Of a stretch of DNA of 64,000 nucleotides, positions 1 to 64,000 are shown in pieces (the first letter of the stretch is position 1; each line of letters opens with the position of its first letter). The notes under the pieces are model-generated. The model was not told the DNA's origin and did no database searches. It saw only the letters and a program-made list of their open reading frames with translations. The stretch is from the NCBI GenBank assembly GCA_965637545.1, contig OZ281499.1, positions 10,168,001 through 10,232,000 on the forward strand. The letters run 5' to 3'. Source of the DNA: Phallusia mammillata (Eukaryota). A program made the translations under genes and the position numbers.

Positions 1-589
1 CGTCCAACACTTGGGGGTTTGCTGGACTCTTGGTTCGAGAAAAGTTCGGGCTTAAGTTTAAATACAACGGGCTTGATTCAGGCTCCACTTGACACTCGGC
101 CACATGCGTGCCGTAATATAATCGTGGTATATTAACTTAGAGCATTGGTTCTCAAACTGTTTGTCATAACGGTGCCTTCGCATTTTTCTCGAGCACTCGC
201 GATCTAAGCAAAAAGATATCAATGAAACTGAAAATACCATAGCAAAATAGACTGTGGAGTTAACCACTAAAATTAATTTGTCTGTTTCAAAAGTGTTCCT
301 ACAACAACATGTAGGGTGAATTTAGTTCTGTTTCGTAAGATTACCTCGCGTAGGAATGTTTCGAAAACAATTTATTACGTCACAAACAGGACTTAAACAA
401 TAATAAAATTTTGCGCGAACAATCATTTCTGTTTGTCACTTCAAAATAAAGCAAAGGACCACTTCTTGTTGCGGGGAACTTTTTTGTCAAAATTGCTTTT
501 ACAGTCACAGAATCTGATATTACGTAAAATTGTAAAAATACTTCAAGCCCTTCGCAGTCCCTCTGAAATCGCTTGACGAACCCCTTAGG

Positions 590-824
590 CAGTGGTCGGC
601 AACCGCCGGTCCGCGGCCTGGTAGCGGTCCGCGAGGAGTTCGTTACCGGTCCGTATAATTTTTTCAGGTAAAATGCTACAAAACATTTTGCCTATGTATC
701 CAGGGGAAGATAAACTAATTTAAGCGTTTTCATTGCTAAATGTTTGTAGTTTTTTAAGGCCGGTCCGCGATAAAATTTCACTTTCAAAACCGGTCCGCAG
801 TGCAAAAAAGGTTGCCGACCCCTG
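590..824. mobile_element. hAT-type MITE, apparently nested in another MITE
   Basis: TIRs cagtggtcggcaac / gttgccgacccctg. Near-perfect 8-bp TSD cccttagg (582-589) / ccctaagg (825-832). Internal ccggtccgc repeats. Confidence 0.75.
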
Positions 825-1652
825 CCCTAAGGGACCGCGAACCCCAGTTTCGAACCGCTGTTAGAGCTTTACATATTAATTGAAATCTGGTTCCTACTTA
901 TATTTTCGTATATGGGCCAAGTTCGAAACCCAGTTTTAGATCTGCTTACAACTCTTTTTAAATCACTTGATGCACAGGGGTATGTGTGTATGTAAACGTA
1001 AAGTTTATGCCATAATCTGCTTACATAACAAAATGAGAGCAGTTCTTGCCGTATATTAACACTGATAGCTACAATTTCGGGAGATCGGACAAAAAACATT
1101 TAAGGCAACTTTTTGTGGCGAACAGTATTTGGGAAATACGAAATCTTAAGAGATGAGCTTGAAACTTTATCGTGTAATTATTATGTCCTGCACTCCCTAT
1201 ACCTTTTACCCCCATTAATCCGAACCCCGTTAATCCGGATCTTCGCCTACTTAACGAATCGATACGGTTTTGGGGGGTTATATTATCCGAAACTTTGCCC
1301 AATCCACATAAAATTCTGTTGGTAACTTGTTACACTATATTGTTTCCCATTATTTATTACATTATAACTTATTACGTACATAGACACTCGGTTAAATCAG
1401 GTCATTATTTGCGCGCGAAAAACGTAACAAATGATTTTGAACAAATCAATATCAACATGCGTTAAATTGTATCTAAATTTTGTGTTTTTTAATGGTATTT
1501 TTTACTGGGTCGGTACTGATTCGATTAAAAGTGATATGCACTGATCACCCAGCTTATCGGATCAACCAGATCTAAGCCAATTTTTGGGCCTCCGAAATAG
1601 CCGTTTTCTGTATGTGTTACTTTTACGTTTTTTGATTTTGTCACCATTGTAT

Positions 1653-1880
1653 GACGTCATAACATATTTCTATGCCGTTTCGCTGTAACGAATTCTCGAG
1701 GAGACGTGGGCCCACGCGACTGAGAAGTCCGCAGATGGAGTTGGTGTTGAGCGGTGGTTCTGTCGCGACTGTATGCGCTGCTTTTGTCGTTTTACTCTTT
1801 TATCTTTTTAAATACAAGTTTAATTTGGGTACTGACAGCCCGTTATTACAGCAGAACCGAAAAAAGGCGCAACATCACCA
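1653..1880. repeat. Dispersed ~230-bp repeat, with a second inverted copy in an intron of copy G (~51533-51755)
   Basis: Both sites share tgtaacgaatt..cccacgcgactgagaag.ccgcag..ggtactgacagcccgttatta..gcagaaccgaaaaaag. This explains why ORFs 1672+ and 51534- give similar translations. Confidence 0.7.
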
Positions 1881-2200
1881 AAAAATGATCTAACTTACTT
1901 CTTTTTGTGTTTATTTGTCATTTTTTATTTTATTAAACCCAACACATGTATCCATCGAATGAATGATACAACTCTGATGGATATGAAAAAGCACTTAAAT
2001 TAAGGACTGTGTAACTTTTGTTTATTTCATAATCGTTAAACTTTTGAGCTAGGGACATGTTCATTTTCCACCATTGAGATGACTAAGTCAATTTGGAACA
2101 AAACAATTGCAACACTATAAAACTTTTAACAAAAACACGGAACAAATGTCAATAGAAATACATATTGTTTGTACAAATGAACATCACAATGTTATGTTGA

Positions 2201-3205
2201 TTATTTCGATGCATCCATATCGGATAAGACGGTGGTTATCTTTACATCCTTTTCCCAAGCATTGTAAATAATTCTGAGTCTACCTCGATTTTCAACTCCC
2301 ACAGCTGCATCACCTTTGTAAGCAGATTCAGACAGAACCACTACTTTCGTAGTTTGTGTGCTTGACAACAGTTTGAAGGGAAACAACCTTGTGCCGTAAT
2401 CAGGGAAAGAACATATCAAAGCGGCCACATTCAATATAAAGTTTCCAAACACGATATGACTAATAAACATTTCCGAGACGTATGTTTTTAGATTTTGCAA
2501 AAACACCATAGCGACAGTGATCAATAAATCTGACACAACGCACACAGCAGCGGTGCTTGCACAACGAACATAAACCGTATTGACATCTGACAAATGTGAG
2601 AAGTATTTGCAAAAAGGTAAAAACAAAAGTAACAACAAGATTAGTTGTGAAATTGTGAAACCTATTCCGCTGATAATAAAAAGTAACATTGCTATTGGGT
2701 GTTCCCCACATATATGGGTTCCCACGGGTGCCAATGAGTCGATGGGAATGGTAAGACCGAGCATAACAGAAAACGTTGATATCCCGAAAATCACTGTCAA
2801 ACTTAACTTTTGAGCCATCCTCGTCCATATTGCTGTAGTGTGCACTGAGTCGTAAACTGAATGTTGTCGAAGCCACAAAGACAAGTAGACTGAGAAGCGA
2901 GAAATTACTAAGCACAGGCGAAATGGGTTATTGAACCATCTGCAAACTGCTACTGAAGTAAAGATGCGGGTCGTTTCAACCACTTGTGGCGCCGAGAAGA
3001 ACAGCAGCATAATGCTAGACAATGTGCATAATCTGTTGTTCAGCTTTAATCCTGTTTGATTTGAATTAAACTGGTAGACTGCTGATACTATCGTCAAGTA
3101 AAGTGCGGTGAGAATCAAAAATCCAAGCAAACTCCATTCTGCAGCTAACATTGCAGTACTTGGCGCAGTTGCGTTTACCACGCTAAGTGATGTGTTGTTT
3201 GTCAT
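2201..3205 (-). CDS. Intronless orphan seven-transmembrane (GPCR-like) protein, 334 aa
   Basis: Single long ORF. N-terminal sequons (NNT, NTS, NAT), about seven hydrophobic segments, a Cys before TM3 (VAVCRW), an LWLRQ motif at the DRY-equivalent position and a polar C-tail. No specific ortholog recognised. Confidence 0.8.
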   Translation of the reverse strand: MTNNTSLSVVNATAPSTAMLAAEWSLLGFLILTALYLTIVSAVYQFNSNQTGLKLNNRLCTLSSIMLLFFSAPQVVETTRIFTSVAVCRWFNNPFRLCLVISRFSVYLSLWLRQHSVYDSVHTTAIWTRMAQKLSLTVIFGISTFSVMLGLTIPIDSLAPVGTHICGEHPIAMLLFIISGIGFTISQLILLLLLFLPFCKYFSHLSDVNTVYVRCASTAAVCVVSDLLITVAMVFLQNLKTYVSEMFISHIVFGNFILNVAALICSFPDYGTRLFPFKLLSSTQTTKVVVLSESAYKGDAAVGVENRGRLRIIYNAWEKDVKITTVLSDMDASK

Positions 3206-4599
3206 GCTTTATGCGAAGACAAGCAGTTTGACAACTCTACTGCAACAAGATAATAAAAAATAACAGTTACTTGACGAAACCAGCTACTACTAAATGTTTT
3301 ATTTAAGTAGCCACAACTCTGTTGAAGCAGATTTGCAATTGGAATACGTTTTTGGTTTTGTAAACAGTTTAAACTTTTAATTTAGTTGAATTATTTTTCT
3401 GCCACACCAAACCTTATTTTAAATGTACGGCAAGTCTTTTACCTCCTATGAAATGTTGTGCTTGCGCAAACTGTTAAGAGTCTATATATGTCTATTTCTG
3501 CTGTTACCTCTTTTTTCCAAACCAACTGCATTAAGAGTAAACCGTTCACTACATTTAAAAGCTCCGAGAAGTAAAACATATTCGACCACGTTTTAATGAA
3601 ATAAAAAGCCACATATGGCACAAAAGACATTTGTTGAATCATGTTTCGGTTGATTCGGGTACAATGGAACAATTTAATGGACTCTCGTTTGTTCACAAAT
3701 AAGTGACAAAATAAAATATTTAACAGCAACATATTGTTTGGGAACGCAATCATGGCCATTAGGTATAAAATTCAAAAAGCTGATGTGATCATATGTTGCT
3801 CTCTACATACGTATGTTTTACTGCTCGGATAATATTAGAAGAGCTTAACCCCTAAACAAAACAACCGCGTTGAAAAGTATTTCAAAAAATATCATGTGAA
3901 TATTGTCAAGAACCACCCACTTTTTTTCATGCGGTTGCCTGTATTGGCCGTGACGTTTACGACGCAGTGCGCTGTTTTGTTTTTGACTGCGGTGTTAGCA
4001 CCCATAACATTACCAGGGACAAATCCCGATTAAGGTTTTTGTTGTTGTGGATATGCCTCGTATACTTTCCTTAAAGCATCGCGCACCCTCATTCTACAGT
4101 CACGCGATTCGTTAGTTGTACCGCATTCATTACTGTTTTGCCTGTAGTGACTACGTTTCGTGTGTGTTATGTAAATTTACAATTTTCCAAACTACAAATG
4201 CTTCTTTCGGTTAATCGTTATTCATTCTATTTTACTGTTCGAGCGAACAATGTAAAGAAACACAACAGTTTTCATGACTGTATGAGGTTCAAGCGCCCGG
4301 GCCGTTTCGGCCAACCATTGGTACGATGTTTTTTTTTAGTTTTTATTTTATTACCATAACAAGTTAAACGAGAAAGAATACAAACAAGGCAAGAAATACG
4401 CTAAGTCAAGTACGCGACAATCAAAGGCCGGACCACTTACGTAGAAATCAAAACGTTTGTTCGATATAACTGCAGTTAGGAATTCCGAATGTTTTAGCGT
4501 TTCAAGGAAATAAAGAATTCTTTGCAAAGTTGGTTTACTTAACGCGGATTTGCACTAAAAAATCACATATCGCGCACGTTCATGAGTTCCAAATAAACA

Positions 4600-6060
4600 T
4601 AAAGTAGCATGAGGCCTAACATAAATTTACCAATTTGCTGGAAATCCACGATGTAAAATTTTCCCAATACTTTGCAGTTACAGTGCATGAATTAAGATAG
4701 ATGTAGAAGTGTTTCTGGAAAAGTTTTACAGAAAACGCGCTGATAAAATAGGCCCTGGAAGCCAAGGACTGCTACCTGTATGAAGTCGAGTACGAGGTGT
4801 TGAAAGAAAGGCGCTTTGCGCCACAAGAACAGTGGAAAGCACGCTTAGTGCCGCAGGGATGAACTGGTTGGGCGCGTGCAACCAGTGAATCCAGTCCCGA
4901 ATTTACTTACGCACTCCGTGCTTTAGGAGACATCGCCTACCACAATGGTTCCGATGCCGCGTTAAGAAACGAGATGTTTTACGGGACTTTGCTGCGAGGT
5001 TAACACGACCGCCGCTTGGCCAACTCGATTCCGTCTCTTATCAAATACTCGCGCGATTTTGCGAGTGCGGCTCAATTGGTTATTGCCCATACCAGCTCTC
5101 TCGTTATTGAAGTATACTTAGCTGCGGTGGAATAAAATACTCCGGATACGGGAATGATTCTTAAAAAGCTCGAAGCTATGGAAATCCGAACCTTGCAAAG
5201 AACCGACGAGGGCCATCTGCGCCATGGAAGCAGAAATAATGACGCTAAAGAGGACTAGCGAACAATTACGGTACAGCCCAGTACATTTTTGCAGATGGCC
5301 ACTTAAAACGTGAATGTCCATTTATAGGTACGACCAGCGCAAGTGCGCGTGGCCCTAAGGGCCAAGGGCAATTGACTTCTTGCATTTCTAGACACGCCGA
5401 CCTCATACGAACTAAACGACAGAGAAAGGCACAATCACAGGCCAGGAAGGAACAGATTCGGCCAGTCGGCGTCAACAAGCCTGTCAACTCCCGTTCGGCT
5501 TCAGCCCCGGCTCCTGCGCGATTCGTGAGTTTACAGGTAAACAACAAATATGCATGTGAATGCCGGTTCCAGATCTACTACAATTATCTCAAAAAATGAC
5601 AGCAACTAGGTATCGGGAAACAACAGACAACCATTAACCAGTAGATTAATGTTGGCTAATGGAGCTGAACTGTCGCTCGAAGTCAGAGTAAAACTAATGA
5701 TCAAAGTCTGTGCTCTTCTGGCAGAAACAGATGTTTACGCCGCAAAGGATCTAAAGCACGACGTTATATTTGGTTTGGACTTCGTACAAGGTCACCAATG
5801 CAGGAGATGCTAACACTACAATACCTTATCTGACGGTGAAGCAAAGGTCCCACAGTTCACCCATACCAGACCTGAGTGCGGTTGATGTTTGCCTTATAGA
5901 GGATATGGAAGTCCCCCTTTTTACAGAGGTACGTGTGTCTGGTCGCATTTGTTATGGCCAACCTCTTGAGCTTGCAAGTTCGTTTCCCGTGTTTTTAGAA
6001 GAGTTTTCTGGTTTCACCGAAAAATATGGCCTAATGACAAAGGATAATTTTACCTAGTGA
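4600..6060 (+). mobile_element. Decayed Gypsy/Ty3-like LTR retrotransposon remnant (gag, zinc knuckle, protease)
   Basis: Degenerate CCHC knuckle ..ADGHLKRECP at ~5290-5320. Retropepsin C-terminal half LANGAELSL...DVYAAKDLKHDVIFGLDFV at ~5645-5790. Typical post-protease VCLIEDMEVPLFTEVRVSG segment. Many stops and frameshifts; no RT, integrase or LTR pair identified. Confidence 0.65.
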
Positions 6061-7479
6061 ATTACGGGTTTACCTATAGTGAATTATGGCACGCCCTCCA
6101 GGTGTCTGCCTTTGGCAATATTTATTCATACCAGCCAGAAACTTGTATGGTCGTTGAGAGACTCAACGATGCGTGTGATCCGCCGAACTCTTACTCGCGC
6201 TGAACGAATTACGCTGTAGTGTTTGCAACCAAACTAGATCGTTACTATCGATTTGCCAAAAGATTTCTAATTCGCACTGATCGTGCTTTAGGTGGCTATG
6301 GAGGTCCAGGGAACTGTATGATCAATGCGCCTGGTGGGTCGAGCCCTTGTTGTCTTATTATTTTGTCATTTCTCATAGACCAGGTGATAAGCACTGCAAT
6401 GCGGATGCTTTGTCGCGACTAAACTTGGAGAAAGAGGGTTTTCTAGACACGCTAGTCCAAAGTGCTTCGGATCACACAATAGAAGAGGTCAGCGTTGTCG
6501 GTTTTTACTTGACCAAATAATTTGTATGCCTTTGTCACCCAAACATAACCTCTAGTGTTTTTTTGGTTTAGGGCAAATACTTTTATTTTCTCAAACAAAT
6601 GTTTTTAATGGTGTAATGCGAAATATTTTTTTTAGTTGTACACAAATTCGAACTTATAAATGAAAATTGCCGTTTGAAATGCCTAAGATCAACTAATTGA
6701 TTTTGCGAAGTCAATCTTGAAATGATTCAAAAACAAAATTGCACGTTACGACTTTACGTGTATCGCATAATACCTTGGTCAAACAGATAGTTTTGGTAAC
6801 ACTATAAGTTTGTATTGAGTATGTTAAACTCACCAAATTTCTATCCCATATTTAAAATTTTAATCAATATATCGTTTACTGTGCCACACGAAACTGCTTC
6901 AAGCCCAGCAATGTAGGCTGCAGAATGGAGTTAATTTAGAATTTTGACTTACACTTTGTTGACGTGGGCATCGGCAATTTAATTGAAATCCACCAGGGTT
7001 AAAACTAAACAACAAGGTGTAAACATAATCTTGCAGAATGTTACCCTAGTTTATAAAGTCAAGAATTGTTGGTAATAAACTTTTTAAGTGTTTAAAAATA
7101 CAAAGAAAAATATATACTCATTTCGCTTTTGTTTTACGTGCTCCTTGGGTGTACCAAAGTTTTTTTCTTCTTGCTGAACTGCTGCACATAATCCATTGTG
7201 ATTAACCAATATTGGACATTTCATTGTGATTTACTAATATGTTAAAGCCAAGTCTCTCACATTTAATTTATCACGATATTTTCTGACAACGGAATTTGAC
7301 GGACATTAGAAAGTACGTTATATATAAAACACTTAATGAACATTTCGTGCCGGAAATTCAACGCATTAGATACAAAGTCATGTGGTTACAAATCGTGCAG
7401 ACAGAATTACAGCATTTCTTTGATTAGTTGTTGCAAAGAGGAGCACATGTAACCAGTTTGCAGTAGAAATCTGAACAAG

Positions 7480-10400
7480 ATGTACGAAAACGTCGCAAGC
7501 GTGCAAAGCAGAGGTTCCATAGGTAAGGGTTTGTTGACAAAAACAGACAGAAAGACTTAACTTTGTTTGTTAGATTTTGAAAGCGAATCCGGAAAGCAAA
7601 CTTCACACGAGTCAGGCATTTTTGCACAACTATTAATAACTTTACTGCTGACAGTTCTTGCGGTTGCCATCAGCGTTGGATTCGGAATCGAAATGGTATT
7701 TTAATTTGTTATCTGGCTATAAGGATTTTTTCATTTATTTTTTATGCTTGTTTTAGAAAATTTTCATTAAGGGGTTAGTGCCGTTAAAAAGATGATCACA
7801 AACTTTTTCAACCAATAATCAAGATTAATTAAGCTTATTAGTCAAAAACATAACCCCTTGAAACACGTATTTAGAGTAGGTGTAAAACTGTGTTCCAAAT
7901 CTTCACTGTTCCCCATTAGGTGGAAATACAGAGAGTGGAAGAGATGTCTATATCAAGTGTTGAAGGTATACAGTGTATATCGTAAAATAATTGTCTATAA
8001 GCAGCATATTTTACAAACATTCAGATTATTCCTATATTTTAAAGATTTTCACCAAATCGAGTCCGGCTCTTGCACTAGCCCAACATTTAAAGATTGCAAA
8101 GACGCCTTAAGTCAAGGTTACAAATTCTCAGGCCGTTTTACAATTAAACCCAATGCCAACACTTCGTCCTTTCAGGTGATCTTTCTTTGTTTGCTTGTAC
8201 GTTCATTTGGTGCTATATATATTTTTTGATTTCAGGTATATTGCGACATGTCTTCTGATAGTGGTGGTGGTTGGACGCTGGTAGCTTCAATTCACGAAGA
8301 CGATGTATGGAGCTTAGGTTCCGGAGATATGTGGACATCTGGTTGGTTTTGAAATGTTTTCAAGTAATTTAAACTAAACTATTGTGATAATGCAGCGTAC
8401 GACAACTGGTTTAATCTGCTAACGTTTGGCAAACTGGAAGATGTAACTAGTGCAGATTTTAAAAGCAAGGCCTTGTACGCTCTTAATGTAAGTACAACAA
8501 AAACATTTTCTTTGTATAACTATCTCTACCTTAACTACCTTAGTTGTGTTGTTTGTTGCAAACTGTCCAAACTGTCATCACATAAACGTTTGCTGCAATC
8601 AAACTCAAGGATATAAAATGCAATAATAACTTATTACAAGATAATAGTGTACAGAAACCATTGGTTTGTGGTGCATTAACTCATCAATACAGTTTTCGCA
8701 GGCCTCGGACATGATGGTATGGCATGTGCCTAATGATCTGGGACTATCATCAATTTCAAACGGTGCATTCTTCAAATATCACACAACAAACGGTTTTCTT
8801 CAAAAATATGGATCGAATCTACAAAGTTTGTTTACGCAATACTTTCCCTTAACCCGACTTAGCAGTGAATGTCCAGACAACTTTACCAGTCATCCCGAAA
8901 GTAAATGCGCTCTTAATTCAGACATATTTCAAAAAGTGTCAGATTGTGTGCAGGAAAATGACTGGGACAACCTTTGGCGCCGTCCATGGGACGAAAACGA
9001 TCCGAGTCCAGTTTATGAATTGGATAAGGTGCGTTAATTTTGTACATCTGGCAATGTTAGCGACCGAAAACAATCCTGATCTTGCGCAGATGACCCTTCA
9101 GTTAAATTCGCAAAAGACAATGAATATAAACGAGACAGGAAGTTACAGGTTGGTCATAAATCTACTTAATTTTCTCGTTTACTTTCGTATCACTGTCCTT
9201 TCATATTACTGACCAAGTAAATAAATTGTGTATTCATTGTACACCAAATTTCCGTCTATTTTCTTACTCTTATTCTTGTAGCGTTCCGGGTTTCAACTCA
9301 ATCTTTGCTGCATCACACACAACAAGCCACGTTGCCAGCAATGTAGTTTGGATTCCGTTGCAACGCAACGCTGTTGATGTCAATGTCAAGGTTCGTGAAT
9401 GATGGTTGAACAGTACCAAGCGAAATATGGTTTGTTTCAACTTATCAGGCTAAGCCACATCATTTTGAGTTGCGCTGATTTTTAGGAGGGTGGGGGAAGT
9501 AAAATAAGCGTGTTTGGTCTACAGTGGTTCTCAAACTTTTTTTAGTTGCGACGCCATTGGAAAAGTTTTTCTGGACTTGCGACGCACCAGCAAATAAAAG
9601 TTAATGATGAAACTTATTATTAAAGTTGTGTTTATTGATACAACACCAAATGCCACGAAACGAAACTATTCTGCGACGCCCTTGAAAAACTGAAACGACG
9701 CACCAGGGCGTCGCGACGCACAGTTCGAGAACTACTGGTCTAGGACAATAAATAAGTAATTACTATTATGGGTACAAATTATGATGCTCTATTTTCGAAA
9801 TCATAGTACGCCAGGCCTAATGAAGGCGTTATACCGAATCAGCCAATCACCAAGGATTCCCATATGGCAAGGCGTAGATTAGAAAAATCTGAATTTCTAC
9901 CTTACGCCTTGCCATAAAGGACTGCTTGGTGACCGGTGATTTGGTATAACGCTTTCATTTCGCTCCCTACAGTAGCAGTTTTTCCGTGTTTACTGTTGTC
10001 CAGGGGCGGCTCGTGCTAGGGTGCTGCGGAGCTGCAGCACCCCCTAGATATTTTTACTTAATACACCTACCATAATATTACAAATAGCTTTCATTATTTT
10101 TATTTTTTTTATTCCTTAGCAATATATAATAAGCATAATTTCCGACCTAATCACCTTTTTTTTTCATTAAATTTTTTTTTTTGGAAACACTAATGTATAT
10201 CTATGCTGGAACTGCAGCTCCAGTTTTCTGACGTTTCGTGACGTTTCATGACGTTTTGCGGTTCTGCGCATGCGCACTTTGAAAAGCTACATGCTGGGCG
10301 AAATAGGAGCCAGGGTGCTGCGGCTCGCGCAGCTCCACCAATCACGTAGCGTGTGACCTGGGCACCCGGAAGTAGTTGTCTGTTCCGCGTTTATTGTGTG

Positions 10401-13400
10401 CCAAAGCAAATCACGTGTACCATCAGGTTCGACAATGAGTACAGTACGACAGTTATTCTTTTTTAATCATTTTTACAGTTTTTGATTGAAAGGTTAATCA
10501 TGGCTTTTCAAGATTCTAATTCGGTGACTGTAAGTGAGCTTCAGCAACTTAAGATTTCGCAGTTATCAAGTGCTGAAAAGGTAAGTATAAAGAAAAAAGG
10601 GCGTCCAACGCCTGATATTCAACTTTGTCAGCCAGGAATGAGCCACAACAAGAAATGTATACGCAGATTTAATTCTGAATGGTATCAAAAGAAAAAATGG
10701 CTTTGTGGTTGTGAAGTTAAAAATGTACTGTTCTGTTTTCCATGTTTGCTGTTTGGAGGTGATGAAAAATGCTGGACAAAAAATGGTTTTACAAATGTAG
10801 CCAAAATAGGTGAGAAAGTAGAAAAACATGAAAAGTCAAAGAAGCATGTGGACAATGATGTTTCACTTTCACTTTTGGGAACTGTAAATATTAAGGAAAA
10901 ACTTAGTGAGGCGTATATAGACTTTCAATTATTGAACACAACAAAAAAGTGGAAAAAAATCGTGAAATTTTGTCCAAAATAATAGACTGCATTTTGTTCT
11001 GTGGAAACTTTGAAACTCCCTTACGTGGACATGATGAAAAAGGTGAGTATTGATATAATGGACATGTACTGTTTGTCTAAACAGTAGCTGCTAAATTGCT
11101 TCACAGGAAGTGTTTCTTAAGAATGAACATTCTACAGACAAGATAGTATAGTGACCACCAAGCACATCCTATTGTTGACAAAGAAAAGCTAAGTACTGAA
11201 ATGAAAATGTTTCTGTAGATCTGATGTTCATGATTACTTTGAAAATAATGTAGATGATGTTTTGACAAGTGAAATTACTAGGATGAAAAATCCTTTTTGC
11301 TGTTTCCATGAGTCCTTCAAAGGCAAAACAGTTTGGATGCAAACCTTTGTTAGGAACACCATTATTTCCAAAAGACTTGCACTTGCAGTGCTAGTACTAC
11401 TAAATAGAAAAACAGTTTCTCAGTTGTCATTTGGAATCAAGGAAGAAGCTATCAATTATCATGCCCAAACTATAACTTTATGATTCATTTTGGTTGTAAA
11501 AAGGAAGCACAAGGTTTAATAATATGGTTTAAATTTAAGTGAGAGTGTTGTAAATTTTAAAGCTTGAAGGAGTTTTGCACTTAAAAAAAGCAATCATAAG
11601 CTATTTGCCAGCAAATAAAGCAGCAATTATAGCAGTTAAAAATCTGAAAGACAAATAATAGTCTGTAAACAAAAATTCCAAAAAAAGATGTTAAAATAAA
11701 CAAGTTCTGACACAAATGTAAAGTGGTTGTTAAATTTGTCAGTTATGATACCAATAAACAGCTGTATGGCTAGTTTTTTGTGTGACAATTATAATCTGTG
11801 AAGTGTCATATAATATGTTGAAAACGCTGACTGTGACCATAAGGTTACTTAAATGAAACATGGCCATTTTTTTAAATGTTGTCGAACTGAAATACTTCGA
11901 CCTTTTTCGAATCATTACTTTTTTTTCTATATTCTTGTTGTGTTTTACCGTATTTACAACCGCTTAGTTTCGAGTCTGTGTCACGTGTGTTTTTGTTCCA
12001 CATTATTACTACATGTTATGGTGTTTATCCGTCGCTGTGCAAGTAAACAAAATACACAAATGATATCGTCTGGTCTGGTGTTTACACTCGTGTACATTAT
12101 TGCGTAACAAAAATTACGTCACAATGGAGTTTCTAATTAAGATTAGTATTACTTGTTTTTCTACACAAAACAATGGCTAGAAAACTATAAATGTAGGTTT
12201 TCTATATATTGCCAACTTATATATGTTCAATAAAGGCTAAAATTTTGAGCAGCACCCCCACAAATTTTAGGCACGAGCCGCCACTGCTGTTGTCTACATA
12301 CAATATAATCCAAAACCTAATGTATCAAACCCATAGTCAAACAGAATCAATCGTTTATAACAGTTTTCCCAGAATATTGGTAAAATATATATTCTGTTAA
12401 AATACTGTGTACAACGGCTGATTCTCTTCGGCCTAGGGTTTTATACATTGGGTTTTGGATTACGTTGGTCTGTATGGACGCTTCAGGACTGACCCCAGTT
12501 ATGAATTTATGTTCATCTTAGCTTCATTTTTGATTTTGATACAGGTTGCTTGGGGTCGCAAGTCCGCAATTTTAACTGATTCAGTACTTTCCAAAGGCTA
12601 TAACATAAGTTTTGGAGCAATGTGTGATTACAATTATTGCAACGTTCTCTTTACCATCACCAATTCCGTTGTAAGTTCTTAGTGTATTTGTATTTGTTAA
12701 TGGCAATATTTTTTTTGTTAAACTACTCCCATTCCTCTTGTTGCGTCTTATCTTTTTTATCCGGAGTGGGGACAATGCCTGAATGCATTGTGCTCACAAT
12801 GAGTCCGCCTTTTGAATACCTGTCTCATTGCAAGTCTTCTGGATCATTTTATACATTTATTTTATGATTTGTGCCAAGTTAAAGACTTGAATTTGCTACA
12901 ACCCGTCTCGTTTAATTGGTTTGGAGCAATTTTATTAAAGTTTTATGTGTGGGAAACATAAGTGGTTGAGGCGGTACTAGCTCCTTGGAAAGAAAGCTCA
13001 CGTAAAGAGCGTGCTAGTTTGATCCAGCTGTGACAAATCATACCAATAGAAAAACAAGTTTTTGCACACCATTTGTGTTTATCCAACAGAAATGGGGAAT
13101 GACATCTTCTTCCAATTCTCAATCATCAAAGTTTTACCAGAACAACGAACAAAGAGTTGTTGAAGTTCAAATCAGCAATATGACCAGGGCAACGCTGATT
13201 GGCTATGTAGTGTTTCAAAAGTAATTCTGTATGTTATATGTTAGTCAGTTATTTAAATTTCGATAACAAAATAAAACAACACTCAGAATATATACCAAGG
13301 ACCGACACGAATGGGATTGGATTCGTGTTCTAGAATATTTGCCGTGGTGCTTTGGTAAGAAGTGTGTTATTATCAAAACTATTGAAGTATAGCTTAAAAC

Positions 13401-14598
13401 CTTTTCGCTCAGATCATGTTCTAACGAAACGATACAAGATCCCTCCAAGTTTGTCTGTCCCGGTTAAGTTTATCAAAGGAAAAATGGATTACAACCAATC
13501 AGATGTTACTCCTGGATTCATTGAGTTCCGAAAGTATGGCAGATTTGAATATCCGTATTCGATATGTCCCGGAATAAGGTGACTTCAGTGACAGAAATGT
13601 TAGTGGGTGTGGGAAATGGTAATGCTTTTTACATTTAACTAGTCGTAAGTTCAAACCAAAATGTGATTTTGAAACCGAATGATGAATATGATTAGGTTGA
13701 AAAACGATACAGACCCTTCCTTGTATTGTATTGGCGGAATGACATACGCAACATGGTATTCATCTCATGACTTCTATGGTGATTTTTCTGGTTAGTCGTT
13801 TTGGTTTCTTCGCAGTGCAGTAAAATATCTAATTATAATGCACTATGCATGCACCAATTTGCATGATCAAAAACCTCCACGACACGAGCATTTCCGGGAC
13901 TCCAGCTCCACCTACCACGCTATACAGGCTCAGCGGTGAGCTTGTTGAAAGTCGAATCACAAGCACCGTTGCTTGCCTTATATGCTGCCCATGTCAGCTT
14001 GTTGGTAGTTGGGGATGGCCAGATTGACCAGTTATCAACCTGTGTCTGGGAAACTATGATTTATAAATTAGTGTGCAGTTCTCGCTGTTCTGCATGAACA
14101 CTTCAGCGCAGATCCCAGTTATGATTTTGAGGCTATATTTCAAATGCTTCATTGTGTTTTTAAATAGGCTGCCTCAGTATTCTTTTGGGAAAATCATCAA
14201 AAATGGTTTTGGCCAGCACCAAACCTTTTCATAGTCGCATTTGCTTCATATGCTGCAACATGCAATTTGCAAATCACTGTAAAAGCGTTTTACTGCCAAT
14301 AAATCTCTAAAACTCAATCTCAACTGAACTCAAATATTAAATGCTGTGTTTTGAAAGCTCGGAATCTACTTACAAATTTCGCTTCCAAATGCTTTACGCT
14401 GGTGCATATTTTAAAATTTTAAATTCAGATGTTTTAGGTAACTCAATATTTAGCACATTTTTTCAATTTAAAATTTTGGAATATCGTGTTTTCACAGCTT
14501 GGTACCAACTTGTAGCTCACAGAGTAAAGCGGGCCAACTCAACCACAGGAGGTGACGTCACCGATTTGACTTCCACTCTTCTACTGTTTTATCGCTAA
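7480..14598 (+). CDS. Copy A: membrane-anchored intelectin-like protein with a large insert, 15 exons, 573 aa, apparently intact
   Basis: Exons 7480-7522, 7574-7695, 7920-7965, 8045-8175, 8236-8341, 8396-8487, 8702-9028, 9090-9148, 9282-9390, 12545-12670, 13090-13220, 13287-13354, 13413-13578, 13696-13790, 14498-14598. All introns GT-AG; total 1722 nt, open frame. Motifs [52 protein letters not shown] and LLLFYR* match intelectin. Confidence 0.85.
9522..9737. mobile_element. hAT-like MITE in intron 9 of copy A
   Basis: TIRs cagtggttctcaaac / gttcgagaactactg. Internal gcgacgc repeats. TSD only partial. Confidence 0.65.
9819..9959. mobile_element. Fold-back MITE (family also at 23455-23935 and 27725-27841)
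   Basis: The two halves are reverse complements: aatgaaggcgttataccgaatc..caccaag..ccatatggcaaggcgtag versus ctacgccttgccata..cttggtgacc..ggtataacgctttcatt. Confidence 0.7.
10001..12286 (+). mobile_element. Internally deleted hAT DNA transposon with a ZnF-TTF / ZMYM1-like transposase fragment
   Basis: TIRs caggggcggctcgtgc / gcacgagccgccactg. Perfect 8-bp TSD ctgttgtc (9993-10000, 12287-12294). ORF 10482-10982 carries RRFNSEWY..WL....NVLFCFPCLLFG...W...GF....KHEKSKKH. Confidence 0.9.
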
Positions 14599-15438
14599 AT
14601 ATTAATTATCCTGTGTGACTGAGTCTGACAACACTTTGGAGGTTAAAAAAAGATGGAAAATACTCTTAAAATGTTTAAAAATATTTTTTTGGAAATTTCT
14701 CATTGTACAAAGCAAGAAACTTTTGAAACCCTATATACAGGTAGTTTTTTTTCATTGCAACTCAAATGCGCTTTGAAAACCATTGCATCAAAATAATGTT
14801 CAGTTCAAAGTTGTCACTGTCAAAATATTGAGGAAAATTTTTCGAGAAAATAGCTTCCTTACTTTTCATTTAACTCGATAAAATATACATTTTTTTTCCA
14901 ATTGTGTTCTGTGTTAGTTTTACTTATTACGACATTATATACGTACAACAGATATATATTCGTTTTTTTGGAAACCTTTTTTCGAGAAATTGCTATTCAA
15001 CGCTGTTGCTTCTCTATCACAAATATCTAAAAGTATGAAAATTATAATAAACATGATTTCGACAATGGTTAAAATAATTGTGACTTTAATACTGATCGAT
15101 TGGCGACAAAAGTATTAAGCGATATGTCGCGGTAAAGTACATTGCACTGAAGTCGTAATGTAAAATATCCTGCAGAAAATTTAGTTATACTAAATTTATA
15201 ACAAAATAAGACTTGGTAAATCATCCGATCTCCAAGCAACCAGCATCAAAATCAAAGTTTAAACCTCACCACTTGGGCTTACATAGATTTGTTTGACATA
15301 TTTTGGTCACTTGACCACATTTGAAACAAATAAAATGTACGCATTTTCGTTTTTGGCAAAATACATCAATTCAATCTACAAATTTACATCATGAAAAAAA
15401 AAAAAAACAGCTAAAAACAATCGGTATAAGAGTTTAAT

Positions 15439-19341
<3,903 letters not shown>

Positions 19342-19550
19342 TCCTTTTTATTTGAATAAAACTTCAGTAACAAAAACTATTAACCAGAAAAGCGTTATAT
19401 GTACGTAAGACGTCCCACTGTGCAACAACCAGTCGTTCCAAACCGCAAGTCTGAGGGCAAATCTGGCGATGGCGTAATTTCCGTCACGAGCTGTCAATTA
19501 GATTATTTTGTGATTCGTTCGCTTCTTTTGTTGCTTTGTTGCATCTGCAT

Positions 19551-19868
19551 CAGTGCCGGATTAAGGGTCTGCTGGCCTGGCCCGAAAAATCAGGGTTGCC
19601 AACTAAAAAATTAGATTTATCAGTGATGCCAAATCATTATCACAAAGATCGTTGTTGCAACTATAACACAGGGTACCGTGCAAAAACTTGGCCATGTCCC
19701 AATTTGGGGGTGCCTTCGAATAAAAAAAAGCTATTAAGATAAATACTATTAAGATAAAAATATTTATTTTGAAAACATAACTAAATTTCTACTGATTTTA
19801 AAGTGGCCTGGATTTTTGACTGGCCTGTAGGCACGTGCCTATTTTGCCTAATGGTTAATCCGGCACTG
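19551..19868. mobile_element. hAT-type MITE ~210 bp upstream of the copy B start
   Basis: TIRs cagtgccggattaa / ttaatccggcactg. TSD atctgcat / atcttcat. Confidence 0.8.
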
Positions 19869-22800
19869 ATCTTCATTTGTGTAGCGCGTTTCTTTTTTGA
19901 CTAATTCGTGTGTTTCAATCCCAGACGAAAAAATGACTTATTTAAGGTTGATTTTTATTCATACACGCGAATAGTTTTGAAACACTTTTTATGAATGTTC
20001 TCTTGCATTAGTTTTACTTGATGATCGGTACAATTTATAAAATGTCGGAAATGAAATCTGTTTTAAAAAGTTCTGTTTGACAATCTTTATCTCCAACATG
20101 GTTTTTACCATTATTTTCCAGTCTTTAATTACTGATTAAGCTACTTAACTTTTGCCACAAATGGTGCAAAGCAAAAATATTCTGAACAGTTAAATGCAGG
20201 CAGTTTAGCTTCAGTTTATTTTAAACGCGAATCATCAAATACAAAAGCCAACAAAACACGTGTGCGAAAGAAAAAGGCAAACGTCACGCATGGAAAAATA
20301 AGCTGAAAATTTTGAAAACTGAATCGTAGAAAATAGTGCGGTTACAACACGACGAAATTTTGTTGATGCTTGTATTTAGATATGTAGCGATTACGTCATA
20401 CTTTGTGCAAACTTTGCAATAGTTGTTTACCAAATTAGCTCGTTTTACTTGCTAGAATGCTCGAGCTGATAATAACAACTGTTTTATGTGCACCTGGGTG
20501 CAAAGTAATTTGTTGTGTATGATTGTTATTTAACCTTGCCTGATGGTTGAATGCTTCGGGACATCTAAAGATAACAAGGACACAATCATAAAAATTAATA
20601 CATTTCAGCGTAGATAAATGAAAAGTAAGAAATCTATTTTCTCAACGATTTTCCTCAATATTTTGGCAGTAACAATTTTTAACTGAACATTATTTTGATG
20701 GAATGGTTTTTAAAGCGCATTTCAGTTGCAATGAGTATAACTACCTTCATAAAAAGTTTCCTGCTTTTGCCACAAAAAGCACACGTTAAAAAATATTATA
20801 CTCCTAACATTTTGTCAGACTTACTCACTTTATATTAATATTTAGCGATAAAACAACAGAAGAGTGGAAGTCAAATCGGTGACATCTTCTCCTGTGGTGG
20901 AGTTAGCGCGCTTTACTTGGTGAGCTGGAAGTAGGCTCCAAGCTGTAAAAACACAATACCAAAAATTTGTAATGAAAAGGTATTGAGGTATTGAGTTACT
21001 TAATAAGCTTATATTATCTGAATAAAATTTTTAAATATGCACCAGCTTTAAACATTTTGATGCGAAATTTGTATATTGGTTCATTAGGAAGCAAAAGCGA
21101 CTGCGGATGAACCCTTTAGGTTACGAAAACTAATTTTTGGTTTTTGGAACAAAAATGTTACGCAATCGAATCCGAAAATAAATGAAGCTACATGTTACTA
21201 ACAAAACTGTCAGAGCTTGTTTTCTCATAATGCATCGCGATATATAGACGCAAAAATATTGCTATCTTTAGTGTACTTGTTTTTTTAATTTATTTCGCGA
21301 CAATCAAAACAAAAATAAGACAAACCAGAAAAATCACGACAGCCCATTGGAGGTATAAACCATCTTGTCGTTGTCACTCCGCCAATACAATGGTAGGATC
21401 TGTATTGTTTTTCAACCTAAGCAGACTCGTTTTTCAGCGTCGTAGTTTACTTTTTAGTTTTAACTTACAACATGTTAAATGTAGAAAGTATTTACATTTT
21501 TCACACTTATTAACATTTCTGTCACTGAAATTACCTTATTCCGGGACACATCGGAAACGGATATTCGTATTGGCCATACTTTCTGAACTCACTGAATCCA
21601 GGAGTAACTTCTGATTGATTGTAATCCATTTTTCCTTTCGTAAACTTAACCGGAACAGACAAACTAGGTGGGGCCTTGTATCGATTTATGAAAGGGTGTT
21701 CTGAGGAATAATGTTTAAAGCTACTCTTTAACAGTTTTAATAGTAATACACGTCTTACCAAAGCACGTCGGTATAAACTGCTGAGCACGAACCCAATCAT
21801 CTAAGTCTAAAGACTGAACATATGTTCTGGAATATTTTTTTCATTATCGAAAATGACTAATATACAAAATGTAAAATTACCGTTGAAGTATCATATAGCC
21901 AATCAACGTTGCCTTAGTCGTGTTGGTGATTTGAACTTCAACGATTCCTTGCTCATTGTTTTGGTAAAACTTTGCTGATTGGGAATTGGAAGAAGATATC
22001 CTTCCCCATTTCTGTTGGACATAAAAGGGATATGCAAAAACTTGATTTTCTATCGGTTGGCACCATTAAATTCGTTCAGCTGAGTCAAACTAGCATCAGT
22101 TTGCTGTGAGGCAGGCTGCCAAACATCACGGGAATTCAGTAACAATTTATCATAAAATAGCGACATATTTAAATTCAGATCAAATATGTACTTACGATGG
22201 AATTGGTGACGGTAAAGAGAACGTGGCAATTACCGCACAGAGCTCCAAAACTTGCGTTATAGCCTAATTGTCACGATAATTTTTTAATATGTACTTAGTA
22301 TAGCGGACTTGGGACGCCTTTCCCAAGCAATCTGAAACAAAATCAAAGATTAAGCACATAACTTCTGCGTATACTAATTATTGCCTTATTATTATTTGTT
22401 AATTTATTTTGACGTAAAGTGTGACAACCGTTTTCCGGTAATAATCGCTCAATAACAGGTCTTTTTAAGTGATAAAACCTAGAAATAAAAATCTTATTTA
22501 CACATCTAAATGGTCGGGCAGACCAAAAACTCTTGTAGAGCTTCTATCTCATAAAGAATTGGTGGAAAAATGTTTATTACCTAACCCCTAAAAACCCCAA
22601 AGAAAAACACCAATTTACTGTAAACCCATTAATATCAACATTTTAATATCAACAGGGTTATGTTGCAAAGGAACCCAAACCATAGTGCTGGCGACTTTTT
22701 TTTGTTTTTTGTAATACAGCTAAGATCGAGTTGAAACCCGGAACGCTACAAAAATAGTGGCAAGTACATAAACGAAAAATTGTTTGGATTAAATCAAAAC

Positions 22801-23454
22801 AACACATATATCATTTATCCACAAGTTAACACAAACTTAAGTAGATTTAATAACCAACCTGTAATTTCCCGTCTTGTTTATATTTATAGGTTTTAGCGCA
22901 TTTAACTGAAAGGTCATCTGTAAACGACAAGATTGTTAACGGTTGTAAACAGTGTCACTTTTTTCAAATTAACTTACCTTATCGAATCCATAAACTGGGG
23001 GCGGATAATTCTTGTCACCTGGACCTTGCCAAAGCCAGTCCCAGTTATATTCCTGCACACAGTCGGCCATTTTTCCAAATATGTATGAATTAAGAGGGCA
23101 TTCACTTTCAAGATAGGTAGAAAAGCTGTCCGGACATTTAGTGCTAATACGGGACAATGGAAAGTATTGCGTAAAGAAAGTTGGAAGATTCGATCCATAT
23201 TTCTGAAGAAATCCGTTTGTTGTGTGATATTTGAAAAATGCACCACTCGAAATTGTAGGTAATGCAAGATAATTTGGCACATGCCATATCATCAAGTCTG
23301 AAGCCTGGGAAAGGTGTATGGATTAGTTGTAATCGAATGCAAACCAAATCGATCTTATGCATAACTAAGATAAATACATTTATACCGGGATCAGCCCTGA
23401 ATCGTCGATGCAGACCTGAGATCATGCAATTCTCATCTTTAAATCATGGTACCC

Positions 23455-23935
23455 CAGGCTTTATGAAGGCGTAATACCGAATCGAGCTGATGTCTTACGC
23501 ATAGCAAGGCACAGACTAAAATAACTAGCCTGCTGTGGGATTCGAACCAACGACCTTCTTCTTTTCGGCACTCGACTTCAATAGGCCTTAAGTACAATGA
23601 TTTGTGAATAAGTATGGTGTGTTCGCTGGTAAGCTTCGGGATTGATCCCAGTATGATTGTACTTATCTTAGCAGATCACTGGTCGAACTGGCGTTCATAT
23701 ACTAGGATGCTGACATGAGCAGCATACAAGGCCAGTAACAGTGCTTGTGATTCCACTTTCAGTGGTTTCACTATTGAGCATGTGTAGCTCAGTTGGTAAA
23801 GCGACTCCCGGCAATATTCGTACTGTTGGTTCAAATCCCACCGCAGGCTAGTTTTTTTTATATGTTCCTTGTCATATGGGAATTTTTGGGCGACCGGTTT
23901 AAATCGATGTGACGCTTTTAATGGGCCTGGCGCGT
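23455..23935. mobile_element. Fold-back MITE with tRNA-derived inner arms (intron 6 of copy C)
   Basis: Outer arms match the 9819 family. Inside, a degenerate tRNA-like unit at 23778-23850 (A box tagctcagttggta, B box ggttcaaatcc, followed by a T-run) and an inverted 3-prime half at 23525-23551. Confidence 0.6.
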
Positions 23936-24110
23936 CATGGTAATTTTTTGTTGAACTTACATTTAGAGCATACAATGCTTTGCTTTTGTAATCTCCACTA
24001 GTTGCTTGTTCAAGTGTGCCAAACGTTTTCATGTTGAACCAATTGTCGAATTCTGCAATATTGATCACAACAAATAGTTAGTCCAATTACACAAAACGAA
24101 TTATATAAAC

Positions 24111-24864
24111 CAGGGGTTCCCAACCTGTGGTACGCGTACCACTAGTGGTACGCGAAGGCTTTTCAGGTGGTACGCGAGTAGCTTCCGCTTTTTTCACGTA
24201 AACCTGAATTTACAACTTTATATTTTGTTTATCTGGTTTTGTTTTTCAAAAAAATCTCCAAGGTTCTTCTTATTGTTACGTAACTATTCCTGTTGTTTCG
24301 TATCATTACGATCTTCAAAATACAGGTTATGTCAATTGTCAACAAGAAGCACAGTTGCTTTGAAACGCCGTAGAATGCTGTGAGACAGTGGGCATTAATT
24401 ATATGTCAAATGATTGCCCTTGATAGATATCATCTACTATTTTATAGCTTAAGCTACAAATAGCGTTGAATAATGCTAGTGTTGTAAGCTAAAATAGATC
24501 AGGATAAAATGTTCAATAACGGTATGAAGAGGTAGTTTATGCTTCGTAGTAATGCATAGGAATGTGAGCAGGTATTTTCCGTCACGATGATCATCAAGTC
24601 AAAAATTTGAAACCGACTATAGGTGCGCACGGAAATGACTTTTGATGCGCTGCCAGTTTACACCTCGCATCGACCAATTGGTGGACAGTAAACAAAAATA
24701 TCATTAAATTTCGTTGTGGTGCTTTAGTGTTATTTTAGTAGGCCAATATTCTTCTTCTGAATACAATATGATTCGATCAAATTAGTTGTTCTGCAAGAAG
24801 TGGTACGCGTAGCAGTACAGAGCGTCCAAGTGGTACGAGATCGTAAAAAGGTTGGGAACCCCTG
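24111..24864. mobile_element. hAT-type MITE in intron 5 of copy C
   Basis: TIRs caggggttcccaacct / aggttgggaacccctg. Perfect 8-bp TSD atataaac. Confidence 0.9.
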
Positions 24865-25584
24865 ATATAAACAAACCAACCAGGCGACAACGACCCATGA
24901 CCACATGTCTACTGTCTCACATTCACTAGCTATATCTTCGTTGTGAATTGAAGCCACCAACGTCCGACCACCCCCATCAGACGACATGTCACAATATACC
25001 TAAAAACAAAAAAGATTACCAAATAACCGTGCAAGCAAACTAACAAACAATACATGAAAGGACGAAGTGTATGCATTGGGTTTAATAGTGATAAGGTCTG
25101 AGATGTTGTAGCCTTGTCTCAAGGCGTCTTTGCAATCTTTAAATATTTGGCTGGGGCAAGAGCCGAAATCAATTTGTTGATATTTTTCTAAACAATGATC
25201 TGATTGATTATAAAATATGCTGCTCACAGACAGCATTACTGAACTGAACCACAGTCCAATTACTTTACAACATACACCTTTAACACTTGAGGTAGACTTT
25301 CCTTCTTCTCTTTGTCTTTTCATCTAATGGTGAATAAGGAAGATTTGAAACACAGTTTTACACCTGACCTATTCCAAATATTCGTATGTTACAAAAGATA
25401 AGTTCCTTAAATAATCTGTTTCAACTGTATTGTTATACTGTATTTTTGGTTACAACAATTTTGTGTTCATTTTTTAACAGTACACACAATTTTTGCAGTC
25501 TTGTACTTTTTGGTCAAAACATAAAAACGTATTAAAATACCATTCTGATTCCGAAACCAACGTTGATGGCAACCGCAAGAACAA

Positions 25585-26380
25585 CTAGAAAGGTGGTTTT
25601 CTAATATACTTCCATTTTAGCCCTCCCGCTCTGCATTCACCCGCCTTAATCGTAAACTAATAAATTACTCCCTTGAGATTTGAGACTTCTATCTGACTGA
25701 CAGTGTACAAATATTATGGACTGTAAAAGTAACTATTTGGCCGATTAACTTATTTTTTTCTGGGTTTAAAGGGTGAAAATTGGTAAATCCAATAAAAAGT
25801 TACAAAATTCTTTAGAATATCTTACATTGCACCAATCAACAAAGCATGAAACTCTCAGATTATGTACTTTAGTCAGTACAGCCGTTTTTAAAAAAATCGT
25901 TTTGGGGGCCTGTGGGTGAACCGCTGGGTCGTTCGGGGTCAAACTTTAGAAGGATCAAATTTGGATTAATAACTAACATCTGTGCAAATTTGAATAAATT
26001 TAAAGCACTCTTTCTTGACTAAATGCGTTTAACCAACCAGCGTTAGACAGAAACGAATATTTTGGGGTTTAGGGGTGAAAATGGGTACATTTTTTTAAGG
26101 TAGCAAAGTCTTACCTTACATTGCACCAAACAACGAAGCATATAACTCCTAAATGATGTACTTTAGACAGTACAGCCGTTTTAAAAAAATTACGTTTTGG
26201 GGACCTATGGGCAAACTACTGGGTCAATCGGGTTCAAACTTTAGGAGGATCAAATTTGGATTATCTAACATCTCTGTAAATTTGAATAAATTTAAAGCAC
26301 TCTTTCTTGACCAAACGTGTCTCACAAACCAGCGTTAGACAGAAAAAAGAAAAAAAATACGGACAAAAACAATATAATAA
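25585..26380 (-). mobile_element. Helitron-like non-autonomous insertion with two ~290-bp tandem units, inside exon 2 of copy C
   Basis: On the minus strand it ends in the hairpin tagaaa-accacc-tttcta plus CTAG, followed by T. No TSD or TIR. Removing it at an A|T site restores LLLIVLAV in frame. Internal direct repeats at ~25760-26050 and ~26065-26345. Confidence 0.55.
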
Positions 26381-27312
26381 GCAGTAAAATTATTAACAGA
26401 TGTACAAAGATGGCTGACTGGTGTGAAGTATGCTTTCCGTATTCGCTTTTAGAATCTAACAAATGAAAATTCAAAGTCAATATAGCTTTTTGTTTTGCAA
26501 CAAAACCTTACCAATGGAACCTGACCCGTGCTCGGTTCCGGCGTTTTCGTACATTCTTCAGTTTTGATTAGCAAATAGGCTAAATGTGTGCAACGCTTCT
26601 CTGTGAAACAATAATCAAGAAATGCTGCAATTCTGACTGCACGTCTTGTGACCACTTAATTTTGTGGCAAACTGAATGCATTTCCCTCACGAAATATCCA
26701 TTATTTGTTCCATTAATAATGCATTTGTCTGTTGTCCGTCAAGTTTTTGTCAAAAGAAGGTAACAAGTCGTATGTGACTGAAACGCTATTTGTTGATAAA
26801 CTGTCAGTGTGGTTTGATATCTCACTAAGTAACATATAATTTGACAAAAAGCCCGTTGTTACCGAGTTGCAAGCCGAAGTCCAGATTCAAACATAAAATA
26901 GATAAGAAAATAGCGTTTGACGGACCCCCAATGCTAAAGCGATAATGAAACGCAACTGTGCTGCTGTGTAACACAACTTTTCGCGCGGTAGAAACGCATA
27001 TGTTTTCATATCAAACGGGTAGCTTGCGAATTCGCCTTTGGTTGATTCGGTCTTTTTTTGATTTGGTTGAATTTTTTCGGCAAAACTGCCGAATATTCGG
27101 TAACATTCACGCAGGAGAACAATTATTAAATGTTCTAAAACTTTTCACGTGTATAAATAAAATTAATCGCACGTAAGTTATCTTTAGATTGTTTCTAAAA
27201 AAGACATTTGTTCAGGCAATGAAACACACGAATGTATCAAAAAAGGAACACGCTATACAACAGCAGTTGCAACAAAAGAAGCAAAGAAATTACAAAACAA
27301 TATAATTGACAG

Positions 27313-27326
27313 TTCGTGACGGAAAT
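27313..27326 (+). promoter_or_regulatory. Conserved upstream motif TTCGTGA(C/G)(G/T)GAAA(T/C); the copy D instance is shown and one lies upstream of every paralog
   Basis: Gene-oriented copies at 7344-7357 (A), 19477-19490 (B), 26680-26693 (C), 27313-27326 (D), 36842-36855 (E), 47067-47080 (F), 53666-53679 (G), 55228-55241 (H) and 61206-61219 (I). Each is 125-175 bp before the ATG. Confidence 0.6.
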
Positions 27327-27724
27327 TACAACATCGCCAGATTTGCCCTCAGAATTGCGATTTGGAATCATTAGTTGTCAGCACACAGAGGGACGTCTCA
27401 CGTATTCATAACGATATTGTGGTAAGGACTTCCATTGTGTACTGAAGATTTTATCAAGGCAAAACGGAATGTTTGCAAATGCCACAGCTGAACAACGTAC
27501 CAGGAAAGACTTTCAATTTCCGTCTAATACTTTAGAACGCAGCCCTGGAATAAATAGTTTATACCAGACAGGCATTTTTGCACGAATTCTAATCATTTTT
27601 CTGCTGACAGTTACTACTGCAGATGTTGGATTCGGGACTCAAATGGTATTATATTTTGTCGTCAGGTTAAAACCAAGTACAATAAACGCAGTACTAACAC
27701 TTTAAAATCACAGTACGCAAGGTT

Positions 27725-27841
27725 CATTGAAGGTACCATGACAAATCAGCCGGTCACCAAGCATTTACCACCATAGACTCCGCCTTGCCATATGGTGGTA
27801 AACGCTTGGCGACCGGTTTATTCGGTATGGTGCCTTCAATG
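27725..27841. mobile_element. Short fold-back MITE in intron 2 of copy D
   Basis: cattgaaggtaccat..ccggtcaccaagcatttaccaccata / tatggtggtaaacgcttggcgaccgg..atggtgccttcaatg. Same family as 9819-9959. Confidence 0.7.
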
Positions 27842-28233
27842 GGCCTAGAGTACTGTGATTTATACATGAGTGTGCCGTGAGGACTGATCTCAGTTATGAA
27901 TTTATGTTTATCTTTACTAACACTTATTAATTAATTCTAATTTTGCATGTTTTAGATTCGAAGCTTTTGCTATAACGTGTATGTTATTAAATGATCTTTA
28001 ATATCATTTTTTTGTTCAAAATCGAATTTTAGAAGCACATTTTGTAAAATAATCGCGTTTAATATAGATGAGGATTGACAAAACACATGGTAAACTAAGA
28101 GTTACTTAATAATTTAGGGGGCTGGTGAAACATACTATACAACACCAACCTCTTTTCTAAACCTTGCGGTTAGTTAAAGTTACGAGCAAAACATATGTTC
28201 TTTCCTTTTGATTAGGTGGAAACACAAACAGAT

Positions 28234-28847
28234 CAGGGCTGCCAAAGCTTGGGTTTTGCCCCAAGATCTTGGGTTTTTACTTGACGTCTTGGGTTCTTGG
28301 GTTTTATTTTGAAAATTATAGCAATTCTTGGGTTTAGAGTCTTATTGATGAAATAATATATGTAAGAACTATTTTAACGAGAAAAGTTTTTCGGGTAGCT
28401 GCAGTGTTTAGGCCATTTTATCATGTCTTTTATTTTCTCTCTTTTCTAGACCCTAATTCTTTCTAGATAAGTATACAGGGAAAGCAATCGTTACACTTAA
28501 AAATGCAAATAAATCAATGCTCGTTAAACATAAAAACTCTAAATATACTGTAGACATTACTAATTTTATGAAAAAGAAAACAGATTATGATCATCAAACA
28601 GTCAAGAGTGAACTGGCGATTGCTGCATATTTTATTAAAAATGATATTCCCTTTGCTTGCATTGACCATTTCCTACCAGTTTGTAAAGTTGCATTTCTGG
28701 ACTGTAAATTGTCAAAAATTTGTCAATGAACCGAGTAAATTTCCTAATTAATTGCATTTCTAACCACATTTTGCAATCTTGGGTTTTCATTTAAATTCAT
28801 TTTGCTGTGAGACTTGGGTTTTGTTGAAATTCTCATTGGCAGCCCTG
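28234..28847 (+). mobile_element. Internally deleted hAT element disrupting exon 3 of copy D
   Basis: TIRs cagggctgccaa / ttggcagccctg. Perfect 8-bp TSD aaacagat (28226-28233, 28848-28855). ORF 28517-28729 (SELAIAAYFIKNDIPFACIDHF..F.DCKL) resembles a hAT transposase N-terminal region. Confidence 0.9.
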
Positions 28848-28898
28848 AAACAGATATAGAAGGGTCTATGCCTACTGCTGAAGGTACATGTTCTATGT

Positions 28899-30398
28899 CA
28901 GCGGTTCCCAACCTTTCTGGTGCCGCGACCCCTTTGAAACAGTTCCAAAGTTGCGGTGACCCCACGCATAGGCGCCGAGTTTTACAAAAATGCAACGTGG
29001 CCGACGTAAATTATAACGTCACTTTTATGACGTCACTAATGCGTGTAACCAAACGAGCTCCAACTCAAAGCCCAATATACTTTTAATAAAAAGCAAAGTT
29101 TGTCAAATTAAAAAAAAATCGAAAGTAATTGATTTGGAACACTTCGCTTTAACGTTTCTATTGGTTTAGAAAATGTTTCGTCAAGTCGTTGCTTTTGTAT
29201 CACCCAAAGTGACTATTTATTACAGAACAATCGCATTGTACACCATAATGGCCAATCATTCACTGCCACAATTGTGTGTTTGACATGATAAACAAGTAAG
29301 GCACCAACCAAACTGGTTGTTGTTTCGGTACGTTTTGTTGCTTTTTCGTCAGCACGCTTGTTTAAAAGCAAAACTGTTCCCAAATTAGTTCAGATTTTAC
29401 GATGTTTCGTAAGATACCGATACAAACAAACCCAAATATCCTCGGTGGCCGGCACCGTGCTTTATAAACCCAAGGGGGCGGCGCCACCCCGCCAACGCCT
29501 ATTCGGAGCCTATGACCGCACGGATAAAATTAGTAGGCTATATATTAAAATAATTCTAAATATCGCGAACTTTATTTCTCACTATACTTTTTTTAATACT
29601 TGTCTTTGGATGCATCATTGACAGCCTGAAATTTTCATTTCAGTTTCGTTGACTATTAAGTTATAATTGGAGGATAGTGATATTATCGCGAGAATACAAA
29701 ACAAGTTGGCAGGTTCTGACTTAATGGTCATGATTATGTAAATGCAGTAATAATACGTAATGCAAGGCAATAAGAAAATTCAGTGTAAAAAACCACTAAA
29801 TCTGTCGCTATATTTTATTTGTTTTATCAAAACAAATGCATTTCGCTATAAAAAGCATCATCAGTGTCTAAAAACAAAATAAAAAGCGGGATAAAAGCAA
29901 AAACTACAAAAAAACACACACCCCCAGACCAACCGCAAAAAGTCTTCACTCTGTCTTACAGGACTGCAAATGCAGACCGGCAGGTATGGCGCTGATAAAA
30001 ACCACGAAAAAAAGGCGAGGAAAAGATAAGGGCGCAAAACGAAAAAAACAAACACGATTGTAGCAACAAAGCGATTATAGTTACCGAACACCCTGAATCG
30101 TCGCAGTCGTTTTACTTGATCGGAGATTTCATTAATAAGAAAAGAATTACTACGCTGCAAGGCAATAATTAGCATTTTGTGAAAACAATTAAGTCTTCGA
30201 AAATCAAAGATCCATCCCAGCTGTAGTTACTAGTTTACATACTTTAACAAACAATCGCGGGAAAAAATGTTGTGCTCAGTTCTTTTGTTAAATTAGTCTA
30301 TGGCCTAAAATGCGTTGGGAGCCATTCCCTTAGGCAACCCCAGGCAAATTGTCAGGCGACCCCAGTTGGGGTCACGACCCACAGGTTGAGAACCGCTG
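28899..30398. mobile_element. 1.5-kb non-autonomous hAT-like element in intron 3 of copy D
   Basis: TIRs cagcggttcccaacct / aggttgagaaccgctg. TSD ttctatgt / gtctatgt. Confidence 0.8.
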
Positions 30399-32216
30399 GT
30401 CTATGTAGTAGACATTAGCATTTTTTAATGTTAACGGAAGTAAAGTGATCTGTCGGTGCTGTGTTAAACATGAATCCAAAGCCCTATTGTATTTTGAAGT
30501 TTTTCAGGCGAAGAAGTCCAGTAATAGCACAAAACCAACATTTAAAGACTGTAACGACGCTTTAAGTCAAGGATACAACATCACAGGGCTACTGACCATT
30601 AAACCTGATGCCAACACATCGTCGTTTCAGGTGCGTACCTTCGTTCAATTGTTCGTTAGTTCATTTTTTCTTCTTTTCAGGTCTATTGCGACATGTCGTC
30701 TAATAGTGGTGGTGGTTGGACGTTGGTGGCTTCCATTCACAATGGCGATGGTTCGGAATATTGCGGTTCCGGAGATATGTGGTCAAAAACCCCATCAGGT
30801 TCCGGTGGGTTTTAAATGGTTTCATATGATGTGAAAAAAATTCCTTATTAGTGTTAGTGTACAATACTACAGCATTCGAGAACTGGTTGAATCTGAAAAC
30901 GTTTGGCAGGCCAGAAGGTGCCACTGGACAAGATTATAAAAGCAAAGCCTTGTACGCTGTCAACGTGAGTACAATAAAAACACTTTCTCACAGACTAAAT
31001 AGGTTTTTTTCCCCACAGTCGTTAATGCTTGTGTAATCAGACTCATGGTTCTAAAACTGTATAAAATTAAACTGTATAAAAATGTACTAGGATTACCACC
31101 GTTTCATAGGCTTCAGACATGATGATCTGGCACGTGCCAAATGGTCTTAACTTATCAGCAATTACAAGCGGAGCATTCTTCAAATATCACACAACAAACG
31201 GATTTCTTCAAAAATATGGATCTAATCTGCGCAGTTTGTTTACGCAGTACTTTCTCTTAGCCAGGAGTAGCCCTAAATGTCCGGATAACATTTCCGGTCA
31301 TCCTGTTGGTGAATGCTCCCTTGATTCAAAGATATTTGGAAAAATATGGGAATGTGTGAAGTACAATGATTGGTACAACTTGTGGCCGGGTCGAAGATCG
31401 TTCCTTGGTCGTTCGTTTGACCCACTTCCAATTGTTGAAGTCGATAAAGTGCGTAACTTTGTGAATTTGACACAATTTAAAGCTGAATACTCTTTTCTAA
31501 CTTCATGTAGATGACCATTAGGTTTGATACGCAAAAGACCATGAATATAAACAAGACTGGAAATTACAGGTAGGTCAATAAATTTCGATTATATTTTTTT
31601 AGTTTATTATTGTTGTAAGTGAAGAGTTCAGTACATAATGTAAAACCATTATTGAAAAGAGAGGAATTCTGTATCATTATATTGTGTAACTATCATTGAA
31701 AAGACTGGGAATTAAGTATCATTATGCGTATTTATCATTAAAAAGAGGGGAATTCTGGATCGTTATGTGCAACCGTCATTGAAAATAGTGTCTCTTTAAT
31801 CAACTGGAAAGAAATTGTCGTTTGTAAAATTTACGTAAACTAATATTCCTGTAGTGTTCCTGGCTTCAAGTCAATCTTAGCTGAAATGCAAGTTATTCCA
31901 TGGACACTCGGATCTACTCTGGTTTGGATTCCGTTGCCACACATCGATGTTGATGTTGATGTTAAGGTAAGTTTCTTATGAGCGTACACTATTAGGCGAA
32001 ATTGATTTTTCTCACTTATCAAGCTATATTTTTCGTGTTGCTGCGTAATTCGTCACTATGTAATTACTCACGTTTAACTTTTCTTCGTTTGTTACAAGGC
32101 AATAGTAGAAACAAGTTGTGAAAACGTAAACAGTGTTGCCGATTTGGGTAGTTCTTAAAAACATTTATATATGTTTGTTCTTTGTTTGATTAGAATCACA
32201 TATTAAGTTTAATAAC

Positions 32217-33065
32217 ATGTTCAAAGCTTTTGTTCATCTGCTTGGGTCAATTTTTTTAACCTACGCGAGAATAGAAACAACACTACTTTGCAAAATGGAT
32301 GCGGTAAAAGCGAATAAAACTAAACACTTAATACAAGAAATTATTTGGCCTGTTTTTCCTATGTCGCTAAAGGTATCAGGAAAGGAAAGAAACCTGCAAC
32401 CCAATGCTTGCGTAGTTTATAAACGGCTAGCTACACTGCAAGGTTTATTAACCAACTAGGCGCATTTGCGTTTGATTGGAGAAATTCGGGTACAGCAGGA
32501 AGGTCCTATCCATGCCAACACTGTGGCCTTGTGGGCATTTCAGCAACTTCAAATCAATGGTGCCCGATACCACCACGATCAACACACCGGGTAGTGAAAT
32601 GCGTCTCAAACCAACCGTTAGTTGCCGCGATTACGGTATTTATGTGGCTAAATGCATTGAATGTAATGCTTGCTATGTCGGCCAAACCAATAATTAGCAG
32701 TGAAAGAAATGACAAAGCAGCTTTATCGCGTCATTACGCCAGCAAACACATTAATATTTTGAAAAGGAAACCTGACATCGCCACATGTTTCCGTATTACC
32801 TTTGTGGAAAGCCCTAAAAAAGAAAATTTAGACACGTGCGAGGCCAAATGGCTAAAAATATTGGACGCTAAAATAAACTTTTGAGGTTGGTTCAGGTAGC
32901 TTTGGCAGTTAGTAACAGCAATCCCTTGTTTTATTGTTATACTGTTTTACTGCTTTTATTTTATTTATTTTGGCGTGTTTGTTTTAACACTCATTTTTAT
33001 ATCGATTTGTATTTCGATTTCCAGTTACTGATGATGCCATACATAGGCGAAATATATATTCTTTT
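32217..33065 (+). mobile_element. 5-prime-truncated Penelope-like retroelement (GIY-YIG endonuclease fragment and 3-prime region)
   Basis: CRDYGIYVAKCIECNACYVGQTN followed, after a frameshift, by HYASKH..ITFVESP..ENLDTCEAKWLKILDAKIN. Downstream CTGATGA..GAAA core at 33028-33052. Confidence 0.8.
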
Positions 33066-36000
33066 ATTTGAACCGACTGATTCTGTTTTACCAAGGATTT
33101 TATCGTCCATTGGTTTTACTGTATTACAAGAAATTATATTCGTACCTTAAACCTAGATAAAATCGAATTATCACGTCAAGGATTGACCTTAGATTTCAAT
33201 ACAGGTCACTTGGGGTTCATTTGGCGAGGACGTAGAGTTTGTTAGCAGTTCGTTGTATCACAATGACTATGACATACGATTTGGAGCTATGTGTGGTGGC
33301 CCATATTGCAAAGTTCTCTTTACTGTCACGAATTCCGTCGTAAGTAATTAATGTGTATTTATTTTTGGATAAGCGTAGTTTCTAATCACTTTTTATTTCC
33401 CCAATCCTGCTTTTGTATTTTTGCCTAAAGCCCTGTGTCCTACACACAAATTAAGCTATGGTGGTTCCTAGTTTGATTAGACTATGAAAGGCCTATATTG
33501 CAGCAGTGCAAGGCAATGGAGAACCAAGTTTTTGTACACTACTTGTTTTTTCTTGTAGAACTTGGGAACAAGATTTTCGTCAAATTCCCAATCAACGAAG
33601 TTTTACCAAAAGGACAACCTAACAAGCGTCGAAGTTCAAATAAAAAACATGAATAAGGCAACGCTGATAGGATATGCGATTGTGCACCGGTAATGCATTT
33701 TTCATTGAATTGTCAGTCATTTTGAATTCGAGATATAAAGAGATCTAACATGAATAGAATATTCGCAAGCCCCGAGAGCTATCCCCGAGACGGTGACGAT
33801 TGGATTCGTGTTCTTAAATATCTGCCCAGTTGCTTTGGTGAGTGAACATAGCATGTATATCAGTAACAGAATACAATGGCGTTTAAACCTTGTCGCTTAT
33901 AGATAAAGCTCTATTAGGAAGACATAAAGGCATTCCAAGTTTATCTGTTCCCGTCAAGTTTATCAAAGGATACATGAATTACAACCAACCTGATGTTACT
34001 CCTGGATTCATTGAGTTCAGAAAATATGGGAGTGTCGAATATCCATATCCGATTTGTCCTGGAGTAAGGTAAATTAAAATGGGAGAAATGCACCACTTGT
34101 CTCGTTAAAAATGTCAGATATCCTAACGGATATGGTCTTTATAACTTTAGGTTGGAAAACAATGCTGACCCTTCATTGTTTTGCATTGGCGGAATATCAA
34201 GTGGATCATTACATTCAGCAAAAGGCTGCGGTGATTTTTCTGGTATGTCGTATTTACGTTAAATTGCTGATCAATTGCTGTTCAAATGCTAAATTTGGAT
34301 AAGGGTTGTCACAATAATTGTCTGACAATTTCGTCTGAATTGAAATTCGGGAACAAAACGAAAATTTAATTTTATACAACACAACACTTTTAAGACTTAA
34401 TCAACATACAAATATCGCCCATCAAGTTACAAAAGCAATCTTTGTGGATTTTTAAACATGTCATGTCTTTATTCCTCAAATATATTTACCTAAAGCAATT
34501 CAATACCTCATTATTTCCTATTGAATTGATTTGCACAACCAATACGCAACATATTGTTTTTGACAGCTTGGGCCAGACTTGAAGCTCACAAAGAAAAGCG
34601 GACAAATTCCACCACAAAATATGACGTTACTGATTTGACCTCGACGCTTTTGTTGTTTTATCGTTAACTTGAACTCTTATACTGATCTTTTGTAGCTGTT
34701 TTTTTCCATAACCTAAGTTTGTAGATTTGATTTATGTAGGTTGCCAAGAAGGAAAATGTATAAATTTTATTTGTTTCAAATGTGGCTATTTCATAAGTTG
34801 CCAAATATACAATATCTACACATATATACAATACGTTTGTCCAATTTTTTTTAAGTATTAAGATTTTGCGGACCCATTTGTTACATGTGAAGGTATAATT
34901 AGTTCAGTTGCACGTTAGGACATAAAATGTCATTTGCAAAAACATGCCAGTTCCGGGTGTTCCATTTGGTATTGAATTGTAGGACAACTGCTTTAAGTTT
35001 CTTTTTTAATTTAATGAACAGTAAACTGTAATTGGTCCCTGGTGTTGTGCAGGAAATGTGTATAGTTTAATATATTTGTGACTGGGATAAAATTGCTTTA
35101 GGTAGATTTTTAAATGCTTAGGTTTCCCTACGAAATATACGATTCATTTCTTTAAATGTATTGTCGTCATAACGTATTTAACGAAAACATGAAATATAAA
35201 TCGAAAAAATATTTTCTTAATTTGCCTTTATTGAACAGTATGATATATAACTTTCTTACTTTTCCAACAACAGGTTTACTTGTAGGCTGTGAAAAGTATT
35301 TATGTGTTGATATGTTTCGCAAAACGATTGTGACATACAACCGGCCATTCTCGAAGCTTCATATATAGTTAATTTGCAATTGTTAAACGTTTGTGCCAGC
35401 AAAAACCTGATGTGCATCCCTAAAGCACATTATTGATAATAATTCGTGACGTAAATAAATAGTCACAAAATTACGTCATTACCAAAGCCACATTGTTGAT
35501 GACGCGTTATAGGCGCTTTGCACGTACACACAACGTTTTTTCGGTTAATGTTTCGGTCGTTTGCCGAAGATGGATGTAAACACCACAGCCGAATAAACTA
35601 CAGGTTCCAATAATGAGATGCAGTTTGTTAAATATTCTAAATAACATAGAAAATTATCCACATTCTTGGATAGTGGTAAATGGTGATTGGATTAATGTTT
35701 TGAAATAGATGCCCCCCTTACTTTGGTCAATGTCGCTCAGGTGGCTTTTTAACGACATGATACAAAAACTTTTCTAGTTCGACTGTTCCCGTAAAGTTTG
35801 TCAATCAATTCTCTTTCTCAATTTATTTAGTTTAAAAAAATATGCAACGTGTGGATAGTCTTATCCGATGTGTCCCACAGAAAAGTAAAGTTGGGTGAGA
35901 CAAACGTTATTGGATGGGAGAAATGTTAATGTCCACCAGTGTCAACTCATTGTTTCCAAATATTTATTTACCTCTGCTACATGTTTAGCAAATATACAAA

Positions 36001-37011
36001 TATCGCCATTAAACGTTATCAAACAATCTTAGTGCAATAAATAAAAGTAAAATATTTGAGGCAGGCGGGAACTGAATTGATCACTTACATTTCGTTACAT
36101 TCTAAAAACTCTGTAATCAGTTTCTATAAGTTATAACTTGTATTTTTTTTTGAAAACCTGCAACTGCCAGTCTTTAAAAACGTGCAGCCGGACTTGCTTC
36201 GATGACCACTTGTAAAGAGGCGGCTACAATGAAAATTATAATGTTCATTACAGTTGGTTGTGTCTTTCCTTTCTTCGTATTCTTGGGTAGGCGAATTAAC
36301 AGCAAAAAATTCCAACAATTTTTCATTCATAATATAGAAGAAATACCCGGAAGACGAGTAAAAAACATGTTTTTTTTAAGTGAGACAGGTTCTTTCTTAT
36401 AGAGTAAACCTTGTTTTAGGTTGATAGAATTGATTTTCTGGCAATGTGCAATATTATAAAGTCCTGGCTCCCTCTAACAGAGCTACGACACTTTTTTTCT
36501 GGGACCAGGCTGTTTTCTACTTTAAGTTGATCAGGAAACAAAAGCATAAACAGTACAGAGGCGTGCATCGATAAACAAACACGATATGTTTATAAAGAAT
36601 GTTCTAGAACAGCAATATGACTCGAAATGTTTTAGATAACGAACGAATGGAAAGTAAATCCTTTAAACAATTATTGTGACGAGTTTACTCTTATTTTATG
36701 AAATGCTTTTTCACACGATGAAGAAGGAATGAAGAAGGAACAAGAAAAACATGGAATGATTGGTACGTTTTCATTGAATCGCAGACACAAACTTTCGGCA
36801 CAATTAAAGAAAAAATGGCACGAAATTCGAAGTATTGACAGTTCGTGACGGAAATGCAGTAAAATTGCCATACAATGTAGTCGCAACGAGACATACAGGC
36901 GCGACATCAACTTACGTTGGGTAGTTGCTAGACAGAGGATAGTTATACGAACAACAAAATTTGTTTGTGCTTAAACTCTTTTGTCGAGGGAAAGTATTAT
37001 ACCACAGAAAA

Positions 37012-41514
<4,503 letters not shown>

Positions 41515-42845
41515 ATTTTTGCCATATTTGTAATAGATTATTAATCATTTTTATTTCATTTATTAGCCAGTCAAACATGTGCAGAAAAACTGTAAGATTC
41601 CTGTTTTCGAATACAAATCTAATATTTTTTTCACGTTTTATCACTAAGCATTGCTAAAAATATTTTATTCTCATTCCATCCGGTTGTAGATTTTACTTTC
41701 TCAACATCTGTATTTCATAAATGACAACATTGCTTTGTCAGCAACATACATTTTCTTAAAAAAAACGAATTATTTTTAATGAGCACAGAAAATCAACAAT
41801 AAAAATTGAAAATATTGAAATGATTATTAAAAGAAAGAAAAGGACAAAATATCAGCAAATTTTTGAGTAATTTTCAAAAATTATGTCCTTATTTGCATTT
41901 TTGAATTGGATATTAGGAGAAAGTTAAGTGTCCTACTCACTGCTAAACTTAAAAAAATAGTTCATAGTCTTTAAAATTCTTCAAAACCTTGTCATGCAGC
42001 TAAGCACCTTGCTTATGTTCAACACTTGTACGTGATTTCTTTACTTTGGTGCATCCGTCAGTTTTCCGACAGATTCTGCTCTAAAATTTAGTATGTAAAC
42101 ATTGCACAGTACATAAACATTGTATAACGCTTTTCATAAAAAAAGGATAATTCATTTGCTTGTCTGCTTTGAAGTTGAAGTTGAAAGAGTTCAAAGAATA
42201 CTTAGACACCATTTAAATTTCTGAAATAAAAAGTTTTTTGGCGTTGTTCTATTTTTGATGGCGTGCCTACCCTGTGTGCTAACAAACATATTTTTTTGTT
42301 TAAATGACATTCACTTCATCGAAGTCGGATGTAAACCACTCAGTACTTGTGATGCTAAACAACTAGCGACATATGTTTTGTGAAAACGTAATTTTCATAC
42401 GGTTTGTAATAACAAATAACATGTTTATTGTAACAACAAAGATGCAACTGGTTGAAGGTTGATGCAATTAAACATAGCTAGTATGGAACTGCGATTTACA
42501 TTTTGGTTATGTTTGAAGCTTTTGTTTAATTCCATGAAACGCTTTATTCGAGTGACAAGAAAATGTGGGTTCATCTATTGAATTGAGCAATAAAAATGAC
42601 GAAATTCTACAGAAAGTAAACTGAAATACAGATATGCAGAAACGTAGGAAGTAACATTTGAACAAATAAACAGATTGAACACAATACGTTTTTTTAGCAA
42701 TGGTTAATGATATATTATGTAAAATAATTAAATTTGTATTGACATTGGACTACACGAATTTTACAGCTTTTCTACAGGTGTTTGACCGGCTAATAAATCA
42801 AATAAAAATGATTACTGATAAATGCAGATAAAATATGGCGAAAAT

Positions 42846-45800
42846 TTAACGATAAAACAGCAGAAGCGTTGACGTCAAATCAGTGACGTCACCTCCTGTC
42901 GTGGAATTGGCCCGCTTTTCTTTATGAGCTGCAAGTTGGTCCCAAGCTGTCAAAGCATGATTATTCTTGTTATTTCAGATCAAATAGTGTTAGTAGTTAG
43001 TTCTTTGGAATGATTTGCGGGAAAAAAAACGAAGCTAGCCAATCAACGAAACAAAAGAACTGCTGTTAAATCTAACGTCTTTTATGTAAAGTAAGTTATA
43101 TCTTTATGTCTATAATGATGGGATGAGCATTTGCAATACAGAATTTTCTTTTTAGGTCTATTTGATCTGCAATGTCCTTTATTTGACCTAGATTAAGTGG
43201 CCGAAACATTTGGTGTAATTCAGATGTTACAGCTAATCAGTACATACCAGAAAAATCACCACATCTTCGCCTGTAGGAATACGAGCTACCAGTTGTCAAT
43301 CCGCCAATACAATGCAGGGAAGGGTCTGCATTGCCATCCAACCTTAAACAAATCAGATTAGAGAATTGACATCGTCTGAGTGTTTGATTGGTTATTAACT
43401 TTTTCTTTTTGTGTTTGGATAAAAAAGAATCAATAAGTTTTTTATACTTGTAAGTAACGCACCTGATTCCTGGACATATAGGATAAGGATACCCGGAACT
43501 GCCGTATTTTCGGAACTCAATGAAACCAGGAGTAACATCCGATTCGTAAAAGTCCATATTTCCTTTGATAAAACTAGCAGGAACCGACAGACTTGGAAGG
43601 TCTTTGTATTCAGTTGTTTGAAAGTCATCTGTTGGTAAAAGAGTTTTAAAGCAGTGCTCTGTTATAACTAATAGACATAATATGGACCCTTACCAAAGCA
43701 GCTAGGAATATTATCAAGAATCTGACCCCAGTCGTAATTGTTAGGAGTTGAGGCATATTTTCTAAGATAATAAAGTTTTTGTTTTCAGCTAAATTAATTG
43801 TATTGTTGTTAGAATTGAAACAAAGTTACCTTTGAAATATTGTATAACCGAATAAGGTGGCCCGATTCATATGTTGTATTCGTGCTTCAATATGTGTTTG
43901 ATTGTTTACTTGGTAAAAACTCGTTGTTTCGGTAAAGGTAGAAGTAACCTGTCCTCCCCAATTCTAAAAAATAATATGTATGGATTTTGTACGTTAATAA
44001 TTTTAAAGATTTTGTACGTTTTATTTTTCGCATTTTCGCATCTAAATTTTTAGCACACCTTAGCTGAACTAAACAAACCTATGAGCCATTTTGTGAGTCT
44101 TTACTTTACCAATACACCTAAAAGAGTGTTTTAAACCAGGGAGTCGAACCGCTTGTCATATGGGTTCAGGTTCGGTTCGGGTTCACTTGGTTTTGTTTTT
44201 AAGGGTTCGGGTTTGGTTCAGGTTTTTCAAAATGTATATTTTCGGGTTCGGGTTTTGTTCCGATTCGGGCAAATTATGCGGTCCGAACCGGTTTGCGGTT
44301 TTTAAACCGGTTCAAATTTTTATTCATGTCAATTTAACTCTAACCATCATCTACCTGGCCTTATCAAACTCCAAAAGAATTTTGCCCGTGCACTGTAATT
44401 TTTGACACGCCCTATAAGTGTTATCTCGCGTATTAGTTTTGAATAAAATCACAACATATAAAACAGACTGCATATTTTACTGGTTCGGTTCCGGTTCGGG
44501 TCCAACGCCAAACAAAAAGTAGGGTTCAACTCCGGTTCGGGTTTTTAGAAAATCGTAATTAGCGGTTCGGGTTCGGTTCGGGTTTAATGAAATAAACCGC
44601 TCAAACCGGTTCGCGGGTTCGGGTTCAGTTCCAGTTCGACTCCCTGTTTTAAACTCCCAATAAAGTTGCGTCCTTAAAAAAAGATTCAATAGTTAGTTAG
44701 TCACTTACATTGGAATTGGTGATGGTGAAAAGAACCTTACAGTGCGAGTCACCACACTGTGCTCCAAATCTTATGTCATATGTTCCCTGTGATGTTGAGC
44801 TCCGCCAAAACCTCATGTTTCTACCAAACGTTCCCCAATCAACCTTCAAAAGCAGCTTTATAAAAAAATGGAAACAAGCCAAACATCATCTAGTGCTTTG
44901 TATTTCAATTTTAATCCTCAGCAAAGGCTTTTATCAGATAATTAAGCACCTATACAGAACATAGTAAGCGATGTATAAATACGGTATGTTCTACCAAAGA
45001 CCGCCATCAATGTCAAATGAAATAGCTTGCCGAAGTATACATTAGTAAATATTCCCTTGATAGTAAATTTTATAGACGAACTATACCTTCACATTGATAT
45101 CGTCTGCAGTGTATGGTATCGGAATCCAAACAAGTGTGGTGGCAACTCTGGATGTTTTTCTCATTGCCACTTCAATCTGTTTAGCACCAGGGACACTATA
45201 AAATAACAACTTATTCTGCAACCTTAATTAAAAATCGAATACCTGTCAGAGAAGACGGTCTATTTCCTATGAAAAAAGATTACACGAGACAAAATAATGA
45301 AGAAATCTTTACCGACTTGAAATTTCCCGTTCTGTTAATGCTTATCGCCCTATGTGTATTGAATTTGATTATCATCTGTACGAAATTAAGATTGCGTTAT
45401 GTGGTACCCTTACAATTCGTTCACAAAAAATACAACCCACGTTGTCGCTTCCTGTAATTCGCACAGGATTTACTCGTTCAGATCGTTGAAACGACCTGCG
45501 CCAAATATCACTCCAATTAATTTTCTGCACACACCCTATCGCTTTCTCGGCCATACCTAAACAACAGATTTAATTATTGAACTGGGAGAAATCTATTTTA
45601 AGAAAACCCTCTTCTTGACCTGTTGGGCTGTATCGTGTCATAGGAAAGTGTTGCGTAAACAAAGTTTGAAGATTCGATCCATATTTCTGAAGAAATCCGT
45701 TTGTTGTATGATATTTGAAGAATGCGCCACTCGAAATTACTGGCAAACCAAGATCGTTTGGCACGTGCCAAATCATTATGTCTGAGGCCTGCAAAACCAG

Positions 45801-46910
45801 TTTTTTAAAATGTTTACGTGCCAACCATTGCTCATGCAAATGTCACGACAGGCTTCAAAAAGGTTAAAAAAACTTTAAAAATGGTTTATTTGAACTTACA
45901 TTGAGAGCGTACAAAGCTTTGCTTTTGTAGTCCTCTCCGGTTACATCTTGCAAATCGCCAAACGATTTCATGTTAAACCAGTTGTCATATGCTGTAAAAT
46001 GCTACAAAACGTAAAACAAAAATTGAAAAAAACGTATAATTTACAAACTGACCGGAAGCCGACGATTCCTTTGACCATTTGTCTTTGTAATTGCAGCTAC
46101 TACTGATGCCGTCTTCGTGAACTGAAGCCACGAGCGTCCAACCACCGCCACCGGACGACATGTCGCAAAATACCTAATATTTATGTTTAGCTCGACTGAG
46201 GCGAAATAACAATCAAATTTTTGTACCTGAAACTCGGGAGTGTATTCATTGGGCTTAATGGTGAGAAGACCTGTGACGTTGTAGCCTTGACTTAAAGCGT
46301 CTTTGCAGTCCTTAAATATTGGCTTGCTGCAAAATTTCGATTTCACTGGCCGTTGAACTACAAAAAGTATATGCCTTCAATGTTACGGTTAAAAATACTT
46401 TATTACACACTTGCTTTACCTCCAATACTTGTCATTGCCTCTGGCTTTGGTCTTGGGGTTTCCATCTAACAGTACACGAAAATATTTGGAAACGCGTTCT
46501 CATATTAACACTTTCAAAGACTTAGTATGCTTTTGTATTAAAAAATGTTTTTTTCTGATGTAATATAATGTGTTGCAGGAAAAAAAATCGTTTCTAATCT
46601 GAATGATAACATGTTGGTCACAAATATATAGCAAAACATGCCGTATTGGAAATATAAAAATAGCAAAACATGCCGTATTATATCAACAAAACCAAAATTA
46701 CCATTTGAATTCCAAATCCAACGCTAATAGCAACCACAAGAACTGTCAGCAGCAAAATGATAAGAAGAAGTGAAAAAACGCCCGACTCGCGCGAATTGCC
46801 CTTCCCAGAGCTGCGTGCTGAAATGAACAGTAATCATGTAAAAAAGTATCAGATAATAATAACTTAACAATGATACCTGTACGATGTTCACCTCTGCCGT
46901 TTTCAAACAT
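42846..46910 (-). CDS. Copy F: intelectin-like gene with insert, 16 exons, apparently intact
   Basis: Starts MFENGRGEHRTARSSGKGNSRESGVFSLLLIILLLTVLVVAISVGFGIQM. All exons recovered in phase; ends LLFYR*. Confidence 0.8.
44137..44646. mobile_element. MITE rich in GGTTCGG repeats in copy F intron 10, absent from copy G
   Basis: TIRs cagggagtcgaac / gttcgactccctg. Perfect TSD ttttaaac. Empty site aagagtgttttgaactcc at ~51101-51118 in G. Confidence 0.9.
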
Positions 46911-49835
46911 ATTTTTGGCCTGTAATAACTCCTCTCGACAAAAGGCTGAGCAAAACAAATCTTGTTGAACGTGCGACTCGCATCTGCTGTGGTGCAACTA
47001 ACCAACGTACATTGATGCCTCGAATGTAAGACTTGTGACTACGTCACTGCGTGGAAGTTTTCTTGCGTTTCAGTCACGAACTATCAATCATACTATCTTT
47101 GCCTAAGCTCCTTTTTCGTGCAGTCACACTGCACTTACCATATGTAATGTTGCCGGTTATTTTTCTTGAAACTTATAGGGTAGACCGAGGATGCTTCTCA
47201 CGGTTTTTTGAACATTGCTAATATTTTTTGTATATGCATCACATGAGTTTAAATGTTAGTTTGTTGTAAAGGGTGATCCCTTGCCGAAAAAGGGTAGAAG
47301 TGTCGCTTGCGAAAGCAAACTAGAAATGCATGTAAAAGTCAAATTCCCAAGGCTCTCAAGTGTCCAATGTTGCCCCGGTACAGGGGGAACATCGGACATA
47401 AGTTGATAGAGTTAAGCGATTAACTCCGTGCTCAATGGCACTCTGTCTGTGCGAGTATCTATGTTCAATAACTGCCAAAACCGATTTGTTCATTTGGTCG
47501 CTTGAAGCATACTCTCCTGTCGCCTTTCTTTTAAAGGTTTTTTATGATCTGAAACTATTATGAGCATACAATATAATACACTTGCTTCAACCGGGCACGT
47601 GGCGACATAAAAAGCAAAAAACATGGCCGCCTGTTTACCTCCTGCACAAAATTAACGTTTGCTTATTTAAGTGTTGCTTCTGAACTACGACGTCCACAAC
47701 GAAAGAATTACCTTCGGCTACCAGCAACCAAATTATACTCTTACAATAAAAAAATAGATATTTCTGGTGAACTAATTTTTATTTTTACTAATCGGTATAC
47801 TGACTACGCATGCTCCCAAACAGTATGCGGCTTTGTAAAGGAAGCATGAAAATTTGTCAAAAATGATATCACAGTGCTCCACCGTGACGTAATGTACCTG
47901 GTCCGAAGTATCCTCGGTCTGCCCTAACTATAAAAGCAATGTGACAGATAAATCAATTTGTTTTGCATCATTTTTGTTTTTTAATATTATGTCACAAACA
48001 TTACCTTATACTTGCATTAGTTAATAGGAAATATTCTATTCATTGTTTTTTTACGTTTCGAAAACAAAATGACGTGATCCTGTTGCAGTTCTAGCCTGAT
48101 CAGTGAAATCATAACTCTAAATTTTGTCAGCTGAAAATTCCGCAGTGTCATTAAAACGTTTTTGGAAAGTTTAAACGCAGCCAACTAACAAACAGCTCGG
48201 TTTCTTGTTTTTCAGATTCAAACATGTTAACATTATTTAATGAAACAAAATGTCTACAAGGTTGGTACAAATCAATGAACAAAACATAATCGGAAAACTC
48301 TTTATAATGAAACAAATTTGTGGCAAAGGTGTTTGCAAAAAATTGACTGATTGCATTAAGCAAAACATCATTTTTTTATTAATTACTTTTACTTAATTTT
48401 ATTTTAAGGCTTAAGGTTTAACCCTTGTGTTGCTGTCAAATCCAATCATGCTGTACAACATCTAAATATTGCAAAGATATATTGAATCAAGACCGCAAAA
48501 TCGAAAAAATTCCACACTATTTAAACCAGCAATGCAGCAGCGTTTACACAATAGGTAAGGCAACAAAACGGCAATACTTTCAGGAGACTTACAGTTAGCA
48601 AGTGATAAGTATAGATTTAATCATTAATTTATTTATTTTTGGCGCTCTTGAGTTGTTTATTAGGTGAAAGTTAAGCATTTCAATTACTGATAAACCTAAA
48701 AAACGTTGATGGTCATACAGTTCTTTAAACCCTCATCATACACTTCAAAACCTTGCTTATGTTCAACCGTTGTCAATAATGATATTGTAACCGAAATTAG
48801 TTAAGTGATCCCGAATTTGGCCTAGGATTTTTGGGAAAGGCGAGATAGTTATATTTTACTAAATAAAGTAAGCTAACCCAACCCTAACCACGATTATAGC
48901 AGAATCACCGCCTCTAACTTGGTAAATACCAGGTCACCCTGCACTAACGGCTTACCACTAAAGCCGAAGTTGAGATGGTTACACCGAACAGGGGCTGAAA
49001 CACATACGACAACATCAGACTACGACAGAGCGCCTTTCAATGTTCCAATGTAATACAAGATCACAACGCTACCACGTTTTTCCACCGCATTCACAAAACT
49101 GCGAACAGCACGAGGCCCAAGAGAGAACTGCTTTAAATCGAAAACGAAACATGGCAGTCCCAAAGTCACGTGATCTTAGCGTCCAATTACAATACACAAG
49201 CGCGACAAGTCGAACTCAAAATCATTTATGCGAGACAGCAGTGGATTAGGAAAGAGAATGAAGCGGAACATAATAACGTGTTTACAAATATCTTTTTTTG
49301 CTTGAATGAGTTTCATTTCATCGAAGCCGGATGTAAACCACTTAGTACTTGTGATGCTAAAACAACTAACCATAAAACACCGTAATTTCCTACGGTTTGT
49401 AATAACACAGCATGTTTATTGTAACAACAAGGATGCAACTGGCTGAAGGTTGGTGCGATTGAACATAGCTAATATGAAACTGCAAATTACTCTTTTAGTT
49501 GTGTTTGAAGCTTTTGTTTAATTCCATGAAACGGCTTATTCGAGTGACAAGAAAATGTGGGTTCATCTATTGAACTGAGCAATAAAAATGACGAAATTCT
49601 ACAGAAAGTAAACTGAAATGCAGATATGCAGAAACGTAGGAAGTAATATTTGAACAAACAAACAGATTGAACACAATACGTTTTTAGCAATGGCTAATGA
49701 TATGTTATGTAAAAGAACTAAATTTGTGTTAACATTCGACAATACGAATTTTGCAGCTTTTCTACGCATGTTTTACTGGCTAATAAATGCAATAAAAATG
49801 ATTACTAATTAATGCACATAACATATGGCGAAAAT

Positions 49836-52800
49836 TTAACGATAAAAAAGCAGAAGCGTTGACGTCAAATCAGTGACGTCACCCCCTGTCGTAGAATTGG
49901 CCCGCTTTTCTTTATGAGCTGCAAGTTGGTCCCAAGCTGTCAAATCATGATAATTCTTGTTATTTTAGATCAAACCGTTTTAGTAGTTAGCTCCGGAGAC
50001 TGATTTGTAAAAAAAAAACGAAGACTAGCCAATTAGCGAAACAAAAAAAAAACTCCTGTTAAATTTAATGTCTTATAATTAAAGTAAGTTATATCTGTAA
50101 TGTTGGGATGAGCATTTGTATTGATCTATTTGATTCACAATGTCGTTTATTTAAACTAGCCCAAGTGGCCAAATAAAACTGTCCAAAATATTTGATGTAA
50201 GTCAGAGGTTACAGCTAATCGGTACGTACCTGAAAAGTCACCACATCTCCGCCTGTAGGAATACAAGCTACCAGTTGTCAATCCGCCAATACAATGCAGG
50301 GAAGGGTCTGCATTGCCATCCAACCTTAAATAAATCAGAATTGAGAATTGACATCGTCTTAGTGTTTGATTGATAATTAACTTTTTCTTGTGTTTGAATG
50401 GAAATAGAATCAGTAAGTTTTTTATAGCTTTGTAACGCACCTGATTCCTGGACATATAGGATAAGGATACCCGGAACTGCCGTATTTTCGGAACTCAATG
50501 AAACCAGGTGTTATATCCGATGCGTAAAAGTCCATGTTTCCTTTGATAAAACTAGCAGGAACCGACAGACTGGGAAGGTTCTGATATTGAATTGTTTGGA
50601 AGTCATCTGTTGGTAAAAGAGTTGTAAAGCAGTGTTCTGTTATATTTTAACTCAGACATTACATAAATCCTTACCAAAGCAGCTCGGGATATTATCAAGA
50701 ATCTGAGTCCAGTCGTAACGGCCAGGGGTTGAGTCATATTTTCTAAAATAACAAAGTTTTTTTCTGCTAAATTGTTTTGTTTTTTCGGATTGAAACAAAT
50801 TTACCTTTGAAATACTGTATAACCGACTAAGGTGGCCTGTTTCAAGTGAGCTGTTCGTGCTTCAATATGTGTTTCGTTGTTTACTAGGTAAAAACTCGTC
50901 GTTTGGGAAAAGCTAGAAGTAACCTGACCTCCCCATTTCTTAAAAAAAAATAATAATTTGCTAGTTCACTCTCGTTAGCATTGTGACAGATTTTTGTACG
51001 TTTTATTTTTGGCATTTTATCTAATTTTTTAGCACACCATAGCTGAATTAAACAACCAAATTAGCCATTTTGTTAGCCTTATCCTACCGATGCACCTAAA
51101 AGAGTGTTTTGAACTCCTAATAAAGTTGACTTAGAAAAAAGATTCAATAGTTACTTACTTTGGAATTGGTAATGGTGAAAAGAACTTTACAGTGCGAGTC
51201 ACCACACTGTGCTCCATATCTTATGTAATATTCATTCTGTGATGTTGAGCTCCGCCTAAACCTCATATTTCTACCAAATGTTCCCCAATCAACCTTCAAA
51301 AAAAAAAACTTTGTAAAAAATGAAATCAAGCTACACATGCTTTGTGTTACAATTTTGATCCTCAGCAAAGGCTTTTATCAGATAATTAGGTACCTATACA
51401 GAACATAGTAAGCGATGTATAAATACGGTATGTTAAACCAAAGACCTGCATCAATGCCAAATGAAATAACTTGCCGAAGTATACATAGATGAATATTCCC
51501 TTGATAGTAAATTTTAGAGGCCAACTATAACTGTTACGTCTTTTTTCGGTTCTGCTTTAATAACGGGCTGTCAGTACCCAAAATAACACTTGTTTTTATA
51601 AAGATAAAAGAGTAAAACGATAAAAGCAGCGCAGATACACAATCGCGACAGAACCACAACTCCAACTCCAACTGCGGGCTTCTCAGTCGCGTGGGGCGTC
51701 CCCTCGACAATTCGTTACAGCGAACACGACATAGAAGTATGTTATAACGGCATATATAGGTGACAAAAATAAAAACGTAACATACCTTCACATTTACATT
51801 GCCTGCAGTATATGGTTTTGGAATCCAAACCATTGTGGTTGTAACTCTGGATGTTTTTCTCATTGCTACTTCAATCGGCTTAGCGCCTGTGACACTGCAA
51901 AATAACAACAACTTCATATTTAACAACGTTAGTTAAAAATGTGAATACCTTTCAGCGCATCCGGTCTAATTCGAAAGGGAAAAGTTTACCCGAGACAATG
52001 TAATAAACAAATTTTAACCAACCTGAAATTTCCCGTTCTGTTAATGCTTATTTCTGTTTGTGCATTGAATTTGATTGTCATCTGTACGAAATTAAGATTG
52101 CGTTATGTGATCGAATTACGATTTGTGCATGAAATAAAGAACCCACGTTGTCGCTTCGTGTGATTCGCACAGGATTTACTCGTTCAGATCGTTGAAACGA
52201 CCAGCGCCAAATATCACTCCATTCAGTTTTCTGCACACACCCTATCGCTTTCTCGGCCATACCTAAACAACAGATTTAATTATTGAACTGGGAGAAATCT
52301 ATTTTAAGAAAACCCTTTTCTTGACTTGTTGGGCTGTATCGTGTCATAGGAAAGTGTTGCGTAAACAAAGTTTGAAGATTCGATCCATATTTCTGAAGAA
52401 ATCCGTTTGTTGTATGATATTTGAAGAATGCGCCACTCGAAATTACTGGCAAACCAAGATCGTTTGGAACGTGCCAAATCATCATGTCTGAGGCCTGCAA
52501 AACCAGTTATTTAAAATGTTTACGTGCCAACCATTGCTCATGCAAATGTCACGACAGGCTTCAAAAAGGTTAAAAAAACTTTTAAAATGGTTTATTTGAA
52601 CTTACATTGAGAGCGTACAAAGCTTTGCTTTTGTAGTCCTCTCCGGTTACATCTTCCAAATCGCCAAACGATTTCATGTTAAACCAGTTGTCATATGCTG
52701 TAAAATGCTACAAAACGTAAACCAAAAATTGAAAAAAAACGTATAATTTACAAACTGACCGGAAGCCGACGATTCCTTTGACCACTTGTCTTGGGAATCG

Positions 52801-53512
52801 CAGCTACTACTGATGTCATCTTCGTGAACTGAAGCCACCAACGTCCAACCACCACCACCGGACGACATGTCGCAAAATACCTAATACTTATGTTTAGCTC
52901 GACTGAGGCGAAATAACAATCAAATTTTTGTACCTGAAACTCGGAAGTGTAGTCATTGGGTTTAATAGTGAGAAGACCTGTGATGTTGTAGCCTTGACTT
53001 AAAGCGTCTTTGCAGTCCTTAAATATTGGCTTGCTGCAAAATCCGGATTTCACTGGCTGTTGAACTACAAAATGTATAGGTCATTAAAGTCACGGTTAAT
53101 GAAAATGTCACTTCAGACCCTTGCTTTACCTCGCATACTCGTCATCGCCTTTGATTTTGGTCTTGGTGTTTCCATCTAATATTAAACAAATATACTTTGA
53201 AAGTCGATCTAATATTTACACCTTTGAAAAAATATTAGTTTTTGTATTGATAATTGTTTATCTTAGCACAACTTACCGTTTTATTCAAACAAAAACTAAA
53301 ATTACCATTTGAATTCCGAATCCAACACTTATGGCAATCACAAGAACTGTCAGCAGCAAAATGATCAGAAGAAGTGAAAAAATGCCCGACTCGCGCGAAC
53401 TGCCCCTTCCAGAGCTGCGTGCTGAAATTAACAGTAATCGTGAAAAAGTATCAGATTATATGACCGCAACAATGATACCTGTACGATGTTCGCCTCTTCC
53501 GTTTTCAAACAT
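49836..53512 (-). CDS. Copy G: intelectin-like gene with insert, 16 exons, apparently intact
   Basis: Starts MFENGRGEHRTARSSGRGSSRESGIFSLLLIILLLTVLVIAISVGFGIQM. Close paralog of F; all exons in phase; ends LLFYR*. Confidence 0.8.
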
Positions 53513-55412
53513 CTTTTTCGCCTGTAATAATTCCTTTCGACAAAAGACTGAGCAAAGCAAATTCTGTTGAACGTGCGACTCACGCCTCTGGTGCAACTAA
53601 CCAACGTACGCTGAAGTCTTGACTGTAGGACTCGTGACTACTTCATTGCGTGGAAATTTTCTTGCGTTTTAGTCACGAACTATCAATCATCCTGTCTGTG
53701 CCGAAGCTCCCTTTTTTATGCAGTCACGCTGCACTTATCATTGTTAATGCTACAGAATATTTTTCTTAAAATTTAAAACTATGAAAGTGTGAAGCTACAA
53801 CAAGTAGGTAGTTTGGATTTTTATTTATTTTGGCCTATTTATTTCATAAACATTGCTTTATACTTCCATAAAGAATTCGGAAACTTATTTGACGAATCCG
53901 ATTTTTGACGTTTTTTTAACATTTCGAAAACAAAATGACGTGATCTAGTTGTTGTTCCAGCCTGATCAATGGAAATATGACTCGCATTCCAATTTCGTTT
54001 CCGCTAAAAAATTTCCGCAGTGTCATTAAACGTTTTCGATCTTAAAAATTAACGCGGCCAAAAACAATCAGCTCGGTTTCTTGTTTTTCAGATTCAAATT
54101 TGTAAACATTGTTTGATGAAACAAAATGATTGCAAGTTTGGTGCAAATTTCTTATGAACAAAACATATTCACTTTTCACAAAACACTTTGAAGTTTTTTG
54201 GCAAAGGTGTTTGTATAAGTATATTTTTTCAATTCGCATAATTACAAACCATCATTTGTCATCACCAAGAGTGGAGGTACCTTTGTAAATACGATACTTT
54301 TAATCTTATTTTTAAATAAAAATGACTGTTCGCATCCATTTATTAATTACTTTTACGTAATTATAATCTACGTTTAAGGTTTAATACATGTATTGTTGTC
54401 AAATTTGATGTTCTAAATGTATATCTACGGTTTCTGTGATTCTGCCACGGCGCTCACAACTGCTAGTAGTTTAATGCAAAGTCATGACATTTTTAGGTTA
54501 TTTGCCTTGTTCGATATCGCCTCACAAACCCTTCTTTGGCTTACTGGCGACGGTTAAGTTTGTGGCGAATCCTTTTAAATCAATGACTTAGGTGACCTAC
54601 ATACACCTTGGGTTTAAACATATATGTTTTAGCAAAACAATAATAATCAGATCAACTCAGTTTATGACTGATTCCTTAATGATATTATTTACTTAGAAAT
54701 ATGCTAACAATGCTTTCTTGACAGTAGATCATACAAGATACGTCGAGATGTGGATTGAAAGCCTACTGTCGCAAAATTTAGGCCCAAAGTTTGCTACGTA
54801 AGAAAAACAAAATCGAAACTCTGTCAGTGGAATTTTCACTGCGTTAAAAATCAGTTGGCAAAAGTCTGAATGATTCTGCGTAATTTCAAGGTGAAACGAA
54901 ACTCTGTTGTCAGTCATGATTTACTGTCATGATTATGTGGTTAGAGCTATCGGTCTGGGAGCAAAAACCGAACAACGAGACTAAAATTGTGATTTTCCTT
55001 GATCAAAAAACAATAGGAAGTTTGGAGTTTATTATTTGCATTCATAACTTTGTTTTTACACCACGTTTTAATCTACAATCAAATGAAATAACGTTGATCT
55101 TTACATTCACAAAAATTAATCGGTTTCAATTTTCTAAATGAAGTTGGTATTGGCCTTAAACATGCTGTCGGATATTGCACCACTACAGTGAAGAGTGAAA
55201 ATAGCGCAACGATAGGATGATTGATTGTTCGTGACTGAAACGCAAAAAAACTGCCACGAAATGACGTCGTTATCGAACTTATAGTCGGAAAATCAATGCA
55301 CGTTGGTTAGTTGCTCCACAGAGGCTATAATTGCACGTCAACCAAAAACATTCGAGAGTTTTGAGACGAAGACGTTTGACATTTCAGAGCAACATTTTTA
55401 AAGTGCAAAGAG

Positions 55413-58400
55413 ATGTATGGCAACGGCACAGGTAAACAGTGTACATGTACATTTGTTGAGGAATGCTATTACAATAAAATCAATTTTTTTATCAATTCCT
55501 GTCATTTTATTTTAGCACGTAACTCAGGGGGAAAGAGTAGTTCACGAGAGTCAGGCATCTTTGCACAACTTCTGATCATTCTACTGCTGACAGTTCTTGT
55601 GGTTGCCATCAGCGTTGGATTCGGTATTCAAATAGTATGTATAAAACGTGACAATTATATTACGCTTGACTCAGTAAAATTAGTTATTGTGTAATGCTAG
55701 ATGGAAACACCAGGAGCAGCACCAAAACAAACGGCCAATGTTGGGGGTAAATTCATTTTGTGATATCGTTTTGTTATTGGTTTTAACTGTGTGACCATTT
55801 TTTCAGATCCAGTTGATCAGTCATTGAAATCCGGTACTTGTAGCCAACCAGCATTTAAAGATTGCAAACACGCTCTACACCAGGGCTACAACACCTCAGG
55901 CCTTCTCTCCATTAAACCCAATGACTACACATCCGAATTTCAGGTAACGTTTTTGAAACAACAGATAAACTGTCCTAGACAAAAATCGCCTAAAACCACG
56001 TGCCTTCTTGCAAACAATTGCAGTTGCGTATAATTAACTGAAGCTTTCAGTATACTTGTATCAGTCTGCGTTTTGTTTATGAAATGGTAAGTTATGAAAC
56101 ACAAAATTCAATTTTGCCACTATAATTGCACCCTCAGTGCCTACAAATAAGTTCTCATGAACATAAATTTTTATGTTTTATTGCATTGCATAACTAACAA
56201 CGCAGACTTATTCAAGTATACTAAAAGCCTTAGTTGATTCGAATTTTGGTAGCCGACTATTTGTTACCAGGTATATTGCGACATGTCGTCTGATGGCGGT
56301 GGTTGGACGTTGGCGGCTTCAATTCACGAAGATTCTATAACTGGAAACTGCGATTTCGGGGACATGTGGTCAAAGACCTCTTCGTCGGCTTCTGGTTGGT
56401 TTTCGAACGTATTTCTGTCAAAAATATAGTGTTTGTTACATATAACTTATTACAGCATTTGACAACTGGTTCAATCTGAAATCATTTGGCAAACTTGAAG
56501 ATGTAACTGGACAAGACTATAAAAGCAAAGCTATGTACGCTCTCAATGTAAGTTTGTTGTAATTATGTAGTCACAATGCAGTTTTTTGGACAAAACAAAT
56601 ATCTTTGTCGAGTCCATACTAATGACCAAAATATTTCGTCAATAACGTAATGGGTTGTAGTAATAACATTTTGTCGGTTCACAGGCTTCAGACTTGATGA
56701 TATGGCACGTTCCAAACGATCTTGCTTTGCCAGCAATTTCGAGTGGCGCATTCTTTAAATATCACACAACAAACGGTTTTCTTCAGAAATATGGATCGAA
56801 TCTTCAAACTTTGTTTACGCAGTACTTTCTTATGACACGACAGAGTCCGCAAGGTCGGAGTATCCTTTCATTGCTTTTAGTATTTAAGCCATGTAATACT
56901 TTATTTATTTAGATGTGGCCGGAAAAGTGATAGGATGTGTGCAAAAAAATAATTGGGGAGGACTATGGCGTTATTCGTGGGATCGTATTAACCCGATCGG
57001 CCTAGCTCGAGTAAAACAACATGACAAAGTGCGTTGCTTTTTTTAGTGATCAATCTTTAGTTTGCAGTATAACACAATCTTAAGTTGTTACAGATGACAA
57101 TTCAATTCAACACACAAAAGACGATCAGTATTACCAATGCAGGATTCTACAAGTGAGTTAAACTTCCTTCCTCATGTCTCTCGCATAATAATAATTTTTG
57201 TTTTCATGGATATAAGACTTATATATTATAAGCAGGGTTGCCATACCGTCCTTATTTCTAAGATTTGTCCTTATTTTTAAGGGCAATGTCTTAGAAAAAT
57301 GTATTGTCCTTATTTCAAAGAAATGTCCTTCCTTTTGACTTACGTCCTTATTTTGTCTTATTTTCAACAATTACAAGTCCAATCCCTGCCACAAGTAAAA
57401 GTATACCTAGACCTGAGCAGTCGTGAGATGCACAAAGTATTTTCTACAAACAAGGAGTTGCTGGAACAGATTGTTCCTGGGCAAAAAATATGACATGCGA
57501 TATGAACGCGAAAAATTATTTAAAAACTTTTGTTTCGTTTCGAATGGACACTTATTTTTTCCGTTGTCCTTATTTTCGACTCCGTGTCGATGGCAACCCT
57601 GATTATAAGTAATAAAGATTACGAACTCAATCACAATACGCGATGGCGCCTTTAATGGGTACTGTGGTACTGTGGTTTTATATGAGTGTGCCGTGATCGC
57701 TGGTCTGCATAGACGCTTCAGGGCTGATCACAGTTACGAATTTATGTTAATTGTAACAGATAACGAACTATTAATGATAAAGTATTGTTGTAGTGTTTCG
57801 GGCAGTAAGCCGATCGAAGTGGCCATGCGAAAAACCTCAACAGCTGCAACTACCTTGGTATGGATTCCATTGCCATACGTGAAGATCGATGTTGATGTGA
57901 AGGTACGTTTGTCATTAATATTCAGGTAAATGACCACATATTTAAGTTGAACTGAAGCAAGGACGTGTCATTAGCTTTTTATATTCTGTAATCCGTGACT
58001 TGTTTGTAGCCGCATTGCGTGGTTAGCTGGTTTGAATTTCGGAGCGTAATTGTTTTTTGCAGGTTGATTGGGGAACATTTGGCAAAAACCCAAGGTTTAG
58101 GTGGAGTTCAACAACATACCGCGATTACAGCATCAGATTTGGAGCCCAGTGTGGTGGCTCATATTGCAAAGTTCTTTTCACTGTCACCAATTCCCAAGTG
58201 AGCATAACTTTTTTTTAATCTGTGTTTTGTGGCAATCATTCCTCTTTCTCTATTATCAGTTGTGGTTGCTTATCTAACCTTTATTTGCTTCTATTTAACT
58301 TGTTTTTGTTATTAAGGACTGGGGACAAATATCCTCCACCAATTCCCAAGCAACCAACTTTTACCGATCAAAAAACCGAACAGAAGTCCGAGCTGAAATA

Positions 58401-59663
58401 CGAAATATGAATCGGGCCACTTTAGTTGGATATACTGTATTTCAACGGTAAATTCGATTAATTTGATTGAAATTATGCACTATGACTTTAACGGTCTGTC
58501 AAAAAACTTTGTTCACATAGAAAATATAGAAATGTTCGAAGTAGCTCTACCTGGAAAACTGTTCTGGACAATATGCCGAGCTGCTTTGGTAGGTGTTTAT
58601 TGTAGCTAGATTACAAACAAGAACATAGTAATTACCCTTTTCTCTCAGATGATACTGAATTAACGCAATATGGAGACCTTCCAAGTTTGTCTGTTCCTGC
58701 TACCTTTATCAAAGGAAGCATGGATTACTACGATTCGGATATTGTTCCTGGTTTCATTCAATTCAGGAAATACGGCAGTTCCGGAAATCCTTATCCAATA
58801 TGTCCAGGAATTAAGTGCGTATTAAACATTAGAAAATTACCGTGGCCTAATTCTAATAGTAACTTTGCATTAAAGACAACCAAGTATTTTAGATGTTGTC
58901 GACACACGAATCATGTTTACTTTTCTGTAGATTAGAAACCAATGCTGATCCATCCCTGCATTGTATTGGTGGAATAGAAAGTGGTTCAGCGTATTCCTCC
59001 AAACGGAGATGTGGTGATTTTTCTGGTAAGTGTCGGTTGGTCCCAAGCTGTATACCGAGTACATAAAAATAGTGTTGTACTGAGATGTGTATCACTGGCT
59101 AGTTTATCTGCCATGGCCAAGGTTCAGGCGCGCGCACACACATGCTGAAAAATGTCATCTCCACGTGATAGCGAAAAAAATATACGTAACCTGGCGGAAC
59201 TTTTCCCGATTTTGTGCTGTCCGAAGCAAATATTGGCAAATAGTTGCCCCTATTCTTATGGTGTAAGCCGGCCTTCGGTATCGAACGTTGGTATCGAAAA
59301 CTGAGGTAAAATATTTCTATACCGAGTACGACTAGGCTCTCGATTCTTGATATATTGCAACCGAGACTGTGCAAAAAGCAAATCTTGTAGCCATCATTGT
59401 TTTGTATCATTCGTTAATCAGCAGTTATTACTGTGCAAAAGCTGGTTAACTTCTAGGCGGATTGTATCGGATTACTTGATAAGTAGCGACTTATTTTTTA
59501 GGTATTAGTTAGGATATTAACCAATCAGTATGCATCTAGATTAAATAATTCTTTATAACCAGATTGGGACCAACTTGCAGCTCACAAAATAAAGAGGGCC
59601 AACTCTACGACAGGGGATGACGTCACTGATTTGACGTCAACGATTCTGCTTTTTTATCGTTAA
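55413..59663 (+). CDS. Copy H: intelectin-like gene with insert, 16 exons, apparently intact
   Basis: Starts MYGNGTARNSGGKSSSRESGIFAQLLIILLLTVLVVAISVGFGIQI. Extra intron at 56854-56912. Ends DWDQLAAHKIKRANSTTGDDVTDLTSTILLFYR*. Confidence 0.85.
57233..57601. mobile_element. hAT-type MITE in copy H, absent from copy I
   Basis: TIRs cagggttgccat / atggcaaccctg. 8-bp TSD attataag. Internal gtccttattt repeats. Uninterrupted site near 63250-63270 in I. Confidence 0.85.
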
Positions 59664-61390
59664 ATCTAAGTTAATCAGATAAGCAGTTTGTCACTTGAAG
59701 CAACCTTTGTTTATATTCATAAACAAGTCTATACATTTTGAAAAAATGCCTTTTTTACAAATTTGATAAAAATTGACCACAAATATTGAAACTTTGTAAA
59801 TTTCATTATTATTATTTTTATGTTTTCTTTTGTGTTAACACTTTTCACCATGTTTCTAGGTGTGTAACTATTTATTGAATTTCTTATATCAGCACGAATT
59901 TGTAAAACCTAATGTCAATACATGAATTATTTATTGGTTATTTTTAAAAGCTGACCTATCTATTTGTTTTTGGTAAATTTACTCAACGCCTGACAATAAT
60001 GTCTCATAACACAATCAATGGGATGCGACACAGTGACCTAAAATTCTAACGTAATGCATCGATCTATTGTGACATTTCTGGAGCATGTTCGTTAACATCG
60101 CAGCGTTATGTAAATGGTGTGTCACTTTAACTTCACCGGACATGTTAAAGGTATTGTGCTGAAGTTTATTGTTTGCAATCTTCAGCAACTTAAAAAAATT
60201 GTTATTGTGTAATAGTTTTTTTTTGCTATCTCTATTTCGTTCAAACAGTATTTGTTTTGACAACAATATAAGAGGTACTGTACTTCAGATTATACCATGC
60301 ATTTCTTCTATTTTCCCTATTACACCCACAAGACTTTTGTAAGACGTCAGTAGTGTACAACTTTGTTTATAAGGAGCTATTTTTGCACCAAGAGGGCGGA
60401 TGTGCTTTGAATCAGCTACCACAGTAAGTGGGCCAGAGTTCTTCAAACAATATGTGTAGTGGTAAATGCGTTACCACCGATTTGTTAGGTCGTAGCTTAA
60501 AAACAACACATATGATTTAGCACAAAACCTATAACCAGATCAACTCAGTTTAAGATTGGTCCCTTGCTGATAGCATTTATTTAGAAATATGCAAACAATG
60601 CTTTGTTAACAGTAGATCATACAAGATACGCCATCAAGATGTCATTTAATAACCAACTATCGCAAAATTTAGGTCCAAAGTTTGCCAATTAAGAAAAATG
60701 AATCGAAACTCTGTCAGTGGAAAGTTGACTGCGTTAAAAATAAGTTGGCAAAAGTCTGAATGATTCTGCGTAATTTCCAACTGAAACGAAACACTTTTGC
60801 CCGTCATGATTTACTGTCATGATTACGTGGTTAGAGCCATCGGTCTGGGAGCAACAAATAAACGACGGGAGTAAAATTGTGATTTTCCTTGCTTAAAAAA
60901 TGATAAAGGAAGTATTAAATGATAACGGAAGCGGGTTTACTATTTGCGTTTATAATTTTGTTTTTACACTACATTTTCATCAACAATCAAATGAAATAAA
61001 GTTAATTTTTAACTTAAAAAAAAATTTCATTTTCTTAAATTACCAAAACATATTGCGTGCACACAAAAATATAACTTACATAAAAAAAAGAATTTCCTAG
61101 GTGAACTTGGTCAGATTAAAATTGGTGTTGGTCTGATACATGCTGTCGGACATTGCACCACTAAAGTGAAGAGTGAAAACAGCTCAATGAGAGGATGATT
61201 GATTGTTCGTGACTGAAACGCAAGAAAACTGCCACGAAATGACGTCGTTATCAAATTTATAGTCGGAAAATCAATGTACGTTGGTTAGTTGCTCCACAGA
61301 GGCTGTAGTTGCACGTCAACCAAAAACATTCGAGAGTTTTGAGACGAAGACGTTTGACATTTGAAAGCAACGTTTTTCAAGTACAAAGAG

Positions 61391-64000
61391 ATGTATGGCA
61401 ACGGCACAGGTAAACAGTGTACATGTACATTTGTTGAGGAATGCTATTACAATAAAATCAATTTTTTATCAATACCTGTCTTTTTATTTCAGCACGTAGT
61501 TCTGGAAAGAGTAGTTCAAGAGAGTCAGGCATCTTTGCACAACTTCTGATCATTCTACTGCTGACAGTTCTTGTGGTTGCCATCAGCGTTGGATTCGGCA
61601 TTCAAATAGTATGCATAAAATGTGGCAATTATATAGCACTTGACTCAGTAAAATTAGTTATTGTGTAATACTAGATGGAAACACCAGGAGCAGCACCAAA
61701 ACAAACGGCCAAAGTTGGGGGTAAATTCATTTTGTGATATCGTTTTGTTATTGGTTTTTACTGTGTGACCATTTTTTAGATCCAGTTGATCAGTCATTGA
61801 AATCCGGTACTTGTAGCCAACCAACATTTAAAGATTGCAAACACGCTCTACACCAAGGCTACAACACCTCAGGACTTCTCTCCATTAAACCTAACGACTA
61901 CACATCCGAATTTCAGGTAACGTTTTTGTAACAACAGATTACTGTCTTTGACAAAAATCGCCTAAAACCACGTGCGTTCTTGCAAACTACTGTAGTTGCG
62001 AAAAATCATATTCAACTGAAGCTTTCAGTATACTTGACACAAGAATATGTGTGTTTTGTTTTAATATGGATTAAAACACAAAATTCGATTTTGAACTATA
62101 ATGGCACCATCAGTGCCTACAAATAAGTTCTTTTTAATATAGATTTTTATGTTTCATTACTTTGCATAACTAAAAACGCAGACTTATTCAAACATACTGA
62201 AAGTCTCAGTTGAATATCATTTAAACAACATTCGCATTTACCCAATGACTACACCTCCAGTTTTAAGGTGAATCAAAAAAATCCAAACAACATTTGCAGT
62301 TATATATTCAACTATTTGATTTCAGGTATACTGCGACATGTCGTCTGATGGCGGTGGATGGACGTTGGTGGCTTCAATTCACGAAGATTCGATAACTGGA
62401 AACTGCGATTTCGGGGACATGTGGTCAAAGACCTCTTCGTCGGCTTCTGGTTGGTTTCCGAAATGTATTCATGTATTTCTGTCAAAAAATGAAGTATTTG
62501 TTACAAATATTACAGCATTTGACAACTGGTTCAATCTGAAATCATTTGGCAAACTTGAAGATGTAACAGGACAAGACTATAAAAGCAAAGCTATGTACGC
62601 TCTCAATGTAAGTTTGTTGTAATTAAGTCACAGTTTTTTGGATCAAACAATTATGTTTGTCGATTCTAATCTTATTACCAAAATATTTCGTCAATAACGT
62701 AATGGGTTGTAGTAATAACATTGTGTCGGTTCACAGGCTTCAGACTTGATGATATGGCACGTTCCAAACGATCTTGCTTTGCCAGCAATTTCGAGTGGCG
62801 CATTCTTTAAATATCACACAACAAACGGTTTTCTTCAGAAATATGGATCGAATCTTCAAACTTTGTTTACGCAGTACTTTCTTATGACACGACAGAGTCC
62901 GCAAGGTCGGAGTATCCTTTCATTGCTTTTAGTATTTATGGCCATGTAATACTTTATTTATTTAGATGTGGCCGGAAAAGTGATAGGATGTGTGCAAAAT
63001 AATAATTGGGGAGGACTTTGGCGTTATTCGTGGGATCGTAGTAACCCGATCGCCCCAGCACGAGTTAAACAACATGACAAAGTGGGTTGCTTTTTTAATG
63101 ATCAATCTTTAGTTTGCAGTATAACACAATCTTAAGTTGTTACAGATGACAATTCAATTCAATACACAAAAGACGATCAGTATTACCAATGCAGGATACT
63201 ACAAGTGAGTTAAACTTCCTTCCTCATGTCTCTCGCATAATTTTGTTTTCATGGATATAAGTAACAAAGATTACGAACTCAATCACAATACGCGATGGCG
63301 CCTTTAATGGGTCTGGCGTACTGTGGTTTTATATGAGTGTGCCGTGATCGCTGGTCTGCATAGACCAGTGGTTCTTAACCTTTTTGCTGTGGTTTCCCAC
63401 TAAAGTCAATTAACAACTTCGAATTTCTCCCTTGGTTATTTTTATAATCATGTTTTGTGCCCTACGTTAACAAAAAATTTTATTTTATGAAATAATTTTG
63501 TGGAGCGATTTGGTCTGAATCCTAAAGGTATACTGCAATCTTTTTTAGTTTGAAAAGTGCTTCTGCGAGAGATTAAACTTTTTGGAATACTGAAAAGTCT
63601 GCTCTGCTTGCATTAGTCATTTATTGCATCACAATCAACAAACGAAAGGCTTTTGTTTGCGCACAATAGCAAAGTCATTGATGGTTTTACTCATCTCTGT
63701 GATGTAACAAACAGCCTTTGAATTTGAATGTGTCTTGTAAACCTTGATAAAATCAATCTTAGTAACTTTCAACGGTTAATTTAAAGCCGGATTTGAACCT
63801 TGTGCCCGAGTCTGCTCTTTGCAAGCTTACATAATTTCCCACCGAAAACATTGAATTTCCCACTAGTGGGAAATTTCCCACCGGTTAAGAACCACTGGCA
63901 TAGACGCTTCAGGGCTGATCACAGTTATGAATTTATGTTCATCTTATTAGATTACGAACTAATAATAATAAAGCATTCTTATAGTGTTTCGGGCAGCAAG
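61391..64000 (+). CDS. Copy I: intelectin-like gene, 5-prime part only (runs off the window end)
   Basis: Starts MYGNGTARSSGKSSSRESGIFAQLL. Exons are in phase up to the start of the SVSGSK exon (~63984). Near-identical to H. Confidence 0.8.
63366..63897. mobile_element. hAT-type MITE in copy I, absent from copy H
   Basis: TIRs cagtggttcttaacc / ggttaagaaccactg. Perfect TSD gcatagac. Empty site ggtctgcatagacgcttcagg at ~57701-57722. Confidence 0.9.

What the first reader, a model, noticed from the sequence alone, without database searches (positions are those of the whole stretch)
7480..64000. Array of at least nine membrane-anchored, split intelectins: a candidate diversified pattern-recognition receptor family
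Seen in the sequence: nine paralogs share one exon plan, namely short N-tail, ~25-aa hydrophobic segment, short stalk, intelectin N-half, ~230-aa insert, intelectin C-half ending LLFYR*. Six splice to intact frames, two are pseudogenes and one is truncated by the window. Established: vertebrate intelectins are ~310-aa secreted lectins that bind microbial glycans, and FIBCD1 is the known type II membrane fibrinogen-domain receptor. Inference: these ~570-aa proteins are cell-surface receptors evolving by birth-and-death, as immune or allorecognition gene clusters do. I do not know of a described intelectin with this architecture, but I cannot run a search to confirm novelty.
Basis: partly seen in the sequence, partly recalled or inferred. 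Interest (0 to 1): 0.9.

Follow-up and report, generated by a model that had tools for sequence, protein, structure and literature searches.

The report
Split intelectin gene array with bacterial-type insert
This stretch of the sea squirt Phallusia mammillata holds nine copies of a lectin gene whose sugar-binding domain is interrupted by an extra 230-residue module related to bacterial and phage surface proteins, a tunicate-wide family that nobody seems to have described.

Summary
I rebuilt nine paralogs of 14-15 coding exons. Six splice to intact 541-576 aa frames. One needs a substitute splice acceptor, one is a clear pseudogene, and one is cut by the window end. Each encodes a short tail, one hydrophobic segment, the intelectin N-half, a 223-246 aa insert and the intelectin C-half ending LLFYR.

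RNA contigs from three runs cross all eleven predicted introns of copy 4, so both halves and the insert lie on one mRNA. That mRNA, however, starts with the ascidian spliced leader at exon 2 and lacks the anchor exon. Anchoring in the other copies rests on purifying selection and on homologs, not on RNA.

The architecture is not unique. Ciona, Clavelina, Styela and Phallusia all have such "uncharacterized" proteins, and I found no paper describing them.

New here: the insert belongs to a domain family, absent from Pfam, that occurs in phage proteins and giant bacterial surface proteins. Its predicted fold resembles the galactose-mutarotase-like supersandwich. The window's copies are the most divergent members and lack the residues that hold the ligand calcium in human intelectin-1. 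An immune function is unproven.

First-stage notes of this scan also record split intelectins on other pieces of this genome.

The parts
7480..14598 (+). Copy c1: 14 coding exons, 552 aa, intact frame. Intron 7 is long (9391-12544). Two Cys conserved in the other copies are replaced (WSLGSG and YGDF).
   Evidence: Gene model and splice sites; alignment.
15439..19341 (-). Copy c2: 14 coding exons, 561 aa, intact frame, one GC donor. Closest paralog of c4 (77% protein identity; introns are also alignable).
   Evidence: The listed RNA runs held 0.00 of its sampled words.
20845..26554 (-). Copy c3: pseudogene. The anchor exon is split by about 0.8 kb (26400 to 25597), exon 10 has a frameshift, exons 6 and 7 are truncated, and the invariant GGGW has become GGGR.
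27469..34667 (+). Copy c4: 576 aa if read from its relic anchor exon (27469-27645). The mRNA seen starts at 30500 (exon 2) and encodes the 472 aa protein P0001.
   Evidence: model; RNA contigs cross all 11 introns from exon 2 to exon 11; P0001 is 471/472 identical.
30498..30499 (+). AG acceptor for spliced-leader trans-splicing of the c4 mRNA, 8 nt upstream of the predicted cis-acceptor of exon 2 (exon 2 starts at 30508).
   Evidence: In run X17 the loose end TACGGGATTCTATTTGAAT lies before 30497. The Ciona spliced leader is ATTCTATTTGAATAAG (PMC1488885).
31263..33935 (+). Part of c4 that encodes the 246 aa insert: the 3' half of exon 5, exons 5b, 6, 7, 8 and 8b, and the start of exon 9, with their introns.
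37012..41514 (+). Copy c5: 15 coding exons, 544 aa, intact. Subgroup B, with an extra 63 nt intron in exon 5.
42846..46910 (-). Copy c6: 536 aa, reached only through an alternative exon-2 acceptor. The canonical CAG is CGG at about 46350, and the first fibrinogen-domain Cys is lost.
49836..53512 (-). Copy c7: 15 coding exons, 545 aa, intact. 88% identical to c6.
55413..59663 (+). Copy c8: 15 coding exons, 541 aa, intact.
61391..64000 (+). Copy c9: exons 0 to 5b (272 aa) lie in the window and the start of exon 6 is near 63935. The rest is outside the window. P0092 is probably its product.
53306..53421 (-). Example of the anchor exon (c7 exon 1), encoding ...[30 protein letters not shown]. Homologous exons: c1 7574-7695, c2 19122-19237, c5 37107-37222, c6 46702-46817, c8 55516-55634, c9 61493-61608.
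   Evidence: hydropathy; dN/dS 0.13-0.30.

Best explanation
The window is from Phallusia mammillata. It holds a cluster of nine paralogs of a tunicate-wide family that I call split intelectins.

**Protein plan.** The typical product is a single-pass type II membrane protein. It has a cytoplasmic tail of about 22-27 aa (35 in c4), one signal-anchor segment, a very short stalk, and an ectodomain with the intelectin (fibrinogen-related) fold. A second domain of about 230-250 aa is nested in the loop that follows the '...YPL/YPV' strand of that fold.

**The nested domain.** It belongs to a family otherwise found in phage proteins and in giant secreted bacterial surface proteins. Its predicted fold is a beta-supersandwich like the N-terminal domains of GH65, GH94 and GH15 enzymes and like galactose mutarotase.

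**Inferred mechanism.** The ectodomain is displayed on the cell surface and binds extracellular ligands, most likely glycans.
- In the window's subfamily the calcium and diol site of human intelectin-1 is not kept, and the insert's N-terminal DGGxDMFDxGN motif is lost.
- Whatever these copies bind is therefore not bound in the classical intelectin way.
- The tail carries no recognisable signalling motif, so signalling would need a partner. Otherwise the proteins act as adhesion or capture molecules.

**History of the cluster.** It evolves by duplication (including inverted pairs), divergence to 58-88% identity, and decay. c3 is dead, c6 has lost a splice site, and c4 has lost use of its anchor exon and is expressed as a trans-spliced, anchor-less mRNA.

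**Shown:** gene structures; one mRNA spanning both halves and the insert; homology of the insert to the prokaryotic domain; purifying selection.
**Inferred:** membrane topology in vivo; ligand type; any immune role; that the nested domain came from prokaryotes by horizontal transfer.
For: - **Gene models:** intact frames with canonical splice sites.
- **RNA:** contigs of about 1.6 kb in three runs from at least two studies cross all 11 introns of c4 exactly as modelled.
- **Species and transcript match:** P0001 (Phallusia mammillata) is 471/472 identical to c4.
- **Intelectin identity:** PDB intelectins match at E 1e-28 to 5e-34 in two stretches. Foldseek on the model gives E 5e-12 to 5e-11 to 7e1e, 5zc0, 4wmo, 4wmq and 6usc.
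- **Family:** 30 or more insert-bearing proteins in Ciona intestinalis, C. savignyi, Clavelina, Styela and Phallusia, most with an N-tail and TM segment.
- **Anchor:** one hydrophobic segment per protein; dN/dS 0.13-0.30 among c1, c2 and c5-c8.
- **Insert homology, sequence:**
  - Phage protein P0178 against the Clavelina protein P0048: BLASTP E 1e-15 over 285 aa, with shared motifs.
  - A tunicate-only profile scores 25-61 bits on phage and bacterial loci.
  - A prokaryote-only profile scores up to 107 bits (E 1e-33) on tunicate inserts and does not hit ordinary intelectins.
  - The window's inserts hit the tunicate insert profile at 20-31 bits in five of seven copies (9 and 4 bits in c4 and c2), and hhalign gives 93.5% probability.
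- **Insert homology, structure:** the best AlphaFold DB matches of the phage model are the insert regions of Ciona savignyi H2Z0U1 and H2YWG1 (E 5e-13 and 4e-11).
- **Fold:** VIA-align Z 8.2-7.2, almost only to supersandwich domains of carbohydrate-active enzymes; ESM Atlas TM-score 0.45-0.57.
- **Prokaryotic context:** phage replication-module contigs and 18 IMG/VR loci; bacterial proteins carrying Por_Secre_tail, HYR, Ig-like, fn3, S8, dockerin and Laminin_G_3 domains.
Against: - The only copy with RNA evidence (c4) skips the anchor exon. Its mRNA begins with the spliced leader at exon 2. The first in-frame AUG gives a protein without a signal or anchor, and an out-of-frame AUG lies upstream (sequence).
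- The second database transcript from the cluster (P0092) also lacks the N-terminal part.
- c2 was not found in the RNA runs listed.
- No RNA shows an exon 1 to exon 2 joint for any copy.
- The prokaryote-only profile does not detect the window's own inserts. Only their C-terminal 100 residues or so are recognisably homologous to the canonical insert.
- The structure models are of modest confidence (pLDDT 61 and 72). Fold matches at Z about 8 are borderline by the tool's own note.
- Ligand-site residues are lost, so lectin activity itself is uncertain.
Confidence: 0.6

Rival explanations
1. The array is a decaying, largely non-functional lineage-specific expansion. The copies are relics of the functional split intelectins found elsewhere in the genome, and the transcripts seen are aberrant.
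For: - c3 is a pseudogene.
- c6 has lost a splice acceptor.
- The c4 mRNA lacks the anchor and has no good start codon.
- c1 has lost two conserved Cys.
- Ligand-site residues and the insert's hallmark motif are lost.
- c2 is silent in the listed RNA runs.
- The insert of P0001 sits on a very long branch.
Against: - Six copies keep 14-15 exons open with canonical splice sites, although dS between subgroups is 0.7 to above 1.
- Whole-gene dN/dS is 0.13-0.40, and 0.09-0.35 in the intelectin halves.
- The available RNA libraries are of unknown, probably non-immune, tissues.
Confidence: 0.2
2. The proteins are secreted. The hydrophobic segment acts as a long, cleaved signal peptide, or the ectodomain is shed, so they work as soluble lectins like ordinary intelectins.
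For: - Ordinary intelectins are secreted.
- Some family members (P0035, P0018, P0033) have a signal-like N-terminus followed by collagen-like repeats instead of a tail and TM segment.
- The stalk in the window's copies is only a few residues long.
Against: - The hydrophobic run is about 25-30 residues and follows a tail of 22 or more residues. To my knowledge that is typical of signal anchors rather than cleaved signals.
- Homologs in Styela and Ciona have 30-90 aa tails before the TM segment.
Confidence: 0.12
3. The nested domain is an old animal domain that was lost everywhere except in tunicates, or was passed from eukaryotes to bacteria and phages, rather than gained by tunicates from prokaryotes.
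For: - The tree is unrooted. Tunicate and prokaryotic sequences sit on opposite sides of one branch, and tunicates are not nested inside any prokaryotic clade.
- The domain is encoded by about 7 exons with ordinary introns.
- The Atlas feature search hinted at cnidarian clusters, but only at lead level, 0.89.
Against: - Searches found the domain only in tunicates among eukaryotes.
- In contrast there are 62 loci in several bacterial phyla plus 18 phage loci.
- All tunicate copies sit at the same point of the intelectin fold, which fits one insertion event.
Confidence: 0.3
4. The N-half and the C-half are separate genes that gene prediction has joined wrongly.
For: None found. The 1.2 kb intron in c4 and the 3.2 kb intron in c1 inside the insert-coding part could have suggested it.
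Against: Single RNA contigs in three runs span exons 2 to 11 through every predicted junction. RefSeq and UniProt homologs in five species have the same layout.
Confidence: 0.01

Closest known systems
Vertebrate intelectins (human ITLN1/omentin, Xenopus XEEL and XCGL-1, lamprey serum lectin; PDB 4WMQ/4WMY, 4WMO, 7E1E)
   Same: - Same fold and sequence family on both sides of the insert: [14 protein letters not shown], PGFxQFR, CIGG, CGDF, and the C-terminus LLFYR.
- E 1e-28 to 5e-34; Foldseek E 5e-12 to 5e-11.
   Different: - Split by a nested domain of 223-246 aa.
- Predicted signal anchor instead of a cleaved signal peptide.
- The positions of E244, E262, H263 and E274 of human ITLN1 are not kept in the window's copies: DPSL[F/H/Y]C replaces NxEHxC.
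- The equivalent of W288 is kept.
FIBCD1 (vertebrate type II membrane protein with a fibrinogen-related ectodomain; from my own knowledge)
   Same: Predicted type II topology with a C-terminal fibrinogen-related recognition domain on the outside.
   Different: FIBCD1 has a coiled-coil and polycationic stalk and a classical, uninterrupted fibrinogen-related domain, not an intelectin domain. It has no nested domain. This was not compared by sequence here.
Uncharacterized tunicate proteins: Ciona intestinalis LOC100185179 and F6QVV8, C. savignyi H2YWI5, H2Z0U1 and H2YWG1, Clavelina LOC143468938, Styela clava LOC120342979 and LOC120328249, and others
   Same: The same family. The insert sits at the same point of the intelectin fold, and most have an N-tail and TM segment.
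   Different: - These keep the insert's hallmark motifs (IPxFYxYxYD, DGGxDMFDxGN, GADGxG, DPSICEVYF, GYTLLSR), and some keep the equivalent of E262.
- The window's copies have lost the N-terminal motifs and are 14-30% identical to them in the insert.
- Some Styela members carry two inserts in tandem.
Unannotated prokaryotic domain with the DGGxDM[FY]D motif: phage proteins of 282-336 aa (P0176-P0178, L004-L018), the C-terminus of a 629 aa phage protein (L019-L021), and repeats in giant bacterial surface proteins (L022-L083)
   Same: Homologous to the tunicate insert over nearly its whole length. The predicted structures match.
   Different: In prokaryotes it stands alone or is repeated in tandem, and is never nested in an intelectin. 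No Pfam or PHROG family covers it. Its function is unknown.
Galactose-mutarotase-like beta-supersandwich domains (N-terminal domains of GH65, GH94, GH15 and GH63 enzymes; aldose 1-epimerases)
   Same: Best structural resemblance of the insert domain model: Z 8.2-6, 140-180 residues aligned at 3.5-4 Å; Atlas TM-score 0.45-0.57; weak Foldseek hits.
   Different: No sequence similarity (4-9% identity) and borderline scores. This is a resemblance of fold only, and no catalytic or binding residues can be carried over.

Membership tests
Intelectin (X-type lectin) family | Significant sequence similarity to intelectins over the fibrinogen-related N-part and the intelectin-specific C-part | tested here: met
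   P0001 (c4) against PDB intelectins gives E 1e-28 to 5e-34 in two stretches. The exon 5 N-part gives E 4e-7. All full-length copies end LLFYR.
Intelectin (X-type lectin) family | Intelectin fold | tested here: met
   The AlphaFold model of P0001 matches 7e1e, 5zc0, 4wmo, 4wmq and 6usc in Foldseek at E 5e-12 to 5e-11, with TM-score by target 0.60-0.64. Model confidence is moderate (pLDDT 61).
Intelectin (X-type lectin) family | One uninterrupted domain of about 280 aa | tested here: not met
   An insert of 223-246 aa lies between the two matched stretches.
Intelectin (X-type lectin) family | Ligand-site residues of human ITLN1. E274, W288 and Y297 are cited in PMC12800186 and N260 in PMC9434060. 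N243, E244, E262 and H263 are from my own knowledge of Wesener et al. 2015. | tested here: not met
   Alignment of the C-halves: the window's copies have G-S-[VSF]-[EG] in place of N-N-E-x, DPSL[F/H/Y]C in place of CNxEHxC, and no acidic residue at the place of E274. The W equivalent is kept.
Intelectin (X-type lectin) family | Secreted, with a cleavable signal peptide | tested here: not met
   There is a tail of 22-35 aa followed by about 25-30 hydrophobic residues. This rests on hydropathy only, because no signal-peptide predictor was available.
Intelectin (X-type lectin) family | Calcium-dependent binding of glycans | not testable with these tools
   Needs recombinant protein and glycan arrays.
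Fibrinogen-related domain (Pfam Fibrinogen_C, PF00147) | Match to the Pfam model above its gathering score | tested here: inconclusive
   Single exons of c2 score 15.6 and 17.3 bits against a cut-off of 22, covering only the first 48 model positions. P0001 has no hit. The homologs P0035 and P0060 score 36-37 bits over positions 3-48. As far as one search shows, this partial match is also usual for ordinary intelectins.
Tunicate split-intelectin family (defined here) | Insert of about 230-250 aa at the same point of the intelectin fold (after ...YPL, before PVxFxKG) | tested here: met
   Alignments A1 and A2; motif distances.
Tunicate split-intelectin family (defined here) | The insert is homologous to the inserts of the other members | tested here: met
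   Window inserts alone against a profile of canonical tunicate inserts: 20-31 bits for c1 and c5-c8, weaker for c4 and c2. hhalign gives 93.5% probability, E 2e-7, over 113 columns. Only the C-terminal half is recognisable.
Tunicate split-intelectin family (defined here) | N-terminal cytoplasmic tail plus a single TM segment (type II) | tested here: inconclusive
   The sequence predicts it, and the anchor exon is under purifying selection in six copies. The c4 mRNA omits the anchor exon, and there is no RNA evidence for the other copies.
Prokaryotic DGGxDM[FY]D domain family (unannotated) | Significant match to a profile built from prokaryotic members only | tested here: not met
   c1-c9 score -1 to 6 bits, whereas canonical tunicate inserts score 33-107 bits. 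Membership of the window's copies is therefore only transitive, through the tunicate family.
Prokaryotic DGGxDM[FY]D domain family (unannotated) | Hallmark motif DGGxDM[FY]DxGN | tested here: not met
   The motif is absent from the window's copies: P0001 aligns WPGRRSF...FDP at that place.
Galactose-mutarotase-like supersandwich fold | Structural match clearly above background | tested here: inconclusive
   Z 8.2 at best, with hits almost all of this fold, and Atlas TM-score up to 0.57 by the hit. However, Foldseek gives E above 0.008, and the tool notes that Z near 8 is common.

The most novel reading that the evidence does not exclude
An ancestor of ascidians captured an extracellular supersandwich domain from a bacterium or phage and inserted it into a surface loop of an intelectin. 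This created a chordate membrane-receptor family with two nested binding modules, which then expanded and diversified, as in this nine-gene array. It would be a domain-level horizontal transfer into an innate-immune lectin. Whole-gene screens for transferred genes in tunicates would miss it: the 2026 Ciona survey lists eight other gene groups (PMC13390645).
Probability: 0.4. Interest if true: 0.85.

Novelty: new variant of a known kind. Interest (0 to 1): 0.68.

Why it matters
**Intelectins.** They are studied as soluble, single-domain lectins that recognise microbial glycans. Here the same fold is predicted to be membrane-anchored and tolerates a whole second domain nested in a loop. That makes it a natural case of domain insertion in a lectin and a possible route to new specificities.

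**A new link between tunicates and prokaryotes.** The nested domain connects tunicate proteins to a large, unannotated family of phage and bacterial surface modules.
- It gives that family its first eukaryotic members.
- It offers a testable candidate for domain-level horizontal transfer in the lineage that also acquired cellulose synthase from bacteria.

**The array itself.** It shows duplication and decay side by side, including one copy that has switched to an anchor-less, trans-spliced transcript.

**Practical value.** About 30 "uncharacterized" tunicate proteins can now be annotated, and the prokaryotic domain deserves a family entry.

Tried and rejected
- **Pfam on single exons and whole homologs:** only the first 48 positions of Fibrinogen_C match, and nothing covers the insert.
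- **PHROGs:** nothing for the insert or the phage proteins.
- **ESM Atlas searches:** only lead-level hits.
- **Whole-library search with exon 5 of c2:** found the insert part only in P0001, because the window's subfamily is so divergent.
- **Scan of viral contigs with the mixed alignment A3:** Repeated with P0178 alone.
- **IgGFc-binding N-terminal domain.** One AlphaFold DB hit (F6T172) carries this name. No member of the alignment hits that Pfam family, and I could not fetch the sequence, so this stays an untested lead.
- **Foldseek of the phage model against the PDB:** no significant hit.
- **Separate genes for the two halves:** rejected by RNA.
- **ORFs in the long intron of c1 (10467-10979, 11205-11480):** I thought they might be a hAT-type transposase, but Pfam gives nothing.
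- **Wesener et al. 2015 (PMC4526365):** not held in the library, so four ligand-site residues rest on my own knowledge.
- **Reads caps:** Expression and 5' ends of c1 and c5-c9 could not be examined.

Full report
**1. What is in the window**

The window has 36% G+C and is clearly eukaryotic. Eight open stretches end in ...LLFYR followed by a stop, four on each strand. Clustering all open stretches of 30 or more codons gives families of 8-9 members for every exon class. At the DNA level the copies are alike only in exons (68-92% identity). The exception is c2 and c4, which also share intron sequence.

**2. Gene models**

A protein found in the whole-library search, P0001 (472 aa, Phallusia mammillata, "Uncharacterized protein LOC100183495"), let me place the splice junctions of copy 4. 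With two upstream exons, c4 reads as 576 aa through 13 exons with GT-AG borders. P0001 is 471/472 identical to residues 105-576 of this model, so the window is Phallusia mammillata.

I carried exon phases over to the other copies and refined two regions.
- An alignment of the 5' regions shows a conserved ATG in a short exon 0 (19-43 nt). A 51-84 nt intron follows it, and then the anchor exon.
- Copies c5-c9 have an additional 59-63 nt intron inside exon 5. At that place c1-c4 carry about 20 extra codons.

The final models are as follows.

| Copy | Strand | Span | Product | State |
|---|---|---|---|---|
| c1 | + | 7480-14598 | 552 aa | intact |
| c2 | - | 15439-19341 | 561 aa | intact |
| c3 | - | 20845-26554 | none | pseudogene |
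| c4 | + | 27469-34667 | 576 aa | intact frame (see section 4) |
| c5 | + | 37012-41514 | 544 aa | intact |
| c6 | - | 42846-46910 | 536 aa | substitute acceptor only |
| c7 | - | 49836-53512 | 545 aa | intact |
| c8 | + | 55413-59663 | 541 aa | intact |
| c9 | + | 61391-64000 | 272 aa in window | cut by window end |

- c6 has CGG where c7 has the CAG acceptor of exon 2. It stays in frame only through an acceptor 27 nt downstream, which removes the first Cys of the fibrinogen-related part.
- c3 is a pseudogene. About 0.8 kb interrupts its anchor exon, exon 10 is frameshifted, exons 6 and 7 are truncated, and the invariant GGGW reads GGGR.
- c9 runs off the window after exon 5b. P0092 starts with 22 residues identical to 63935-64000 and is 93% identical to c8, so it is probably c9's product.

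Protein identity between copies is 58-88%.

**3. Protein architecture**

Every model has a single strongly hydrophobic segment. Its Kyte-Doolittle mean over 19 residues is 2.55-3.17, and 1.92 in c4. It follows a tail of 22-35 residues, and no other segment exceeds 1.6.

The part after the segment matches solved intelectins in two blocks. Residues 4-128 of P0001 align to 67-186 of human intelectin-1 (and to the matching parts of XEEL and the lamprey lectin). Residues 377-450 align to the C-terminal third. E-values are 1e-28 to 5e-34. Between the blocks lie 223-246 residues with no Pfam match. In ordinary intelectins WHVPN and PGFxQFR are 83 residues apart. Here they are 307-328 apart.

**4. RNA evidence**

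RNA runs of the same organism hold 0.22-0.31 of the sampled words of the c4 stretch. Exons make up 37% of that stretch. The RNA runs listed for the c2 stretch held none of its words.

I laid four runs on 30400-34720. Single contigs of 1602-1615 nt in three runs, at least 99% identical to the window, cross all eleven introns from exon 2 to exon 11 at exactly the modelled GT..AG borders.

The same call shows how the mRNA begins. The contigs start at 30497-30502. In run X17 the contig continues upstream with TACGGGATTCTATTTGAAT. Together with the next three genomic letters (AAG) this is the ascidian spliced leader ATTCTATTTGAATAAG (PMC1488885). The leader is preceded by TACGGG, which I read from my own knowledge as the end of a template-switch oligonucleotide, meaning a true 5' end.

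The leader is joined at the AG at 30498-30499, 8 nt upstream of the exon-2 cis-acceptor. The c4 mRNA therefore lacks exons 0 and 1.
- Its first in-frame AUG is the M of ...CDMSSNSGGGW, which is exactly where P0001 starts.
- An out-of-frame AUG lies upstream in exon 2 (sequence).

As expressed, c4 is not membrane-anchored and may not yield a normal protein. Three other features fit this: c4's anchor exon lies 2.9 kb from exon 2 (0.2-0.5 kb in the other copies), carries an Asp in the hydrophobic run, and shows relaxed constraint.

**5. Selection**

Nei-Gojobori estimates on the codon alignment:

| Region | dN/dS |
|---|---|
| Anchor exon, among c1, c2, c5-c8 | 0.13-0.30 (0.42 for c5 against c8) |
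| Anchor exon, pairs with c4 | 0.57-0.89 |
| Intelectin N-half | 0.06-0.35 |
| Intelectin C-half | 0.09-0.26 |
| Insert | 0.19-0.53 |
| Whole gene | 0.13-0.40 |

dS ranges from 0.10 (c8 against c9) to above 1 between subgroups. The copies are old and constrained. The insert evolves fastest, but nothing reaches 1 over a whole region. This supports function, including function of the anchor exon outside c4. It does not show diversifying selection.

**6. The family outside this window**

Searches with P0001, with the insert of a Styela protein, and with a profile of the C-terminal two thirds found insert-bearing proteins in these species:
- Ciona intestinalis (LOC100185179, F6QVV8)
- C. savignyi (H2YWI5, H2Z0U1, H2YWG1)
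- Clavelina lepadiformis
- Styela clava (at least eight genes)
- Phallusia mammillata (four further transcripts)
- unnamed transcriptome or metagenome records

All are named "uncharacterized", "cortical granule lectin-like" or "fibrinogen C-terminal domain-containing".

In the alignment the insert always sits at the same place. Most members have an N-terminal tail and TM segment, often followed by a Thr-rich stalk. Some have a signal-like start with collagen-like repeats. Three Styela proteins carry a double insert.

An amphioxus intelectin (P0006) has a TM segment and collagen region but no insert. So anchoring is not confined to tunicates, while the insert, as far as these searches reach, is.

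First-stage notes of this scan mention further split intelectins on other pieces of this genome. I did not check them.

Four literature searches found no paper that describes the architecture. A 2026 survey of horizontally transferred genes in Ciona lists eight other gene groups.

**7. What the insert is**

The profile search also returned three metagenomic proteins of 268-294 aa (P0176-P0178).
- P0178 aligns with the insert of the Clavelina protein P0048 over 285 residues at BLASTP E 1e-15.
- The shared motifs are FYxYxxDG, ILDGGNDMFDxGN, GADGxG, SDPSICxVY and LLSRTS.
- It is encoded on contigs with RecA-like, 5'-3' exonuclease, DnaB, ribonucleotide reductase and family A polymerase genes, which is a phage replication module.
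- Eighteen IMG/VR viral loci carry relatives, including a 629 aa protein with the domain at its C-terminus after a weak Ig-like match.

A scan of one genome per prokaryotic species found 62 loci in Bacteroidota, Verrucomicrobiota, Planctomycetota, Actinomycetota and others. There the domain lies, often two or three times, inside proteins of 450 to more than 2800 aa. These carry type IX secretion tails, HYR, Ig-like, fn3, subtilase, dockerin or Laminin_G_3 domains, which marks them as secreted surface proteins.

I checked the homology without circularity.
- A profile built from tunicate inserts alone scores 25-61 bits on the phage and bacterial proteins.
- A profile built from prokaryotic domains alone scores 33-107 bits (E down to 1e-33) on canonical tunicate inserts.
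- That prokaryotic profile does not hit ordinary intelectins.

No Pfam or PHROG family covers the domain.

The window's own inserts are the most divergent.
- The prokaryotic profile does not detect them.
- They hit a profile of the other tunicate inserts at 20-31 bits (c1, c5-c8) and 4-9 bits (c2, c4), over the C-terminal 100 residues or so.
- Profile-to-profile comparison gives 93.5% probability.
- The DGGxDMFDxGN region is unrecognisable in them.
- P0001 sits on a branch of more than 5 changes per site.

**8. Fold**

AlphaFold2 of P0001 with the family alignment gave pLDDT 61. The intelectin parts scored 70-90. The insert appears as a disordered first part, a beta-sandwich (residues 181-326, pLDDT 60-70) and two helices.

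The phage protein, modelled with 34 sequences, gave pLDDT 72 and pTM 0.74. It has an N-terminal helix, a sandwich of about ten strands and a C-terminal helix.
- Its best AlphaFold DB matches are the insert regions of Ciona savignyi H2Z0U1 (residues 232-463, E 5e-13, TM-score 0.64) and H2YWG1.
- Against solved structures, Foldseek finds nothing significant.
- VIA-align returns almost only galactose-mutarotase-like supersandwich domains: the N-domains of GH65 kojibiose phosphorylase, GH94 phosphorylases, GH15, GH63 and aldose epimerases. Z is 8.2-6, with 140-180 residues aligned at 3.5-4 Å.
- The ESM Atlas search agrees, with GH65 N-domains at TM-score 0.45-0.57. So do the secondary hits of the P0001 model.

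The scores are borderline, so I call this a resemblance and not membership.

**9. The old ligand site**

I aligned the C-halves of the window's copies, 14 family members and 9 ordinary intelectins.
- Ordinary intelectins, including the tunicate ones, keep F-N-x-E and C-N-x-E-H-x-C.
- The window's copies have Y-G-S-[V/S/F]-[E/G] and D-P-S-L-[F/H/Y]-C. They have no acidic residue where human ITLN1 has E274.
- The Trp that corresponds to W288 is kept.
- Some other split intelectins keep the equivalent of E262 but not of H263.

E274, W288 and Y297 as binding-site residues are cited in PMC12800186, and N260 and position 297 in PMC9434060. The roles of N243, E244, E262 and H263 are from my own knowledge.

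The classical calcium and diol site is therefore not preserved here.

**10. Origin of the insert**

In a maximum-likelihood tree of 16 tunicate and 25 prokaryotic domains, all tunicate sequences lie on one side of a branch with 97/90 support. This fits a single insertion. The tree is unrooted and tunicates are not nested in any prokaryotic group, so neither donor nor direction is shown.

Transfer from prokaryotes is suggested only by distribution: many bacterial phyla and phages on one side, and among eukaryotes tunicates alone on the other.

**11. Verdict**

The reading "membrane-anchored split intelectins" fits the family and six of the copies by sequence. It is contradicted for c4 by RNA and is untested for the rest. 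"Pattern-recognition receptor" is a reasonable guess without direct support.

The architecture is already present in public protein sets but appears undescribed. The link of the insert to a phage and bacterial surface domain is, as far as I could search, new.

Noticed in passing
window 33027-33125 (inside intron 6 of c4): A short segment has high RNA depth (75-135 in X16, 8-13 in X22). Spliced-leader loose ends (TTCTATTTGAATAAGGAACTGATGATGCC) lie before 33027/33041, and loose ends behind 33061-33125 match nothing in the laid stretch. It looks like the trans-spliced first exon of another gene, or of a paralogous locus elsewhere, lying within c4's intron.
   Followed up: no
window 2204-3205 (-): Intronless ORF of 334 aa upstream of the array. 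It has NxS/T sites near the N-terminus and several long hydrophobic segments, like a multi-pass (perhaps seven-helix) membrane protein. No Pfam match.
   Followed up: partly
window 10467-11480 (+), in the 3.2 kb intron of c1: Two open stretches of 171 and 92 codons, Cys/His-rich and Lys-rich. They look like the remnant of a mobile element, but there is no Pfam match.
   Followed up: partly
c1: window about 8300-8340 and 13760-13790: c1 has Leu where the other copies have Cys in W-S-C-G-x-G-D-M-W, and Tyr where they have Cys in C-G-D-F. Two conserved Cys are lost together in an otherwise intact copy.
   Followed up: partly
P0139, P0022, P0140 (Styela clava, 812-877 aa): These family members have 484-535 residues between WHVPN and PGFxQFR, which means two insert domains in tandem inside the intelectin fold.
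   Followed up: partly
L036, L040, L046, L049, L074, L078, L083 (bacterial loci): Single bacterial surface proteins hold two or three copies of the domain, spaced about 300-430 residues apart.
   Followed up: no
L022 (Candidatus Nanopelagicaceae chromosome OZ254138.1): The bacterial sequence closest to the phage proteins (44% identity; it groups with them at 100/99 support) lies at the N-terminus of a protein of more than 1600 aa that has a Laminin_G_3 domain. This may point to the phages' hosts.
   Followed up: no
P0006 (Branchiostoma floridae, 507 aa): An amphioxus intelectin with an N-terminal hydrophobic segment, a coiled-coil-like stretch and collagen repeats but no insert. Membrane-anchored or collectin-like intelectins exist outside tunicates.
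   Followed up: no
AlphaFold DB entry F6T172 (234 aa): Named "IgGFc-binding protein N-terminal domain-containing protein". It matches residues 90-294 of the phage domain model at E 6e-8. A possible distant link to that domain family, which I could not test.
   Followed up: no
PMC13390645: The 2026 list of candidate transferred genes in Ciona includes UDP-galactopyranose mutase, the enzyme that makes the precursor of galactofuranose, a classical intelectin ligand. I saw only the section heading.
   Followed up: no

Follow-up and report, generated by a model that had tools for sequence, protein, structure and literature searches.

A domain with viral relatives is nested in the membrane-anchored intelectins of a Phallusia mammillata gene array

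Intelectins are regarded as compact, secreted lectins of a single domain, which recognise microbial glycans via one calcium site. In a stretch of 64,000 nucleotides from Phallusia mammillata (the window), a preliminary description drawn from the DNA letters had placed an unrecognised domain of approximately 230 amino acids within the intelectin fold of an array of genes. This locus raises the questions whether the inserted segment is a genuine part of the proteins, to which family it belongs, and how it came to lie inside a lectin.

Gene structure and conservation of the insert

The window contains no N bases, and the insert was present in all nine of its intelectin paralogues (copies A to I, Table 1). 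In copy A, the reading frame stays open through GT-AG introns from exon 8702-9028 to exon 13413-13578. The insert begins right after FPLTR (8858) and ends with LPWCF (13353) followed by the G of a split codon at 13354, giving a phase-1 intron at the 3' edge; it comprises 221 amino acids in copy A and 237 alignment columns among the copies. The six exons described before were found in copies E to I, which have a phase-1 intron at the 5' edge, but not in copy A, where the insert begins inside exon 8702-9028 and thus spans five whole exons and parts of two. The acceptor of the exon that follows, previously put at approximately 13439, is located at 13413, which places ten extra residues (DHVLTKRYKI) ahead of PPSL. 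At the N-terminus of copy A, a tail of 30 residues precedes a hydrophobic helix of 19-23 residues (mean Kyte-Doolittle value 2.55), indicating a type II anchor instead of the signal peptide of secreted intelectins.

Table 1. Positions of intelectin copies and their inserts in the window.
Feature	Position	Strand	Remarks
Copy A gene	7480-14598	+	intact; 15 exons, 573 codons, every intron GT-AG; type II membrane intelectin
Copy A transmembrane helix	about residues 31-53, exon 7574-7695	+	short N-terminal tail before the helix
Copy A N-terminal intelectin half	8045-8857	+	exons 8045-8175, 8236-8341, 8396-8487 and first 52 codons of 8702-9028; ends FPLTR
Copy A insert (residues 233-453)	8858-13354	+	8858-9028, 9090-9148, 9282-9390, 12545-12670, 13090-13220, 13287-13354
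Long intron within copy A insert	9391-12544		repeated, transcribed, TE-like sequence
Copy A C-terminal intelectin half	13413-14598	+	exons 13413-13578, 13696-13790, 14498-14598; ends LLLFYR and stop
Copy B insert-coding span	16284-17886	-	gene about 15878-18651
Copy C insert span	21759-23148	-	pseudogene; frameshifts in equivalents of copy A exons 9282-9390 and 12545-12670
Copy D insert span	31266-33837	+	gene about 30500-34700
Copy E insert module	38376-40473	+	six exons; phase-1 introns at both sides (5' intron 38313-38375)
Copy F insert module	43694-45556	-	phase-1 introns on either side
Copy G insert module	50675-52262	-	phase-1 introns on either side
Copy H insert module	56913-58588	+	phase-1 introns on either side
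Copy I insert module, start	62966-64000	+	gene truncated by the window end

All motifs attributed to the insert beforehand (C.Q..W..(L/I)W, MT(I/L).FN.Q, LVWIP.P, VKV.WG, FGA.C...YC.VLF..TN, ATL.GY and W..(V/I)L...P.CF) were recovered in the alignment of the seven intact paralogues, as was VPG, which reads VTG or VSG in two copies. The insert frame is intact in seven copies that are only 42-55% identical and yet have invariant motifs of their own, and four conserved Cys have been gained. Nei-Gojobori ω values amounted to 0.18-0.56 for the insert versus 0.16-0.29 for the intelectin halves, with the insert well below 1 in 11 of 11 pairs. The inserts of the window are under purifying selection, and their rate of evolution is two to three times that of the intelectin halves. 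As the insert was kept in nine paralogues at such ω values, its conservation is far beyond chance. Two products have deposited counterparts: copy D differs from the P. mammillata protein CAB3262805.1 (P0001) by one mismatch and two small splice differences, and copy H is 92% identical to CAB3257373.1 (P0095). In RNA-type, intron-free contigs of relatives, the open reading frame runs unbroken through the insert. The observation of a nested insert is hereby confirmed; taken as a whole, the initial interpretation is partly supported.

An inverted-repeat search of intron 9391-12544 revealed small palindromes only, and the open reading frame of its repeat had no Pfam family. In four public runs labelled "RNA?" (approximately 0.2 of words shared), reads fell on this repeat only and none on the exons of copy A.

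The divided intelectin fold

The intelectin fold of the window copies is complete, comprising the fibrinogen-like N-terminal part and the intelectin-specific part, and it is interrupted at the position of the short human loop. The N-terminal exons of copy A gave a weak Pfam match to Fibrinogen_C, and phmmer alignments of this half to 7e1e, 4wmq and XEEL end at the insert edge. In HMMER alignments to PDB chains, residues 4-118 and 375-471 of copy D corresponded to residues ~74-193 and ~221-312 of human ITLN1, respectively, so that 256 residues (119-374) lie opposite 27 human residues (~194-220, including K198-C199-W200-T201); the comparison with the short human loop made in the preliminary description holds. 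The distance from WHV to PGFIQF was 312-355 residues in split intelectins (312 in copy D) versus approximately 83 in canonical ones. In comparison with ITLN1 (4wmq), Xenopus XEEL (4wmo) and lamprey LSVL (7e1e), a domain of 220-256 amino acids splits the fold in the window where the vertebrate proteins have a 27-residue loop, and the window proteins are type II membrane-anchored, whereas intelectins of the ITLN1/XEEL/LSVL type are secreted. The break of the PDB alignments at the insert edges, together with a model of the Clavelina insert alone (see below), supports the proposal that a whole self-folding domain replaced the loop.

Residues N260, E262, H263 and E274 are said, in work by Wesener and colleagues of 2015, to form the ligand site of intelectins. 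Cys259 of human ITLN1, which adjoins the ligand residue Asn260, presumably pairs with Cys199 of the loop. Both cysteines are absent from the window proteins, as had been proposed: the loop bearing C199 is replaced, and the position of Cys259 before NTEH reads Ala. E262, H263, E274 and Cys259 are all exchanged in the window proteins; the HMMER alignment of copy D with human ITLN1 gave N260D, E262S, H263L, E274L and C259A, with W288 apparently kept, and the ADPSL region reads DPSL(H/F/Y)C in all copies. Human residue numbering was checked against a published docking table, in which a single interface includes residues 196-201 as well as 260-263, 274 and 297. This table suggests, indirectly, that the replaced loop sits beside the binding face of the lectin.

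Fold, distribution and relatives of the insert

The model of the Clavelina insert alone (pLDDT 88, pTM 0.90) comprised an N-terminal helix (residues 6-15), 12 strands and a C-terminal helix (residues 216-230), in accordance with the β-rich fold expected earlier. The same order of elements was obtained at lower confidence (pLDDT 43-80) for the insert of copy D, with a helix at 139-153, strands from 181 to 326 and a helix at 341-358. According to these models, the insert is a separately folding β-sandwich domain of 220-240 amino acids nested in the intelectin. Neither a Foldseek search against the PDB nor a shape search of the ESM Atlas gave a match for it. The view of the domain as unrecognised holds insofar as no Pfam or PHROG family covers it, but it is neither an orphan nor specific to this locus, as it occurs in other ascidians and in viruses. 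The absence of a Pfam family applied to the exon pieces of the window, the copy D insert, the other tunicate inserts and the phage proteins.

Split intelectins with a homologous insert were found in five species, namely Styela, two Ciona species, Clavelina and Phallusia; in the four species other than Phallusia, the carriers are annotated merely as "uncharacterized". The nested architecture is old, and ascidians of all three orders have it. Ciona LOC100185179, Styela LOC120342979, LOC120328249 and LOC120335122, Clavelina CAK8696819.1 and Phallusia CAB3257377.1 share architecture and insertion site with the window proteins; some have a transmembrane anchor, others a collagen stalk instead. Phase-1 introns lie at both edges of the module in copies E to I and in Clavelina, and the module is thus a cleanly delimited 1-1 cassette. 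Among the matches listed in the word-indexed or pattern-limited searches, the named eukaryotic carriers were tunicates only, always with the same intelectin site. No paper on split, membrane-anchored ascidian intelectins was found.

Within this group, the window copies are derived. Exon references or the deposited protein of copy D served as queries for their type; when the insert of copy D was taken by itself in a word-indexed search, it matched just two Phallusia proteins, indicating that the window type is strongly diverged. Of the 26 positions conserved throughout the family, which include the motifs DGG.DM.D.GN, GADG, DP and LLS, copy D has kept 8, whereas the other tunicate inserts have kept 17-26, with DGGxDMFDxGN, GADGxG, DPSxC and GYxLLSR in place; the DGGxDMFDxGN, GADGxG and DPS loops are lost in the window inserts. 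A window-only profile was aligned to the other tunicate inserts at 89% (E = 2e-6), and the window copies lie on a branch of approximately 3.7 substitutions per site in a tree whose tunicate sequences all fall on one side (support 100). The derived form has undergone a lineage-specific tandem expansion, which gave the nine type II membrane copies.

A profile built from tunicate inserts alone identified, in 5.8 billion sequences, four viral proteins (P0112-P0115) at E values of 1e-12 to 1e-14 and 86% coverage. Alignment of the tunicate with the viral profile by hhalign gave 99.3% (E = 1e-20, 213 columns), and Foldseek against BFVD gave a TM score of 0.72 (E = 7e-11). Whether the domain exists on its own had been left as a question; with the tunicate profile, free-standing proteins of approximately 294 amino acids were found on large uncultured marine phage contigs, while the forms in giant-virus MAGs are modules of very large proteins that also contain ConA-like lectin domains. 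IMG/VR contained 52 loci (L006-L057), three of them giant-virus MAGs, and the domain co-occurs with Laminin_G_3, Big_2 and HL_N-beta. The viral relatives (P0112-P0230; BFVD entries A0A8S0HZG8 and A0A6J5NIC1) are homologous from end to end to the typical tunicate insert, with a helix-sandwich-helix layout in both; they differ in being free-standing or fused to Laminin_G_3, pentapeptide or Big_2 and never lying within an intelectin, and the phage branch has approximately 35 additional residues. On two phage contigs, the gene sits amid replication and metabolism genes with no structural neighbours. A tblastn search with a phage family member in 50,697 deposited phage genomes gave no match, and a pattern-limited scan of 185,579 species of bacteria and archaea, represented by one genome apiece, revealed no relative. 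With PHROGs, the domain of the phage proteins was unmatched, the sole match being the Thr/Pro-rich linker of P0113. A feature search of the ESM Atlas pointed weakly to clusters of viral and of cnidarian fragments, the cnidarian score being 0.90, a value reached by chance in 4-10% of cases. In an unrooted tree, tunicate and viral sequences formed the two sides of one branch. The window-type insert alone gave a non-significant E value of 0.068 against viral sequences, and its membership in the viral family is deduced from transitive homology and the identical insertion site. The nested domain is a member of an unnamed family; apart from the tunicate inserts, all members found so far are viral.

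Origin and possible role of the nested domain

Before an origin is considered, three readings that would diminish the domain have to be weighed. The idea that the additional exons stem from an error of annotation or splicing, with another gene or a transposon inside an intron of an ordinary intelectin, could draw on the transposon-like sequence in the largest intron and on the lack of reads on copy A exons in the four public runs; it is hardly credible in view of the continuous frame with canonical splice sites, the same layout in nine paralogues and five species, purifying selection on the insert, and its presence in deposited proteins and in intron-free RNA contigs of relatives. Moreover, the phase-1 exon end (CF followed by G at 13354) and the frame of exon 8702-9028 leave no join to the next exon if the insert exons are omitted. 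A functional reduction, in which the window insert is a decaying passenger, a relic that serves only as a spacer and itself binds nothing, would fit the loss of 18 of the 26 family-wide positions, the higher ω of the insert than of the intelectin halves, the lower model confidence and the pseudogene state of copy C. We consider it quite improbable, as all 11 pairs show ω well below 1, seven copies retain an open frame, invariant motifs persist at such low identity together with four conserved Cys, and the order of secondary structure elements follows the confident Clavelina model. The third reading concerns the novelty of the fold: the insert might be a very diverged galactose-mutarotase-like supersandwich (as in GH116, GH65, GH94 and GH36 ends and in heparinases) and no new kind of domain. 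The supersandwiches of GH116, GH65, GH94 and heparinase III superimpose with an rmsd of approximately 4 Å, but at a score within the tool's range for unrelated folds, and no sequence or profile link to these domains was obtained; we regard this assignment as possible but rather unlikely.

With regard to the direction of transfer, the domain may also be of animal origin or a long-resident one that viruses captured, the tunicate insert being ancestral or exon-shuffled from another animal gene. The form of the module, a phase 1-1 cassette that itself contains several introns, is usual for shuffled animal exons, the tree has no root, cnidarian fragment clusters appeared at a score of 0.90, and giant viruses commonly acquire genes from their hosts. 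The restriction of named eukaryotic carriers, among the matches listed, to tunicates and to one intelectin site argues against this direction, as does the size and diversity of the viral family, with phage and giant-virus MAG members, free-standing and fused; in addition, phages, to our knowledge, do not normally take up animal genes. An animal source thus appears unlikely.

The explanation that we prefer as a whole, and regard as probable, is a nested self-folding domain from a family with viral relatives, a single ancient entry, and a derived window array of receptors. On this view, the intelectin of a tunicate ancestor would have received the 1-1 cassette in a single event, for which a virus is the simplest source; next to the binding face of the lectin itself, the cassette may have added another surface, probably one that binds glycans or metal. 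The window proteins would be putative cell-surface recognition or adhesion receptors, whose specificity may have moved off the canonical calcium/diol site and onto a composite surface of remodelled intelectin and insert. A more far-reaching version, which we put forward only tentatively and rate as somewhat unlikely in full, is that an intelectin intron of a tunicate ancestor took up a surface or glycan-binding module from a giant virus or large phage of the sea, yielding a two-headed innate immune receptor; the Phallusia membrane branch would then have become a fast-diversifying tandem family in which both sets of original binding residues were replaced, with a new recognition surface carried on a scaffold of viral origin.

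Horizontal transfer has also been proposed for CesA, GH6 and rusticalin, which, like the insert, are tunicate-wide and have other relatives that are non-animal. Unlike in those cases, the transferred unit would here be a domain rather than a whole gene, placed within an immune lectin that was already present, and its relatives are viral. The main text of a 2026 survey of tunicate horizontally transferred genes does not mention intelectin, lectin or phage. If a viral origin is true, a single domain was transferred horizontally into an immune gene of an animal, and the insert joins the few sequences of foreign origin that have shaped tunicates. Irrespective of the origin, the whole ascidian lineage has intelectins, many of them membrane-anchored, whose fold is broken by another domain for which the relatives found are viral only, and an unnamed, abundant protein family of marine phages and giant viruses gains a fold model of high confidence and, in animals, a homologue that is amenable to experiment. 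With its degraded canonical sugar site and fast-evolving insert, the tandem array of Phallusia is a candidate for a diversified family of surface receptors.

Gene array and edges of the insert

Tblastn and exon models revealed nine intelectin-like paralogues on both strands of the window, which contains no N and has a G+C content of approximately 36%. The frameshifts and stop in copy C lie in exons equivalent to copy A 9282–9390 and 12545–12670, and its GGGW motif is damaged and reads GGGRTL. The public P. mammillata protein CAB3262805.1 corresponds to copy D; it differs from the exon model at one mismatched residue and, slightly, at two splice sites.

Intelectin-like paralogues in the window
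Copy	Position	Strand	Basis	Remark
A	7480-14598	+	tblastn, exon models	
B	~15878-18651	-	tblastn, exon models	
C	~21326-25187	-	tblastn, exon models	pseudogene
D	~30500-34700	+	tblastn, exon models	
E	~37562-41400	+	tblastn, exon models	
F	~43248-46345	-	tblastn, exon models	
G	~50230-53052	-	tblastn, exon models	
H	~55813-59600	+	tblastn, exon models	
I	from 61786	+		truncated by window end

The 15 exons of copy A, all bounded by GT-AG, splice into an uninterrupted 573-codon ORF. Its product begins with a tail of 30 residues, followed by a single, strongly hydrophobic helix predicted from sequence to be a type II anchor, then a short stalk, and finally the intelectin domain, whose last residues are LLLFYR. 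The insert comprises 221 residues, starting at 8858 after FPLTR and ending with LPWCF at 13353/13354. The preliminary description had misplaced the following acceptor before a 10-residue stretch; the correct site is 13413, because the reading frame requires it. Two cysteines kept in the other copies are missing from copy A alone (8290–8320, WSLGSGD versus ..C..GD; 13770–13790, DFYGDFS versus.CGDFS), at positions aligned to C94 and C280 of human intelectin ITLN1.

The gene structure of the insert is cassette-like. A phase-1 intron is found at the 3′ edge in every copy, and a further one of 58–63 nt at the 5′ edge of copies E–I; therefore, the insert in E–I is a six-exon 1-1 cassette. In copy A the 5′ edge falls within exon 8702–9028. 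Copies A–D are devoid of the 5′-edge intron (8858–8950 in copy A and equivalents in B, C, and D), and at this edge they contain approximately 17–20 extra residues with two cysteines (ECPDNF...C.L.S.IF). This difference could be due to intron loss or exonisation, splitting the array into two subfamilies.

Nested domain and its fold

The insert is a nested, folding, and conserved domain. All insert motifs listed in the preliminary description were recovered in an alignment of seven intact copies. In 11 copy pairs, inserts shared 42–80% identity with omega values of 0.18–0.56, and the intelectin halves 68–93% identity with omega values of 0.16–0.29. The insert is therefore protein-coding and under constraint, yet evolves two to three times faster than the halves.

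In a phmmer search against PDB chains, copy D residues 4–118 aligned to approximately 74–193 of ITLN1, and residues 375–471 to approximately 221–312; the match of exon 8702–9028 to intelectins ended at the insert edge. Thus, 256 residues stand where ITLN1 has a 27-residue loop, as anticipated from the proposal that a whole domain replaced the short human loop. This loop contains K198-C199-W200-T201 (numbering confirmed from a published docking table, in which ITLN1 residues 196–201 and 260–297 belong to one interface). We infer that the insert sits next to the lectin binding face, because the replaced loop has C199, C259 adjoins N260, and the docking table places both segments in the same interface. 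The insert may act on a membrane receptor as a surface for recognition, either a second one or part of a composite one.

The insert from Clavelina was modelled alone using a 130-row alignment (pLDDT 88.1, pTM 0.90) and comprised 12 strands flanked by one helix at each terminus, in agreement with the beta-rich fold suggested earlier. The DSSP string and sequence place three acidic/glycine motifs at predicted strand-end loops. No match was obtained with this insert by Foldseek against the PDB (TM ≤0.31) or with its model in the ESM Atlas; the viral structure-model database BFVD gave three confident matches (TM 0.72, 0.61, and 0.59), all to uncharacterized viral proteins. In the model testing reassembly of the two intelectin halves around the insert, essentially all non-insert residues were covered, which argues against the objection that the halves could not reassemble; the insert part of this model gave a weak set of matches to supersandwich (galactose-mutarotase-like) folds.

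Distribution in ascidians and viruses

The insert domain is present across ascidians. An exhaustive phmmer search with exon 8702–9028 identified split intelectins in Styela clava, Ciona intestinalis, C. savignyi, Clavelina lepadiformis, and Phallusia, all annotated as uncharacterized or with generic names, with a WHV-to-PGFIQF spacing of 312–355 residues versus the usual ~83. An HMM from the window inserts matched the central region of these split intelectins, and in the full alignment they share a single homologous insert at a single site. The Clavelina module (D216–Q445) lies between two phase-1 introns of its gene. Typical inserts of other tunicates carry the motifs Y.Y..., DGGxDMFDxGN, PF..L.WI.N, GADGxG, DPSxCEV.F, W.S, and GYxLLSR, which the window copies lack. 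Two further split intelectins with collagen stalks (P0012 and P0016, on L005 and L004), ficolin-like and presumably secreted, derive from marine RNA-type contigs (JGI 3300018678; Logan SRR27980839), have ORFs running uninterrupted across the insert, and were placed among tunicate sequences in the tree. The 529-residue WHV-to-PGF spacing of an 854-aa S. clava protein (P0030, XP_039273929.1) is consistent with two tandem modules inside one intelectin.

The domain is homologous to a viral family. When 5.8 billion proteins of 0.55–1.75 times the profile length were searched with a profile built from 13 tunicate inserts, at least four unnamed proteins of 294–380 aa were retrieved (E 1e-12 to 1e-14, 86% profile coverage) with the insert motifs from end to end; a combined profile retrieved at least 182, the large protein searches being partly word-indexed. 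Nearly all of the combined-profile matches listed were ~294 aa long and encoded on metagenome contigs, which reach 186 kb. Thus, the free-standing form asked for in the preliminary description exists on phage contigs. Profile-profile comparison of tunicate and viral alignments gave 99.3% probability (E 1e-20, 213 columns). Three free-standing-gene neighbourhoods were of the large-phage type, with DNA polymerase, DnaB, a RecA-like protein, 5′-3′ exonuclease, ribonucleotide reductase, QueC, QueD, FolE, HSP20, Cpn10/Cpn60, PhoH, and T4 gp13. On a 114-kb phage contig (L002:4565–9394), the free-standing domain gene has a QueD (PTPS)/QueC/GTP cyclohydrolase I/dCTP deaminase cluster, which comprises genes of the deazaguanine pathway, immediately upstream, and a family B DNA polymerase on its downstream side.

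Three of 52 IMG/VR loci belonged to giant-virus MAGs. There, as in certain other contigs, the domain forms a single module within proteins of 589 to >3,400 aa, accompanied by Laminin_G_3, pentapeptide, Big_2, FG-GAP, and hyaluronate-lyase N-beta domains. The tunicate profile aligned to these large variants in one piece; the 294-aa phage branch has an extra stretch of ~35 residues. In the giant-virus MAG GVMAG-M-3300027770-19 (L034:7–10407), an ORF of at least 3,467 codons contains the domain at approximately residue 2000, together with six Laminin_G_3, pentapeptide repeats, FG-GAP, Big_2, and pentaxin-like domains; its predicted product resembles a very large surface protein or adhesin. A search of deposited phage genomes and a pattern-limited scan of bacteria and archaea (one genome per species, 185,579 species) yielded no relative. 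The insert would have been acquired once, most simply from a virus, with an unrooted tree and limited searches for cellular homologues being compatible with transfer in either direction.

Derived state of the window array

Canonical residues have been lost from both modules in the window array. N260, E262, H263, and E274 of ITLN1, which reportedly have roles at the ligand site (Wesener et al. 2015), are replaced by D, S, L, and L, respectively. C259 is replaced by A, confirming the absence of the cysteine before NTEH. There are 26 insert positions conserved both in ≥90% of the 117 viral rows and in eight or more of the 12 typical tunicate inserts; copy D retains eight of them, versus 17–26 in typical inserts. 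In the unrooted maximum-likelihood tree, a branch with a support of 100 separated all tunicate inserts from the viral sequences, and the window clade had a branch of ~3.7 substitutions per site. A window-copies-only profile matched other tunicate inserts (89%, E 2e-6, 113 columns) and had no significant similarity to the viral family directly; therefore, membership of the window insert rests on transitive homology, on an insertion site that is identical, and on secondary-structure elements that follow the same order.

No publication on split or nested-domain intelectins turned up in a literature search, and the main text of a 2026 survey of tunicate genes gained by horizontal transfer mentions neither intelectin, lectin, nor phage. 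The relationship to viral proteins, the domain fold, and the derived state of the array come from the present analysis.

Copy A exons had no match in four public RNA-type runs from four studies, in which, of this gene, the intronic repeat alone was matched. Intron 9391–12544, inside the copy A insert, is packed with this repeat, found at 95–99% identity in many contigs of all four runs. The intron also contains small palindromic elements (9819–9959 and 12301–12467) and a 166-codon Cys-rich ORF (10482–10982) with no Pfam match. The repeat is probably of transposon origin and transcribed from some locus in the genome.
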